Assembly (NCBI GenBank): GCA_963669175.1 | Contig: OY769902.1 | Span: forward strand, 96,001-160,000 | Length of the DNA: 64,000 nucleotides | DNA from: a bacterium | GTDB taxonomy: Bacteria > Electryoneota > Electryoneia > Electryoneales > Electryoneaceae | Direction: 5' to 3' | Part shown: positions 1 through 64,000 of the stretch, piece after piece | Layout: the number at the start of each line of letters is the position of its first letter | How positions within the stretch are numbered: the first letter of the stretch is position 1 | Position numbers and translations under genes: made by a program | The notes under the pieces: model-generated | What the model saw: only the letters and a program-made list of their open reading frames with translations | Database searches by the model: none | What the model was told of the DNA's origin: nothing

Positions 1-2043
1 CAGCGCTTCTTTGTTGTCGTCGGTTTCACAAAGATCACGAGATGCTGAGTCCATCAGGCGGCACCAGTTGGAAGCAAAGATTCCGTAAGCGTAATCCCCG
101 TTGGCTTCATAGATGGCAGCCGATGTCCCCAGCAAATCCAGGAATTCCGAGGCGATGTTTCCGAGCATTTTATGACCGACAGATTGCAGAATCAGACCAT
201 CTGTATTCAACGAGGTCAGGTCGCCATACTCCTGCACCGGTATACTTTCCTGATCACTGGCTGCGCGTGTAATGGATTTTGACAACATCCATTCGATTCG
301 TTGCAGGTCCGCTTCCACACGTTTCAGTTCTGAAATATCCTGATTGACCATGATGGCAGCCTGCACGGAACCATCATCATCGATTACCGGCGCTGTTGAG
401 TTAAGAATGGTGCGTGATTGACCATCGAACGCCTCAATCTCCAGCATCTCATCGGTGATTGTTTCCCCATCGCGAATAGTTTTGGCCAGCGCCCACTCGT
501 GAAGCTGTATCTCTTCTCCCGATGGTACCCGCTTGGCCTTGAAAATGCCAACATCTGACGGGGCAGAATTCGGATCAGCGCCCCAGATTTCCATCCCCTT
601 GCGATTCCCGTTGATCAGGTTGCCATTTTCGTCGGCAAGCCATAACCCAACCGGGAGAATATCAAAGATGCGTTGCAGCAGACCCTCACGCTTGCGTAAA
701 GCATCTTCCGTCAGTGTGCGTGACGTAATATCCTGGATTGTCCCGAAAGACCGTACCGCTTCACCTTCTTCATTTACCTCCACTTTGAATACATCATTGA
801 ACCACTTTTGCACACCGCTGGTTGTAAATCCCCTGTGGGCAAACTCCACTGTTTTCCCGGTAGCAACTGATTTTTCAAAATGTTTTTGGATTTTTTCCTG
901 ATCATCGGGGGGGATGTATTCCATGAAGGCGTCATACGTTAATACTGGTGACTCCATGTCAATCTCAAACATGGAATAGATGACATCGGACCACTTGAGC
1001 CGGTCATTAATGATATCATATTCCCAGAATCCAATCTGGGCTATCTGCTGGGCCTTACGAAGGTTTTTTTCACTTTCACGAAGGGCGTGATCGGCAGCGC
1101 GACGATCTGTCACATCACGCGAATTGACAACCACAGCTTCCACATCCGGGTTATCAAGCAGATTGGTGGCAACATTGTCAATCCATACCCAATGGCCGTC
1201 CTTATGCCTGACTTGCGCTTCCCAGGCTTCCATTCCCCCGGGCGTATTTAATAGCCTCGTCATGCAGGTTGTTACAACGTCAAGAGAATCAGGATGAATA
1301 GAAGTGTCATACTTGTGACCAATCAATTCTTCCGGTGTGTATCCCAGGATATTTTGAACAGAACTGCTGAAATACTTCGCAGTCCCGTCACGGTCAACCA
1401 GAACGATAATGCCCCAGGAATGCTCCAGCATGCTGCGCAGACGGTGTTCGGTATGCTTCAGGTCTTCAGCAATCTTCCGTTTTTTCTGCTGCAGGTTCAG
1501 CAAACGTCCCAGCAACATGGTTCCCAACGGATAAATTACCAGAACGGGCCAGGCGATATTTCGCAATGTCCCAATTGCCACATGGAAGGGCATGGCAAAT
1601 GTGCAGCCAAGCATCACCAGGTGAACAGCCAGGCCAAGCAGGTAAAGATCAATCCAGCCTTTTCGTGATGGCAGGTACCGCCGCCAGAGCAACCCGAGAC
1701 CGGTTGCCGTAATAATGACACTGATCCCCATCGATGCGCCAACGCCACCCTGTATGATGCGAAAGACGCCGGTAATCAGTATGGCGACCAAACTGGGAAT
1801 AGGACCAAAGAAAAGACCACTACAGGCAAGAAGTATGGAACGTGTATCAAAAAACAGGCCGGGCAACAACTCCCAGCGACTGAGCATCAGGGCGATACCA
1901 ATAAGCCCAATAATTAAACCGGAAAGAATTTTTCTGTAAACAGATTTGGAATCTCGACTGATCGGTACAAGCGAATATAGCACTCCCAGGGATATCAATA
2001 GGGCGGCATTGTTTACCATCCCCTGAAAAGCAGCAAGAATCAT
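1..2043 (-). CDS. Membrane sensor protein, 5TMR-LYT (LytS/YhcK-type) plus several PAS/PAC domains, probably a histidine kinase; runs off the window start
   Basis: Absent from the ORF track because its stop lies outside the window. Manual translation from ATG at 2043 gives [25 protein letters not shown]...[22 protein letters not shown] (5TM-LYT pattern). PAS/PAC motifs follow ([17 protein letters not shown]), and sampled segments stay in frame to position 1. Confidence 0.85.
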
Positions 2044-2188
2044 TGATAGACCTTTCTAAAGGCTGAAGCAAGAAGCTCTACACTCCTTTAAAGGCTCAGT
2101 GAAGCTGTGCATGATCTTGTGAAAAGTACTTACCTATATATAAGAATTCAACGAAAAACCCTTACAGCAATGGGTTTTTTCTTATTGT

Positions 2189-5100
2189 TCAGCTATCCAG
2201 AGCCCTCCTCACCTGGTCCCCCAGGATGGCTATTGAGAAAGGCTTCTGCATGAAGTTTACTCCCTCGTCCAGAATTCCACGATGTGCAATCACATTCGCC
2301 GTATACCCTGACATAAACAGTGTTTTCAAGTCCGGGTAGGAAACCTTCAACGCATTCGCCAGCTCCTTGCCATTCATTTGTGGCATGACAACATCAGTAA
2401 TCAGAAGATGAACTTTGTCACCGTATGTTTGAATCAAGTGGAAAGCATCCTCTGGAGTATTGGCTGTGAGTACCGTGTAGCCAAGCCCTTCCAGAATACG
2501 TTTGCCCAACCGGAGAATAGATGGTTCATCTTCAACAATCAGGATGGTTTCCGATCCTTCAATGACATTTTGTCTGCCCTTTTTCCGTTCATCCGGCGCT
2601 GCGTCACCAAGGAAACGCGGGAAATAGATTTTAAATGAGGTTCCTACATCTATTTCGCTGTACACCTTGATGAATCCATTGTTCTGTTTGACGATTCCGT
2701 AGGCCATTGCCAAGCCGAGCCCTGTCCCTTCGCCCTGTTTTTTTGTTGTAAAAAAGGGCTCGAATACATCTTTCAGGATCTCATTCGGGATACCGCACCC
2801 ATCGTCTGAAATGGCGATCTTTACAAAATCGCCAGGCACAAATCCCATGTTGATTTCGCAGTAGTCCTCGTCGAAAACAACATTTTCCGTTTCAATGGTC
2901 AGCTTGCCGTTGCCTGAAATGGCATCACGGGCATTGACCGCAAGATTGGCCAGTATCTGGTTTATCTGGGTTGTATCGATTTTCACAGGCCACAGATCCA
3001 CCCCCGGCATCCAGGCCAGATCAATATCTTCGCCAATCAGGCGGCGAAGCATGTTCAGTGTACCGGTCACAACATCGTTGAGAATAACCGCTTTCGGTGA
3101 AATGGGTTGACGACGCGCAAAGGCCAGGAGCTGGCGAGTCAGGTTCGCGGATTGATCCGCGGCATGTTCTATTTCAGACACCAGCTTGCGATTATCCTTC
3201 GACAGGGCATCATCCATGGAAACAAGCTCACAGTTGCCCAAAATCGTTTGCAGCATGTTGTTAAAGTCGTGTGCAACCCCACCGGCTAAACGTCCGATTG
3301 ATTCCAACTTCTGTGCCTGTACAAGTTGAGCTTGCAGTTGCTCCTGCCGCACGATGGCTTTCTTCCGGTCTGAGATATCCCTGGCAATAATCAGGATGGA
3401 ATCAATGTTCCCCTCTTTTATAACTGCCGTTGACTTCACTTCAACCGGAATCTCTTCTCCATCTTTGTTTACCAGTTTTGTTTCATATTCTTTCTTTCCG
3501 GAAAATCCTTCATGCCTGTTGACCTGGCGATCAACTACCCCTTCCAGCTCACTGTCAGGAACAAACTCCATAATATTATGCGACAGGATTTCTTCGCTGG
3601 AATAGCCAAGGAAACTCAATCCGGACTGGTTGATAAATAGAATTCTTCCTTTGAGATCGTGAAGTACGATGAAGTCATCCGCCGTCTCGGCCAGGAGACG
3701 GTATTTCTCCTCGCTTTCCTGTAAGGCTTCCCTGGCCAGTACACGATCCGTAATGTCTACAATGATCCCATTGGCCCATTCGATCCACTCAGGATTGTCC
3801 TCTTTGGGTATACCATTGCTCCTCGCATGAAGCCAGATCCAACCTCGTGTGGGATGCTTATAGCGAAATTCTTCGTCAAACAAGAAGGGAGGCTGGCACC
3901 CGCGAATGTTGGCCTCCTTCAACCGGGAAAAGTCTTCCGGATGGACATTGACAAACCAACTGGTAAAATCCATGCTGTCTTCAAGCGGTATCCCCAGGAT
4001 TTGTTCAATGGAAGGGCTGACCAGGGTGACGATGGGCGACATGGGGTCCGGACCGGCTTGCAGACGATAGATCAAATACCCCACCGGATTCTCCAACAGG
4101 GAGGAGAAGTGCATATCACGCTCCCTGAGGGCTTCTTCTGCTTTCTTCCGTTCGGTTATATCCAGGTGAGTGCCACAAGCCCGGAGCGCTTTTCCATCCT
4201 GGTCACGCTCAATGACTTTGCCCCTGTCCAGTACCCAAACCCAGTTTCCGGATTTGTGCCGCATACGATGCTCGGTTTCATATTGATCCGTTTTACCTTG
4301 TATGTGCTCCTCCAGCTTTTCGTTGACAAAAGGAAAATCGTCCGGATGAACCAGGTTTTCCCACGCCTCAACACCATCATCAAGTTCTTCCCTGGCATAT
4401 CCTACCATATCGCACCACTGGTCATTAAAGACAACACTTTCATTCACGATATCCCAATCCCATGTCCCCAGATCAGCGCCAAGAATAGCAAGCTCCATGC
4501 GCTTTTCACTGTCATCCAGCGCTTTGCGTGCATTATCCAGGTCTGTGATGAATCGTGCCTGTTGAACATTCTGATAGGCAATGTTTGATAACTGGTTCGC
4601 CAGGGTAAACAACGCCTGGGAAATTTGTTCAAAGCGTTCTCTGGACATGGCCGGTACGGCTTGAAATGCTGCTGCCGCTTCATCTTCATCGGCGCCGATA
4701 TCACGAGCGTACTGCCTGATTTTCTCTTCGCTCTGCGTATTATCTCGAACCTGCCCGATTAACCAGTTGGCAATATGATGTCCCCCAACCGAAATAGCAG
4801 CGCCTGCATCCCAGAGACCCCCGCTCATACAAGGCTGGATGGTCGGTCCATCTGGATTATATTTTCCCAGTTCCGCATCAGAACGATAGCAGTTTCTTCG
4901 CCCCTTCTCTGTCTTACGAATAATATTGTTGCACAGGTGACAAAACTGGCTCGGTCTGGTAATTGGGGTTCCATCCGTATGAGTAATCATGGAAGCCACC
5001 CCTGTCGCAAGGGCAAACTCTTCTTGAAGTTCCTGAATCTCCTCAAGATTAAACAACTCTTCAAACTCGATGTTGTTTTGCTTGCTTAACGGGCGTGTCA

Positions 5101-6472
5101 GGGCAATGAGTCGCTTTTCAAGAGCGACCTCAGCTCTCTTTTTCTCTGTGATGTCTTCCCCGGAACTCAGTGTGCCGGTAATCTTGCCGTCCTTATCACG
5201 CAAGACAGTATTATGCCAGGCGATCAAACGCTCTTCGCCGCTATGGCTGATAATCGGATTCTCGAAATACTCAACAGGTTCAATGTCCCCACGCATCAAT
5301 TGCGAAAAAACTGTTTTCATCTGCTTGTTAATGCTGTCAGGAATGAATTCTTTGAAATAATCCCTGTTCAATATCTCTTCCTGGGATGCCCCCAGAACAG
5401 AACAACCTTTCTGGTTGATTTGTGTGATAATTCCATTTTCATCCATGGCAAGCAGAATTACCCCGGACACATCAAAATACAGCTTGGCACGATCCCCCTC
5501 TTCACGAAGCTTGTTTTCTGCTTCTCTTATTTCAGTTATATCAATGCCATGAACAACAATTCCTGTTATTCCACTACCGTTAGATTGGTAGGGCTGGTAA
5601 TCCATACGAAGGAAACGCTCCCCGATGTCGGGCACATGAATGGATACTTCATACTGGAGGGCTTCACCTTTCAAGCAACGGTCCATCTTGGGCTTTATCG
5701 TATTGACAAAAACATCTTCTCCCGACAGTTCCGCCACCCTGTGACCAACAATTTTATCGCGAGAAAGGTTGAAATAGCGACAATAGCCGTCATTGACAGT
5801 CTCATAGCGATAATCGCTGGTAATAAAAGATATAAGGTTGGGAGTTGTGGAAACAATATGCTCAAACAGATGTAATTGCTTGTTTTTATATATCTTATGA
5901 AGCGCATATGACACATCAGAGGTTAATTCCGCAAAAAGCTCTTTTTCTTCTCTGTAGTCCACATATACGATAGGCACCGATACAGAAATAATGCCGTACA
6001 AATGGCCTTGATACATCAGCTTTTTCGAAAAACTTGCTCGATTGGTGTATTCATCCCGTAAAGGACATCCCGGACAGTATGTCTGAGGATCCTTAATGAT
6101 GACAATTCCTTTAGTATCAACAACTTTTTTAATACACTCCAGCTTGCCTTCCTTTTCCAGGTATTCTTTCATTGAGGCAAAATCATCTTTGAAACCTGAT
6201 GAAGCTGTCTCCCTGATATTATTATTTTTATCAAACAGTACTATCCAGGCATGATGATATCCCATTGTAAGAATTAGATTTTCACATGCTTTTTGTATCA
6301 GAATACTGGGATCATTCTCTGTAATAATAAGTTTATTAACATTTCGTATTGCGAGAAGTACTTTCATAATGTGGCTGTTTCGTTCTGCCTGTTCAGCCAT
6401 TCTTCCCGCAGCAGCTTCACTCGCAGCCAGCTTTTCTTCAAGCTCTTTATAACCTGGATTTTCCTTTTCCAT
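2189..6472 (-). CDS. Cytoplasmic hybrid histidine kinase (GAF, PAS x5, PocR, HisKA, HATPase, REC)
   Basis: H-box [12 protein letters not shown]-box NLAVNARDA, G-boxes DDGCGI and GTGLGL, receiver LLITDVVMP. PocR-like segment with FCHLC...CYRSD...CMSGGLWDAGAAI. Confidence 0.95.
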   Translation of the reverse strand: MEKENPGYKELEEKLAASEAAAGRMAEQAERNSHIMKVLLAIRNVNKLIITENDPSILIQKACENLILTMGYHHAWIVLFDKNNNIRETASSGFKDDFASMKEYLEKEGKLECIKKVVDTKGIVIIKDPQTYCPGCPLRDEYTNRASFSKKLMYQGHLYGIISVSVPIVYVDYREEKELFAELTSDVSYALHKIYKNKQLHLFEHIVSTTPNLISFITSDYRYETVNDGYCRYFNLSRDKIVGHRVAELSGEDVFVNTIKPKMDRCLKGEALQYEVSIHVPDIGERFLRMDYQPYQSNGSGITGIVVHGIDITEIREAENKLREEGDRAKLYFDVSGVILLAMDENGIITQINQKGCSVLGASQEEILNRDYFKEFIPDSINKQMKTVFSQLMRGDIEPVEYFENPIISHSGEERLIAWHNTVLRDKDGKITGTLSSGEDITEKKRAEVALEKRLIALTRPLSKQNNIEFEELFNLEEIQELQEEFALATGVASMITHTDGTPITRPSQFCHLCNNIIRKTEKGRRNCYRSDAELGKYNPDGPTIQPCMSGGLWDAGAAISVGGHHIANWLIGQVRDNTQSEEKIRQYARDIGADEDEAAAAFQAVPAMSRERFEQISQALFTLANQLSNIAYQNVQQARFITDLDNARKALDDSEKRMELAILGADLGTWDWDIVNESVVFNDQWCDMVGYAREELDDGVEAWENLVHPDDFPFVNEKLEEHIQGKTDQYETEHRMRHKSGNWVWVLDRGKVIERDQDGKALRACGTHLDITERKKAEEALRERDMHFSSLLENPVGYLIYRLQAGPDPMSPIVTLVSPSIEQILGIPLEDSMDFTSWFVNVHPEDFSRLKEANIRGCQPPFLFDEEFRYKHPTRGWIWLHARSNGIPKEDNPEWIEWANGIIVDITDRVLAREALQESEEKYRLLAETADDFIVLHDLKGRILFINQSGLSFLGYSSEEILSHNIMEFVPDSELEGVVDRQVNRHEGFSGKKEYETKLVNKDGEEIPVEVKSTAVIKEGNIDSILIIARDISDRKKAIVRQEQLQAQLVQAQKLESIGRLAGGVAHDFNNMLQTILGNCELVSMDDALSKDNRKLVSEIEHAADQSANLTRQLLAFARRQPISPKAVILNDVVTGTLNMLRRLIGEDIDLAWMPGVDLWPVKIDTTQINQILANLAVNARDAISGNGKLTIETENVVFDEDYCEINMGFVPGDFVKIAISDDGCGIPNEILKDVFEPFFTTKKQGEGTGLGLAMAYGIVKQNNGFIKVYSEIDVGTSFKIYFPRFLGDAAPDERKKGRQNVIEGSETILIVEDEPSILRLGKRILEGLGYTVLTANTPEDAFHLIQTYGDKVHLLITDVVMPQMNGKELANALKVSYPDLKTLFMSGYTANVIAHRGILDEGVNFMQKPFSIAILGDQVRRALDS

Positions 6473-6642
6473 GCATCTTCCCCTGCCTGTGTAAATCTTG
6501 CAGCAAGCTCACAATTCATCAATATAGTAAGTAAGCATCACATATGTCGAACAATGTGATCCCGGTCAAACCGTATTGCTTAGAATCCTTCCCTATCCCT
6601 CTTTCTGGCGGTATCCGTAATTGCACTTGTTACTTGTTCATA

Positions 6643-9600
6643 TCAAGCGCTTTCCTCAATTGCTTCACGCACCTTTTCGGAGAGTAGTTTTACCGTAAAT
6701 GGTTTTTTCATAAAATTGATACCTTCGTCAAGAACACCGCGTTTTGCAATAATATCCGCAGTATAGCCTGACATGAATAGTGATTTCAGACCTGGTCTGA
6801 TTTCCAGCAACTTGTTCATCAGCTCGCTTCCGTTCATCTGGGGCATTACCACATCAGATATGATCAAGTGTATTTCCTGGGTGTAGTCTTGAACAAGATG
6901 AATTGCTTCATTCGGCGAGTGAGCAGCTAAAACAGTATAGCCCAACCCGTTCAACATCCTTTTCCCTATTCGCAGGATGGCGGCATCGTCTTCTACCAGC
7001 AAAATCGTTTCTGTTCCGCCAACAATCGGTTCCTGCAACTGAGCATCCGGGCCTTCATCACTGTCCGTTTGAAATCTCCTGAAATAAATTGTAAAAGTGG
7101 TGCCTTCGCCCAGGATACTGTCAACGGTGATGTGGCCATTATTCTGTTTAACGATACCATAGATGGTCGCCAATCCAAGACCGGTGCCTTCCCCCTGCTT
7201 CTTGGTGGTGAAAAATGGTTCAAAGATATCGGAGAGATATTCACTCTTGATTCCGGTTCCCGTGTCGCTTACCGCCAGGCGTACGTAATCACCGGGCTCC
7301 ACGTCAGTTAAACCGCTACAAAACTCCTCATCCAGCAAAACATTCCGGGTTTCAATGGTTATTTTCCCCACACCGTCCAGGGCATCCCTTGCGTTGACGG
7401 AAAGATTGGCGAGAATCTGGTTTATTTGCGTGGGGTCCATCTTGGTTTTCCACAAATCAGCGCCCGGCATCCAGGCCAGGTTAATATCTTCACCAATCAG
7501 TCGGCGAAGCATTTTCAGCATCCCGGACACGGTATCATTCAGATCGAGTACTTTAGGCGCAATGGTCTGCTGACGTGCAAAAGCCAGCAACTGCCTGGTA
7601 AGGTTGGCAGATTGATAGGCTGCGCCCTTTATTTCAGACAATAATCCTTCCAGTTCACTGCTCAGGTTGCTGTTCATCGAGGCGAGTTCGCAATTGCCCA
7701 GGATAGTCTGCAGCATGTTGTTGAAATCGTGGGCCACACCACCGGCCAAACGGCCGACTGATTCGAGTTTCTGAGATTGAAGCAGTTGAGTTTGAAGCTT
7801 GCTGCGTTCTTCTTCTACCTGTTTTCGATCTGTGATATCTGTGATGAATCCTTCAAGAAACAGCAATTTATCGTTTTCAAATATTCCTGCGCCAAACTCT
7901 TCCCACCACAACCATCTTCCATCACTATGTTGCATCCGGTAAGTCAGGTGGAAGGGTTCCTTTTTCGCAACGGCTTCATCAACATCGCGATAAATATTGT
8001 CAAGGTCATCCGGGTGGTATAAATCTGTAAAACTCAGTTGATCGTCCAGGAAGAGGTTCTTATTGTAGCCGACCATTGTTTCAATTGCATCATTCAAATA
8101 CAACATGGTGTAGCGAGAATCATTTTTACACAGGTAGATAATGCCCGGAATATGATCCGCCAACGCCCTGAAACGCTGTTCACTTTCACGTAAAGCTTCT
8201 TCAGCCTTCTTGCGATCTGAAATATCCCGGATGACTACCAGGGTGCCATACATTGCACCGGCGCTGAACAGGGAACCATTTAGCTCACCGGTAAATACAG
8301 TCCCATCGTAGCGTTTCATCAACAGCTCAAATCCGACCAGTTTACCGCCTGATCCCATAGTTTCCCTGAAAGCGTCAAGCGCTTTGTTAATATGGGATTC
8401 ATCCAGAAAATCAGTGAAGTGTCGCCCCATCATCGCTTCTGGTGCAATCGAAAAGATACTCTGAGATGCAGGTGACACATAGACAATTACACCGTTCATG
8501 TCGGTGACAGCAATGAGGTCTGTCGATTGTTCTGTTAGTGAGCGAAAGCGTTCTTCACTTTCACGCAATGCCATGTCTGATTGAACCCGATCAGTGATAT
8601 CCAGGTATACCGCTATGCCAGCTACAACCTGCTGCTGTGCATTGTATAAAGGGGACGCATTTGCCCAGATAAAGCGCTCTTCACCACTGTCCAGTTTGAA
8701 AATGTGTTCGGCGCTGGATGATTTCCCGTACAGCACAGCTTGCGCCAATGGCCCTTCATCTTTCCCGAATGGTGAACCGTCGAGATGGTAAATTAGCCAT
8801 TGGGTGGCCAGTTTTTCATCCTCTTTGCAATCGTCAACACTTTTGTAGTCTTTGCCGTAAATTCTCCAGCCGGCCTCATTAACAAAACTCAACTTCGCGT
8901 CCGGCGCTTCAGCAATCGCAATACCGGCAAGGCTGTTATCCATTGCCGCCTTCAAGATGGCCTGGTTGCGCTGCAGATCGGCTGTCCGAGCTGCCACCTC
9001 ACGTTTTAATTGGCGAGACCAGATCAGTGAACCAAACAGGGCAATCAGAAGTGGCAATATCAAAATCGCTGAATACTTCAGAATGGTGCTGAAACTGGAG
9101 GAGGGTTCATCATATACACTTAACCAATGCTGATAAATATGATGATATTCGCCATTATCATCGAGAACTTGTAGCCCTTCGCTCAGCTCAGATAATAACG
9201 CATGCTCACCCTTGGGAACTGCATAACAGTACTGGGACGTAAGTAGCGATTTGTGACCAACCTCCAGATCCTGCCATTCATTTTTCTTGATCCAGTACAG
9301 AGCAGGCAATCGCGCAACCAGGGCGCAGTCTGCATGACCATGCAATACCTCTTCCAGCGCTTGTTCCTGTGTTGCCACAGTCAGCAGGTTTTCATCAAGG
9401 TGGTGTTCAACGCTAAAATCGTGCATGATATCACCAGCCATGACAACAAGCCGCATCGCTGCAAGATCCTCAAGTTGTTCCGGTGGTGAACACTCCCCTT
9501 TCCGTACCACACCAACATGATGAATCATTGTATGGGGCTGGGAAAAATCGAATTCAATATCACGTTGTGGCGAATAAAACATACCTTGAATTGCATCAAT

Positions 9601-10581
9601 CTCGCCATTCTGCAACCCCTGCCTGATATCGCCCCATTTATCCAGCTTTATGTGGACATTTAGCCCCATCTCTGCTGCAATAGCCTTTGTCAGAGCTACA
9701 TTATACCCTGCTGGATGACCAAGCTCATCAATGTACTCGAAAGGTGGATAATCAAAATCACCACCGATGATAAGGGGTTGTCCCGATGTAAGCTCAAATG
9801 CACCAAACCACTTGGTGTACAACTTCTGGAAGGTTCCGTTGGCCATGATAATCGACAGGCCTTCATTAAGCAGCGCGAGTGTTTTACGGTCGCCTTCCTG
9901 AACTGCAAAACAGAAATCCTGGCGAAAATCAAGCAGAGGACCATCCACTATGCGCAGGTTGCTTATCCCTGTCTGCTGGATTAAACGTAACGCCAGCAGA
10001 CGCTGGATCACGACTGCGTCACAGCTTCCCCTGGAAAGGTTTAGCAGAGCCTGTTCAAAGGTGTTGACAGTGACAATTTTGTATCCACCGTCTTTCCTTC
10101 GGAGATATTCTTCCGCATTATCACCTGCCATCACGCCGACAGTTTTCCCTGCCAAATCTTCAAAACAGGTGATATCTTCTGTGCCTTCACGGACCACTAT
10201 TGCACCGTGAAGCGACAGGTAGGGAAATGAGAAATCAAACAGAAATTCACGTTCAGGTGTGCGACCTACAAGAGGCAAGGCTTCAATATCACGATTTTCC
10301 AACATCTGCCTGACTTCAGTCCAGGTGCCCGTTCGGAAAGTAACTTTGCAGGACATCACTTCAGCAGCAGCCTTGAACAGATCAACAGCAAAACCTTCCG
10401 CCTGACCGGACAGGTTCACCATGCAAAACGGGGGATAATTAATTTCACACGCCGACTGAATGGTCCTGACTGGGGCATCGAGGGAATTGGATGGAGCGCC
10501 TGAAGGAATAGCAAGAGCAATATTCGTGAACAGCAAAATTAGCAACATAACGCTAAACACACGTATGCATGCATTGGCCAT
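6643..10581 (-). CDS. Membrane hybrid histidine kinase with two tandem periplasmic amino-acid-binding (PBPb) domains, PAS x3, HisKA, HATPase, REC
   Basis: Signal/TM N-terminus and two 'YPPF' PBPb repeats, then a TM helix, [14 protein letters not shown] and IISDVVMP. Start moved to ATG 10581, which follows a GGGGAGG RBS. Confidence 0.93.
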
Positions 10582-10812
10582 TCGCCACCCTCCCCAGGTT
10601 ATTCCTATTGCGGATCGCTCCACAAAGAGGCTATAAATTGAAAGATACAACTAATTAGGCAAACGAACTAGCAATAGATTTCAGGAATAAGAGCTTGCTG
10701 AGATCAATGATAGAAAAATTTACTACTAGCCCCACATATTAATTCTATATAATCAACATTTTAAGTCTCACCCATTCTACCATTCGCAATATTGCACTAT
10801 TGTTACACACTG

Positions 10813-11493
10813 CTAACACTTACTCAACATGTAACCTTTTCCTCGAATAGTCACAAGATTGACCTGGCTGTCCCGTAACAGTTTCCTCAATTTTGATATA
10901 TGAACATCTACGGTACGTGTTGATATACCGCTATCCACCCCCCACACGGTTGACAACAGTTGATCACGTTCAATCAACTCTTCCGGCCTGTTGAGAAAAA
11001 AGGCCAAAAGCGGGAACAGGATTCCGGGTAATTCAATTCTGGTATTCTTGCAATGCGCGCAACGATTGGATGGATCCAGGGATATCCCGGCATAGGATGT
11101 GACTTCGTTTTCTGCTTTGTGATTAAAGCCGGATCGACGCAACACCGCACGGATGCGTTCAATCAGCTCGTTCATCCCAAACGGTTTGACCACATAATCA
11201 TCCGCGCCCAGCCGGAATCCTTTTACCCGTTGCCACTCTTCACCCAGCGCTGTCAGCATGATTACCGGTGTATAGTCATTGGAAGAGCGCATATCGGTCA
11301 GTACTCGATACCCGTCCCGACCGGGCAGCATCAGGTCCAGCAACACCAGGTCCGGCTTCCGTTCCTGCCAGCATTTGACGCCGGAATCACCATTCCCGGC
11401 GCCAAATGCCTCGAAACCTTCTGCCTTGAGTTGATCAATCAGGCCGTTCCGCAGACGGGCGTTATCCTCGATGACCAGAATTCTCGGCTTCAT
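10813..11493 (-). CDS. OmpR/PhoB-family response regulator
   Basis: REC domain (VIED, LLDLMLP, KPF) plus winged-helix tail RTVDVHISKLR...TIRGKGY. Overlaps the kinase stop (ATGA). Confidence 0.96.
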   Translation of the reverse strand: MKPRILVIEDNARLRNGLIDQLKAEGFEAFGAGNGDSGVKCWQERKPDLVLLDLMLPGRDGYRVLTDMRSSNDYTPVIMLTALGEEWQRVKGFRLGADDYVVKPFGMNELIERIRAVLRRSGFNHKAENEVTSYAGISLDPSNRCAHCKNTRIELPGILFPLLAFFLNRPEELIERDQLLSTVWGVDSGISTRTVDVHISKLRKLLRDSQVNLVTIRGKGYMLSKC

Positions 11494-13259
11494 GATACCT
11501 GTTCCAATTCGATGATGAAACGTGCGCCGCCACCCTCACGATCTTCCACCAGTACCCGTCCTTTCATCCGCTTCATCTCTTCACGCGCACCAGCTAATCC
11601 CAATCCCGCACCCGGATTCGGGCTACCCTTCAGGGTCTTGAATCGTTTGAATATCTTACGCTTGAAAGCATCCGGGATCCCCGGTCCACGATCTTCCACC
11701 AGGATACGAATCTTGTTTTCCGCTGTGCCCGCCGCAATCCGTATTTCCTTCCCGCCTGCGGCATGACGAACCACATTATCCAGCAGGTTCCGAAGTGCCG
11801 ATGCCAATCGATGCGGATAGACTTTTGTTTTTATCCCCTCGATCATAGCCAGATCGGTTTCAATGTTGATCCCCGCTCCTTCCAGCAATGGGGTAAAGGC
11901 AACGACTTCACGCTGGATCAGGGGCATCAGCTCAACCTGTTTGAGAACTTCACGTCCTGTTTTCCTGCCACGCGATTGCTCGAGAATATTCTCTACAGTC
12001 GCGCCAAGATGCAACGCTTCGTTCTGAATCGTGTTCAGATAGGCAGTCTGCTGATCCGGTTCCGTGATGCGTTTATCCAGCAGGCCTTCGGAATAGAGAC
12101 GAATGTTGGCAAGTGGTGTTCGCAATTCATGGGCAAGGTAATCGAGCAACCTGCGTTGACGGTTCTGCGCGATAATTGCATCGAGGATTACCAGGATGAG
12201 GATCAGCATTGCCAATCCGGCTTCGATATAAAAAGGTTGGAATCGCTGCCATGCTTGCGCGGTAAATCGTGAATACAGGAATGACGCCATTTGAACGCCA
12301 ATCGGACCACAAGATTCCCCTGATTCATTCCCTTCACGGGACAGCACATGCGCGCTGACCTGGGTTTCCCAGCCCGGCATACGATCAAACCGGACTTTCG
12401 GCATGATGAACATATGAGCGGGAATGGTCATAACCGAATCACGCCATGCGTTATGATGTCTGACCTTTTCCACATCCCCAACGGAAAAGAGAGTGTCGCC
12501 TCTTCCATCTTCCAGTAAAAGACCGTAATACCATGAATTCAATTCAGATACAAACTTGGGTTTAATGCCCCAATCTACGCTCTTCTCTCGGGCTTCTGCA
12601 CAAAGTTCGGGTAGTTCGACGAGATAAGCTTCCTTATTCCAGAATACACCGAACGTCTGAAAGAGCATCCGGCTCCTCAGTGTATCCGGTTCCAGTTTGT
12701 TAGGATAAGTGTACTGAGTAAACCCGAGGCTTTTCTGAAGAACACTGCGTACGGAATCCACACGTCCGGAATAGTCTCGCCACTGATCATGCGGCAGATC
12801 GTGCGGCAATTCATGGTCTTTACGGTTGTCATGGATCATATGCCGCCATTTCAGGAAATGGTGGAAGTCCGCCCTCATGGTAGCAGGGACAATGTCGGGC
12901 GGATAGATCAGCAGGGAATCACGAAGAAAATCATAGCCGAAGACACCATCAACAAGCGGATCATCAAGAAGCTGTTCTTTTGCTACGTCCACATATTGAC
13001 GTGTTGTCAATCCGGCTTCACGCCAGCGCTGGACAGTTGCATCCACCTCCTCGAAAGGTTGTTCCAGCACATCCCGGAAACGGTCTTCGATAAAGGCTTC
13101 CTTTTCAAAGGTGGTGTACTGCCAGGTTGCAATCGCGGCCAGGTAACCGGCTCGCATGGCGCTTGGGTTGAACACCAGGAAAATGACCAGCACACCCAGT
13201 GCAATCAGCACCAGTAACAGGCGAAACATGCGTAAACGTCCCATCGTCAATTCCTCCAT
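11490..13259 (-). CDS. Sensor histidine kinase with two TM segments and a large unrecognised extracytoplasmic domain
   Basis: AHELRTPL, NLLDN, DRGPGI and GAGLGL motifs. Translationally coupled to the response regulator. Confidence 0.93.
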   Translation of the reverse strand: MEELTMGRLRMFRLLLVLIALGVLVIFLVFNPSAMRAGYLAAIATWQYTTFEKEAFIEDRFRDVLEQPFEEVDATVQRWREAGLTTRQYVDVAKEQLLDDPLVDGVFGYDFLRDSLLIYPPDIVPATMRADFHHFLKWRHMIHDNRKDHELPHDLPHDQWRDYSGRVDSVRSVLQKSLGFTQYTYPNKLEPDTLRSRMLFQTFGVFWNKEAYLVELPELCAEAREKSVDWGIKPKFVSELNSWYYGLLLEDGRGDTLFSVGDVEKVRHHNAWRDSVMTIPAHMFIMPKVRFDRMPGWETQVSAHVLSREGNESGESCGPIGVQMASFLYSRFTAQAWQRFQPFYIEAGLAMLILILVILDAIIAQNRQRRLLDYLAHELRTPLANIRLYSEGLLDKRITEPDQQTAYLNTIQNEALHLGATVENILEQSRGRKTGREVLKQVELMPLIQREVVAFTPLLEGAGINIETDLAMIEGIKTKVYPHRLASALRNLLDNVVRHAAGGKEIRIAAGTAENKIRILVEDRGPGIPDAFKRKIFKRFKTLKGSPNPGAGLGLAGAREEMKRMKGRVLVEDREGGGARFIIELEQVS

Positions 13260-13373
13260 TAGTTTCTTGCCTGGTCATAGTGTAGAAGTTCGGGAATAAT
13301 GATGGAATAAAACAGGGAGGAAGGAATGTAAAAGAAATGTAAATTTGAGCGAATGATTACTCTAATTGACTAT

Positions 13374-13510
13374 TTGGCCCCGCCGGCTTGAAGCACGCTG
13401 TAGCGCCCTTGGCCCCGCCGGCTTGAAGCATGCTGTTGCGCTATTGGCCCCGCCGGCTTGAAGCATGCTGTTGCGCTATTGGCCCCGCCGGCTTGAAGCA
13501 CGCTGTAGCG
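13374..13510. repeat. Tandem repeat, 4 x 35 bp (TTGGCCCCGCCGGCTTGAAGCA(C/T)GCTGT(A/T)GCG...)
   Basis: Units start at 13374, 13409, 13444 and 13479 with no unique spacers. The unit is the left arm of the GGCCCCG REP-like family. Confidence 0.95.
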
Positions 13511-13680
13511 AAGCGGAAGCGGCTGCCCGGCGGGGTTTATTCTACATAGAGCATCAGTCCGCCTGTAGTCAGGTTGCAGCAAAAGGGGACTGTTTCCTTT
13601 TCGTCGCGCGTTGGTGAGATACCTGTGATGCGGTGAATCGAAAAGGTGACTGTCCCCTTTTGCAGGTGTCTTCTGCTCAG
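13479..13680. repeat. Composite REP-like element (GGCCCCG...CCGGCGGGGTTTATT plus paired AAAAGGGGAC palindromes)
   Basis: Reverse-complement copies occur at about 28310-28417 and 28900-29033. Shorter family members occur at about 14245-14308, 25352-25388, 31460-31494 and 62364-62398. Confidence 0.88.
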
Positions 13681-13838
13681 CATCGAGTAGCCCGGACCGT
13701 CCTCGGTCCGGGAGGTAAGAAACCAAAATGCAAGCAGTCAGGCCAAACGTCCACGCCGAATCTCGAGATACGCCTCGGCGCACAAGTCCTGTCTCTTGCT
13801 CACATCTTCGTGTTTCTGCCACCCCAGAGGGGGTGGTA

Positions 13839-14101
13839 TATTTTAGCGTAGGGTTGACGCTGTCTGTTTAGCGTCTACCCTACGAAAAAGATCAAACCTT
13901 ATCTCAACCCTGGAAGGGTTGCATAACGTATAATTTACACCCAATTGGTTTGTATAGAATATAAAATGCGTTATTTCCTGTATTTATTGAACGTACTAAT
14001 ATGAATCGCGTATTATGCAACCCTTCCAGGGTTGATTATTCGTTAGAATACCTGACATAGTGTACAGGCCAAACAGACGGCCTGTACACTATGCTAAAAT
14101 A
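13839..14101. repeat. REPIN/MITE-like long imperfect palindrome
   Basis: Perfect 23-bp inverted repeat TCAACCCTGGAAGGGTTGCATAA (13904-13926 / 14013-14035). Outer arms TATTTTAGC(G/A)TAG each carry their own hairpin, and the centre is AT-rich. Confidence 0.85.
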
Positions 14102-14336
14102 GGGAATCCCGCCGGGATTCTAAAAATGCTATGTCCACAACTCTTTTACTGATACAGCTTTCAGAAGATGTGGGTAAGAGACAGCGCACAAGTCCCCGGT
14201 CGGAGCCTGGGATGACATGTAGGACTAACTTCTTTACCTCATTAAAATAGACCGCCGCCGGACAAGCGCCTTCTCTTCGTTCCGGCGCTTTCAAGCCGGC
14301 GGGGCCAATAGAGCGTCCTGCATCTGAGGCAAAAGC

Positions 14337-14371
14337 AAAAAAACGGGACAGACCTCGATAGGGCTGTCCCG
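14337..14371 (-). terminator. Intrinsic terminator of the sdh operon
   Basis: CGGGACAG...CTGTCCCG stem followed by T7 on the minus strand. Confidence 0.8.
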
Positions 14372-14449
14372 ATTTATTCTTCAACAAGAATTGTTTCTGT
14401 TTCAGCTTCTTCTGCTGTTTCAGTTTCTGCTTTTACTTCCGTTTCTACC

Positions 14450-15154
14450 CTACCACTTCTCCGACACCACTTTCCGTTGCAATTTGCTGATCGCTTCGGT
14501 CGGATTCAGATCTTTCGGGCAGGCGTGGAAGCAGTTGGTAATCTTGTGACACCGCCACAGGCCATGCTTGTTATCCAGTACCGGCAAGCGTTCTTCGAAG
14601 CCTTTGTCACGAGTGTCAAAGGTATACCGGAACGCTTTCAGCAGGGCCGCCGGGCCGAGGTAGTCCTGATCGTTCCAGAAACTCGGGCAGGAGCTGGTGC
14701 ACGCGCTGCACAGGATGCAGGCGATGCTGTTGCCCATCTGGTGGAACTCATCGGGCGACTGATGCCGTTCTTTCGCAGGCGGCGGTTCATCGTTAATCAG
14801 CCACGGCTTCACCTTCTTGAGAGCCTCGTAGAAGGGTTCCAGGTTCACTACCAGGTCACGGTACACTTCATAGCCCGGTAATGGATCGACTGTAATCACG
14901 CCACCCTTTAACTGGGATATCTGCAATTCACAGGCAAGGTCGTTCAGTCCGTTGATCATCATCGCGCATGACCCGCAGATACCGTGACGGCAGCTCCGGC
15001 GATACGCGAGGGTGCCATCGTGCTCCCACTTGATCGCGTTCAGTGCGTCCAGTACCGTCCAACCGGGTTTGACGTCGATTTCGTAGGACTTGTAGTACGG
15101 CTTCTTGTCCGTTTCCGGGTTGAACCGGAATACTTTGAACGTCCGCTTCGCCAT
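14450..15154 (-). CDS. sdhB: Succinate dehydrogenase iron-sulfur subunit
   Basis: Cys clusters SCRHGICGSC, CILCSACTSSCP and CHKITNCFHACP. RBS GAGGTG precedes ATG 15154. Confidence 0.97.
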   Translation of the reverse strand: MAKRTFKVFRFNPETDKKPYYKSYEIDVKPGWTVLDALNAIKWEHDGTLAYRRSCRHGICGSCAMMINGLNDLACELQISQLKGGVITVDPLPGYEVYRDLVVNLEPFYEALKKVKPWLINDEPPPAKERHQSPDEFHQMGNSIACILCSACTSSCPSFWNDQDYLGPAALLKAFRYTFDTRDKGFEERLPVLDNKHGLWRCHKITNCFHACPKDLNPTEAISKLQRKVVSEKW

Positions 15155-15181
15155 GATCACCTCTTTAAGCGATACACAAGA

Positions 15182-15409
15182 TGACTCACAGGATGTTAGG
15201 ATACAAGGATGATAAGGATAAAACCCTTGGCATCTTGTAAATCCTGCATCATCTCATGTGTTTAGTCCTTTTTAAACTCCTGTCAAAACAATAACAATAT
15301 GTATATATACAATGATTAGAATCCATATCTGTCAACAATCATCATTAAGTAGCTATCCTTGACATCCTTCTATCCTATTATCCTGTCAGGCATTTTATCC
15401 TGTAAGTCA
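15182..15409. repeat. AT-rich insertion-like element between sdhA and sdhB with inverted AGGAT/ATCCT short-period repeats
   Basis: Terminal inverted repeat TGACTCACAGGAT / ATCCTGTAAGTCA (1 mismatch). The left arm has four AGGAT at 8-9-nt period and the right arm has five ATCCT. Confidence 0.7.
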
Positions 15410-15411
15410 AT

Positions 15412-17163
15412 CTAGTATTTACGTTCCATCGGTTCGAAGCCGGGGTGTGTTGTCCCCTTCAGCATGACCGGTTTTTCGAACGTCAGCTTCCAATCGCCGT
15501 TTTCACGCCAGGCAAGGGTATGTTTCAGGAACTTCACGTCATCACGCTTGGGGAAGTCCTTGCGGGCATGACCGCCACGGCTTTCCTCACGCTGCAACGC
15601 ACCTTCCACAACGGCGCCGCTGAACTCGAGCAGATGGCCCAATTCGATCGCTTCCAGCAAATCGGTATTGAATCGGGTACTCTTGTCGTCAATGGTGATG
15701 TTCTTGAAGCGCGTTTCCAGTTCCTTGATCTTTTCTTTCTGGCTGGAAAGCTGTTTTTCGGTACGGAACACACCGCAATCGACCGTCATGGTTTCCTGCA
15801 GTTCCGAACGGATCTGGCCGACCTTTTCCTTGCCCTTGCTGTTCAGGACTGTCTCGATTTCCTGCTTCGCGGATTCGTCGAAATCTTTCGGTACATCCGG
15901 GAAATCAAGGTTGGGCAGGTCTTCCACGATTGTCTTACCAGCACGTCTCCCAAACAGAAGCGCTTCCAGCAGGCTGTTGGTGCCGAGACGATTCGCGCCG
16001 TGAACACTGATACAGGAACATTCACCCGCAGCGTAGAACCCTACAGTTTCATCACGATTCTCGTTGTAGGTCACACGGCAGTTCGGGTTAGCCGGAATGC
16101 CCCCCATGCTGTAATGCGCGGTCGGTTGAATCGGGATCGGCTCCTTGATCGGATCAACACCGGCGAAGTTCATCGCCAGCTCGGTGATCTGCGGGAGACG
16201 CTCCATCAGACGCTCCTTGCCAAGATGCGACACATCCAGGTGGATATAATCCTTCCCGTCAATGCCACGCCCTTCGTCGATTTCCGTCTGCATGGAACGC
16301 GCCACGAGGTCACGCGGTCCCAGTTCCATAAGCGTAGGAGCGTAATCCTCCATGAAACGACGTCCATCCTTGTTCTTCAGGTGCCCGCCTTCACCACGTG
16401 CGCCTTCCGTAACAAGGATACCACTCTGCCATAATCCGGTCGGGTGGAACTGGACAAACTCCATGTCCTGAATCGGCAACCCGGCACGGACAGCCAGCGC
16501 GAGACCGTCACCCGTATTGGCGTGGGCGTTGGATGTAATCTTGAACGCCCGTCCATACCCGCCGGTGCCGAACATGACCGCGCGGCCATAGAAGAAATGC
16601 AGGCCGCCGTTAACCATGTCCCAGGCCATTACGCCAACAGCACGATTCCCATCCATAATCAGGCTGATCGCCTGGAATTCACTGTAAAAGTGAACCCCAT
16701 GCTTCAGGCACTGTTCATGAAGCGTGTGCAGCAACACATGGCCCGTGTAGTCTGCGCTGTAGCAGGCGCGAAGCGAGGGCTCTTTCCCGAACTCGAGTGT
16801 GTGCCCGCCGAACTTCCGTTGCGCGATACGACCCTCGGGGGTACGGCTGAACGGGCAGCCCCAGTGTTCCATCTCGATTACGGTTTCCGGGGCTTCACGC
16901 ACCATCATTTCGATGGCGTCCTGGTCGCCCAGGTAGTCGCTGCCCTTGACCGTATCGAACATGTGGAATTCCCAACGGTCGGTTTCCGAGCCTTTCTCGT
17001 TTGCCAGCGACGCCGCAACGCCGCCCTGCGCCGCTCCGGAATGGGAACGACTGGGATAAACTTTGGTAAGTACGCCTACATCGGCGATTTGACCGATTTC
17101 CACGGCAGCTCGTGAACCGGCCAGACCCGCGCCGATGATGATAACATCATGTCGGTGAATCAT
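15412..17163 (-). CDS. sdhA: Succinate dehydrogenase flavoprotein subunit
   Basis: [16 protein letters not shown] (covalent-FAD His), [32 protein letters not shown] and ESRGGH motifs. Confidence 0.98.
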
Positions 17164-17176
17164 CGTTTCCTCCGGT

Positions 17177-17539
17177 TCAGAAAGGTTGGAAGTTGATTAC
17201 GGTAGTGAGGCCGGTGAGCCAGAGAATCACTCCGGCGAACCAGGTAAACCCTACCAGGAACATCCGCCAGCCGTCACGATGGATGTAATCGTGAATGTTC
17301 ATGATCACACCCTGAACCGAGTGATACAGAGCTGCAGACAGGAAAGCGATGTCGATGGTTTTCCAGAGCGGTGTAGACAGACGTGACGCGACTTCAGTAA
17401 AGGTCACGTTGCCACCGTTCAGGAAATGCAGAAACAGGTAATGCAGAACAAATGCGATCAGGATGACCAGTCCGGTGATCCGTTGCCAGATCCAGGCGGT
17501 TGATCCTCCCGAACCGGTACCGTATTGCCTCAATTTCAT
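17177..17539 (-). CDS. sdhD: Succinate dehydrogenase membrane anchor subunit
   Basis: WIWQRITG, three TM helices, H...G...HDY motif, and operon position. Confidence 0.92.
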
Positions 17540-17554
17540 GACAGGCTCCTCGGG

Positions 17555-17938
17555 TTAGAATGGGAAGAATGACACGCCATGGCTGAGATCATGGATGGCA
17601 TGGCCGATCATGACATATCCGCCAAAAATCCAGATCGCGGCCCCTATGGCCATGAGAATGTAGAACAGTACTACGTGTTTTTCCGTGGCGCCGAAAAAGT
17701 CAATCAGCACCAACCGGACCCCGTTTAGCGAGTGATACACCACGCAGAACAACAAGCCCACTTCCAGGAAACGGAACATCGGCGCGGATACTACCGCCAT
17801 TGTCGCTTCAAATGTTTTGGGACCGAGTTGCAGGCTGGATATCACCCAGATGTGTAGAGAAATGTAGAACACGAGGGCAAGTCCTGTGATGCGATGAAGC
17901 ACCCAGGCGCTCATCCCCGTTTGCCAACGATAATGCAT
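17555..17938 (-). CDS. sdhC: Succinate dehydrogenase cytochrome b556 subunit
   Basis: LHRITG and YHSLNGVR motifs. ATG 17938 follows GAGGGGAGG. Confidence 0.93.
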   Translation of the reverse strand: MHYRWQTGMSAWVLHRITGLALVFYISLHIWVISSLQLGPKTFEATMAVVSAPMFRFLEVGLLFCVVYHSLNGVRLVLIDFFGATEKHVVLFYILMAIGAAIWIFGGYVMIGHAIHDLSHGVSFFPF

Positions 17939-18544
17939 GAACCCTCCCCTCAAATCAGGTAGGATCAGGTACTGTACGCGCGATGAAAGCGAAGTGACAT
18001 CCCCGCTCGTCGGGGTTCGCAAAGTGGCGTACAGCCGTCCTTATCAGATAGACGAACGACCCAAAATGTACACCAATTATACCCTTTTCGAAAGGATGAC
18101 CCCCATGGAAACTGGAATCGGGGAGGAGAACTATACGCTGAAATATTGACCGTATACGTTTTGCGACGAGGAAAAAATAGAAGTTTTTACTCCAGACAAA
18201 CAATGTCAGAATTCAATACCGAGAAAAAAATAATGAAATTATTGTGCCTGCGAGATCTGCTCCCCGTAATATTACTTGTTTTATAGTGACTCGACAGTAT
18301 CATTCCCAAGTATCAGCCTGATCTGAACATTCCCAGGATTGGTTTTTCGGGCTACTGAGATTCATGTTACCTGATTCTGCGCTTTCCGCTGCACGTACAA
18401 TGGGCGCCACCGTCTGGCTGCATGGCCCGATGTGCATGGGTACATCTTGATCATGGGTAAAAAGTTGCTATGAATGAAATGGCCGGTTTCAAGACAAAGG
18501 TAGTTGCTCGCAAGAATTTGTGCATATTCTCGACGAACACGTTT

Positions 18545-18798
18545 CGTCAGGTCTTGACGTGATGCCTTTTTCTTGTTCTTTTCCGCAACTTCAGACACTT
18601 GTACGACTTCACACCTGCTTTTTCACATGATAGATCGTCATCAGGCATCACATTGTGACCTGACGACAGCGAGAGTGCCGATACCGGTGGCAGGTCACAA
18701 CGCGACAATAACCAGGTGAGAGGTGGTGTTAGTATCATCGCGCATTCAGGAAAACAATGCGAAAGCCGAAAGCGGAATGTCGCGTCAAGACCTGCCAC
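18545..18798. repeat. Doublet of GTCAGGTC/GGCAGGTC imperfect hairpins with long loops (REP-like)
   Basis: CGTCAGGTCTTGACGTGAT...ATCACATTGTGACCTGACG (18545-18665) and GTGGCAGGTCACAACGCGA...TCGCGTCAAGACCTGCCAC (18687-18798). A mirror-image doublet lies at 51149-51330. Confidence 0.88.
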
Positions 18799-18862
18799 AA
18801 CATTGCCCGGATGCACAAATTCTTATAAGGAACCACAAAGATCAGCAGCACATCGGGAAAAA

Positions 18863-19093
18863 CTACTTCTGAGCCTTCCGTTGGACAAACAGAGGGCAAT
18901 CCACCCAGTCACCTTCGAGATTGCGTGTGCAGAAATAATCTTCCGGTTCTACGTCAACTCCGACAGCATGCAGCGACTGGTTCCACTTCTCCGGGTTGGA
19001 CTTGCGCAGCAGGCACTCGGCTTCCAATAAAGCCGGGGGCACGAACTCATCAAGCGCACGTTCGAACTTCAGCGCGTAATGTGCACAGGCCAT
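18863..19093 (-). CDS. Small hypothetical protein with four spaced cysteines (76 aa)
   Basis: Strong GGAGGTG RBS before ATG 19093. Sequence MACAHY...ECLL...YFC...WVDCPLF. Confidence 0.7.
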   Translation of the reverse strand: MACAHYALKFERALDEFVPPALLEAECLLRKSNPEKWNQSLHAVGVDVEPEDYFCTRNLEGDWVDCPLFVQRKAQK

Positions 19094-19254
19094 AATCACC
19101 TCCACATGAAAAGACTGTGAATTTTTCCTGTCATTAAAAGCTAGTGTGAATTCCCCTTCTCTGCAAGACACTTTCATGTATAAATTGTGAAACTACAGCC
19201 ACTTATACAGGCTTCCCACATCTCCTGAAGAACCACACCTGAACAGTTGCACCA

Positions 19255-19280
19255 AAAAAAAACGGGTCTGGAAAGACCCG
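19255..19280 (-). terminator. Intrinsic terminator
   Basis: CGGGTCT-TTCC-AGACCCG followed by T8, downstream of the aminotransferase. Confidence 0.85.
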
Positions 19281-19315
19281 ATTAAATTTCTCTCTTTTGT
19301 AGAACTTCACAAGAG

Positions 19316-20461
19316 CTAATTCTGTATCATCCTTTCAATTGCTTCCGCAATCCGCTCATCGCTGCTGGTTATCGAAGCACGCACCCAGCCTTCGCCTTTT
19401 TCTCCGAATCCTCGACCAGGTGTCAGGATTACGCCCTTTTTCATCATGCGATCCACAAAAGCCATATCATCATCCACCTGCACCCAGACGAAGAAAGTTG
19501 CCGGGACACGGAAGACCTGCTTTACACCATCCACTTTCGCCAGCCCATCTTCCAGCGTTTGCTTGCGTCTTGCGTAAATCCCGAATGATTCCAGCATCTC
19601 AGCAGGAGGTTCCGAGCCTTTGTATGTCATCAATGCATCGCCCATGGCACGCTGGATGAACACCGGCGCTCCGCTGTCCACCTGGGTTTTCACTTTCACC
19701 ATCGAGGCCAGCGTATCCGCATCGCCCACCGCAAACCCGATACGATAGCCGGTGCTGTTCATCGTCTTGGACAAGCTGTGCAATTCAACCGCTTTGCGAG
19801 TGTATTGAAGAATAGACTGCGGCTTCTCTTCACCAAAGGCCAGCTCACAATAGGCGGCATCCCATGCCACCAAAGTTTCATCAGCATGCGCTTCGGCCCA
19901 CTCCCCTGTTTCCCGGTAAAACTCTTTCGGCGCCAAGGCTCCAGTCGGATTGTTGGGGTAATTCAGGAAGAGGATACGAGCGCCTTCGGCATCGTCCAGA
20001 TTTGGGAGGAAGCCATTTTCCGGATGTAATACCAACGACTGCACGTGTGCATCGTTCAAAGCAGCGCCAGCTCCGGCATAAACCGGGTAACCCGGTGTCG
20101 GCGCGGCAACCTTGTCACCCGGATTAACCACAGCTCTCGCCAGGTCGGCCAACCCCTCTTTTGATCCCAGCGTAACCACAATCTCACGGTCCGGGTCCAA
20201 TTCTACTCCGAAACGCCCCTTAAACCACTGCGCGATCTGCTTCCGTACACCCGCATCTCCCTTGCTGGTCGGGTACTGATGCGAATCGGGATCATCAAGA
20301 TGACGAATCAACGATTCCTGCAGGAATCGTGGTGGACGCAAATCCGGATCGGCAATTCCCAGGTCAATCAAATCCACCCCGGCCGCTTCCAGCTCGGCCG
20401 CTTTGCGTTCCAGTTCAGCGAAAAGGTATGGCGGTAAATTATCAAGTCGTTTGGCACGCAT
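19316..20461 (-). CDS. Class I/II PLP-dependent aminotransferase, LL-diaminopimelate aminotransferase-like
   Basis: LPPYLFA N-terminus, GSKEG, NYPNNPTG, DAAY and SLSKTMNSTGYRIGF (PLP lysine). Confidence 0.9.
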   Translation of the reverse strand: MRAKRLDNLPPYLFAELERKAAELEAAGVDLIDLGIADPDLRPPRFLQESLIRHLDDPDSHQYPTSKGDAGVRKQIAQWFKGRFGVELDPDREIVVTLGSKEGLADLARAVVNPGDKVAAPTPGYPVYAGAGAALNDAHVQSLVLHPENGFLPNLDDAEGARILFLNYPNNPTGALAPKEFYRETGEWAEAHADETLVAWDAAYCELAFGEEKPQSILQYTRKAVELHSLSKTMNSTGYRIGFAVGDADTLASMVKVKTQVDSGAPVFIQRAMGDALMTYKGSEPPAEMLESFGIYARRKQTLEDGLAKVDGVKQVFRVPATFFVWVQVDDDMAFVDRMMKKGVILTPGRGFGEKGEGWVRASITSSDERIAEAIERMIQN

Positions 20462-20633
20462 GTTCTATCCTGAATGTTGTTAAACGCTACCGTGTTACAA
20501 TGGAAAAGATACAACTTTGACGAAGTTTGATATCCACGTCATTGGTCCCGCATTTTCTGTGAGAATTTCCAAACCAAAGGCAACCGTTATAAGATTTCCG
20601 TTTTCTTCTGTGAAAGAGTTCCAAATCAAAGAA

Positions 20634-20744
20634 AACCACGGTAGTGGTTTCCTGTATTAGCCCACCGTCCAGCGCCGTCCGTTTGGCGCTCACGGTGGGA
20701 GAAGAACGCCCCCCACTCACAAACAACCACGGCAGTGGTTGCCT
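20634..20744. repeat. REP-like triple-hairpin element, copy 1 (AACCACGG.AGTGGTT / CCCACCGT...ACGGTGGG)
   Basis: Closely similar direct copy at 39972-40081. Confidence 0.9.
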
Positions 20745-20847
20745 ATGTCCGTAAGTAATACGACAGACTGTTTCAAGAAAACTTCTCTGTTCATACAATT
20801 TCGGGTCATAATTTAATTCGTCTAACTGGAGCCGACACAACAAGTTC

Positions 20848-20890
20848 CGTCAGGTCTTGCGCATACGGTTTTTTTGCGTGTGACCTGACG
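20848..20890. repeat. Single short-loop GTCAGGTC hairpin
   Basis: CGTCAGGTCTTG...TGTGACCTGACG, same ends as 18545-18665. Confidence 0.8.
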
Positions 20891-20964
20891 GGCGTATACA
20901 ATTCAGAAGAAGAACAGGGACTGCCCCCATCGAGGTCTGTCCCACTTTGCACCTGAAATTAATG

Positions 20965-22035
20965 TTAGGCAAACTTCTCTTTCAATAACGTATCTCGTAT
21001 CCACGCCGCAGCGCCATGCAGGGCGTTCTCGTACGGTTTCACCAGGCGCGGTCCCACCATTTTCTCCAACGTCAGATCGGTCGGTGGGTGCTCACGTTTC
21101 CTCGCAACTCCCGCTGGCAACATTTCGCCTTCAGCATCGAATGCTGATTCCGAATCCAGCAGGCCGGTTTCACCACCGGCATACTCATGCAGGGCGCTTC
21201 GAATACCTTCACGCAGATACCAGCCGCCACCCTCACAAACGCTACCGAGCATTGCGACCAGCAAATCCTCGTTGGGTAAGTTCAACTGCTGCGCAACCCG
21301 GACAGCCGTTTCACCAAGCATTTGTCCGGCTTGACGCATGATTCGTTGCGCCGCTTCATCTCCTTTTTCTGCAAGGTCCGGGACATGGGCGGCCAGATTA
21401 CTGATCCTGCCACGATTGAAATCGTCACGGTAGGCTATCGGGAAGAGCCCGTACGGCTCATCCACGCCGAACTCGTCCAGTAGCAGCGAAGTCAGCTCTG
21501 TTGATGTTCCGCTTTCATGAGCGAAGAGGACCTCACGCACCACCTCCCGCCCGATCCACCAGCCGCTGCCATCATCGCCCAGCATCCAGCCCCAACCGCC
21601 TGCACGAGCTTCTCTGCCTTCCGAATTACGACCATAAGCGATGGACCCGGTCCCCGAGGTGAGCAATACTCCCGGTCCGCCTTCAAACGCCCCATACTGG
21701 GCAATGAAAGCGTCATGATGCACTATAATACGGCTGTTGGGCCAACGTAATTTCAGGATACGTTTGACTTCCGCGCGCGCGTCTTCCGCCCCTGCCCCGG
21801 CAATCCCAATCCCGATCCCTGCCGGGTCATCAGGACGAAACTTCGAGGCGAGGTAAAGCAGACGCACCAGCTCCGCCAGGACAACGCCAACGTCATACGG
21901 TTCACCCTGGCGCAGGTTGAAACCTTCGCCCGATACTTCTTTAAACACCTCGCCGGACAGGTCACCCAGCAGGGCTTTGGTGGAAGTTGCGCCCATATCG
22001 CAGGCAACAATCAGCCGTTGGCGCATCTCAGGCAT
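20965..22035 (-). CDS. BadF/BadG/BcrA/BcrD-family sugar kinase (N-acetylglucosamine/MurNAc kinase-like)
   Basis: DMGATST, GIAGAG, HDA, SGTGS and AGGWGWMLGDDGSG motifs. Overlaps the GT2 stop. Confidence 0.9.
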   Translation of the reverse strand: MPEMRQRLIVACDMGATSTKALLGDLSGEVFKEVSGEGFNLRQGEPYDVGVVLAELVRLLYLASKFRPDDPAGIGIGIAGAGAEDARAEVKRILKLRWPNSRIIVHHDAFIAQYGAFEGGPGVLLTSGTGSIAYGRNSEGREARAGGWGWMLGDDGSGWWIGREVVREVLFAHESGTSTELTSLLLDEFGVDEPYGLFPIAYRDDFNRGRISNLAAHVPDLAEKGDEAAQRIMRQAGQMLGETAVRVAQQLNLPNEDLLVAMLGSVCEGGGWYLREGIRSALHEYAGGETGLLDSESAFDAEGEMLPAGVARKREHPPTDLTLEKMVGPRLVKPYENALHGAAAWIRDTLLKEKFA

Positions 22036-23512
22036 GCCACGGTCCCTCGTGTCTGTTCAGCTTCCGGCGACGATTTACTGCATTGGTGCGAGCCAGTGTC
22101 TTGGCTTTGATCTTGTCCGCCGGTTGACGCAGAGCATCGGTGTTGTCAGGGTGCCTGCGATAACGATAGCTGACATCGTGTACGCGGAGAACGTCATATT
22201 TCTCTCCGGCTTTCAGCACCAGGTCATAATCTTCACCATAATTCGGGAAGTCTGTTTCCTGGAAACCACCGAATTCCTGGATCACGCTCTTGTGCCAGCA
22301 ACGTAATGCCCCGGCCCCGTCAACGCGCATGATGTTGTTCAGGTTATATTCAAGGTGCTTGATCACCCCGAACTCTTCCAGTACCGTCCCGGCTTCATCC
22401 ATCAACTCGTAATAACTGATAGCAAGCCCGGCTTTCGGGTGACGTTCCAGATGATCAACCATTTTCTCAAGGGTATGCGGCACGTATTCATCATCGGAGT
22501 CAAGCTGCGCGATATAGCGCCCACGTGCCGCTCGGACGCCCATGTTCAACGCTTTAGCGATCACGTTGACATCATTCTTCAGCAACTTGATTCGGTCATC
22601 TTTCCGTGTGTATTCCTCAACCACTTCGATCGTATTGTCCGTGGAAGCATTATCGACAACGATGATCTCGAAGTTCTGCAACGTGCCGCGCAGCACGGAT
22701 TCTATCGCCAGGGGAATGAAACGCGCGCGGTTAAAAACGGGGATGACGACTGTGACAATAGGATCATTCTCCCCGACAGGGGCGGGTGTCACCGTATTGT
22801 CCCTTTCAGCAAGGAAAGCGCCACGTCGTTTCAGGCAATTGTAGAAAACCTCTTCTGTCTCCTTCTCCTCTTCCGGTTTCATAAACAGGTAGCTGAAGCC
22901 GCCGAAAGCGCCTTTCCCGGGAAAGAACAGAGCGTCCGCCTTGCTGCTTTTTTCCTCTTCCGGGGGATCAATGCGGTAGGTGGACTTCTGAATATGCGCA
23001 ACTTCGCCGATTTCAGCCAGCTTCAAGCGTAAATCGTAAAACGTGGTATATTTCAACGTCGGATCTGCGCCGCCAATCTTCCGCAGCGCCCGCCCGGGCA
23101 ATCCCCAGATCGCGCCCCAGTCTTCACGTTCAGTCAAATCATCTCGAAGAGGATACAAACTGATTTCATCCGTTCCCATGGTATAATCCGATACGATCAG
23201 CGAGGCATTCGGATTTGCTATGAACGCATCCATGAACGCCTGCTTGATACCGGGTTGGGGACGTGTGCCCGGTGGAATCCACAAATACAGGTCAGCGCCA
23301 TGATTGTGCCGTGCCGCCTCGATCAAGCCACCGATAGTCGGCTCATTCCACTCAACCGCCTTTACGTCAGGCCCGACAGGCGCCTCTTCACCATCATGAC
23401 GACCATACAGAACTGGCAGACGACACTGGCGCAATGACATCAACGTACAGACTACTTTATCAGGCTTGGCGCCCGAAGCTGGAAGCAGTGCGTAAATAAT
23501 GGGTTCCGGCAC
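22028..23512 (-). CDS. Glycosyltransferase family 2 with a degenerate N-terminal GT-A-like domain and an intact C-terminal GT2 domain
   Basis: VVIPVFNR, IVVDNASTD, LDSDD and GEDYDL motifs. Confidence 0.92.
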   Translation of the reverse strand: MPEPIIYALLPASGAKPDKVVCTLMSLRQCRLPVLYGRHDGEEAPVGPDVKAVEWNEPTIGGLIEAARHNHGADLYLWIPPGTRPQPGIKQAFMDAFIANPNASLIVSDYTMGTDEISLYPLRDDLTEREDWGAIWGLPGRALRKIGGADPTLKYTTFYDLRLKLAEIGEVAHIQKSTYRIDPPEEEKSSKADALFFPGKGAFGGFSYLFMKPEEEKETEEVFYNCLKRRGAFLAERDNTVTPAPVGENDPIVTVVIPVFNRARFIPLAIESVLRGTLQNFEIIVVDNASTDNTIEVVEEYTRKDDRIKLLKNDVNVIAKALNMGVRAARGRYIAQLDSDDEYVPHTLEKMVDHLERHPKAGLAISYYELMDEAGTVLEEFGVIKHLEYNLNNIMRVDGAGALRCWHKSVIQEFGGFQETDFPNYGEDYDLVLKAGEKYDVLRVHDVSYRYRRHPDNTDALRQPADKIKAKTLARTNAVNRRRKLNRHEGPWHA

Positions 23513-23572
23513 AAGATTCTCCCTGTTGAGAGGTTGGTGAATGGATACCGCTAAGGTAAAAATCCGGAGAGC

Positions 23573-23605
23573 AAAAAAACACCCCCGAAACCGTGATTCC
23601 GGGGG
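23573..23605 (-). terminator. Intrinsic terminator
   Basis: CCCCCGGAA...TTTCGGGGG stem followed by TGTTTTTTT on the minus strand. Confidence 0.75.
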
Positions 23606-23629
23606 ATGATATGGATAGCTGAAAGCAGC

Positions 23630-24106
23630 TTAAATCGAAAACTCGTCTTTGTCGTAATCGCTGTATTCCGGAATCGGAATACCGCGCTTCACTTCCGAAG
23701 CCCAGATGTCTTCCAGGATCGGACGCGCCATTTCAGCTCCGATCTTTGTATAGAGGAAGAACTTATTGCCCCATTGAGCAACCTGTTTATTGTTCTTCAA
23801 GGCGATGTCAACATCAATAGCAGTTGGCAACCTGCGATAGGCTTTGCCCACCACGTAGACTGCGCTGCCGAACTCGTTGCGACGTAAGATGTAGTTCTGA
23901 CCGTAGAGACGCTTGTAGTCGTTGGCCCGGACAAAATGCGGCTTCGGAATACGTTTTTCAAAGAGTTGCGCCAGTTTCTTCTTCTTGGCGTCCTCATCAA
24001 GATCGGCTAAATTCAAACGCTTTTTACCGCGATCGTGGTCAACACGTTGATCAACAATCTGGTTAACCCGATCGCGCTTTTCCTGTGAATCTTTGGGATG
24101 GTTCAT
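23630..24106 (-). CDS. Hypothetical basic protein (158 aa)
   Basis: GGGAG RBS, host-like codon usage, followed by a terminator. No recognisable motif. Confidence 0.75.
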   Translation of the reverse strand: MNHPKDSQEKRDRVNQIVDQRVDHDRGKKRLNLADLDEDAKKKKLAQLFEKRIPKPHFVRANDYKRLYGQNYILRRNEFGSAVYVVGKAYRRLPTAIDVDIALKNNKQVAQWGNKFFLYTKIGAEMARPILEDIWASEVKRGIPIPEYSDYDKDEFSI

Positions 24107-24373
24107 GGACTCTCCCGTGCTGGTTGCTTTCTACAGAGCAGAACTTACGCTCAACTCCCTGAAATCGCAAGAGCTACCATTGCACGGAGACACTGGGTAA
24201 ACCTATATGCCGCTTTAACATTCAACGATTTTTTCAATGGCAGGAGACTCCGTTACCTGGTAGTCGTGAAAAGATTTTCTGGATTGATGCAGGAACAAGC
24301 GAAAATCTCACAGGGAACCTCATATATTCCTGATCAAGTTCATAACACCATGATTCACCAGGGCAGGCAAGCC

Positions 24374-24901
24374 ATGCACAAACTGGTTACAGCTTTTATT
24401 GTCTTGTTGTTTTTGATAGCAGCAAGCTTTTCATTCGCCCAGGAGGAAACACCCATGAATGTTGATCCCAAGGTTGACGGTAAACTCAATTTCTTTAAGC
24501 GCATCATAGGTTCTCCCGCCACAAAACCTCCACGGGATACGGGCTGCTGGCATGTGGAAGGAAACAAGCTGATCGTTGAACTGAAGCGTGCCCCGGAACT
24601 GAACGAAATCGGCGGCGCTATCCGTCTGGAGAGTGATGAGCTGTCAACACGTGTGCTGCTCTTCCGTGGCGATGACAACCAGCTCCACGCCTTCTGTAAC
24701 AAGTGTACCCATGCGGGACGTCGCCTCGATCCTGTCCCCGGAGCAGGAACTGTCCAATGCTGCTCCGTTGGACGCACGACCTGGGATTACGAAGGTAACA
24801 CACTTCGCAATGAAGAGAACGCACACGCTACAGTCTTTCCGCTTGTGGAAAACGATGGTTTTGTAACCATCACGTTGGAAGGTACGGACGAAGCGAAGTA
24901 G
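24374..24901 (+). CDS. Exported Rieske-like domain protein with a non-canonical second ligand box
   Basis: Signal peptide MHKLVTAFIVLLFLIAASFSFA. Box 1 is CTHAG; box 2 reads QCCSVG...WDYEG. Confidence 0.75.
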   Translation: MHKLVTAFIVLLFLIAASFSFAQEETPMNVDPKVDGKLNFFKRIIGSPATKPPRDTGCWHVEGNKLIVELKRAPELNEIGGAIRLESDELSTRVLLFRGDDNQLHAFCNKCTHAGRRLDPVPGAGTVQCCSVGRTTWDYEGNTLRNEENAHATVFPLVENDGFVTITLEGTDEAK

Positions 24902-24939
24902 TACCGTTCGGCAGATGAAAACTCGATAATGTGGTAAAG

Positions 24940-25323
24940 CCTGGACGAAAAGGGGACGGAATCCTTGTATGTCATTCCCATTCCCATGTCATCCCCGGCT
25001 TGAACGGGGATCTCGAAGTTCGGAAAAGGAAGCTGTACCCTTTTCGCAGTGAGACAACTGAAACACACGATGTGCAAGTATTGTCCATCTCCCGAGTTGC
25101 TTCCTGTATACATCACAGCGGGAAAAACCTGCAAACATAGTTGACACTTTGGGGATTCCTGCATCATATGTGGCAAGTCGGGCCATGCGGGCAAGAGTGT
25201 TATTCCACTCTCATTCGGTCGGGTGGCCCGATCCGCAAGTGATTGATTTTCCATAGCTGTTGCCGCCAGAATACTCCCACACAAGCAAATCGAATCGCTT
25301 CACTCCGAGCGCATCGGGACTGA
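24940..25323. repeat. ~380-bp composite direct repeat, copy 1 (AAAAGGGGAC palindrome pair, GTCATCCCCGGCTTG hairpin, 99-nt doublet)
   Basis: Near-identical to 28453-28832. An internally shortened copy lies at 28068-28313. Confidence 0.95.
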
Positions 25324-25397
25324 GAAGAAGATACCGGCAAAAGTGATCAGTCGCTTCGCTTCAGCGTGTTTCAAGCCGTCGGGGCCAAGTTCTTTCA

Positions 25398-27389
25398 CTA
25401 CTTCACATAAAACAGCTTTCGTGTCGTAGTCCAGCCCAGATCATTGGTCAGGGCAAGCAAATACAGTCCTGACGCCCCTTCCGGCGTCCAGGTGAAACCA
25501 CGATACCCGCGTTCCACCGATCCACTCGCCAACACCGCCACCTCACGTCCCAGCACATCATAGACAGCCGCATGCAACTCGCATGGTTGCGGCACAGCTA
25601 CCACGATTCGAGCCGATGCGTTGAAAGGATTCGGATAAAGCTCCTTGATAGCGAACTCCGTGGGCAACCCATCGTCCGTTTCCGGCATAAAATCCTCGAC
25701 AACAACAAAGCTGTTGGTTGTTGTGGACCACGCTTCCAGTGTCAACGGATCACGCACCCGGACACGCCACCAGGTAAACTCGTTCTGCGGAAAATCCGGC
25801 ACAACAAGGACCGTATCATTAACGATCAGCGTAGTATCGGCATTGGTAAACGACGGATTGTTCGCGATCTCAACACGGTACGTCAAGTCATCTTCTTCGT
25901 TGGCATCAAAAGATGGTTGCCAGCGGAACACCACCGTATCCCCAACAACGATCTCGTTTTCCGAAGGAAATACCAAATCGAACGATTGTGGCGGTAGCCA
26001 GGGAGTACAAGGCTCGGTTTCGAAAGGTATCACGTCCGTATCTATCGCAACTGTATCCCCCAATCCATCCGGATTCTGTGCAGCTTGATACGGCCCGCTC
26101 GGATCACCCCAGTAGTTATAGAAAACATCCAACTGGCTGTATTCCGGGTATTCCCGTTCTTGGGCAGCCGCAGGACCGTTTTGATAATAAAAGTCGTTAT
26201 AACAAAGCGTTAGATTCGAGTTTAATGCAGCGCCAACACATGCATTGTAGAACAAGCGATCACTGTAGCAAGAATAGTTCTGGTTTCGTATATAAAGATT
26301 GTGATGTCCATGTGCTAACACTTCTGGATCATTACCATGAAATGCATATGAACCGCTGCTTTGGCAACCCATGTTTAAAAGAAATATATTATGATGAAAT
26401 TCATAACTACCGAGAATACCCATAGCCGCAGCATCACCATTTGTATAATTATGAATGAAAGTATTATATGAACATATAACAGAATCTATTGCTGCATTTA
26501 GCCATAATCCACCACCAGCTCCCATGCGCCCGTTGTCAAAATCCCTCTCTGCATAATTACTGTCAAAATAGTTACTGTCTATTCTACAAAACACCATATT
26601 CATAACACTTAAGCCACCTCCAACAGCTGATTCGTTTTCTAGAAAACGATTGTTGACTATGGTCCAGCTTCCTCGAGTAATGGAACCATAAATATCTGCT
26701 CCACCACCAATATTTTTTGACCAGTTATTAACAAAGGTATTCCCGCGAAGTGTGCCGGACGAAGATCCTGACGCCAACCCACCACCTTCAAGAGACGAAG
26801 CTATATTATTAATAAACCTGTTGTTAACTACACAATAGGTTCCCCTGTCGATTCCCAATCCGCCACCATTTGTTGTTGAAGTGTTGTTGCTGAAAGCGCA
26901 ATTGGTGATTTCTCCATCACATCCCCAGAGTGAAGCGCCGCTCCCTCTGTTAGCGGAGTTGGACTCAAAGTGGCAATGCTCCAATATGACTGTTGAGTAG
27001 CGTGCCCTGAAACCACCTCCATACCCGTTTGTTACTTCACCACCCGCCAGAGTTAATCCGACAAGCCGAAATGTGCCTTCGAGAGAATCAGCCAGCGTAA
27101 GAGGGCGGTTGGTGCTGTCCGGGTCAAAATTGCATACGATGCGGGTGTTGGAGATGTGTTGCTCCAGGCTATCCTGCAGAAATAGAGATGCTAAGGTGAG
27201 ATCCTGTGTTGTAATAATGACTCGCTCGATATACTCGCCTTCCGCGACTAGAATTGTGTCGCCAACTACGGAATGATCAACAGCTTCTTGAATTGTAAGA
27301 TAGTCCGCGGGAACAGACAGTATCGTTCCCATTCCTGCAGAACTCACAGTCAGTACAACCAATATGCCGAATTGAGCTATTCTTCGCAT
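25398..27389 (-). CDS. Secreted right-handed beta-helix protein with an FN3-like domain and a YPNPFN C-terminal sorting domain
   Basis: Signal peptide, 'VPADYLTIQEAVD...GDTILVAEGEY' cap, N..GGG repeats, NYWGDPSGP, and LYPNPFN...VYDVLGREV...SGLY. Confidence 0.9.
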   Translation of the reverse strand: MRRIAQFGILVVLTVSSAGMGTILSVPADYLTIQEAVDHSVVGDTILVAEGEYIERVIITTQDLTLASLFLQDSLEQHISNTRIVCNFDPDSTNRPLTLADSLEGTFRLVGLTLAGGEVTNGYGGGFRARYSTVILEHCHFESNSANRGSGASLWGCDGEITNCAFSNNTSTTNGGGLGIDRGTYCVVNNRFINNIASSLEGGGLASGSSSGTLRGNTFVNNWSKNIGGGADIYGSITRGSWTIVNNRFLENESAVGGGLSVMNMVFCRIDSNYFDSNYAERDFDNGRMGAGGGLWLNAAIDSVICSYNTFIHNYTNGDAAAMGILGSYEFHHNIFLLNMGCQSSGSYAFHGNDPEVLAHGHHNLYIRNQNYSCYSDRLFYNACVGAALNSNLTLCYNDFYYQNGPAAAQEREYPEYSQLDVFYNYWGDPSGPYQAAQNPDGLGDTVAIDTDVIPFETEPCTPWLPPQSFDLVFPSENEIVVGDTVVFRWQPSFDANEEDDLTYRVEIANNPSFTNADTTLIVNDTVLVVPDFPQNEFTWWRVRVRDPLTLEAWSTTTNSFVVVEDFMPETDDGLPTEFAIKELYPNPFNASARIVVAVPQPCELHAAVYDVLGREVAVLASGSVERGYRGFTWTPEGASGLYLLALTNDLGWTTTRKLFYVK

Positions 27390-27406
27390 AGTTATTCCCT
27401 ATGGTG

Positions 27407-27443
27407 AAAAACCGGCTCTGTTCTACATATTTACAGAGCCGGT
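27407..27443 (-). terminator. Terminator/attenuator between the 128-aa and 663-aa genes
   Basis: ACCGGCTCTGT...ACAGAGCCGGT stem followed by a T-run, ending about 17 nt before the next ATG. Confidence 0.75.
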
Positions 27444-27459
27444 CTAATTTCAGGAAGAA

Positions 27460-27846
27460 CTAATTACTCAACAGTTCGAGGAAGAAATGCACTTGAGCGT
27501 AAGTTGGTTGTTCGTTTCCTGTACTAACAAGCTGAACCCATGTCCAGTCATCAATGTTAATAGGACAATTGTCCAACCAGCACGTTGTTCCGTTGACTAG
27601 GGCATCATGGGAAAATTGCCAATTAAAGCCATCATCAAGATAAGAAGTACAATGCCACTGCCCTGCAAACCCATAAGGTGTAGTTGCAGTTTTTAATGTA
27701 TTGTCATCACCAAGATCTGTACTCAATGGCACCTGATACGTTGCTTCTGCCGCAGGACGTGTATTTGACCAGGAATCCGATAATACCGGCAGTGCAATCA
27801 GCGCTACCACGAGTAACCCAAGTACGACTTTCGTCATCGTTTTCAT
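27460..27846 (-). CDS. Small secreted hypothetical protein (128 aa, three Cys)
   Basis: GGAGGT RBS and signal peptide MKTMTKVVLGLLVVALIALPVLS. Confidence 0.85.
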   Translation of the reverse strand: MKTMTKVVLGLLVVALIALPVLSDSWSNTRPAAEATYQVPLSTDLGDDNTLKTATTPYGFAGQWHCTSYLDDGFNWQFSHDALVNGTTCWLDNCPINIDDWTWVQLVSTGNEQPTYAQVHFFLELLSN

Positions 27847-27922
27847 GATGACCTCCCAATGTAGGATAGAATAGTGGCCTCATGCCACTTGAATAATCGA
27901 TTTCTTGAAATAAAACGCTCTT

Positions 27923-27955
27923 AAGATACCCCCCCCCCCCCATATGCGATGTCAA
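27923..27955 (-). promoter_or_regulatory. Sigma70-type promoter with a G13 tract in the -35/-10 spacer
   Basis: Minus strand reads TTGACA-tcgcatat-G13-TATCTT, a 21-nt spacer, about 75 nt upstream of the ATG. Confidence 0.7.
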
Positions 27956-28067
27956 GTAAAAATGTGTAAAAATCCAGATTTTTTATGGAACGCCGGTACA
28001 AGGGCTCTACGAGAATGATGCTTTCTGGTGAGTAATGATGTTTAGAGGAGACAGGAAATGATGAAGT

Positions 28068-29033
28068 CTGGACGAAAAGGGGACGGAATCCTTGTATGTC
28101 ATTCCCATTCCCATGTCATCCCCGGCTTGAACGGGGATCTCGAGGTTCGGAAAAGGAAGCTGTACCCTTTTCGCAGCAGAGAAACGTAAACACTGGAAAC
28201 AGAATAGAGACGGTTGGCCGATGCGCATGTGATTAATTTTCCATAGCTGATACCGCCAGAATTCTCACACACAAGCAAGACCTATCGCATCACTCCGAGC
28301 ACATCGGGACTGAGCGAAAGACACCTGCAAAAGGGGACAGTCACCTTTTCGATTACCGTATCATGAAACCTCACCAACGCGCGACGAAAAGGAAACAGTC
28401 CCCTTTTGCTGCAACCTTTTTTTACACTCAAGTAGCCAATGGAGTGATAAAACCTGGACGAAAAGGGGACGGAATCCTTGTATGTCATTCCCATTCCCAT
28501 GTCATCCCCGGCTTGAACGGGGATCTCGAAGTTCGGAAAAGGAAGCTGTACCCTTTTCGCAGTGAGATGACTGAAACACACGATGTGCAAGTATTGTCCA
28601 TCTCCCGAGTTGCTCCCTGTATACATCACAGCGGGAAAAACCTGCAAACATAGTTGACACCTTGGGGATTCCTGCATCATATGTGGCAAGTCGGGCCATG
28701 CGGGCTAGAGTATTATTCCACTCCCTTTCGGGTGGCCCGATCCGCAAGTGATTGATTTTCCATAGCTGATACCGCCAGAATTCTCACACACAAGCAAGAC
28801 CTATCGCATCACTCCGAGCGCATCGGGACTGAACAGAAGACTCCGCAAAAAGGGACAGCCACCTTATGAAACCCGACAGCAAGCAGTCGGGCCAAGCGCG
28901 CTCTACGTGAAAAGGAACCAATCCCCTTTTGCTGCAACCTTACTACAGGCGGACTGATGCTCTATGTAGAATAAACCCCGCCGGGCAGCTGCTTCCGCTT
29001 CGCTTCAGCGTTCTTCAAGCCGTCGGGGCCAAA
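28068..29033. repeat. Mosaic of composite repeats: short copy 28068-28313, palindrome pair 28310-28417, full copy 28453-28832, GGCCCCG element to 29033
   Basis: Direct matches to 24940-25323 and inverted matches to 13479-13680. Confidence 0.92.
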
Positions 29034-29047
29034 ACTGAAACGTACCC

Positions 29048-29722
29048 CTACCGTCCCATCATCAGGCGATCAGCGAGAAAGCCGGGCAGTCCGGCATCGA
29101 GAATCGCCTTGGCAGCAGTTTTGATCTCGTAGTCGAGACGCACCAGTTTACGCGCACCGGTCACGTTATCGAACAGCGTATACGCGGCTTTCGGGTTACC
29201 GTCACGTGGTTGTCCGGCAGAGCCGACATTGATCAGACGGCCAGAGCGGGTACGATGATCGTTGGGGACGTGAGTATGCCCGATAAAGGCGGTAGGGCAG
29301 GGTGAGACTTCCATGGCGTAGGCGGCATCGAGGTCGGTGAAAACATAGGGCCATCCCTCCGGGGTGCGTGGGCTGGCGTGGCAAAAAAATAAGCTCTGTT
29401 CTTTGTGGGTATAGGGAAGGTTCTTCAGGTATTCCGTGTTCTCGTCGGTCAGGGTTTCGCCGGTCCAGACCGCAGCACGGTGCGCATACTGGTTGAACCA
29501 GGTGATGTCCTGCAACCCGACGGCAGCGTGATCATGGTTCCCGGCCAGTACCACATCAGACACCTCTCTGACCGCATCGACCACTTCATTCGGATGGGCG
29601 CCGTACCCGACCAGGTCACCCAGGCAGATCACCTTGTCGGGTTTGTGACATAAAATATCCTCAAGAACAGCCTCAAGGGCGTTCATGTTGCCATGAATGT
29701 CCGAAAACAACGCAAACAGCAT
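29048..29722 (-). CDS. Metallophosphoesterase family protein
   Basis: SDIHGN, GDLVGYG, GNHD, HASP, GHTH and NVGSAGQPRDG motifs. Confidence 0.93.
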   Translation of the reverse strand: MLFALFSDIHGNMNALEAVLEDILCHKPDKVICLGDLVGYGAHPNEVVDAVREVSDVVLAGNHDHAAVGLQDITWFNQYAHRAAVWTGETLTDENTEYLKNLPYTHKEQSLFFCHASPRTPEGWPYVFTDLDAAYAMEVSPCPTAFIGHTHVPNDHRTRSGRLINVGSAGQPRDGNPKAAYTLFDNVTGARKLVRLDYEIKTAAKAILDAGLPGFLADRLMMGR

Positions 29723-29726
29723 GATC

Positions 29727-30281
29727 TTACTCCTGCTGTGCGGGGGGCTTCACATTATTTTTCTTTTTTCGCGGGTTTTTCGAACCGGAGGCATTGGGAT
29801 TGCCCTTGCCTTTTCCGGAAGTGTTGTTCGACTCAAATACACTGTTGTTCTTGATCTTGCGGATCTCTAATTCCCGCTCGTTATAGATGGCATCCAGGAT
29901 ACCATTGATAAACCGGCCGGATTGATCGGTTGAATACTCTTTTGCCAGCTCGATCGCCTCGTTGATCGAGACTTTCGGCGGCACATCTTTCAGGTAGAAC
30001 AGCTCGCACAAAGCCAGTCGAAGAATCAACTGATCGAGCAGGGCGATACGTTCCAAGTCCCAGCGTTCCGCCTTGGTACGTATCATCTCCAACAGTTCCT
30101 GCTTGTGCTGCACCGCCAATACGACCTGGTTACGTCCGAAATCCAGGTAGCGCTGTTCTCCTCCGATCACCAGTTCATCAAATGCCTGCCGTGGCTCGTG
30201 TTTACCTATCTCCACGGCATAGAGCACCTGCAACGCTCTTTCGCGAGCTTCGTGACGGCTGTTTGCGTTGCCGGCTTCCAT
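29727..30281 (-). CDS. nusB: Transcription antitermination factor NusB
   Basis: [14 protein letters not shown]...RI..LD..ILR, and [14 protein letters not shown]...FINGILD. Confidence 0.96.
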
Positions 30282-30308
30282 TTTACTATTGAATCTCCTG
30301 GATGAATG

Positions 30309-30349
30309 AAAAAAAGCGTACCCTGCAAACCCTCTGTTGCAGGGTACGC
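30309..30349 (-). terminator. Intrinsic terminator after ilvE
   Basis: 13-bp stem GCGTACCCTGCAA/TTGCAGGGTACGC followed by T7. Confidence 0.85.
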
Positions 30350-30361
30350 AGAAAGAGCAAG

Positions 30362-31372
30362 TTACGGAATATCAACCGGGGTTAGCCAGCCATATTTATC
30401 ATCCCGAGTACCATTTATGATCGCGAAGAAACGTTCCTGCAATTTGCGCGCGATCTCACCCCGTGAACCGGTTCCAATCGTGATCCGGTCAATAGAACGA
30501 ATCGGGGTAACCTCTGATGCAGTACCGCAGAAGAAGACTTCATCCGCCAGGTAGAGCATCTCACGCGGGATCTGATGCTCTTCCACATGCGCATCAATCT
30601 CGCCCTCTTCCAGCAGCTCGCCGAGGAGCTGAATCAGGCTGTCACGAGTGATGCCGGGGAGCACACTGTTGCCGAGCGGCGGTGTGTAGATGACTTTCTT
30701 GTCCTTCAGGTAGACGAAGATATTCTCGCCGCTACCTTCGGAAACAAAGCCGTTGGAATCCAGCGCAATGCCTTCCACATAACCGTTCTTGATCGCTTCC
30801 TGCTTGATCAACTGGCTGTTCATGTAGTTGGCGCCGCATTTTGCCAGGGCCGGGAAGGTGTTCGGAGCCATACGTGTCCACGAGGACACACAGACATCCA
30901 CACCCTTTTCCAGCGCTTCCGGGCCGAGATACTTGCCCCAGAACCAGGTCATGACAAACACATCCACCGGGCAGGGACGCGGGTCCACACCCAGGCTGTT
31001 GTAGCCACGCATGATGACTGGACGGATATACGCGGCCTTGTCGCCGTTCGCCTTCACCGTCTCAACACACGCCTGCATCATCTCGTCAACCGTGTATTCG
31101 AGACGTTTTCCCGATTTGCCCTGTTCAACGATCTCAGGCAATTCATCGGGGGTCATGCGGTATATTTTGGCTGAATTGTAAAGACGCTGTACATGCTCAC
31201 GAAGTCTGAAAATCACACTCAGGCCGTTTTCACGCTCCTGATGGTACATCCGGATTCCTTCAAAAACCGAGGAACCATAATGAAGAGCATGCGTTCCCAC
31301 ATGCACGTTGGCGTCGTTCCAGGGAACCAGTTCCCCGTTCATCCAGATCTTACCGGAACCGTCAAAACCCAT
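30362..31372 (-). CDS. ilvE: Branched-chain amino acid aminotransferase
   Basis: [33 protein letters not shown] and GTASE motifs. Confidence 0.96.
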
Positions 31373-31533
31373 GGTCTGTCCTCCCGAGTAGTCTGCTGTT
31401 TTGTATCGAAAGTGGTTTGCTGCATATCCAAGCGCACCAACAAACCTGTAACAATCTTTTTGGCCCCGTCCGGCTTGTCCGGCGGGGTTTATTCTTATTC
31501 AGATTAAGAAGCCAGTCCTTCAGCAGCCACCGT

Positions 31534-31754
31534 TCCCGACTTGCTCAATACTTCTGATTCTATGTCAAGCCCAGCACACATAGCAACCTGCTCACTCCAT
31601 CACACCGGCACTTCAGGCAAATCGGGCCATGCGATCCATTTTTTTTCCGCCCAGTTGGGTGGCCCGATCCGCATGTAAGCATTCATCCCTTCATGATGCG
31701 GATAGAATACTCCCGTAATATCAGTATCTATGATAAACCTTGAGCGCATCGGGA
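31534..31754. repeat. Inverted doublet of ~99-nt conserved-end elements
   Basis: TCCCGACTTGCTC...GCAAATCGGGCCATGC (31534-31632) and GGGTGGCCCGATCCGC...GAGCGCATCGGGA (31657-31754). Confidence 0.88.
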
Positions 31755-31772
31755 CTATGTCAAAGCCAATTT

Positions 31773-32363
31773 CTACAGCACCTGTTCCACCGGGATCTCC
31801 AGCCATTGCGGCGGATCAGGCGGTTTGATCAATTCGCCATTTTCCATCAACTGCCACGTCCGTATCAGCAGCCAGATACAGCCACGATGCGCGACAACGA
31901 TTGCCGGTTTCCCGGGCCATTGTAGCGCCGCACGCTTCAACCCGCGTAACAACCGGACACGCATTTCCGCAATCGTTTCTCCACCGGGAGGCGCTTCATG
32001 CTCCACTGTACGCACCCGTTCCCACGCTTCCCGATGAGTCTCGAACGCTTCTTCATACGACGTCCCGGTCCAGCTACCGTAATTCCGCTCACGCAGGTCG
32101 GCATCAGTCACCTGTTCCAGCCCGAACCGTTTCGCTACGATCTCACCGGTAACCCGCGCCCGTTTCAGATCGCTGGTATACACTCCGCCAAACTCAATTC
32201 CGGTTTGAAGGAGCGCTTCCGCCAACTCAGCAGCCTGTTGCAATCCCTTCGGCGTAAGCTCCGGCTCTGTCTGCCCGGAAACCCAGCCCTCAAGGTTCGC
32301 TACCGACTGAGCATGACGTGTCATATACAACATGGACATATGCAAAACGCAGGAATTCAACAT
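31773..32363 (-). CDS. Histidine phosphatase (phosphoglycerate mutase-like) family protein
   Basis: RHAQS, SDLKRA, LRERNYGSW, GGET and VAHRG motifs. True start may be a few codons downstream. Confidence 0.9.
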   Translation of the reverse strand: MLNSCVLHMSMLYMTRHAQSVANLEGWVSGQTEPELTPKGLQQAAELAEALLQTGIEFGGVYTSDLKRARVTGEIVAKRFGLEQVTDADLRERNYGSWTGTSYEEAFETHREAWERVRTVEHEAPPGGETIAEMRVRLLRGLKRAALQWPGKPAIVVAHRGCIWLLIRTWQLMENGELIKPPDPPQWLEIPVEQVL

Positions 32364-32386
32364 GGAACTCCGGCGATAGTATCCTG

Positions 32387-33529
32387 TTACTTGCCGAGAA
32401 TCTGACGGCTGATGACGATACGCTGAATTTCGTTGGTGCCTTCGTAGATCTCGGTGATCTTGGCATCACGCAGCAGACGTTCTACCGGGTACTCACGTGA
32501 GTAGCCATAGCCGCCGTGAATCTGTACCGCTTCTTCCGCGCACCAGGTTGCCGCTTCGGAGCAGTAGACCTTGGCCATGGCGGCTTCCTTGGTGAACTTA
32601 CGTCCCGAATCCTTCAGCCAGGCCGCGTGATACAGCAGGTGACGAGCGGCGGAGACACGCATCTGCATGTCCGCCAGCTTGAACTGTATCGCCTGGAACG
32701 CAGCGATGGGACGATTGAACTGATGACGTTCCTGCGAGTATTTTACCGCTTCTTCCAGCGATGCCTGGGCAATACCCAGCGCCTGAGCGCCAACCCCGAG
32801 ACGTCCGCTGTCCAGTGCAGTCAGCATGACCTTGAAGCCCATGCCGTGTTCGCCGATCAGGTACTCGTTCGGGACGCGCACGTCGTCAAAGGTCAACGCT
32901 ACGGTATCGGTGGAACGCATGCCCATCTTCTTTTCATGCTTACCGATTTCGATACCGGGGGTGTCTGCCGGTACGATAAACGCACTGGTGCCCTTCGCGC
33001 CTGCATCCGGATCGGTCACACAGACGTACAGATACGCCTGGGCGTTGGAACCTCCGGTGATGAAGTTCTTCGAACCGTTGATCACCCAATGGTCGCCATC
33101 TTTGACCGCTCGGCTTTTCATGGCGCCGGCATCACTGCCGCTGCCGGGTTCTGTCAGACAAAACGCTCCCCACCATTCACCGGAAGTGAACTTGGGCAGG
33201 AAGTTGGTCTTGATAAAATCGTTGCCGAATTTCTCCAACGGATAACAGATCAGGCTGTTGTTGATGGAAAGCAACACTTCGACCGATGGGTCAACACGAG
33301 CGATCTCTTCCATGGCAGCCACATATCCGACAGTGTCAAATCCACCACCGCCGAACTCTTCGGACGCGATAACACCATAGAAGCCCAGCTCACCCAGTTG
33401 CTTCATCTGTTCATGCGGAAACAGGCCTTTGTCATCCCGTTCCGCCACACCCGGCCGTAATTCCTTTTCAGCAAAATCACGAGCCGTTTGCCGCAGCATT
33501 TCCTGTTCTTCGTTGAAAGTGAAATCCAT
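32387..33529 (-). CDS. Acyl-CoA dehydrogenase (short/branched-chain type)
   Basis: FCLTEPGSGSDA, INGSKNFIT, QIHGGYGY and IYEGTNEIQR motifs. Confidence 0.96.
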   Translation of the reverse strand: MDFTFNEEQEMLRQTARDFAEKELRPGVAERDDKGLFPHEQMKQLGELGFYGVIASEEFGGGGFDTVGYVAAMEEIARVDPSVEVLLSINNSLICYPLEKFGNDFIKTNFLPKFTSGEWWGAFCLTEPGSGSDAGAMKSRAVKDGDHWVINGSKNFITGGSNAQAYLYVCVTDPDAGAKGTSAFIVPADTPGIEIGKHEKKMGMRSTDTVALTFDDVRVPNEYLIGEHGMGFKVMLTALDSGRLGVGAQALGIAQASLEEAVKYSQERHQFNRPIAAFQAIQFKLADMQMRVSAARHLLYHAAWLKDSGRKFTKEAAMAKVYCSEAATWCAEEAVQIHGGYGYSREYPVERLLRDAKITEIYEGTNEIQRIVISRQILGK

Positions 33530-33846
33530 GCAGTTCCCCGGTGCTGGTGCGCCTGACTGGTACGGATCTCCTTTATCCGGTCCCTGTCACACGCGCTGTG
33601 AACGCTTATTTTCCACGTTAACCGGACATAGTTGCCCGGAATGAACGGTTTACGCCAATGCCAATATAACAAAACGAATGCCGTTGCACCTCTCAAAGGG
33701 AGCGAGGATTTTCCTGGTAACCATATCCGAAACCTGCTCGAGGCTATTTCTTGTCTTAGGGGGACAATCCATGTGAATTGCCTCTACCAATTGCAGGAGG
33801 GCGCTTCCGTAGTTACTTTATTTCGGGGACAGAAATGGAGTAACAG

Positions 33847-34764
33847 ATGAACATGGACTCATCCAGGGACGGTAAACCACGTTTTCGTCTGCTCGCTATT
33901 GACGATGATGCCGGGATGCACAACCTTGTTGACAGGCATCTTGACGGTGTCGTTGCAGAAATCCGTCACGCTACTTTGCCGGAAGTTGGCCTCAAGATGG
34001 CCATGGAGCAAGACTTTGATGTCATCCTGCTAGGGGTGGACATGCCTGGCATGGACGGATTCCAGGTATGTCGACATCTGAAAGCTACACGCCGTACACG
34101 ATTTGTTCCAGTAATCTTCCTGACCGGACGTGATGACCCGGCTTCTATCGCTTACGGGCTGGACCTTGGGGCAGTGGATTTCCTGACCAAACCAACCCCG
34201 CCATTGGAACTCCAGGCACGAGTGCGTGTAGCCCTGCGTCAGTATGACATGGTCAACCATTTCATCAAGAACTCACACCTTGACCCTCTTTCCGGCCTCC
34301 TCGCCGCTGAACAGTTCGAGGTCAACTTAAAGCGCGCGCTGCACCGTTATGAACGTAGCCAGATCCCCTTCTGCCTGTTGATTCTGGACCTGGATCGCTT
34401 CAAACACCTGAACGAGCGCTACGGGTTCAATGCCGCGAACGAGGTGCTGCGACGGGTCGGTTCTGTGATCCACGGCGGCCTGAGAAATAACGACCTCGCC
34501 CACCGTCTGAAGGAGGATCGTTTCGGCATCCTGCTCGAGGACATCTTCCCCGAGAAAGCGCCGGAAGCAGCGAACCGGCTGCTTGACAGTGTCCGCAGGT
34601 TGAAAATTCCCGTAGGCAGCGAAGTCCTCACTGTCACCATGTCCGCCGGACTGGCCTGTGTGCCCTCCAATGACCAGAAAAAACTGTATGACCTGGCCTA
34701 CCAGGCCATGAAACAGGCGAAGGTGAAAGGAAGGGACCGGTTGGGGGTTGCGCAGCAGGTTTGA
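33847..34764 (+). CDS. REC-GGDEF (WspR/PleD-like) protein with degenerate motifs
   Basis: REC domain (IDDD, MPGMDG, KP), then DPLSGL, DLDRFKHLNERYG and KVKGRDR. The active-site position reads RLKEDRF. Confidence 0.88.
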   Translation: MNMDSSRDGKPRFRLLAIDDDAGMHNLVDRHLDGVVAEIRHATLPEVGLKMAMEQDFDVILLGVDMPGMDGFQVCRHLKATRRTRFVPVIFLTGRDDPASIAYGLDLGAVDFLTKPTPPLELQARVRVALRQYDMVNHFIKNSHLDPLSGLLAAEQFEVNLKRALHRYERSQIPFCLLILDLDRFKHLNERYGFNAANEVLRRVGSVIHGGLRNNDLAHRLKEDRFGILLEDIFPEKAPEAANRLLDSVRRLKIPVGSEVLTVTMSAGLACVPSNDQKKLYDLAYQAMKQAKVKGRDRLGVAQQV

Positions 34765-34836
34765 AAGTTGAAAGTCTTGCAGCCATATCAGGTTGGTGGG
34801 TGGCCCTGTATGTTTCTGGCAGTTCTGCATAAGAAC

Positions 34837-35040
34837 GCGTGGCCCGATTTGCCGGAAGTGTACATAATACTCTCGCAATGCTGACAACAATTGTGAGTCG
34901 TCGTCCTGTGATACGGATGATGAGCAAGTCGGGTTTTGGGAGAGCCTGGGTGAGCCGATGCATAAGCGAGAGTGGTAGCCAAATTGCAGGTATACTGTGG
35001 TGCTGGAACAAGGTGTGAAGCAAAAAGAAGTGGATCGGGA
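34837..35040 (+). repeat. Tandem pair of conserved-end elements (98 nt, and a degenerate 93 nt)
   Basis: GCGTGGCCCGATTTGC...GAGCAAGTCGGGT. Region ~34795-34962 is homologous to ~59511-59680. Confidence 0.8.
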
Positions 35041-35256
35041 CAGATCTGATAGCGAGTTTTCATATGGAACACAGTATTGTGCCCGCTACAGATATTAGTG
35101 GTAGCGCGACAACTCGTACAGGAACACCAGACATTCCGGAAGAGTGAAATATAGTGAATGGACACAATGAGGAAACTGGTATCTGGAAAACTGGGACTTG
35201 CCCCATTGCAGTTATTATTATGTAAATAGTATATTTATAAGAGAAAGGGGACAAAT

Positions 35257-35505
35257 ATGAAAGACGTTCACAAAGAAGCGCTCGAGTTCTACATAGCACA
35301 TCAGGATGAGCTTGTTGCCAAGTACAATGGTAAAAGTATTATCATTGTTGAGCAGGAAGTGAAAGGCGTTTTTGATTCAGATCGCGATGCCTTGAGAGAA
35401 GCCAGAAAGATGTTCAGGACTGGAAGCTACATGATCAAGCGGGTTGGACCGGGTAAAGACAATTATACTCAAACCTTTCATTCCGGGCGTATCTCCTTCG
35501 TATAA
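35257..35505 (+). CDS. Small DUF5678-like protein (82 aa)
   Basis: Pattern F...H..EL..KY.GK.I.I....V.G.FDS...A......F..G.Y.I..VG. An AAGGGG RBS is present, and the gene sits directly upstream of an aspartyl protease, a context I recall as typical. Confidence 0.75.
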   Translation: MKDVHKEALEFYIAHQDELVAKYNGKSIIIVEQEVKGVFDSDRDALREARKMFRTGSYMIKRVGPGKDNYTQTFHSGRISFV

Positions 35506-35530
35506 CAAACCTATTCAAGGAATTTTGGTC

Positions 35531-36157
35531 ATGTCTATTATTCCTGAATCTCATACATTTACGATCCAATATGATCAACCTGTAAAAATGATACAATGCA
35601 AGGTTGGTGTTTCCCAGGAATCCCTATCCGATTCTCCTGTAGAGTCGGATTTTTCATTTCATACTTATACAGCACTGTGGGATACTGGCGCGACGAATAC
35701 TGTTATTACGGCAAGAATATTTAAGCAATTAAAACTCCAACAGATTGGCATTGCTATTGTTGCTACGGCAGCAGGTGAAATAGATTCTCCGGTTTGCTAC
35801 CTGGCATTGAAACTACCCAATGGACTATCCTTCCCTTTCCTTCAAGCAACTGTTTGCGAAAATATGCTTGGTGATGCGGATGTTCTAATTGGAATGGATA
35901 TTATCGGCTACGGCGATTTCGCTTTTAGTTTTGGAACCTGTAAACCAGTGATGACATATAGAGCTCCAGCAGGATTGCATGTAAACTACAGAAGAAATCC
36001 GATCGTATATGGGAATATAGCAAATGCTAAACCAATCCCCGTTGTTTCTCCAAGTGAATTGTGTCCCTGCAAAAGTGGTTTCACTTATGAGGATTGCCAT
36101 GGCGCTATACCAACCGTTTCCATTGTCCCTCCTATCGCCTTGAGACCCTTAATATGA
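35531..36157 (+). CDS. Retropepsin-like (clan AA) aspartyl protease with a C-terminal SEC-C metal-binding motif
   Basis: ALWDTGATNTVI catalytic motif, DVLIGMDII, and CPCKSGFTYEDCHG. Confidence 0.88.
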   Translation: MSIIPESHTFTIQYDQPVKMIQCKVGVSQESLSDSPVESDFSFHTYTALWDTGATNTVITARIFKQLKLQQIGIAIVATAAGEIDSPVCYLALKLPNGLSFPFLQATVCENMLGDADVLIGMDIIGYGDFAFSFGTCKPVMTYRAPAGLHVNYRRNPIVYGNIANAKPIPVVSPSELCPCKSGFTYEDCHGAIPTVSIVPPIALRPLI

Positions 36158-36165
36158 AAACAATT

Positions 36166-36996
36166 CTATTTTCTTTCAAACGTGTCCCCCCCCTCCACAA
36201 ACGCATCAATCAGCCGTCGTGCGATAGAAAGACGCATCGGTCCGGGTGGCATGGCATCCGCCGTGTACCAGTCCGCTTCAAGAATCTCGCCATCCTGCAT
36301 GGTAATCTCACCACTCTCATAGTCCGCAAAGAAGCCGATCATCAGGGAATTGGGGAAGGGCCAGGGCTGGCTGTCGAAATAACGGATATTGGTTACCCTG
36401 ATCCCGACCTCTTCAAAAATCTCACGCTTTACACAATCCTCCAGCGTTTCACCCGGTTCGACAAACCCGGCCAGCACGCTGTAGATCGGCAAGGTAAATC
36501 GTGTGCCACGCGCCAGCAGGATCTGATCCCCCTTCGTCACCGCCACAATCACCGCCGGAGCCACTCGTGGGAAGCTCTCGTACCCGCAGGCGGGGCATAG
36601 CTTGGCTTCGGATTCCGATGACCACTCGTTCTTGGTTCCGCAGCAACCGCAGAATTGAGTTGTCTCGTCCCAGTGCAGCAGGTGAACCGCACGTCCCAGC
36701 AGGTCAAACTGAGCGCGTGTCATGCCCACCAACAGCCCACGCATATGAGTAAACCGCCACTCACCCGGTTCCGGGCAGTCGGACGACACACGGCAGACGG
36801 TCCACCTCTTCCCATTCTCCGCGCCGACAAACAGCTCGCGTGTGATGAAAGGCGCAAGGGTTTCGTGAACGTCCCGACCGGGAAGAAGTTGTGAGATGGT
36901 ATCCGTAGCGGACAGAATGCGGCCGTCACACACGAAAATCCTTACACGCTCCTGCTCTTCCGGTAACTGCTGCGGCAGCCCGAATTCGATGGGCAT
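36166..36996 (-). CDS. nudC: NAD(H) diphosphatase
   Basis: Zn ribbon FCGCCG...CPAC, Nudix box AGFVEPGETLEDCVKREIFEEVG, and SQPWPFPNS. Confidence 0.96.
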   Translation of the reverse strand: MPIEFGLPQQLPEEQERVRIFVCDGRILSATDTISQLLPGRDVHETLAPFITRELFVGAENGKRWTVCRVSSDCPEPGEWRFTHMRGLLVGMTRAQFDLLGRAVHLLHWDETTQFCGCCGTKNEWSSESEAKLCPACGYESFPRVAPAVIVAVTKGDQILLARGTRFTLPIYSVLAGFVEPGETLEDCVKREIFEEVGIRVTNIRYFDSQPWPFPNSLMIGFFADYESGEITMQDGEILEADWYTADAMPPGPMRLSIARRLIDAFVEGGDTFERK

Positions 36997-37164
36997 GGTA
37001 GTTCTCCTGTTTTCCGCAGGTGAAGATACAGCAGTGTAGCTATATGGACAAGATTCAGTGGAAGTATCCCTGCTGCGTTAGCCGTGGAAGTTACATCACG
37101 TGCTCATCGGGCCACCCAGCCCTACTTTTTTCACCTTTTTCACTTTCCACTTTTTTCACTTCGA

Positions 37165-39579
37165 TCATCCATCCGTCCGCAGCACTGTAACGGGATTCGT
37201 GCGTGCGGCGGAGATAGTCAACGCGCTCATCACCATCCACGCGATCAACACCGACGCCACCAGCGTGCCGGGGTACAGCGCCACCGGAATCGTGATATGA
37301 TAGGCGAAGTTGGCCAGCCAGCGGTTCATGGCCAGCGCACTCAAGGGCAACGCCACCACATTGGCAACCAGCACCCATACCAGGAAACGTCCACTGATCA
37401 AACGGTGTATCCCAGCCTCGCTCGCCCCCAACACTTTACGAATGCCGATTTCTTTTCGTTTCGAGTGAACCATCAACGCAGTAATGCCCAGCAGACCCAG
37501 CGCAGAAATAATGATCCCCAGCAAACCGAAGGTCCGGAAAATAGCGCTCAAGTTCCGTTCGGACTCATACAACTGCTGCATACGATCTTCCAGGAATTGC
37601 ATGTCATAAACCCCATTCGGCGCAAATTGTTCAAATACGTGATCCACCCAGGCCAGCGCTTCTTTGGTGCCACCGGGACGGATGCGAACCAGGTTATAGG
37701 TGGTTCCCCAGGGCCGGTTTTCAATCACCAGTGGTGAGATAGTCTTGTGCAGCACTTCATGGTTAAAATCTCGCACCACACCTACAATCTGCCCCTCATA
37801 CGGTCCCCAGATATTATTCCAGGCCGCTTTCCCGACCGGGTCTTCAATGCCCAGTACCCGTATCGCGGTCTCGTTGGGAATGAATGCCGGAGTGCCATAC
37901 CCGAGCCCGGCAAAACTGCTTCCTTCAGCGAGCTCAAGGCCAAGTGTCTCGATGATATCCGTATCCCCACGCAGCACCTGCACTCCCGGCCAGACATCGG
38001 GCGGCGTGTCCTCCGTACTCAGCGATTCTCCGCTGTAGTGATTCCCGGGCAACGAGGAAGCACAGGACACGGACACAATATTCGGATTCCGCAACAGTTC
38101 CGCTTTTACCTCGTCAAGGTTGTCGAAAACAGTGTCACGCAGAACGCCATGCGTCATGAAAGCAACCACATGCTCCGTATCAAAACCGGGGTCTCGATTC
38201 AACAGGAAATCGGCCTGCATATAAATGACGGCTGTGCAGAAAAGAATGGCGGATGATATGATAAACTGGAAGGTCAGTAAACCTTTCCGTAAAAAACCTA
38301 CGATTGCCCTGGGATCACGACTGGCTCGGATAGTTTGGGCCGGGACAAAGGTGGAAGCGTGGATCGCCGGGTAAATTCCGCCCACCAGGAACACGCCCAA
38401 CAAGACACCAAGCAGCAGCGGCAGGTGTTTTACACTCCACAGGTAGCTCGGAGTAAGCGGATACCCGGTCAGGTTTGTGTAGTACGGGAACGCCAGCGAT
38501 AACAGCACGAGACTGACTACTCCGGCCAGCAGGATCAGCACCCCGGTCTCAACGGCAAACTGCTGGCCTACCTGCGAAGATCCGGCGCCCATAACTTTTC
38601 GAATGCCGACCTCCCGAGTACGCCTCAATCCCAACGCCAGCGTAATATTGACAAAATTGATCGCAGCAATCAGCAGGATAATCACCGCCACTACGGCGAA
38701 GATTTTCAGGTATACAGCGTTCGTGCGTGGCCCGTTATCATCACTCAGTCCGGGCAATAGGTGAATCGAGGGTAAAGGCTGACAGGTGTAGACAGTTGTA
38801 ATCTCCTCGTCTTCCTCAAGAACATCGGCAAAATAAGACAACATGAAATCCAGCATTCTTTCACGCACCGTACTGATGGACGCCTGCTCATGCAGCTTGA
38901 AATACGTAATTGCCCCTGACCAGGAACGGCTCTGCCACATATCGGGACGCGATTCCATCACGAAGTTTTCCATCAGTTTCATCGGGTACAGGAACTCGTA
39001 CTGGATGTGCGAATCGAAGGGCGGATCGGGGATGACGGCTGTGATTTTGCGCGGACGGTCAATCGCGGTTTCCAGCATCTCACCGACCGGGATATGATCG
39101 CCGAACATGCGTCTGGACACAGATTCGGTGATCACAATGGTGTAAGGATCACGCAATGACAGATCGGTATCACCATGCAACGCTTTGATTCCGAACATGT
39201 CGAAAAATGTGCTGTCGGCGAAATAGCCGCCATCTATGCGGTGGGTAGTACGATTGCCGTGGTCATTGGTATAGAACACAGTCGCACGACTGGCGATGAC
39301 ACGGGTATACGATTCAATCTCACTGAAAAAGGCAAGGAGTTGATCACCCAGCATGGGGGATTGTTCTGCGCTGCCATCGCCATCTTCATCCACACGGATA
39401 ACACGGAAGATGCGGTCACGATCCGGCGCCTGGCTGTCAAAACCAAGCTCAATCCCAAGGTGCATGAAAATGATCAGGGCAAAGGTAATACCAAGGGAAA
39501 GTCCGGTGACGTTGATCAGGACATACCAACGGTGACGGGAAAGGTTGCGAACAGCAGACATGAGGTAATTACGCAGCAT
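37165..39579 (-). CDS. ABC transporter permease (MacB/FtsX duplicated type)
   Basis: MLRNY...RNL N-terminus, two (R/K)E(V/I)GIRKV(M/L)GA motifs, eight predicted TM segments, and an NPV..LR C-terminus. Confidence 0.94.
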   Translation of the reverse strand: MLRNYLMSAVRNLSRHRWYVLINVTGLSLGITFALIIFMHLGIELGFDSQAPDRDRIFRVIRVDEDGDGSAEQSPMLGDQLLAFFSEIESYTRVIASRATVFYTNDHGNRTTHRIDGGYFADSTFFDMFGIKALHGDTDLSLRDPYTIVITESVSRRMFGDHIPVGEMLETAIDRPRKITAVIPDPPFDSHIQYEFLYPMKLMENFVMESRPDMWQSRSWSGAITYFKLHEQASISTVRERMLDFMLSYFADVLEEDEEITTVYTCQPLPSIHLLPGLSDDNGPRTNAVYLKIFAVVAVIILLIAAINFVNITLALGLRRTREVGIRKVMGAGSSQVGQQFAVETGVLILLAGVVSLVLLSLAFPYYTNLTGYPLTPSYLWSVKHLPLLLGVLLGVFLVGGIYPAIHASTFVPAQTIRASRDPRAIVGFLRKGLLTFQFIISSAILFCTAVIYMQADFLLNRDPGFDTEHVVAFMTHGVLRDTVFDNLDEVKAELLRNPNIVSVSCASSLPGNHYSGESLSTEDTPPDVWPGVQVLRGDTDIIETLGLELAEGSSFAGLGYGTPAFIPNETAIRVLGIEDPVGKAAWNNIWGPYEGQIVGVVRDFNHEVLHKTISPLVIENRPWGTTYNLVRIRPGGTKEALAWVDHVFEQFAPNGVYDMQFLEDRMQQLYESERNLSAIFRTFGLLGIIISALGLLGITALMVHSKRKEIGIRKVLGASEAGIHRLISGRFLVWVLVANVVALPLSALAMNRWLANFAYHITIPVALYPGTLVASVLIAWMVMSALTISAARTNPVTVLRTDG

Positions 39580-39971
39580 GACCGGCCTCCAGTCGTTGGG
39601 CTGGTGGTTAGCGAACCCGGCTCAGTTCATGCAAAGAAGATACGACAATGCCACTGGGAAGTCAGCTCCTGAAGAAAAGTTTGGGAATTCAGATGGTTTG
39701 TGACCGTGAACCACGACCAGAAGCCATACAGAATGGACGGAGGTTTTTTCTGTCTTTATCACATATCTCTGATCAATGTTCACCTGATAGTTCTTGATAG
39801 TTGTGCTTGTAATTCAGAAGAACCACGGCAGTGGTTCTCCAGAGTATTGACAAACCTCTCTTGATACCATTTTACAGGTTTTCCGCCATATGCGGACGTT
39901 GTTATTAAACAACTTAAGATCGCCATATTCTACCTCTGTAGGTCAGGCTCGACTTTGTCAGCAGTCTGTAG

Positions 39972-40081
39972 AACCACGGCAGTGGTTCCCTGTATTAGCC
40001 CACCGTCCAGCGCCGTCTGTCTGGCGCTCACGGTGGGAAAAGCGATCACTCCTCATGAACAACCCCGGTAGCGGGTTGCCT
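39972..40081. repeat. REP-like triple-hairpin element, copy 2
   Basis: Matches 20634-20744. An extra AACCACGGCAGTGGTT hairpin lies at 39821-39836. Confidence 0.9.
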
Positions 40082-40163
40082 AAACCACCACAAACTTAAA
40101 CAGATATAAATATTCAGGTTACTCCTGCCGGGGCGACTACTTGGGATCAAATAAATATCTCTC

Positions 40164-40526
40164 CTACTTCAACACCCCCTCAATCATCACCTCCCCCGGC
40201 TGTACAATCACCGCCTGAATATCAATACGTTCTGTGATACTGGCCGGCAAACGCATCTCAAACACACCGGAGCTTATCTTCAACACATTGGGATCTACAT
40301 TGGCGAGATGATCGGTGATAAAGCCGAGGAATTTGGGACGCATTTCCGTCTTCACCCAGTTATCTTCGATCCGGAAACGGGACAATGTCACCTTCACCGG
40401 GACACCAAACCGTATCTTGAAAACAGCGGCATCATGATTCAGCTCGACCAGCTCAAGGATATCCCGTGTTTTCGGACTCCGTGTGATCAGATCATTGATC
40501 TCGTCGTGGGAAATCGTTAGAATCAA
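40164..40526 (-). CDS. Hypothetical protein (120 aa)
   Basis: TTG start after AAGGGGG, host-like codon usage, divergent from ogt. Confidence 0.7.
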   Translation of the reverse strand: MILTISHDEINDLITRSPKTRDILELVELNHDAAVFKIRFGVPVKVTLSRFRIEDNWVKTEMRPKFLGFITDHLANVDPNVLKISSGVFEMRLPASITERIDIQAVIVQPGEVMIEGVLK

Positions 40527-40578
40527 GCCGACCCCCTTTTCGTGGTCACAGTTACAACTCTAATGTAAGGAAACGGCC

Positions 40579-41121
40579 ATGGCGGCGATAGCGGACAACG
40601 TGCATGCAGCAATTCTCAACGACACCCCGGTAGGACGGGTGGTACTGGTTACGGAATCAGGACGCGTACGTCAGATCAAGATGAATGTTGACAACGCGGA
40701 AACGTACCTGCATGCCGTTGCCCCGGAAGCCCGGCTCGATACGGATGAGGCGAAAAAAGCCGCTGACGATATGAACAAGTACTTTGCCCGTCACGATGCA
40801 GAAGCGCTCCCCGATTGGGATTTTTGCGATGAATGCGCTCGGACGCCGTTCGTTCGGAAAGTATACGAGACCCTGCGGCGTGAAGTGAAAGCCGGGCAGA
40901 CGATTACCTATGGTGACCTGGCTCGAAAAGCTGGATTCCCCGGCGCAGCGCGTGCGGTGGGAAGCGCCATGGCGCGTAATCCCATCCCGCTGGTGGTGCC
41001 CTGTCACCGTGTCATTCCCGCTTCCGGATGTGTGGGACGCTTTACCGGTGGCGCTTCGCTGAAACACACCCTGCTGGAACTGGAAGGCGCTGTGGTGAAA
41101 GATCCATTTGCCAAAGAGTGA
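40579..41121 (+). CDS. ogt: Methylated-DNA--protein-cysteine methyltransferase
   Basis: GQTITYGDLA, AARAVGSA, NPIPLVVPCHRV active site, and K..LLELE. Confidence 0.93.
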   Translation: MAAIADNVHAAILNDTPVGRVVLVTESGRVRQIKMNVDNAETYLHAVAPEARLDTDEAKKAADDMNKYFARHDAEALPDWDFCDECARTPFVRKVYETLRREVKAGQTITYGDLARKAGFPGAARAVGSAMARNPIPLVVPCHRVIPASGCVGRFTGGASLKHTLLELEGAVVKDPFAKE

Positions 41122-41264
41122 TTGGAAGAAACGATTATTTGGAAAAGGAAGTGTTGATATTAGGGGGGAAACCTGTCAGGTCTGCCCCTCTTTTGGTTCT
41201 TCGCTGTTTCGAATGTGTAGACTACTGGTTGACTAATATGTGATTAAAAGGAAGGGCTTCCAAA

Positions 41265-41356
41265 TCACCTCGAAGAGGTGAAACTTGAATAGCGCGGGTG
41301 TGCAAACCCCGGGAATACAAGGACTACCACACCAATCGTCCCCGAAGGGTACGCAC
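41265..41356. repeat. REP/IS200-IS605-end-like hairpin cluster
   Basis: TCACCTCGAAGAGGTGA, CGGGTGTGCAAACCCCG and GTCCCCGAAGGGTAC hairpins in series. Single copy in this window. Confidence 0.5.
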
Positions 41357-41580
41357 ATTGGAGGAAAGCCTGATTTGTACATCCAGGCTCTTGAAATAAC
41401 AACTGATGATAGATATTATAGGAATGTGCGTCGCATCCCCGGCCACTATATATGAAGCAGCGAGTATTCAACATGCCTGGATCATGCGTACAGGATGAAC
41501 TTTGGTGTGCGCGCTCGCCTGAAGTGTGCGACAAGCAGGTCGCACAGAATCGGCGCGAGGAGAAGCGGTATGTTGTCTCC

Positions 41581-44500
41581 ATGCAAGCGGGAATCTATCG
41601 CCCGCTCCTTCCGGTTGTCCTTCTTTTGTTCTGCCTGGTTTTCCCCCTTTGGGCCGAGACATATGTTTCCGGTGAAGTCAGCGGCGTCTGGGATACGGAC
41701 GGCAGCCCGTATATCGTGGAAGACGATATTCGGATTATGGAATACGACACCCTCCGGATTGAACCTGGTGTGACTGTCGAATTTGCCGATCAGGATCAGG
41801 ACAATCGCACACCTGTGTATGTCTACGGCGCCTTGTTGGCGCTTGGTGAAGAAGGCGACTCAATTCTCTTCTCCTCGCCAGGTGCCGGATTTGGCGGATT
41901 CATCCTCAATCCGGAAGACGACCAGTTTACCTCCCCACGACTTTGTTTATCCTATTGCGTTGTAGATTCCGCTTATACTGGTATCCAAAGCTATAATGGA
42001 AGAATCAGCCTGTCAAACAGTCGTTTCTTCATTTCCGGGATATATGCCTATGATAATGAGGATGGGCAAGATTCGCTGCAATGGACAGGTTTTTGGGATC
42101 CTGACGGACAGCACGGGAACTCCATTTCTATCCGCTCATCGAGTTCGATCAGGATTAATGGTAACTACAATTCATTAACCAGTATGAATCTTCAATATTC
42201 AAATGTTGTCTATATATCACAAAGCAATATTAATGATATATCGTTTTTATATTGTAGCGCGACTGTTGAAACATCAGAAATAAACATGATATCTCCACTT
42301 TCCACAAATTTAAGGCTATTCGACAGTTCTGTTTTGAATACCATTAGCTTCATGTTTGGAGGAACACATGAATTCCTCAGAAATAAGTTGCGGGGTTTGT
42401 ATTTCTACAATGTGAGTTCTGCTTCAATTCAAGATAACAGGTTCATCTATGGTGGCGCTTTTATAAGAACTTCTGGGGGGACTTTTGCCATTAATGGAAA
42501 CATATTGAATAACGCTATTTTGAATAATCATACGGAAGCGGAAGTAAGAAACAACACATTCCATTACAATGACAATGGCATTGTTGGTTCACACTGGGAG
42601 GACATTTCAATCAGTCAGAATATCTTTTTTGATGCTGACGATCCCAGCCCTGCCATTCGCCTTGTGGAAGGAGCCACTCCGGAAGCAATAGAATACAACT
42701 GTTTTTATGGCATGTCTGTAGCGACCGACGGCTGCGAATTGGGCGAGGGCAACATCACAGAAGATCCGCGCATGCGCGCCGGTGATCCGTATGACTATCG
42801 CCTACAAGCCAACAGCCCCTGCATCGACGCCGGTGATCCCGATAGCGACAACGACTCTGACGGCACCCCGGCCGACATCGGTGCGTGTTTCTACGATCAA
42901 TCTATCAACAATCCTCCCTGCTTAACCGTGCCCAAACTGGGCTATTTTCAGAACGGCGCTCGTTTTCAGTGCAGTGTCAGCGCAACGGATGATGACGGCC
43001 CAATCCTACTGACGCCGGGTTTGTTGCCGCAATGGCTGGCCATGGAAAGCAGCGAACTGGACTGGCTGGGCGACACGATTTCTTTCGAGGGAACCATCCC
43101 TTACCACCAGGACGATTGCAGCTTTGAAGTTTACGCGATTGACGGCGGCGGATTGTGTGATACGGCTGTTGTCACGGTTTCCATTGATCCCCGCGCAATC
43201 TTGCAGGGTGAAATTTTCGGCACCCTTGAAGCCGCGTATTCCCCTTACCTGGTGACAGATGATGTGATTGTCCCTGATGGTGAAACTTTGACTATTGAAC
43301 CTGGAGTGACGATCGAATTCCTTTCTGAATTGAATCCTGACCACTATTTAACCATGACGGTGTACGGGAACTTGACCGCTTTAGGCGCTTCCACAGACAG
43401 TATCATTTTCACAGGCGATCGAGATGACACCCATGATGTTCTGTGGGGTGGTCTCATTTTACGGGAATTGGACGATATTTCACGTATGCGATATGTCCGA
43501 CTTGACCAGGCAGAACGAGGACTGGTCGTTGCAAGTGAATCACAATTAGTCATCAGGAATTCTTTCTTTACCGACAATCTGGATCAGTCCATATTTGCAA
43601 ATGATTCAGCATTACTTAGAGTTGACTCTTGTAGATTTATTGATCATGACAACACATTCTGTTTTATTAGGTCTAATTGTTCATTATTATCCTTGTCATA
43701 TTCTTATTTTTCCTCACCTAATGATGATTACGTCTTTTCGCACTTATATATATATAATTATTCATCATTAGATGCAAATAATAACACTTTTACAGATGGG
43801 GGCTATTGCTGTATAGATACACATAGTGAGTGTCAGATACTAAATAACACTTTTTTCTTTCTAGAATATGGTCTTGAATTAGTCAACGTATCAGGTGTTG
43901 TTGCTAACAATAAATTTCTACATTGTGGTGATCAAGGATATGGTGGTGCTATTTTGGTGTTTCCAGATTCATTGTCGATTATTAATAATATCTTTTTTTC
44001 CTGCCGTTCCGCTTTAAGGCTATTTAATTATATTGATTTTACTAATGCCCCTGTCATTTATAATAATATTTTCATGGAAAATAATATGCCTTTTGTTGCA
44101 CTTTATGATGAGATTGATTTACCTACTATTGCATATAACTCCCTATTTTGTAATGATACAATTTCTATTAACACAACGATTAATGATACTAATCTATTTT
44201 GTGACCCATTACTTTCGGATACTGTAAATTTTGCATTGCTTGAAGAGTCTCCTCTAATTGACTCTGGTCATCCTTCTTTTATTTATAACGATCATGATGG
44301 TTCACGTAATGATGTAGGATTATGGGGTGGGCCATATGCTGCCAATGCTGATCCGCCGGTCAATGAAAGCAAGGAAGACGCGACGGTATGCCCCACGGAG
44401 TTCAGTTTGGGAACATCGTATCCGAATCCGTTCAATCCAACTGTCACAATTCCTTATTCCCTTCCTCAACCTGAACATGTGACCATAGTCGTTTATAACG

Positions 44501-44673
44501 TGTTAGGGCAAAGAGTGGCTGGTTTGCTTGACGCCAGTAGCGAAGCCGGACATCATACCCTGATATGGCATGGCGTGTCCGATGCGGGCTTGCCCCTCGC
44601 TTCCGGCGTGTATTTTGTTACGATGAAAGCAGGTGATTTTTTCGATTCCAAGCGGATTGTACTGATGAGGTAG
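41581..44673 (+). CDS. Large secreted protein with two beta-helix modules, an Ig-like linker and a YPNPFN/FlgD-like C-terminal sorting domain
   Basis: Signal peptide ending PLWA. Two SPY.V.DD.....TL.IEPGVT.EF caps and two SP.ID.G.P...D.DG...D.G motifs. Tail YPNPFNP...YNVLGQ...WHG...LASGVYF. Start codon uncertain. Confidence 0.9.
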   Translation: MQAGIYRPLLPVVLLLFCLVFPLWAETYVSGEVSGVWDTDGSPYIVEDDIRIMEYDTLRIEPGVTVEFADQDQDNRTPVYVYGALLALGEEGDSILFSSPGAGFGGFILNPEDDQFTSPRLCLSYCVVDSAYTGIQSYNGRISLSNSRFFISGIYAYDNEDGQDSLQWTGFWDPDGQHGNSISIRSSSSIRINGNYNSLTSMNLQYSNVVYISQSNINDISFLYCSATVETSEINMISPLSTNLRLFDSSVLNTISFMFGGTHEFLRNKLRGLYFYNVSSASIQDNRFIYGGAFIRTSGGTFAINGNILNNAILNNHTEAEVRNNTFHYNDNGIVGSHWEDISISQNIFFDADDPSPAIRLVEGATPEAIEYNCFYGMSVATDGCELGEGNITEDPRMRAGDPYDYRLQANSPCIDAGDPDSDNDSDGTPADIGACFYDQSINNPPCLTVPKLGYFQNGARFQCSVSATDDDGPILLTPGLLPQWLAMESSELDWLGDTISFEGTIPYHQDDCSFEVYAIDGGGLCDTAVVTVSIDPRAILQGEIFGTLEAAYSPYLVTDDVIVPDGETLTIEPGVTIEFLSELNPDHYLTMTVYGNLTALGASTDSIIFTGDRDDTHDVLWGGLILRELDDISRMRYVRLDQAERGLVVASESQLVIRNSFFTDNLDQSIFANDSALLRVDSCRFIDHDNTFCFIRSNCSLLSLSYSYFSSPNDDYVFSHLYIYNYSSLDANNNTFTDGGYCCIDTHSECQILNNTFFFLEYGLELVNVSGVVANNKFLHCGDQGYGGAILVFPDSLSIINNIFFSCRSALRLFNYIDFTNAPVIYNNIFMENNMPFVALYDEIDLPTIAYNSLFCNDTISINTTINDTNLFCDPLLSDTVNFALLEESPLIDSGHPSFIYNDHDGSRNDVGLWGGPYAANADPPVNESKEDATVCPTEFSLGTSYPNPFNPTVTIPYSLPQPEHVTIVVYNVLGQRVAGLLDASSEAGHHTLIWHGVSDAGLPLASGVYFVTMKAGDFFDSKRIVLMR

Positions 44674-44824
44674 AGAGATTGCCAACCTTATGGCGTTTTG
44701 CTGTTTTGTGTGGGGCATCAATACTGTGATCACAGGACGAAACTTTCTGTCACGTCACCCCGGGAACGTTGCCGTCTAGCGTTGTCGTGATCTACTCGCC
44801 TGGACGATATTCTAGACCTGTCTC

Positions 44825-46567
44825 TTACTCACACCTTTTCAACCTGCTTTTCTCTTCCGGCGCCAGGTCCACCTTGTCAACCCAGCTCTTCAGATCCGGT
44901 TTCGCCTGAATCGCTTTCTCGATCATGGCCAAGCCTTCAGCCCTGCGGAAAACCATCAGGCTCTGCTCGCCTGCCAGAAACACGAGTTCCGGCGCGATGG
45001 GGCCTTTCTCGATGGCGACCAGTAACGCCTCAATCGCATGGACCGCGTTTCCATGAGCTGTATTGCTGAGTCCAAGTTCAATAGCGGCGTCCTGTTCCGC
45101 CCCGGCGGCATAGGCAACCTGGAACCATTCGACGGCGGTAAAAGGAAACGAGCGTGGTTTGGAGGTATGATAGTTGGGTTCGTAATCATGCCCGGCTGAA
45201 CGATACAAACGTCCCAACTCGAGGAAAAAGTGCGCTGAGTCCGGGCCGAAATGTTTCAACGCAGCAAGACACCGTTCACGATACTCCGGGGCTGCCTCCT
45301 CGCACCAGTCAATCCCAGCCTGGTACAAATCACGGACACGTTTGACTACTGAATCCGACACCTCCTCTTTTTGCTTTACGACTAATTGCAGGTAGCGAGC
45401 AAAATGAATCGCGAAACGCCAGTTGCCCGGATTCTGATCAAGGATGGTTTGAAACGTGCTTTCCAATTCAGTCGCACGATCAGACCAGAGCGCCTGTGAA
45501 AGTGTACTGATCCAGTAATACTCATCCTGTTTCAGATCGACCTCTTCGGATCCGGATGCCGCCCCTCCATTGGTTAAAAAATCTATATTCTTGAAGATTC
45601 GGTCACTCAGGTTCCGGGCAGAATCCGGCCAGCGTTGGCTGAAATAGAAATATGCCTGCGATTCAAAACGTCTGCGTTTTCCTACATCCCGTTTCAGCCT
45701 GTTGCCGATACTATCCGCGCATTTATCCAGGATCTCTTCCGCACGGTGTTTGTGGGTGTGTTTGGCCAGCACTTCACGTCTGCCACGTTCGGCAAACAGC
45801 CCCGCAAGTTCCGGTTGTTGCAGGTAATAGCGAATCTTGGCCAGCAGGGTCGGATGGGTATAGGTATCCAGGTGAACGCCCGGTTTGAACAGGTCGGTCA
45901 ACCCGTTGTCCGTGACTTCGGTCAGCAATAATGTGCCCGCGGCCATCGCCTCAAACACACGGAAATTCACCCCGGTGAAGAGATATTCATTGACCACCAG
46001 CCGAGAACGCGCGTAAATATCCGCAGCCTGACGATGAGTGAGACGTGTGGCCTTATCTGTCCCTCCGGCAACCTTGACCGTAAAATGCTCCTGAAGCGTA
46101 CGAAGCAGCGCTTCACGTCGCGGACGTCCTTCCACCACCCCCACAAAGCCGATATCATATTCTTTCTCACCGCTTGGCAACGGGTAATCCTGCGGATCAA
46201 TGGCGTACGGTAACCAGTGCGCATCAATCCCCTCTTCAGCAAGACGGGGCAGCGAATCCTTGAAGTCTACAAAAACACGGTCCATCAATTTCAGGTAATG
46301 ACGCAGCCAGAAATGGTTGAACGAGGAATCGAACGTATAAGCGGCAAGCGGGTAAGGGCAATTGGTGACACCACCGGGAAAAGGACGGCAGCCGAACAAC
46401 TCGAGTACAACCAGGTCAGGTTCAAATCCGGTATGGGACAGGATTGCCGGAATGGAGAAACCGATATGTTCTGCGGCAGTCTGCTGCGCAGTATACGCCA
46501 GAACCTTATGACCGAGTTGTTCGAATCCTTTGCGATACAGGGTACCGTTAAGGAGGAGTATGTTCAT
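44825..46567 (-). CDS. Glycosyltransferase (CgeB/GT-B-like) with a helical TPR-like C-terminus
   Basis: WLPYAID, YDIGFVG, NFRVFEAMAAG and H...HRA motifs. Confidence 0.85.
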   Translation of the reverse strand: MNILLLNGTLYRKGFEQLGHKVLAYTAQQTAAEHIGFSIPAILSHTGFEPDLVVLELFGCRPFPGGVTNCPYPLAAYTFDSSFNHFWLRHYLKLMDRVFVDFKDSLPRLAEEGIDAHWLPYAIDPQDYPLPSGEKEYDIGFVGVVEGRPRREALLRTLQEHFTVKVAGGTDKATRLTHRQAADIYARSRLVVNEYLFTGVNFRVFEAMAAGTLLLTEVTDNGLTDLFKPGVHLDTYTHPTLLAKIRYYLQQPELAGLFAERGRREVLAKHTHKHRAEEILDKCADSIGNRLKRDVGKRRRFESQAYFYFSQRWPDSARNLSDRIFKNIDFLTNGGAASGSEEVDLKQDEYYWISTLSQALWSDRATELESTFQTILDQNPGNWRFAIHFARYLQLVVKQKEEVSDSVVKRVRDLYQAGIDWCEEAAPEYRERCLAALKHFGPDSAHFFLELGRLYRSAGHDYEPNYHTSKPRSFPFTAVEWFQVAYAAGAEQDAAIELGLSNTAHGNAVHAIEALLVAIEKGPIAPELVFLAGEQSLMVFRRAEGLAMIEKAIQAKPDLKSWVDKVDLAPEEKSRLKRCE

Positions 46568-46640
46568 GCCTTCTCCCTGACTTCACGTCAAGTTTCCAAG
46601 GTAGGAATAAGGCAAGCACATCGCCAATAGAAAGTTGCAG

Positions 46641-47999
46641 TTAGAAAGACGATTGGTATTGAGCAAACGCCTCATCCATGGCTTGTTTTAATTCATTTTC
46701 CGTGGTCCCGAATGCAACTGCAAAATCAAAAGCAAATGTGTTGCCATCTGTGATATGCTGTTCACCCAGGTTGTAGAATTCCAGGCTTCCAAGGTAATCA
46801 ACCTGCCAGGGCGAGCTCAGATCCGTGCTGTTACTCCTGGTCATTTTCTGCCAGCGATAGGCTTCCGCTTCTTCCTCACTTGCATTCATCAGGTTGGTAT
46901 AGGTATCGGCGATATGGCTTTCAGGTTCAATCCCCAGGGCGGACAAACCTATGTACTGCCCATCCTTGAAGAAGTACATCATATTTCGTTCATCATCCCA
47001 CCCAACCGTCTCATCACCATACTGGCCCAGGAGTTGAGGCGCTATTTCAAGGGATATGTAAGCGTCCAAATCGTTGCCGGTAATATTTTCACACTCGCAC
47101 GAGTAGATATAAAAATCCCCTTCTTCCCATGCACATCCACGTATCTGGCTGGTAATAGTCATGATTGGATACCCAGCCCAACGCCTCACCCGCCATTCTT
47201 CATCAGAATAGATACCCGGCTTTTCATACATGAGGTCGCCCTCATTACCATCATTTTTGTCGAAGACCAGCGTATCATTGATGCCGATATTTATCGTGAG
47301 CCAGTCAATGATACAATTGTACTCACTATCGAAGAAACGCAACCTGCCCCACTCGTTCAGGTTATAGACAACCTGCTTGTCAATCGTTTCCACACCGGGT
47401 TCAAGACCGAAATAAAGCTGGTTGTCTCCATATTCCACCAGGATTGTGCTTGTCCATGAAATGAATCCATCACAGGAGGCTGTGAAGGAATGGGTATCCA
47501 CGCTTACATCTTCTAAAGTAAATGCTCCATACATGTCCGTCACCACATCGCGCCCGTCATCACAGTGTATCGTCGCGCCCTGAATCCCTTCCTGTGTGTA
47601 CATGTGCCGCACGACACCGGTGACATCACCCTTGGAATAATCTCTTTCCAGAACCACATTGTGAGTATTCTCGCCGGGATAGATGCTCAGAGTATCCACG
47701 TCCACAGCAAAGTCATACGAGGAAACAGTCACGACATACGTACCAGAGGGTATACCTTCGATACTATACTCACCCATGGTATCCGTGGTATCCATGTACA
47801 CGGAATCAACAGAAACAATGGCTTCGGGAACCAAAGCGCCGGTAAAATGATTACAAACGGTTCCAGCCAGTGAACCTGTTCGGGTTGGATCAAGAATGTT
47901 GTCGGAAGTGTCCTCTTCGTCCTTGTCACAAGCGGCAAAAAAGATGCAGGAAAGAAGGATCATACTGCAAAGTGTGGTCAGTGCTCGTGTCAACCGCAT
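46641..47999 (-). CDS. Lipoprotein with two carboxypeptidase-regulatory-like (Ig-like) domains
   Basis: Lipobox FAAC followed by an acidic linker, then two G...G.V....T...(V/I)..A.....D...TD..G.(Y/F) repeats. Confidence 0.85.
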   Translation of the reverse strand: MRLTRALTTLCSMILLSCIFFAACDKDEEDTSDNILDPTRTGSLAGTVCNHFTGALVPEAIVSVDSVYMDTTDTMGEYSIEGIPSGTYVVTVSSYDFAVDVDTLSIYPGENTHNVVLERDYSKGDVTGVVRHMYTQEGIQGATIHCDDGRDVVTDMYGAFTLEDVSVDTHSFTASCDGFISWTSTILVEYGDNQLYFGLEPGVETIDKQVVYNLNEWGRLRFFDSEYNCIIDWLTINIGINDTLVFDKNDGNEGDLMYEKPGIYSDEEWRVRRWAGYPIMTITSQIRGCAWEEGDFYIYSCECENITGNDLDAYISLEIAPQLLGQYGDETVGWDDERNMMYFFKDGQYIGLSALGIEPESHIADTYTNLMNASEEEAEAYRWQKMTRSNSTDLSSPWQVDYLGSLEFYNLGEQHITDGNTFAFDFAVAFGTTENELKQAMDEAFAQYQSSF

Positions 48000-48455
48000 A
48001 TGCAGCCCCCTGGAAGTTTAAGTTGGAGTACAACTGGCATACAGACAATTTCTTTCAGAGCCTGTTATAAAATAGCTGTAGAAAACGGAATGGATCAAGA
48101 GAAATCAATTCAGGGATGAAAAAATATGCCAGAATACTGCCAATATTGTATACGTTGAAGTATAAAACCAATATCAGGTTGGGACGCATGGGCACGTAAA
48201 ATGGGGGTATAGGGGCATAATAAGAATTTGGCTTTGACTCATTTTGTATAGTTGTTATCGGTTTTATTCCGTCATAACGGAGATTTCCTGGAAGAGGGGA
48301 CGGGATTCTTTTCCTCACGCATATTCAGAATATTCCGGAAGCTTTCATGGAAAAGAAAACTGTCTCCTTTTCCGTGTAATTCCTGCCTGTTCTCAAAATA
48401 AAGGGCACAGGTACCTTTCCCGGTTCATTTCTATAGTGAGTTTCCATGGCGATCA

Positions 48456-48524
48456 TGGACCGATATCCTCCTTGTGGACCGATATCCTCCTTGTGGACCG
48501 ATATCCTCCTTGTGGACCGGTATC
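48456..48524. repeat. Tandem repeat, 3.6 x 19 bp (TGGACCGATATCCTCCTTG)
   Basis: Units start at 48456, 48475 and 48494, with a partial unit at 48513. Confidence 0.93.
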
Positions 48525-48582
48525 AGTCTTGTAGACCGTTGCACTTGAACCGCTATCCAATACTCTTAGCGGGCTTTAGCCT

Positions 48583-48756
48583 GCTCTTCTTAGCACCCGG
48601 CTTCAGCCGGGGTGAAAAAATGCCAGCAATCATTATGAGCGCGCTTTAGCGTGCTTGCCTGGTACATGTCCCGATTCCTGAAAGCACCCTGAAGGGCACT
48701 CCCATTTCTTTTTATTCTCATGAACACCCCGGCTGAAGCCGGGTGCTAAGAAGAGC
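48583..48756. repeat. REPIN-like element with perfect 32-bp inverted arms
   Basis: GCTCTTCTTAGCACCCGGCTTCAGCCGGGGTG (48583-48614) and its reverse complement (48725-48756). Each arm is itself a CCCGGCT-hairpin. Confidence 0.92.
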
Positions 48757-49003
48757 CTGCTGAAGCAGGCTGATTATTTCTTTCGAATAAGTAAATCCAG
48801 CGGAACCACTATGATGAAAGAAAAGATTGAAAAATTGTACACGCTTAACCATACAGCCTTTCCATCAAGCCTCCCAATGAAGAAGACATACGCACAAACC
48901 TTCTTTTTGAGTTCTCCCCACAAGAATTAATGTCTTTGGCTATTTCGTACTTATTGACTATTTAGGGTTTAGATAAAATAGCGTTCTAAATTTATGCTAC
49001 TCT

Positions 49004-50794
49004 TTACTTTACCAGAACCAACCGTTGTACGGATGTATGATACGGTGTATTCATACGTACAAAATAAATCCCTGATGATAATTCTTCTCCATGAAACGCC
49101 ACCAGATGCTCGCCCGCTGCAAACGGCCTGTCACACAGGATTGCGGCCTCGCGTCCAAGACGGTCATATACTTTTACCTCAACCTGTACGGAACGGGGCA
49201 GGCTGAAGCGGATTGTCGTGCTCGCGTTAAACGGGTTCGGCCAGGCGGGGTGAAGTGTCGGCATATTTGGGATTTGCGCATTTCCTGAAGATGCCACAAC
49301 CACCTCTGTGGGCTCATAGGTTATTGTAAACAGGCCACCCGTTCCAGCCTCAAGCGTCAGCTCACGATTGTCCGCAGTAAACGCCGTGTATTCTTCACCG
49401 TCATGGGTAACTGCACCGATTCGCAGGTAATTGTCCTGTATCGCCAGCGGAGTCATTTTCAAGGTCCGTGCCGTGTCAGCCGTTTCAAATTCATAATACA
49501 GTGTTACCGGCCTGTGTTGCAGAAACAGGTTGCCATACAGGTAGATATAGTAGCCGGTTTCAATGGAATGGTATCCCGCCTTCCCCGAACCGCCCTTATT
49601 CAATCCCCATGTTTCTTCTCCGCGACGGGTACGGTTTTCATAGACATCCCCGTATTCGTGGTCCACGAAATATTGCATGAAAAACCGGGCGCTTTCATCG
49701 GCCATGGTCAGCAGGTCATTGTCTGCCAGTGGTTCATGCAGCATGAGTCCGGCAGTAATGGCCTGTTCCATCTGCCACCAGGCTTTCGCGGTGTCCGGGT
49801 TGCCCCACATCAGCATCTCCCCGGTCAGACGGTTATAATCTTTATATGGTCCACCGAAATCATGATCATAGCCGTTATCCCAAACCTCACGATAAAGGGT
49901 TTCTGCCGGTGTGAGCAGGGACTCATTGCCTGTTATCCGGTAAACCCGTCCCAGGCACCACGCCGCTTTCAGCACATGCCCCATGATGGTCATGGTCTCG
50001 CCTGTATCGATATTCCAGTCCGAATCGTATTCCTCGGCAAAACCGATCGCCTGTTCGTCCATGCTGCCGACCAGGTGTGTTTCGATCTGGTCCGCCATTG
50101 CGTTCATACGATGCAGGTACAGCGAATCCCCGGTCAGCAGGTAGAGGTACATCACGTGGGTGGTTATAGCATCTACGGTAGCATTGAAGCTCTTATCCCA
50201 GGCGCCGCTGCCCGTCCGGCTTGAAGCGTCGTAGTAGCCCTCAAGCCCTTCACGGTCATCCCAGTAAACAGCCTCAAGGTTATCCCATCCCTGCTGGATG
50301 ACGTCCCAGGCGTCAGAGCTGCGTGTTGCTTCGTAATAGGCAACCGGCCCCAGCAAACCATAGTGCTGGTTGAAGGCGGACTTGTTTTCGTTGATGTTTT
50401 CCGGGCTGCCGTCCTCGTTGAGGTTGCCGTACCAACCGCCATACGTATCGTCCCAGGCATGATCAGCCATCCAGTCCAGCGCATCCTCCGCCTGTTGCAG
50501 GTATGCCACTTCACCGGTGAGCATGAAGGCGCGTACCAATCCATAGGCGTTGCGTGTCTGGGAAATTATATGCTTGTTCGTGCCCCAGTTCGTGATCACA
50601 TTGCCGTAACGGTCAATATTTGAGTAAAATCCGCCCTGGTCATCATCCCAGGCACTTTCCCAGAACTGCGCACAACTGTCCACATAGGAAATCGCCAGGT
50701 CCGGGTTAAGCAGGTAAGGACACTGAACCTGCGCCAACGTAGGAACGGCTGTAAGAAAAACACCCAACAGAACAACACTTTTCACATGCTTCAT
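49004..50794 (-). CDS. Secreted AGE-family (N-acylglucosamine/cellobiose 2-epimerase-like) protein with a C-terminal sorting domain
   Basis: WDDDQGGFY, QTR..Y, WDDTYGGWY, GH.LK.AW, WWQMEQ and GYH motifs. Signal peptide and WPNPFN...SGIYF tail. Confidence 0.85.
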   Translation of the reverse strand: MKHVKSVVLLGVFLTAVPTLAQVQCPYLLNPDLAISYVDSCAQFWESAWDDDQGGFYSNIDRYGNVITNWGTNKHIISQTRNAYGLVRAFMLTGEVAYLQQAEDALDWMADHAWDDTYGGWYGNLNEDGSPENINENKSAFNQHYGLLGPVAYYEATRSSDAWDVIQQGWDNLEAVYWDDREGLEGYYDASSRTGSGAWDKSFNATVDAITTHVMYLYLLTGDSLYLHRMNAMADQIETHLVGSMDEQAIGFAEEYDSDWNIDTGETMTIMGHVLKAAWCLGRVYRITGNESLLTPAETLYREVWDNGYDHDFGGPYKDYNRLTGEMLMWGNPDTAKAWWQMEQAITAGLMLHEPLADNDLLTMADESARFFMQYFVDHEYGDVYENRTRRGEETWGLNKGGSGKAGYHSIETGYYIYLYGNLFLQHRPVTLYYEFETADTARTLKMTPLAIQDNYLRIGAVTHDGEEYTAFTADNRELTLEAGTGGLFTITYEPTEVVVASSGNAQIPNMPTLHPAWPNPFNASTTIRFSLPRSVQVEVKVYDRLGREAAILCDRPFAAGEHLVAFHGEELSSGIYFVRMNTPYHTSVQRLVLVK

Positions 50795-50996
50795 GCTCAC
50801 TTCTCCAGATCGGTTCATTACAAGTATACAACTCTCTGATCAGTAAAGGAACAGGACTATACAAACAGGCAATGCTCTGAAGTGACAAACCTCATCAGGT
50901 CTTATAGCGATTCCCATTATTATTCCGTCATGTGGTCATGTGCCAGATCAGTGAAAGGTCAACCATATGGTTGGAATAAAGGATAAGGATATGGAA

Positions 50997-51120
50997 AAAA
51001 GGGGACAGTTTCCTTTCCCTGGGGCAAAGCCTTCCCGCTGTGAGCATGGACCGGGAAAGGTGGCTGTCCCCTTTTCCCGGCAATCTTTATTATGTCGGAA
51101 TAAAATCGAGAACAGCAATA
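50997..51120. repeat. Paired AAAGGGGACAG palindromes plus flank, inverted homologue of ~48245-48372
   Basis: CCCCTTTTCCCGGCAATCTTTATTATGTCGGAATAAAATCGAGAACA resembles the reverse complement of 48250-48300. Confidence 0.7.
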
Positions 51121-51148
51121 TCACGTTGTAACAGGTCTTTATCATGTT

Positions 51149-51330
51149 GTGGCAGGTCTTGGCGCGAAAGTCAGTTTTATCGCGCTGTGACCTGCCACTT
51201 GCCTCTACACCTCCCCCCCGTCAGATCACAATGTGATACCAGATCAGTTCGAAACGGCAGGGATACTTCCTTTGTCAAGTCCATTCTTTGAGACCCAACC
51301 TGAAATTAAACATCACATCAAGACCTGACG
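51149..51330. repeat. GGCAGGTC/GTCAG(G/A)TC hairpin doublet, mirror of 18545-18798
   Basis: GTGGCAGGTCTTG...TGTGACCTGCCAC (51149-51198) and CGTCAGATCACAATGTGAT...ATCACATCAAGACCTGACG (51219-51330). Confidence 0.88.
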
Positions 51331-51447
51331 GAACTTGGGAATTAAGTGATTGATATCCGGCAGGGCAACGGGATTATCCTTTCTAATTGCCGCGCACCTG
51401 ATAAAACCTTACTTTCCATGCAAATGTTAGTCAACCACGGGGAGAAG

Positions 51448-52044
51448 ATGACGTTCCAGGAATTTACTGCACTGGTCACCCAGACACGCACCATACGCCG
51501 TTTCAGGGAAGATCAGCCCATTTCACTTGAAACCCTGCATGAGCTTATTGACCTCGCGCGAGTTTCGCCATCCGGCAAAAACGCCCAGCCGATCCGTTTC
51601 ATCACCGTCACCGGCCCCAAAGCTCGAACCGAAGTGTTCGAACAGGTTGCCTGGGCGGGTGCGATCAAGGACTGGCCGGGGCCGGCTGAAGGCGAACGTC
51701 CCACAGCATATATCGTCATGCTCGAAGACAAGCAGGCCTATGGCGCCACTGTCCTGGAAGATGTCGGCATTGCGGCGCAGGTGATCATGCTGGGAGCGCG
51801 AGTTCTTGGCCTGGGTTGCTGCATGCTGGGATCAGTGAAACGTGAACATCTGCGAGCAACCTGGAACCTCCCGGAACATTACCGCATCCAACTTGTACTC
51901 GCATTGGGCGCTCCTGCGGAATATGTGCAACTGGAACCAATGCCCGAAAAGGGCAATGTCGATTACTGGCGTGATGTTGAAGGATTGCACCACGTCCCCA
52001 AGCATGACCTTGGCACCCTGATCCTCGAAGAAAAAACCGATTGA
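51448..52044 (+). CDS. Nitroreductase family protein
   Basis: RTIRRF, SPSGKNAQP, DVGIAAQ...LGA...GLGCC and LALG motifs. GGGGAG RBS precedes ATG 51448. Confidence 0.93.
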   Translation: MTFQEFTALVTQTRTIRRFREDQPISLETLHELIDLARVSPSGKNAQPIRFITVTGPKARTEVFEQVAWAGAIKDWPGPAEGERPTAYIVMLEDKQAYGATVLEDVGIAAQVIMLGARVLGLGCCMLGSVKREHLRATWNLPEHYRIQLVLALGAPAEYVQLEPMPEKGNVDYWRDVEGLHHVPKHDLGTLILEEKTD

Positions 52045-52051
52045 GGCGACG

Positions 52052-53752
52052 ATGAGCAAACAATTGATCCAACCGGCCGGCGGAAAACTGGTCAACCTGT
52101 TCCGGAACAACCGGGACATCGAGACGACGAAACGTGAATCCCTGGACTGGCCCAATTGGACATTGACTTCACGCCAGATCCGTGATCTGGAACTCCTCAG
52201 TAACGGCGGCTATTCTCCACTTGAAGGCTTCCTGTCACGCAAGGATTATGAATCCGTCCTCGATACACTTCATCTTGCCGATGGTACTTTCTGGCCGATG
52301 CCGATCATGCTGGATATAACCGAAGATCTGGCGACATCACTGAAGAAGGGCGACAAACTTGCCCTACGTGATACTGAAGGCGCAATGTTGGCCGTGGTGA
52401 CCGTTGCGGAAACCTGGCAGCCCGATCTGGACCATGAAGCAAAAGCCATTTTCGGCACATGCGACCAGAACAATGAAGCTGTACGTCAGTTCTTCAGCGA
52501 GACCAACCCCTGGTATCTCGGTGGCGTCCTCGATGTCATGCAGGAACCGATTCATTATGATTTCCTGCCTCTGCGTCATTCCCCGTCGGAACTGCGCAAC
52601 CTGTTCAGACGTATGGGTTGGCGTCGTGTGGTCGCTTACCAGGCGCGCCGTCCCATGCACCGTGCCGAAGTGCGCATGTGCTTCAAGGCTTCCGAGCAGA
52701 CCTCGGCCAATGTGCTGGTACATGCCATTGCCAACCGTCGTGAAGGGGCCGAGCAGGAGCATTTCTCTCGCATACGCAGTTTGCAGGCGTTGATGCCACG
52801 TTTCCCGCGTGGGCTCGCCATGCTGTCGCTGATGCCCTACCATGTGCGTCATGGCGGCGCTCGTGAGACCCTGTTGAGCGCATTGGTCCACCAGAACTAC
52901 GGGTGCAGCCACATGGTCCTCGGCCCGGAGCAGGCGGATTGCGATGTGGATGCCATGATGCCGACGGTCAAACAGTTCAAAGACGAACTAGCTATCGAAA
53001 TCCTGTCCATGCGGCCCATGGTATACGTGGAAGATGAAGCCACCTTCAAGGAAGAACATCTCGTTTCACCTGACGAAGCCCGGCGCACCCTGACCGAGAC
53101 CCAACTGATCCAGCGCCTGCGTGATGACCGTTTCATCCCCGAATGGTTCTCTTACCCGGAAGTGCTGGACGAACTGCGGCTGGTACACCGTCCACGCTCC
53201 CGCCAGGGAATTACCGTGTTCTTCACCGGGCTGTCCGGCTCAGGGAAATCTACCCTCGCCAACGCCCTGATGGTCAAGCTGATGCAACTGGGCAACCGTC
53301 CGGTTACGCTCCTTGACGGCGATATTGTCCGCAGCAACCTGTCCAGCGAGCTGGGATTTTCACGTGAGCATCGTGACCTGAACATCAAACGGATCGGCTT
53401 TGTCGCCAGCGAAATCACCAAGAACGGTGGCGTGGCTTTGTGTGCGCCGATTGCGCCGTACGATGAGATCCGGAAATCGGTCCGTGACACCATCGAAGCG
53501 GTCGGCGGGTTTATCCTGGTGCATGTCGCCACACCGTTGGAAGAATGCGAGAAACGTGACCGGAAAGGCCTCTACGCCAAAGCTCGCGCCGGGATCATCA
53601 AAGCCTTCACTGGCATCTCCGATCCCTACGAAGAACCGGCCGACGCCGAGCTGGTCATCGATACCACCGACCTGTCCCAGGTGGAAGCCACCCAGAAAAT
53701 CATGCTCTATCTCGAACAGCAGGGCTATATCAGTTCGGAAAGTGTGGGGTAG
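52052..53752 (+). CDS. cysC: Sulfate adenylyltransferase-like domain fused to adenylylsulfate kinase (Sat/CysC)
   Basis: N-terminal DLELL..GGYSPLEGF and WPMPI. C-terminal TGLSGSGKST, LDGD.VR, RDRKGLY.KA and FTGISDPYE. Confidence 0.9.
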   Translation: MSKQLIQPAGGKLVNLFRNNRDIETTKRESLDWPNWTLTSRQIRDLELLSNGGYSPLEGFLSRKDYESVLDTLHLADGTFWPMPIMLDITEDLATSLKKGDKLALRDTEGAMLAVVTVAETWQPDLDHEAKAIFGTCDQNNEAVRQFFSETNPWYLGGVLDVMQEPIHYDFLPLRHSPSELRNLFRRMGWRRVVAYQARRPMHRAEVRMCFKASEQTSANVLVHAIANRREGAEQEHFSRIRSLQALMPRFPRGLAMLSLMPYHVRHGGARETLLSALVHQNYGCSHMVLGPEQADCDVDAMMPTVKQFKDELAIEILSMRPMVYVEDEATFKEEHLVSPDEARRTLTETQLIQRLRDDRFIPEWFSYPEVLDELRLVHRPRSRQGITVFFTGLSGSGKSTLANALMVKLMQLGNRPVTLLDGDIVRSNLSSELGFSREHRDLNIKRIGFVASEITKNGGVALCAPIAPYDEIRKSVRDTIEAVGGFILVHVATPLEECEKRDRKGLYAKARAGIIKAFTGISDPYEEPADAELVIDTTDLSQVEATQKIMLYLEQQGYISSESVG

Positions 53753-53910
53753 AACCAGTGGACAGTTTCATCTAATGTGAGTGATACTGCTTGTCACCCC
53801 CTGACCGGCATCGCAGGTCAAAACAGTGATGCAGTTTCAACGTGTATTGCCATCAAGAGTGGATCGGGACTGAGTCGAGAGTTGTGCTTATGTAAGAGAG
53901 TGAAGCCTTT

Positions 53911-54010
53911 TCCCGATGCTCTCAAGAGTGTAGGTGCGAATGGCTACTTAAGAGGGAGTATTAAGCTTCACAGAGAGTGGAAACTGTATCGCGTTCGCAT
54001 CGGGCCACCC
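53911..54010 (-). repeat. 100-nt conserved-end element
   Basis: Minus strand reads GGGTGGCCCGATGCG...AATACTCCC...TGAGAGCATCGGGA. Confidence 0.8.
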
Positions 54011-54040
54011 GCCCTTCTATCATTATAATATAAATATTAG

Positions 54041-56263
54041 TTACATTGGGCTAATATCTTTGCGTTTTAACCTCTTCATTACCTTGTCTTCTGCTATAAT
54101 ATGTAAATATCCCACAGCCCGTGAAGCACCAACGTATATTTGTTTTTCTATCTCATCACTCATGGTAATAATAAATAGTATTATTCCATCTGATTCCATC
54201 CCTTTATACATCTCTATTGTATATATTGGTATCATATTATGCTTTTTTTTGTTTTCATGAAAGATTGGTAATACATTGTTATTCTGTGTTATATTTTTAA
54301 TATCTATTGACCATTTATATCCTGAATAATATTCTATTCTTTCTTGTAGCGTTGTTTCTCTTTGAATAATAATTGGTTTTTCTTCGCTTTTATATTGCCT
54401 CTTAACAGTTGTTTCGCTAAATATCTCAACTTTATTTTCCTTTAATATCATTTTATAAGTACTATTATTTCTAGTTTTACCATATATTTTTATTAATATT
54501 TTTGATATGTTGTTTATTTCTTGTATATCCGACTCTGAAGGTGTTGTTCCTTGAGACAATAAAGGAATTTTTAAATATTTATTAATATGTTCTCTTTTAG
54601 ATATGCCATATTTGTCATAAATATCATGCTTTATTTTATTTTTCAAAATTGTGTTCATACCTATTTGCTTTAAACTAAGCTTTTTATTGCTTGTATCATA
54701 TCTATTGTATTTGATTGTATTGTTATAAATGTCATTTATTTCCTTATCTATTTTATCAATTACAATTTTTTTCATGTCGTTTATGTCATCAGTGATAAAC
54801 TTCTGCCAAGTATCCTTTGGTATATAAACATTATCCAATTTAAGCAATATGCTATTTTCAATGCTTGGTTCGTTCGTTAATATCTTTATATTATCATAGC
54901 GTATGTATTTTTTTATTTCTTCAATCGATTCCTCTATTATATTGTTAATGTTATCAAGCTTATTGAAAGAACTAATTTTAACAATACCTTCATCTTCAAG
55001 CATTTTATTAGTAGATGGCGCATTTTTGTTAAATCTACGAACAATATCAAATATCTTACCTGCGTTACGGCAATTTTTTGAAATGATCATAGGATCGTTA
55101 TTGATAAGCATAATTTTTCTTAAAGGCAATAAAGACTGTATGTCATCATAAAATATATATAACATAGCATCATTGTTGTTATCAATAAGTGCCTCAATAA
55201 TACACCACCAACTGTATCTAAAATCCTGTCCTTCATCGACTATAATAGCATCATATTTCAAATGATTATTTTTATATATTTTATTGATCGCTGTATAAAT
55301 GTCTTCATCGGTAGGTTCAATTTTATTATTCCAAAAAGAATTGTAGATAAATTCCTTATTAATCAATCTGTAAATATAATTTGTGATATCAAAAACATCA
55401 ATATCAGTAAGACTAGTCATGTTACGTATATAGCAAGAAAGCAAAGGGTTATGACATAACAATAATGTTTTAATACCAGCATTGTCAAGTCTTAATGCCT
55501 TTTCAGTTGCAACAAGAGTTTTACCTGACCCAGCACATCCAGAAATAAGTGCTTTTTTAGTATATCTAAAACAATGCATCATGTTGTATTGTTCATTGGT
55601 CAAGTAATCAACATTTTTTCTTATTGTGTCCATAAATGATGTAATAGAATAAGAAAAACGATCGCTTTCAGGGTTTAGTAATTCTTCATAAATAATATTT
55701 CTGAAATCATCCTTATCGAACATAATATCGGAAAGTGAATTAATAAGGGAAGATTTAAAATTATCAAGGTCAGTTTTGCTAGGTATAGAAGCTCTAAAAT
55801 TTTGTAAATATTTTATTATATAAATTAATCCTTCTTCTTTAGTTAATGTATTGTAAAATAATAATTCATATTGATTAAGGCAATCACTTATTATAGAAGA
55901 GGCCAATCTAATATTGTTAACATTGTATTCTGTCATAAATCTATCAGTAAAAGATTGTTTAAATTCATCACGATTAAAATCCTTAATATCTAAATAATTA
56001 ACATCTGTAATAGATTTAATAATATTAAAAAGTTTGTGCTTGTCTTTAGAAACTTCTTCAATTACTAAATTGATATCATTCTTGCCAAAATCATCAACAC
56101 TAGCAAAATTGTGTTTTAGAGCTGAAATGAAAGAATTAAAGAAATGATCTTCGAAAACAGTGAGGTCATGAGAAGAAAGCTTATTTGCTAAAAAACCAGC
56201 ATGAAGACTAGCTAAAAAACTCAAAGGATAACCGAGTAGTAAAGAAAGGATTTGAAGGTCCAT
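54041..56263 (-). CDS. AT-rich SF1 (UvrD/DUF2075-like) helicase/ATPase with an unknown helical N-terminal domain
   Basis: Walker A GCAGSGKT, LLCHN, Walker B IIVDEGQD, FYDDIQ, KNCRN, TIEMYKGMESD and YVGASRA. Start taken at ATG 56263 after AGGA. Confidence 0.85.
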   Translation of the reverse strand: MDLQILSLLLGYPLSFLASLHAGFLANKLSSHDLTVFEDHFFNSFISALKHNFASVDDFGKNDINLVIEEVSKDKHKLFNIIKSITDVNYLDIKDFNRDEFKQSFTDRFMTEYNVNNIRLASSIISDCLNQYELLFYNTLTKEEGLIYIIKYLQNFRASIPSKTDLDNFKSSLINSLSDIMFDKDDFRNIIYEELLNPESDRFSYSITSFMDTIRKNVDYLTNEQYNMMHCFRYTKKALISGCAGSGKTLVATEKALRLDNAGIKTLLLCHNPLLSCYIRNMTSLTDIDVFDITNYIYRLINKEFIYNSFWNNKIEPTDEDIYTAINKIYKNNHLKYDAIIVDEGQDFRYSWWCIIEALIDNNNDAMLYIFYDDIQSLLPLRKIMLINNDPMIISKNCRNAGKIFDIVRRFNKNAPSTNKMLEDEGIVKISSFNKLDNINNIIEESIEEIKKYIRYDNIKILTNEPSIENSILLKLDNVYIPKDTWQKFITDDINDMKKIVIDKIDKEINDIYNNTIKYNRYDTSNKKLSLKQIGMNTILKNKIKHDIYDKYGISKREHINKYLKIPLLSQGTTPSESDIQEINNISKILIKIYGKTRNNSTYKMILKENKVEIFSETTVKRQYKSEEKPIIIQRETTLQERIEYYSGYKWSIDIKNITQNNNVLPIFHENKKKHNMIPIYTIEMYKGMESDGIILFIITMSDEIEKQIYVGASRAVGYLHIIAEDKVMKRLKRKDISPM

Positions 56264-56279
56264 AGAATTCCTAAAGTAG

Positions 56280-56320
56280 AAAAAGATATTGGGGTGTTGT
56301 AAAAACAACAACCCCAATAT
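56280..56320 (-). terminator. Intrinsic terminator after fumC
   Basis: ATATTGGGG..TGTTGT/ACAACA..CCCCAATAT stem followed by CTTTTT on the minus strand. Confidence 0.75.
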
Positions 56321-56333
56321 AAAAAGTAAAATG

Positions 56334-57722
56334 CTACTTCGGTCCCACCATATTTTCCGGGCGGACTTTATCGTCGAACTCTTCGGCGGTCAGCAGGCCC
56401 AGGGCGATAGCGGCTTCTTTAAGAGTCGTGTTTTCAGCGTGGGCTTTTTTGGCGACCTTGGCGGCGTTGTCGTAGCCGATGTGTGGGTTCAGGGCTGTGA
56501 CCAGCATCAGGCTTTCACGCATGAGCTGTTCGATACGCGCTGTATTCGGTTCGATCCCCACCACGCAATTGTCGGTGAAGCTCACAGCCGCGTCACCGAT
56601 CAGGCGGATGGACTGCAGCAGGTTGAAGATCATGACCGGTTTGAAGACGTTCAGCTCAAAGTGACCGGTTGCGCCGCCGATGTTAATCGCAACGTCATTG
56701 CCCATGACTTGCGCGGCGACCATGGTCATCGCTTCGGACTGGGTCGGATTGACTTTGCCGGGCATGATGGAGCTGCCGGGCTCGTTGGCGGGCAGGTTCA
56801 GTTCGCCGATACCGCAACGTGGGCCGCTGCCCAGCATACGGATATCGTTGGCGATCTTCATCATACTGGCCGCACAGGTCTTCAACGCGCCGGAGGCCAT
56901 CACGATGGCGTCATGAGCGGCCAGCGCTTCAAACTTGTTCGGGGCGGTCACGAAGGGCAACCCGGTAATATCTGCAATGGCGGCAGCGGACTTGACGGCA
57001 AAATCTCTATGCGTGTTCAGCCCGGTACCGACAGCCGTTCCACCCAGCGCCAGTTCATACAGGTCGCCGAGGACCGCTTCAAAACGCTCCAGTGACTTGG
57101 TCATCTGGTGGGCGTAGCCGCTGAATTCCTGTCCCAGCGTGAGCGGAACCGCATCCATCAGGTGGGTACGTCCGATCTTGATGATGCTGTTGAACTCGTC
57201 GCTCTTGGCCTGCAAGGCATCACGCATCTTGGTGACACTCGGGATCAGGTGATGATAGAACCGTTCCGCCGCGGCGATGTGCATGCCGGTGGGGAAGGTG
57301 TCGTTGGAAGACTGCGCTTTGTTGACATCGTCGTTGGGGTGGATGGGTTTCTTGCTGCCCATGACACCGCCGGCCAGTTCGATGGCACGGTTGGCGATGA
57401 CTTCGTTGGAATTCATGTTGGTCTGTGTGCCGGATCCGGTCTGCCACACGACCAGCGGGAAATGGCTGTCGAGCTTGCCTTCGATGACCTCATCGGCGGC
57501 CTTGACAATCAGGTCGGCCTTTTCTTTCGGAAGGGTGCCGAGTTCGGCATTGGTCAGCGCTGCAGCTTTCTTCAAGATACCGAGCGCACGGATTAATTCG
57601 CGCGGCATGGTCTCGCCGCCGATCTTGAAATTCTGCAGGCTTCGAGCGGTCTGGGCGCCCCAGTACCGATCGGATGGGACCTGCATTTCGCCCATGGTAT
57701 CTTTTTCAATCCGGTAATCCAT
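56334..57722 (-). CDS. fumC: Class II fumarate hydratase
   Basis: [36 protein letters not shown] and [21 protein letters not shown] precedes ATG 57722. Confidence 0.98.
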
Positions 57723-58182
57723 CGCCTTCGTCCTCCCGTATAAGTTGAAACGACTGGCACACACTAAAAGTGGATCAGTCTGACTTGACCAATGCACACA
57801 GCATGTCGGTTTCCGAATCGTGCCGCTCCCCGGCAAGGGAAAAAGCACGGTTATCCATGTGCAATGATCCACGATACTTGCGAACCTGCAATATCGGAAA
57901 TGTTGCTGTACTACGCCACTGCTGGCCTCCAGAGAAAGTTCCGCTCTCAATAATTAATCGCAATTATTCCTGTTGATTTCCTTTGGGATTTTGTAGATTC
58001 TTTCAGGAATTACAGGGAACGCAACCTGACTTTTCCTGAGACACGGCTTCCTGAAACACGATTGCTTTTCCTGCTATCCCTGACCGTACGCGGCGAGTGA
58101 CAACAATGCGGTATCATGGGATGTCCAATTCAGCATTTTCTGAAGTTGACATACGATCGGGTAAAACCTTGTAGGAGGTAGC

Positions 58183-59385
58183 ATGCGCGCCTTTGTGATG
58201 AGTTGTATGCTGGGGGTAATGCTTATCGGGCTGTTTGTTCCGGTGGCGTTGGCAGGTGAAGTAACTTCGAAGTATGATGTCAATTTTTATGGTTTCCTCA
58301 AGTTCGAAACCTTCTATGACAACTCCCTGGTGAAACAGGGCGACTGGTTATTGTACTGCATGCCGGATGATCCCAATGCGGATGATAAGGTATTCAGCAT
58401 GAATGCCCGCCACAGCCGTATCGGGTTTGACTTCACCGGCCCGGCCGGGGATGGTCTGGATGTGAAAGCCAAGTTGGAAGCGGATTTCGCCGGTGGATTC
58501 CCCAATAGTTCCACAGCAGCACGTCAGCCGATCCTGCGCCTGCGTCATGCCTGGGTACAACTGGGCAATGACAAGTGGGAGGCACGTTTCGGTCAGGACT
58601 GGGCTCTGATCGCCGGTCCCTTCCCGAACACGACTTCGTTTGTGGTTGGTGCGGGAAAGGGCAACCTGTGGATGCGTTACCCGCAGGCGCGTTTCACCTA
58701 CAAGATGAACCCGTTGAAGATGGCGGTCAGCGTGAACCGTCCCATGGCCGGTAACATCAAGTACAACGACAATACCGGCGGCGATTTTGACATGGTCGGT
58801 GATGGTGAATTGTCCGGCCTGCCCTGGTTCATGGGGCGTGTCTGGTACACCATGGGCGCCACCACTTTCTCCGTTTCCGGGCATACAGGTGTAGAGAAGA
58901 TCAAGGACCTGGCAGGTGATCCGCATGATATGACCAGCTATTCGGCCAATGTTGACGTGGTGACCAAGGTCGGTCCGTTTGCGATCACCCTGCGTGGTTT
59001 CATGGGCGAGAACCTGAACAGCTTCTTCGGCGGTGTCTTTCAGGGCTATGTCGCCGGCGCCAATGATGTGACCAACATTGCCTCCATGGGCGGCTGGGGC
59101 CAGGTGATGTATACCATGAACGAATCCTGGAAACTGGGTGTCGGCGGCGGATTTGATGATCCCGACGAAGCGGACCTCGCCGATTGCGATATCGCCAACG
59201 ACAAGTACTCCCGGGATCGAAACGACTGGTTCTTCGGCAATGTAACCTATACCTACAACCCGGCCGTCTCTTTCATGCTGGAAGGGGAATACCTGAAAAC
59301 GTCCTACATGGATGACGTCTCCGGCGCGGCAGTCGATCCAGGGGATAACCTGCGGATCATGTTCGTGACCTATTATAAGTTCTAG
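58183..59385 (+). CDS. Outer-membrane beta-barrel porin (DcaP-like)
   Basis: Signal peptide, FYGFLK, ARHSRIG, EADF, LRLRHAW, GQDW and C-terminal YKF. AGGAGG RBS. Confidence 0.88.
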   Translation: MRAFVMSCMLGVMLIGLFVPVALAGEVTSKYDVNFYGFLKFETFYDNSLVKQGDWLLYCMPDDPNADDKVFSMNARHSRIGFDFTGPAGDGLDVKAKLEADFAGGFPNSSTAARQPILRLRHAWVQLGNDKWEARFGQDWALIAGPFPNTTSFVVGAGKGNLWMRYPQARFTYKMNPLKMAVSVNRPMAGNIKYNDNTGGDFDMVGDGELSGLPWFMGRVWYTMGATTFSVSGHTGVEKIKDLAGDPHDMTSYSANVDVVTKVGPFAITLRGFMGENLNSFFGGVFQGYVAGANDVTNIASMGGWGQVMYTMNESWKLGVGGGFDDPDEADLADCDIANDKYSRDRNDWFFGNVTYTYNPAVSFMLEGEYLKTSYMDDVSGAAVDPGDNLRIMFVTYYKF

Positions 59386-59414
59386 GTCGCCTCTATATGT
59401 CTTGTTGAAACATC

Positions 59415-59449
59415 AACCACCCTGCTGTCTCTTCGGCGGGGTGGTTTTT
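59415..59449 (+). terminator. Intrinsic terminator after the porin
   Basis: AACCACCCTGCTG...CGGCGGGGTGGTT stem followed by a T-run. Confidence 0.85.
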
Positions 59450-59554
59450 GTTGTATTCACAGGATGGACAGGATGATAAGGAATGAACAGGATAAGGGAT
59501 TTTTCTGTTATTGGCGGGGGAGCCTGTAGGTTTCCAGCAGTTCTGTACATGAAC

Positions 59555-59653
59555 GTATGGCCCGATTTGCCGGATGTGTAGCATGATACTCTCGAAATGT
59601 TGACAACATTTGTGGGGTGTCGTCTTGTGATGTGAATGACGAGCAAGTCGGGA
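59555..59653 (+). repeat. 99-nt conserved-end element
   Basis: GTATGGCCCGATTTGC...GAGCAAGTCGGGA, with a loop related to 34837-34934. Confidence 0.85.
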
Positions 59654-59811
59654 TTGTGGGAGCCTGGGTGACCTGATGCAATTGTCCTGCAACAGCGCGG
59701 CGCCTCTTCTCTTGTTCAGATTCAAATATCTCGTAGCATGACTTGTTTTTAGTTTCGAGTCCAATCTAGTTTATATATGAGGTCTAATAAAAAGAATGAT
59801 GGGAGACGGAT

Positions 59812-62106
59812 ATGTCGAGAATTCGTTTGTTGCTTATTACAGCGCTGTTTCTTGCCAGCACACCGGTTTTCGCTCAAGACAGCCTGAACATCAGCTCGGT
59901 CAGCACGTTCATGAATTACTGGGGCGAACCGGCCAGTATTGCTGTTGTTGGTGATATTGCCTATGTAGGTGTTCTCAATCATGGACTCGCCGTGTTGGAT
60001 ATCTCCAACCCCACAGCACCCCGGGAAATCCGGACAGTGATTCCAGCCAAGGATGTTTACGGCCTGCAAATCAACCAGAATTTTCTCTACGCTGCTTGTC
60101 ATACTGACGGCCTGCTTGTCCTTGATATCAGTACTCCTGAGAGTCCGCAGTACCTGAATACGGTCACCCCTGAAGCGTATCCACATGAGCTTTGGATGGA
60201 ACAGGGGTACCTGCTGTGCAAAGGAATGCATAGCTGGTCGGGAATTGGAAATGGCGGATACTCTCTTCCTTTTTACGTATATGACTTGACAGATCCATCC
60301 TGTCCCGTAGAAATAGACCATATTCCCTATGAAACCAGCCGTCAGAATCCTTGTGAGTGGATGGATGCGACCTTTCTGGACAGCACAACTTTGCTTCATG
60401 GAGAAGGATACTGGGCGTCTGTGTATTCGTTATCAGAGGATGGATTTGTAAGTCTTGGTGAATGGCCAGCCAGGTTTTATTCAAACACAATGGCTGCTAT
60501 GGATACATTCCTGTTTATTCAAGAAGATGGTTATCTTCAGGTAATATCTGTTTCTGACCGGCAGAATCCAGAATTGATCACAGTTGTTGAGAATGAGGGC
60601 TATTGCGATCGGATGCGGGTGTCAGGAGATACACTGGTAGTGGCTAATTTCGGCTATAGTCCATACGTCGGTATCAGTATCTTTGATATCAGTGATCCCA
60701 CCAATCTGCAGAGAATTTGTAACTTCGAGATGGCTGAGCATATCAATGATTACGCTATCCAAAACGACACACTCTTTACTGTCAGGCATATTAACAATGG
60801 GACAGATAGAATGGCCATCTGGGCACACAATGACCAGAACGAATTCACATTTCTTGGCGAGTATTCGGATCCTGGCGGGGCATTAGCGCTGGCTGCCTAC
60901 GATACTCTGCTGTATGTTGCGAAAGGAATTAACGGTTGTTCCATCGTGTCACTGGCTGATCCCGAACACCCGCAGATTATCAATGAAATCCAACCGCCTG
61001 TACAAGATACCGAGTGTATTTTTGTTAAGATTGAAGATGATTACCTCTTTCTTCTGACCTCCCTTGATTCCAATGGCTATCTGCACATATACACGTTAAC
61101 TCAGCCCGATGCACCTGAATTTCAATGTAGTCTAACTATTAACATAAACAATGCATTACAAACACTTGACTATTGTTCCTTCAATGGTGACAGTCTGCTT
61201 GCGGTAATGAAATACAACGGTGAAAGTTATGTGTCTATTCTGAATATTGCGGACCCTCAGAATCCGGAATTCTGTTCAACGATTCCAGGTCTGGGCTTTG
61301 GAATTGTTGAAGGAAATCGCTTCTATAATGCAGCCTACGGTATCAGAATCTGGGACATTTCGGATCCGTATACCCCAGAACAAATAAATGTCTATGCTGA
61401 TGAGTTTTATGGCGATCCTGTTGTCTATCATGGGATACTGTTTGAAACCGGATGCTGGGCGTTCAGCGAGCCGGCATTCCAGATTTTCGACTTACGTGAT
61501 CCGTCAAACCCAACCAGGATTTACCGTCGCTACCATACATATTTGGGTATTCGAGGGATGTGGAGTCATTTCCTGCTGACAACTGAATATGACACGACGG
61601 GTACATACCATCGTATTGTCATCAAGGACGTCTTCCAACCTTCAGCTCCTCACAATAGTGGCTCTTATCGTTCCCCCTATATAATGAGTGAGCTAGAGGT
61701 AGTGGGGGAAAACTACCTGGTAGGTGCAGCCCGAAGTAACTCGACTCCCTATCGCTACGTACAGGTTTTCGAAGCCGGGGAAGCGCTGGGGGTGGAAGAA
61801 GATCCTGTTTCAGATGGGGTGATGCCTTCCGGTTTCGCCATCGAATCGATCTACCCCAACCCGTTCAACAGCGCCACGACAATCCGTTACACTCTGCCGG
61901 AAACCGGAGATGTGCGTGTCGGTGTCTATACGGTTACCGGGCAGGAAGTATTTTCGCAAACCTTGTCGGGAAGGAATTCCGGGGCGCACCTGTGGTCGTG
62001 GGCAGGTTCCGGATCAGACGGCAGTACACTTGCATCCGGCATGTACTTCATCCGAATGGAGTGGGAAGGACAGACACAAGCTGTAAAAGTCTTGCTGCTG
62101 AAATAA
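59812..62106 (+). CDS. Secreted LVIVD-repeat (beta-propeller) protein with a YPNPFN C-terminal sorting domain
   Basis: Signal peptide and repeated GL.VLDIS.P..P / IFDISDP units. Tail YPNPFN...LASGMYF...LLK. Confidence 0.92.
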   Translation: MSRIRLLLITALFLASTPVFAQDSLNISSVSTFMNYWGEPASIAVVGDIAYVGVLNHGLAVLDISNPTAPREIRTVIPAKDVYGLQINQNFLYAACHTDGLLVLDISTPESPQYLNTVTPEAYPHELWMEQGYLLCKGMHSWSGIGNGGYSLPFYVYDLTDPSCPVEIDHIPYETSRQNPCEWMDATFLDSTTLLHGEGYWASVYSLSEDGFVSLGEWPARFYSNTMAAMDTFLFIQEDGYLQVISVSDRQNPELITVVENEGYCDRMRVSGDTLVVANFGYSPYVGISIFDISDPTNLQRICNFEMAEHINDYAIQNDTLFTVRHINNGTDRMAIWAHNDQNEFTFLGEYSDPGGALALAAYDTLLYVAKGINGCSIVSLADPEHPQIINEIQPPVQDTECIFVKIEDDYLFLLTSLDSNGYLHIYTLTQPDAPEFQCSLTININNALQTLDYCSFNGDSLLAVMKYNGESYVSILNIADPQNPEFCSTIPGLGFGIVEGNRFYNAAYGIRIWDISDPYTPEQINVYADEFYGDPVVYHGILFETGCWAFSEPAFQIFDLRDPSNPTRIYRRYHTYLGIRGMWSHFLLTTEYDTTGTYHRIVIKDVFQPSAPHNSGSYRSPYIMSELEVVGENYLVGAARSNSTPYRYVQVFEAGEALGVEEDPVSDGVMPSGFAIESIYPNPFNSATTIRYTLPETGDVRVGVYTVTGQEVFSQTLSGRNSGAHLWSWAGSGSDGSTLASGMYFIRMEWEGQTQAVKVLLLK

Positions 62107-62178
62107 TCCTCTTGATAAACGCAGCGGATATATAGTGGAGATGTTTCGCCTCATCGCGATATACATGCTTATGAACAT

Positions 62179-62280
62179 TCCCGACTTTGCTCATCAACTT
62201 CTGCTACAGGAAAAAACTCTGTATCCAAATCAAGTACGAAAAGAATACTAATATCAGCACAGGGCAAAATCGGGCCACCC
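62179..62280 (-). repeat. 102-nt conserved-end element with both stem arms extended by one base
   Basis: Minus strand reads GGGTGGCCCGATTTTGC...GAGCAAAGTCGGGA. Confidence 0.8.
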
Positions 62281-62411
62281 AGTCTAACGCCTTCGGAGCA
62301 AAGCTATCAATATCCCTTTTCGTGTCGTCAACAACTGAAGGACTAACTTCTTGAAATGAATTAAAATAGACCCCGCCGGACAAGCCGGACGGGGCCAAGT
62401 AGCGAAACATT

Positions 62412-64000
62412 TTACTTCAACAAAGTCGCTTTCTGTACTGTCGAAAAAGCCCCGGCTTCCATCCGAACGAAATAAATACCGGACGCGAAGCCATGTCCGT
62501 TCCAGGTGAAACTGTGACTGCCCTGGACAAGGGTGCGGTTTGTTACTGTCGCCACCTCACGCCCCAGCACATCATACACAGCGACTTTGACATGCCGGGT
62601 TTCAGGGATATCAACCTGCACATGCACTACCGGATTGAATGGATTCGGGTAAACCGGATGCAGCTTGAATTCGTGGGGCAGGGTGTTATCTGAAATCTCC
62701 TTCACGCCCACATAACCATCAACAATATGCTGGGTATACAGATCCCTGAAATCAGAGAAATCATAGTCCCTGGAATAATCCGCACGGTCATCGACCCAGG
62801 CGACAAGAATGCCGCCAGCCCCATCAGGAACAGCATGTAATTCGCTGATACATGCGGACACCTCTGTCAATAACAATCCATTGTCACGGTCATAAGCATC
62901 GTCCACCAACACGCCCGATTCATCGATATGCGCATAGCGCAATTCTGCTTCATCTTCGTAACGGTTGATGTAGTAGTGTTCGGTCCAAACAACCCAGAGA
63001 TCATTATAGGGGCCGGCTACCAGTTCATGACGATGACGGAATGAAGCTTCATTTACAGCAATGACGCCATTTTCAAAATCCAGCAATGGTGTGCCATCCC
63101 AATCAAAGCGCTGGGAGAAAATCGCCGCAGGGTTCAGGTCGTTGTCGCTGTTTTGCCAGACAAGCCAGAAGAAGGATGATTCATCCTGTGCCGGTTCGAT
63201 GTCGAAAGCGATTGCTGAATGATCAACCAACTCGATACCGTTCAAGGAATCCGGCCAGAGCAGCTCGCCATCATCCTGCACTGCTTGAGCACGCAAACTA
63301 TACAGATCCTCGTCCAGGTAATCCTGCCAGACAACAAGCAGGACATCATCAATCATCCGAATTTCAACAGTTGCCGGAATGAGATTTGGGGACTGCTCTA
63401 CAAGGACAGATGACCAGAGTAAATCGCCTGTTCCGGAATAGGTAGCGGCGAGGATGGAATTGCTGCCATCGTCTTCCACACGTCGCCCGATAACCGTAAG
63501 CAAATCGTAGGATTGAGTGAAACTGCTCAACAGGTGAATGGGCCTGAAGGGATCTGACAGCGCGTCGATACCATTTACACGGCCGCCCGTCCAGGCAGGT
63601 TCACCATCTGAGGTAAGTTGTTGGAGACGTACCCAACGATGTCCCATGTAAAACCGTTCAAACGCCACATTGATCCGGTCCTCGCTGTCAAGTGAAAACA
63701 TGGGCGAGATATCGTAATGCAGCAGCCCCGGTTCACATACGACAGCGCCAGTGTCTGCAAAAAGCATTTCACCGGCCGGGGATGTTTTCTGGACCATGAC
63801 ATGCTGCGTTGACGGGCTCCGGCTATCCGACCAGACCGAGATCAGCTCTCCAGCCGAGTTTATACGGGATGAAAGCGTATCAACAAAAAGGGAATCGTTC
63901 GGATATCCGGGGATCAGGTTGTTTCCCACAACGTCCCAAAGACGTTCGCCTGTATCCAGAGAAATGGCTTGCGAACAGGGAGTATTCCGGTACTCGTAGT
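62412..64000 (-). CDS. Secreted repeat protein (DGAGG...W.D.R beta-propeller-like) with a YPNPFN C-terminal sorting domain; 5' end outside the window
   Basis: Frame is open from 63929 to the window end on manual check. Motifs PDGAGGILVAWVDDR and YPNPFNP...ASGIYF...LLK. Confidence 0.9.
   Translation of the reverse strand, partial: YEYRNTPCSQAISLDTGERLWDVVGNNLIPGYPNDSLFVDTLSSRINSAGELISVWSDSRSPSTQHVMVQKTSPAGEMLFADTGAVVCEPGLLHYDISPMFSLDSEDRINVAFERFYMGHRWVRLQQLTSDGEPAWTGGRVNGIDALSDPFRPIHLLSSFTQSYDLLTVIGRRVEDDGSNSILAATYSGTGDLLWSSVLVEQSPNLIPATVEIRMIDDVLLVVWQDYLDEDLYSLRAQAVQDDGELLWPDSLNGIELVDHSAIAFDIEPAQDESSFFWLVWQNSDNDLNPAAIFSQRFDWDGTPLLDFENGVIAVNEASFRHRHELVAGPYNDLWVVWTEHYYINRYEDEAELRYAHIDESGVLVDDAYDRDNGLLLTEVSACISELHAVPDGAGGILVAWVDDRADYSRDYDFSDFRDLYTQHIVDGYVGVKEISDNTLPHEFKLHPVYPNPFNPVVHVQVDIPETRHVKVAVYDVLGREVATVTNRTLVQGSHSFTWNGHGFASGIYFVRMEAGAFSTVQKATLLK

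Follow-up and report, generated by a model that had tools for sequence, protein, structure and literature searches.

The window, a 64-kb stretch of the 5.45-Mb genome G000, was scanned for the pattern TGGCCCGA-N70-100-TCGGGA, with 100 shuffled sequences as the control. The pattern matches nine times (0.04 expected), and none of the 100 shuffles contained nine or more matches; these start at positions 25090, 25224, 28603, 28733, 31534, 31660, 53911, 59558 and 62179. The repeat described in an earlier note on this DNA is thus real, and three further units that it listed, at 28211-28309, 34837-34934 and 34948-35040, are present as degraded copies. The long units of the window and one related short hairpin are the following.

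25090 to 25188, minus strand: type I long element with an ATGG tag, the stem CCCGACTTGC and an interior of ~72 nt; 96 nt from TGG to TCGGGA.
25221 to 25319, plus strand: type II long element with a GTGG tag and the stem CCCGATCCGC/GCGCATCGGG, which contains a C:C mismatch; the tags of this unit and of the one at 25090 face each other.
28211 to 28309, plus strand: degraded type II copy with the left box TTGGCCGA and the right arm GAGCACATCGGGA; the boxes are mismatched.
28603 to 28701, minus strand: type I element, 98% identical to the unit at 25090, within a 288-nt local direct repeat.
28730 to 28828, plus strand: type II element, a paralogue of the unit at 25221.
28872 to 28894, minus strand: short 24-nt REP hairpin, TGG-CCCGAC-8 nt-GTCGGG, with the tag and foot of the long units.
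31534 to 31632, minus strand: type I element, the interior of which is a singleton.
31657 to 31754, plus strand: type II element, the interior of which is likewise a singleton.
34837 to 34934, plus strand: type I element from a 25-copy cluster, with the 3' box TCGGGT.
34948 to 35040, plus strand: degenerate, shortened type III-like copy of 93 nt, TGAGCCGATGCA...GTGGATCGGGA.
53911 to 54010, minus strand: type II-like element with the stem CCCGATGCGA/GAGAGCATCGGG, 97 nt.
59555 to 59653, plus strand: type I element, 95% identical to the copy at G000:C1:1655400.
62179 to 62280, minus strand: type IV element with one additional base in both arms, CCCGATTTTGCC/GGCAAAGTCGGG, 99 nt.

The 23-nt core of the short hairpin at 28872 to 28894 occurs in 95 exact copies genome-wide. 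Among the long units, the reported covariation of the arms (TTGC/GCAA versus CCGC/GCGC, with both arms one base longer at 62179) was recovered and holds across the genome, and AATACTCCC indeed lies at an equal offset in the units at 25221, 31657 and 53911. The back-to-back doublets of types I and II described at three loci are real as well, but those at 25090/25221 and 28603/28730 are part of a single 288-nt local duplication (97% identity) and therefore are not independent.

To characterize the family as a whole, ~162 cleaned copies were collected from G000. Their length, which the earlier note had proposed to check genome-wide, is narrowly distributed (mean of 96.4 nt, standard deviation of 1.23 nt, n = 162), and 117 box pairs are separated by gaps of 80 to 88 nt, with a peak at 82 nt (55 pairs). 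Each unit consists of a 5' tag, a 10-bp stem and an unpaired interior of ~72 nt. The tag reads GTGG in types II to IV (5' flank consensus cGGG+TGG) and ATGG, a one-base variant of GT[AG]G, in type I (flank tGCA+TGG); it is present at one end only, so that the two ends of a unit are asymmetric. Positions 1 to 5 of the stem are CCCGA/TCGGG in 152 to 160 of the 162 copies, and positions 6 to 10 covary or wobble. The pairs are TG in 74 copies, TA in 46, CG in 26, GC in 6, AT in 4 and A:C in 1 at position 6; CG in 84 and TA in 74 at position 8; GC in 102, AT in 28 and TA in 14 at position 9; and CG in 145 and GC in 13 at position 10 (n = 162 throughout). This pattern of T:G wobbles fits pairing on one strand. 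The arms of a single unit are not palindromic in themselves. Inside the stem, conserved bases adjoin both arms, (A)AGTGATG 3' of the 5' arm and GAG ahead of the 3' arm, and a motif containing A-T lies at the exact center of the unit, at positions 48 to 50, both in the G000 types and in the genome of the same genus, G001 (CAATG).

Contrary to the original description, the interiors are not unrelated between loci but form families, the largest clusters of which comprise 56, 25 and 12 copies; between families, weak in-register identity is retained, with divergence near saturation. The interior is slightly T-rich (30.5% T) and showed no excess structure in comparison with shuffled sequences (minimum free energy z scores of -0.19 forward and -0.28 reverse) and no capacity to form hairpins (dyad complementarity of 0.377 versus 0.370 in shuffles). 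These results bear on the suggestion, made earlier, that the units are structured RNAs. Such a family would comprise small RNAs of ~96 nt with a terminal helix and possibly an adjacent kink-turn-like GA motif. The terminal helix does covary with G:U-type wobbles, and GTGATG after the 5' arm, together with GA directly before the 3' arm, may loosely resemble box C/D geometry, in favor of an RNA. However, RNAalifold retained the terminal stem alone, with no conserved interior structure, in the three largest clusters; Rfam yielded no match for the whole window at the gathering score or for 24900 to 35200 at E≤1; promoter-like and terminator-like sites are not enriched (9 versus 9.2 and 9 versus 9.6 in shuffles); and the orientation of the units relative to the flanking genes is unbiased (20/14 in ++ regions and 25/30 in -- regions). 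Furthermore, the conserved parts are already accounted for by the transposase genes and short REPs described below, and an RNA is very unlikely.

The units are intergenic: 111 of the 116 strict copies in G000 lie outside crude gene calls, and the other 5 fall at the heads of ORFs that were called too long, a short distance ahead of a likely start codon. Intervals between convergent genes are enriched in units, with 52 of the 162 copies compared to a background of 359 of 2,168. Around the whole chromosome, copies of either orientation are scattered, alone or in small clusters, and no replication-strand bias was detected (47/44 and 33/38), hence no lagging-strand signature. Six copies are arranged as doublets of two units with the tags outside and a spacer of 43 to 44 nt. 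The units do not mostly neighbor accessory genes, as the earlier note had it: the genes beside them include those for NusB, a class IV aminotransferase, an acyl-CoA dehydrogenase, fumarase and ATP-sulfurylase/APS kinase. An imperfect inverted repeat with a variable center that folds as single-stranded DNA (ssDNA) would also suit attC-like integron sites marking captured cassettes, a resemblance that the earlier note had pointed out. Such sites would not be expected to occur in both orientations in ordinary intergenic regions around the whole chromosome, without a co-oriented array of one site per gene, enriched between convergent genes and next to largely housekeeping neighbors, so that this explanation is extremely improbable.

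Several observations indicate that the units have been mobile. Near-identical copies are dispersed: the pairs 1798345/2947350, 317483/1188599 and 5049971/5271973 are 93 to 97% identical but have unrelated flanks. The family also varies in presence between species, for in five syntenic comparisons of G000 with G001, one site was occupied in both genomes and four in G001 alone; in addition, the G001 orthologue of the intergenic region that carries the units at 31534 and 31657 is 47 nt long and empty. Coding DNA is only 72 to 76% identical between these same-genus genomes, and therefore the intergenic alignments are uninformative with respect to exact boundaries; one orthologous region contains a masked run of N. 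Contigs assembled from four public runs break or are misjoined at the units, as expected for repeats, and among these contigs, none cleanly bridges an empty site. A classical miniature inverted-repeat transposable element (MITE), with terminal inverted repeats, a DDE transposase and a target-site duplication, would account for the inverted ends, the size of ~100 bp, the high copy number and the subfamilies, and a handful of copies do lie between long direct repeats, such as one of 24 nt at G000:C1:1251057. However, there is no general target-site duplication, given that the longest common flank word is 4 to 7 nt in 142 of the 162 copies, like that in control pairings; the tag marks one side only; the arm mismatches are biased toward wobbles; and the autonomous partner found beside the copies is not a DDE enzyme but a HUH transposase of the RAYT family. 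A MITE is accordingly a highly improbable identity for the family.

The gene for this transposase, denoted RAYT#1, lies outside the window and was recovered by the search, suggested in the earlier note, for a RAYT or TnpA-Y1 gene flanked by the boxes. It is an ORF of 187 aa at G000:C1:4081897-4082460(-), surrounded by four type II copies at 4081569(+), 4081732(+), 4082498(+) and 4082638(-). The protein scores 92 bits against the NCBIfam model NF047646, "REP-associated tyrosine transposase" (cutoff of 80), contains the motifs NHVH, WQ and YIHSNPV, and aligns over the HUH and YIxxNP motifs with PDB 4ER8, the solved structure of a REP-bound transposase; its residues H66, H68 and Y144 are invariant among 11 homologues. 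The AF2 model (pLDDT of 87.3) has 4er8_A as the top Foldseek match (E = 9.5e-9, TM of 0.64/0.72). Type II is the only type that flanks RAYT genes, types I, III and IV having no RAYT of their own. Judging from this arrangement, RAYT#1 is probably the cognate enzyme of type II, and because the tag and the foot are common to all types, the others may be served in trans by RAYT#1 or by the paralogue at 2242304-2242858. A search of G001, an assembly of 390 contigs that is 92% complete and contains at least 73 unit copies, recovered no homologue of RAYT#1 at E≤1e-10; the best RAYT-family match there scores 74.6 bits, below the cutoff.

Four RAYT-family genes in G000 score above the cutoff, the closest pair being 48% identical, and each is associated with a distinct flanking hairpin family. 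In both respects they are typical of RAYT/TnpA-REP genes, which occur as single diverged genes with repeats of their own and not as identical IS copies. Directly beside the RAYT with 48% identity to RAYT#1 (83 bits) is an array of 24-nt REPs that have the TGG tag and the CCCGAC foot of the long units, and the two further RAYT-like genes each have their own hairpin family on both sides. In other genomes, tagged hairpins were found near the gene at 11 of 19 RAYT loci; their loops measure 2 to 29 nt, their tags are mostly GTGG, with some ATGG or TTGG, and they lie 14 to 150 nt from the gene, except at the locus L096 (35 and 247 nt). Many relatives contain large numbers of short TGGCCCGA...TCGGG hairpins (123 in G009 and 80 in G008, compared to 0 to 6 in controls), and one of these, TGGCCCGACTTGC-(2-3 nt)-GCAAGTCGGG, has exactly the type I stem. 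The tag and stem of the long units are thus homologous to those of short REPs in relatives. The long form, in turn, was found only in G000 (117 matches) and in G001, of the same genus (73 matches), with 0 to 3 matches in each of 39 other genomes.

Among known systems, E. coli TnpA-REP makes contact with the 5' tag and the base of the stem (Messing et al. 2012, PMC3479197), the parts that are invariant in the present units, and in E. coli REPs, the role of the loop is merely nonspecific (PMC8266576). REPs of RAYT subclass 2.4, the members of which contain NH[IFV]H, WQ and YIxNNP, have a GT[AG]G tag and three G-C foot pairs (Quentin et al. 2018, PMC6006769). The units share with these REPs and with the REPtron the tag directly at the foot (criterion of 0 to 2 nt), three G-C bottom pairs and a 10-bp stem (criterion of 7 to 20), as well as many intergenic copies in both orientations, in clusters and dimers, some of them flanking a single-copy HUH/Y1 gene (NHVH, WQ, YIHxNP). 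They differ in that type I is tagged ATGG, RAYT#1 reads YIHSNP instead of YIxNNP, and the host is nonproteobacterial, from a phylum with T9SS sorting domains on proteins. The major difference, which counts against a REP, is the loop. Described REP loops are 2 to 20 bp, inner loop regions reaching 27 bp (Table 1 and text, respectively, of Di Nocera et al. 2013, PMC3733652), or 2 to 5 nt in the descriptor of PMC6006769, and a REP may have a bulged upper stem instead of a short loop, whereas the loop here is ~72 nt long, unstructured and variable in sequence but constant in length. In the passages of the REP, REPIN and RAYT literature covered, no REP with an unstructured loop of ~70 nt was found; the unusual secondary structures associated with RAYT subclasses 2.6 and 3, listed in Table S1 of PMC6006769, might include similar long ones. 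The initial statement that known REPs are short-loop hairpins is fair but incomplete, because REPINs have been described that measure ~100 bp, have conserved ends around a variable middle and are constrained in length (Bertels & Rainey 2011, PMC3116915; RAREFAN preprint, 10.1101/2022.05.22.493013). The units resemble REPINs in all these features, in the RAYT association, in diverse populations suggestive of long residence and in the tags-outside doublets. However, a REPIN consists of two inverted complete REP hairpins, each a nested palindrome, and its spacer keeps the capacity to form a hairpin through compensatory changes, whereas each unit here has one tag, nonpalindromic arms and an interior without excess complementarity, which counts against identity with REPINs. 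The ends of IS200/IS605 elements and their PATE-type derivatives are likewise hairpins with a 5' guide, processed by HUH/Y1 enzymes on folded ssDNA without target-site duplication, a chemistry that is predicted for the present units; unlike those elements, the units contain no internal transposase, form a single hairpin rather than a left-end and right-end pair and lack replication-strand bias.

The units are probably GTGG-tagged REPs in which the loop has expanded to a fixed ~72 nt and which are moved as ssDNA hairpins by a RAYT. The suggestion that they are HUH-type ssDNA hairpin sites is supported by RAYT#1 with its four copies, its predicted 4ER8-like fold and the T:G covariation of the stem. 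Being a long-looped form of REP, apparently spread by a dedicated ssDNA transposase, the family would represent a variant of a known system and not a new kind of element. If the analogy with E. coli TnpA-REP holds, the arms would pair on the tagged strand once the DNA becomes single-stranded, and RAYT, a monomeric HUH/Y1 enzyme, would bind the tag and the foot of the stem and then cleave and rejoin nearby ssDNA, such that the unit is copied or moved; for some copies, the mobile form would be an inverted doublet with the tags outermost. The asymmetry of the wobbles at stem position 6 (TG versus AC) may be taken as indirect support for strand-specific binding and cleavage by RAYT. Conversely, recognition by RAYT does not account for the central motif or for the fixed length, both of which count against this interpretation, as do the absence of a lagging-strand signature, the restriction of RAYT flanking to type II and the failure to find a RAYT#1 homologue in G001.

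These two features would be explained if the units were protein-binding sites in duplex DNA, with two boxes of 13 to 16 bp spaced ~9 helical turns apart and a bending protein at the central motif. As has been proposed for BIME/RIP, such sites could serve the host in organizing the nucleoid or in supercoiling, and they would be compatible with spread by RAYT. In E. coli, BIME-1/RIP consists of two REPs around an IHF site and resembles the present units in being a composite of ~100 bp whose ends are inverted and whose central feature is conserved; here, by contrast, the ends are not self-contained hairpins, and no IHF-type consensus was identified at the center. The link to IHF is mentioned in the abstract of PMC3479197. 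Length fixed to within 1.2 nt at near-saturated sequence, conservation of the central motif in the G000 types and G001, the lack of single-strand structure in the interior and the enrichment between convergent genes all agree with duplex sites. Yet the 74-to-1 excess of T:G over A:C at position 6 and the covariation at positions 8 to 10 fit strand-specific pairing better, the same tag and stem in relatives enclose loops of 2 to 29 nt, which leaves no 70-bp spacing, and no candidate binding protein was identified, making such sites unlikely.

For long-looped REPs moved by RAYT, one doubtful possibility is that the ~72-nt interior serves as a sequence-free ruler: an SSB tetramer or another sequence-blind ssDNA binder might wrap the loop, join the arms and make the tag and foot accessible to RAYT. 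In one of its modes, an SSB tetramer wraps ~65 nt of ssDNA. Such a ruler would explain why length has been kept over ~55 lineages and two species while the sequence is nearly saturated and structure is absent; the z score of the forward strand, which bears on this proposal, indicates that the interior is not depleted of structure. Should the proposal be correct, this would be the first class of REPs with mobility dependent on a host ssDNA-binding protein as a geometric cofactor.

Tools for the detection of REPs and REPINs presume short loops or paired spacers (RAREFAN, for instance, looks for inverted 21-mers [10.1101/2022.05.22.493013]), and would overlook a family of this kind or lead to its being taken for a MITE or small RNA. 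The REP tag and foot, conserved across families of a nonproteobacterial phylum, appear to tolerate an approximately tenfold expansion of the loop while still proliferating, in agreement with the structural work according to which the tag and the lower stem are what RAYT recognizes. Strict length without conservation of sequence or structure poses a testable question as to how HUH enzymes or ssDNA-binding proteins handle large loops. Many of the intergenic repeats and of the breaks in assemblies within the genus are explained by the ~160 units together with three or more other REP families. Among the long hairpins near RAYT homologues in other genomes, a possible relative in G033 turned out to consist of short REPs in an array, and a candidate in G036 was single-copy; those in G006 are present in six copies of 82 to 99 nt.

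The pattern TGGCCCGA-N70-100-TCGGGA matches the 64-kb window nine times against 0.04 expected, a count reached in 0 of 100 shuffles. Three further units listed in an earlier note (28211-28309, 34837-34934, and 34948-35040) also exist, in degraded form. In the genome to which the window belongs (G000; a single contig of 5.447 Mb, 50% G+C, in which the window spans C1:96001-160000), the distance from a left box to the next right box is bimodal: 117 pairs lie at 80-88 nt, with a peak at 82 nt (55 pairs), and 41 lie at exactly 10 nt. When one box mismatch was tolerated and opposite-strand duplicates and short-REP arrays were taken out, 162 long units remained, with a mean length of 96.4 nt (sd 1.23; range, 94-101), and the narrow length distribution that had been proposed from the window thus extends genome-wide. 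The units of the same-genus genome G001 are about 2 nt longer, with an equally narrow spread (mean, 98.0 nt; sd 1.7; n = 48).

Each long unit comprises a 5' tag, a 10-bp stem, and an interior of about 72 nt, and the stem defines types I to IV. The 5' end is TGG, preceded by G in types II to IV (GTGG) and by A in type I (ATGG), and the 3' end pairs with the ten positions that follow TGG. Among the 162 units, stem positions 1-5 (CCCGA/TCGGG) are invariant, whereas substitutions at positions 6-10 indicate that these five vary with pairing kept: position 6 is TG in 74 units, TA in 46, CG in 26, GC in 6, and AT in 4, with A:C only once; position 7 is TA in 93 and GC in 11, with CC (29) and TC (11) mismatches; position 8 is CG (84) or TA (74); position 9 is GC (102), AT (28), or TA (14); and position 10 is CG (145) or GC (13). 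Wobbles in the stem always pair on the tagged strand and mismatch on the opposite strand.

A search of G000 with Pfam Y1_Tnp yielded 10 matches, one of which, RAYT#1 (a REP-associated tyrosine transposase), lies between long units. A Y1 gene flanked by units, as the earlier note had envisaged, is therefore present, with four type II copies around the ORF.

RAYT-family genes of G000 and adjacent units
G000:C1:4081897-4082460 (-), RAYT#1 ORF, 187 aa
4081569 (+), type II unit on the first side of RAYT#1
4081732 (+), type II unit on the first side of RAYT#1
4082498 (+), type II unit on the other side of RAYT#1
4082638 (-), type II unit on the other side of RAYT#1
G000:C1:2242304-2242858, RAYT#1 paralogue, 48% identity, 83 bits
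G000:C1:5087438-5087830 (L115), third RAYT-family gene, 89 bits, with GTGACCTGAC-type hairpins on both sides
3618404-3811, within G000:C1:3618023-3619076, RAYT-family gene with a second long REP-like family on both sides

RAYT#1 matches NCBIfam NF047646 ("REP-associated tyrosine transposase") with 92 bits (cut-off, 80), and the REP-bound transposase structure PDB 4ER8 aligns to it over the HUH (NHVH) and YIHSNPV motifs; H66, H68, and Y144 are invariant among 11 homologues. The closest fold to its AF2 model (pLDDT 87.3; pTM 0.84) is 4er8_A (E=9.5e-9; TM 0.64/0.72), with the ISDra2 and IS608 transposases ranking behind. The paralogue is followed by an array of 24-nt hairpins, TGG-CCCGAC-N8-GTCGGG; G000 holds 95 exact copies of their 23-nt core. 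The two further RAYT-family genes over the cut-off (5087438 and 3618404) each have their own hairpin family on both sides. This is the same arrangement as the REPtron, a RAYT gene with its own flanking REPs, as described in PMC6006769 and PMC3333891. The 10-mer GTGACCTGAC occurs 132 times in G000. The second long REP-like family, GGCGAAAAAT...GTTACCTTTTC-N36-39-GAAAAGGTAAC...ATTTTTCGCC, forms a nested hairpin of about 93 nt and has 39 copies in G000, 30 of them with a 37-nt loop; its motif is also found near a Y1 gene in G001 (L118).

The long pattern is concentrated in one genus, with 117 matches in G000 and 73 in G001; counts in 39 further genomes of the family and phylum are 0-3 apiece, about the level of the reversed-pattern control. 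Across the genomes of 185,579 species, at least 73 stretches match; among the matches listed, 32 are in one MAG and the rest are single matches in unrelated taxa. RAYT homologues are present in 14 of 15 same-family genomes (best matches, 34-48% identity), and tagged hairpins with loops of 2-29 nt lie near the RAYT gene at 11 of 19 loci in relatives, typically one per side in inverted orientation, at distances of 14-150 nt (35 and 247 nt at one locus), with tags that are mostly GTGG and in some cases ATGG or TTGG. Short TGGCCCGA-N4-34-TCGGG hairpins number 123 in G009, 80 in G008, 57 in G001, 48 in G012, and 45 in G006, against 0-6 in controls. The hairpin TGGCCCGACTTGC-(2-3 nt)-GCAAGTCGGG of G027 and G032 is identical in every base to the terminal stem of type I, and G003 also carries the short REP of G000 itself. 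The occurrence in relatives of short-loop REPs with the same stems argues that the long unit is a REP whose loop was expanded about tenfold in one genus.

The interiors were grouped by single-linkage clustering at 70% identity, a level above the 67% maximum of shuffled controls, into 58 clusters (sizes 56, 25, 12, 6, 4, 4, and 3, six pairs, and 45 singletons). Interiors within families are therefore diverged copies that align in the ordinary way, and the earlier view that they are unrelated between most loci does not hold. Between cluster representatives, compared ungapped and in register, identity is 0.34 in the left half and 0.32 in the right half for the same stem type, and 0.30 and 0.275 for different stem types; out of register it is about 0.255 at each shift of 2-8 and 0.264-0.268 at shift 1. 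This in-register excess shows that the interiors are homologous and still keep register despite near-saturation with substitutions. Outside the stem, the few conserved bases are G-T-G-A-T-G after the 5' arm, GAG before the 3' arm, and A-T at positions 48-49, the exact center of the unit. The central motif (positions 48-50) reads ATAC in types II and III, [CT]ATG in type I, and CAATG in G001, and is the sole interior feature common to the subfamilies and to both species. RNAalifold detected no structure beyond the terminal stem in the three largest clusters, the interior MFE z is -0.19 (element strand) and -0.28 (reverse strand), mirror complementarity shows no excess (0.377 versus 0.370 shuffled), and no Rfam family matches the units.

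By a crude codon-usage gene map (3435 genes; 83.6% of G000), 111 of the 116 strict copies fall between genes; the other five sit at the heads of over-extended ORFs, directly upstream of the probable start codon, and these ORFs belong to a paralogous family of large proteins. Convergent gene pairs are enriched for units (52/162 versus 359/2168 intergenic regions overall) and divergent pairs are somewhat poor in them (21/162). Orientation shows no preference relative to co-directional neighbor genes (20/14 and 25/30) or to replichore (47/44 and 33/38). Most genes next to units of the window have housekeeping roles. The suggested link to accessory genes and gene capture found no support. One type I subfamily lies directly upstream of paralogous proteins of about 1100-1250 aa (G000:C1:573829, 1912348, 1912588, 2127532, 4048613, and 4768302). 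The GCATGG tag region of the unit overlaps, on its complement, the probable start codon (MRFSVSFF...) of these proteins.

The units match REPs in tag and foot, in copy number and location, and in flanking a RAYT gene; the short loop is missing. REPINs, which are two inverted REP hairpins, are of similar size and, as described in PMC3116915 and the RAREFAN preprint, likewise combine conserved ends with a variable middle and a constrained length, but the units have neither nested palindromes nor a hairpin-forming spacer. We consider it probable that the units are GTGG-tagged REPs with a RAYT, and class them as a new, giant-loop form of such REPs with a subclass 2.4-like RAYT, not as a new kind of system. 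According to PMC3479197, TnpA-REP of E. coli acts as a monomer on folded ssDNA, where it binds the 5' GTAG together with the 3' part of the stem bottom and cleaves nearby; PMC8266576 assigns the E. coli REP loop only a non-specific role and states that group 3 enzymes read stem-adjacent loop bases. The parts of the unit that never vary are the tag, the lower stem, and a few loop-proximal bases. By their coincidence with the E. coli contacts, the RAYT would recognize the tag and lower stem of the folded unit, leaving the remaining loop free. Such recognition accounts neither for the fixed loop length nor for the central A-T motif. Possibly, the enzyme or a host ssDNA-binding protein requires this length, or length and motif serve a duplex-level host function, or the length simply reflects a low indel rate.

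Several unit pairs in G000 are 93-97% identical over their full length within unrelated flanks (1798345/2947350, 317483/1188599, 5049971/5271973, and 439538/1655400); identity starts 0-7 nt before TGG and stops 4-17 nt after TCGGGA. Coding DNA of G000 and G001 is 72-76% identical. The 31534/31657 doublet of the window lies in an intergenic region of 400 nt; the corresponding region of G001 measures 47 nt and is empty. Of five G001 sites compared in synteny, four carry units in G001 alone and one does so in both genomes. There is no general target-site duplication around units, which fits HUH chemistry. Six doublets, in which two inverted units with outward tags enclose a partly conserved 43-44-nt spacer, have common ends, which suggests that doublets can also be copied as one unit; one of the six is the unit pair beside RAYT#1. 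One type III unit, adjoining a terminator-like hairpin, lies between direct repeats of about 24 nt, the second with one extra A (G000:C1:1251025-1251185), and unit 3461012 has a 14-nt flanking repeat; such duplications are not expected from HUH insertion. For 16 G001 unit groups (loci L015-L086), both flanks were matched in G000, and in 11 these map far apart; either the units are at synteny breakpoints or the MAG was mis-joined at repeats. A masked N run lies inside a unit array of G001 (contig L023, ~6800-6900; orthologous to G000:C1:422890-423160).

Within the window (24931-28855), two 97% identical direct copies of a 288-nt sequence, at 24931-25218 and 28444-28731, each with the type II unit that follows, bracket 3.1 kb of DNA with a lower G+C content (44%); a partial third copy is at 28059-28336. 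The bracketed segment encodes a 663-aa protein that carries a T9SS sorting domain, as well as a 128-aa ORF without a family match. Its layout suggests either local duplication or insertion through the repeat doublet. Next to unit 53911, a 26.5% G+C island contains a 758-aa gene (54041-56317, minus strand) with weak ResIII/AAA matches and matches to the PADLOC models "RTasNERD-Hel" (DRT, E=4e-30) and "NERD+UvrD," probably a horizontally acquired defense-type helicase.
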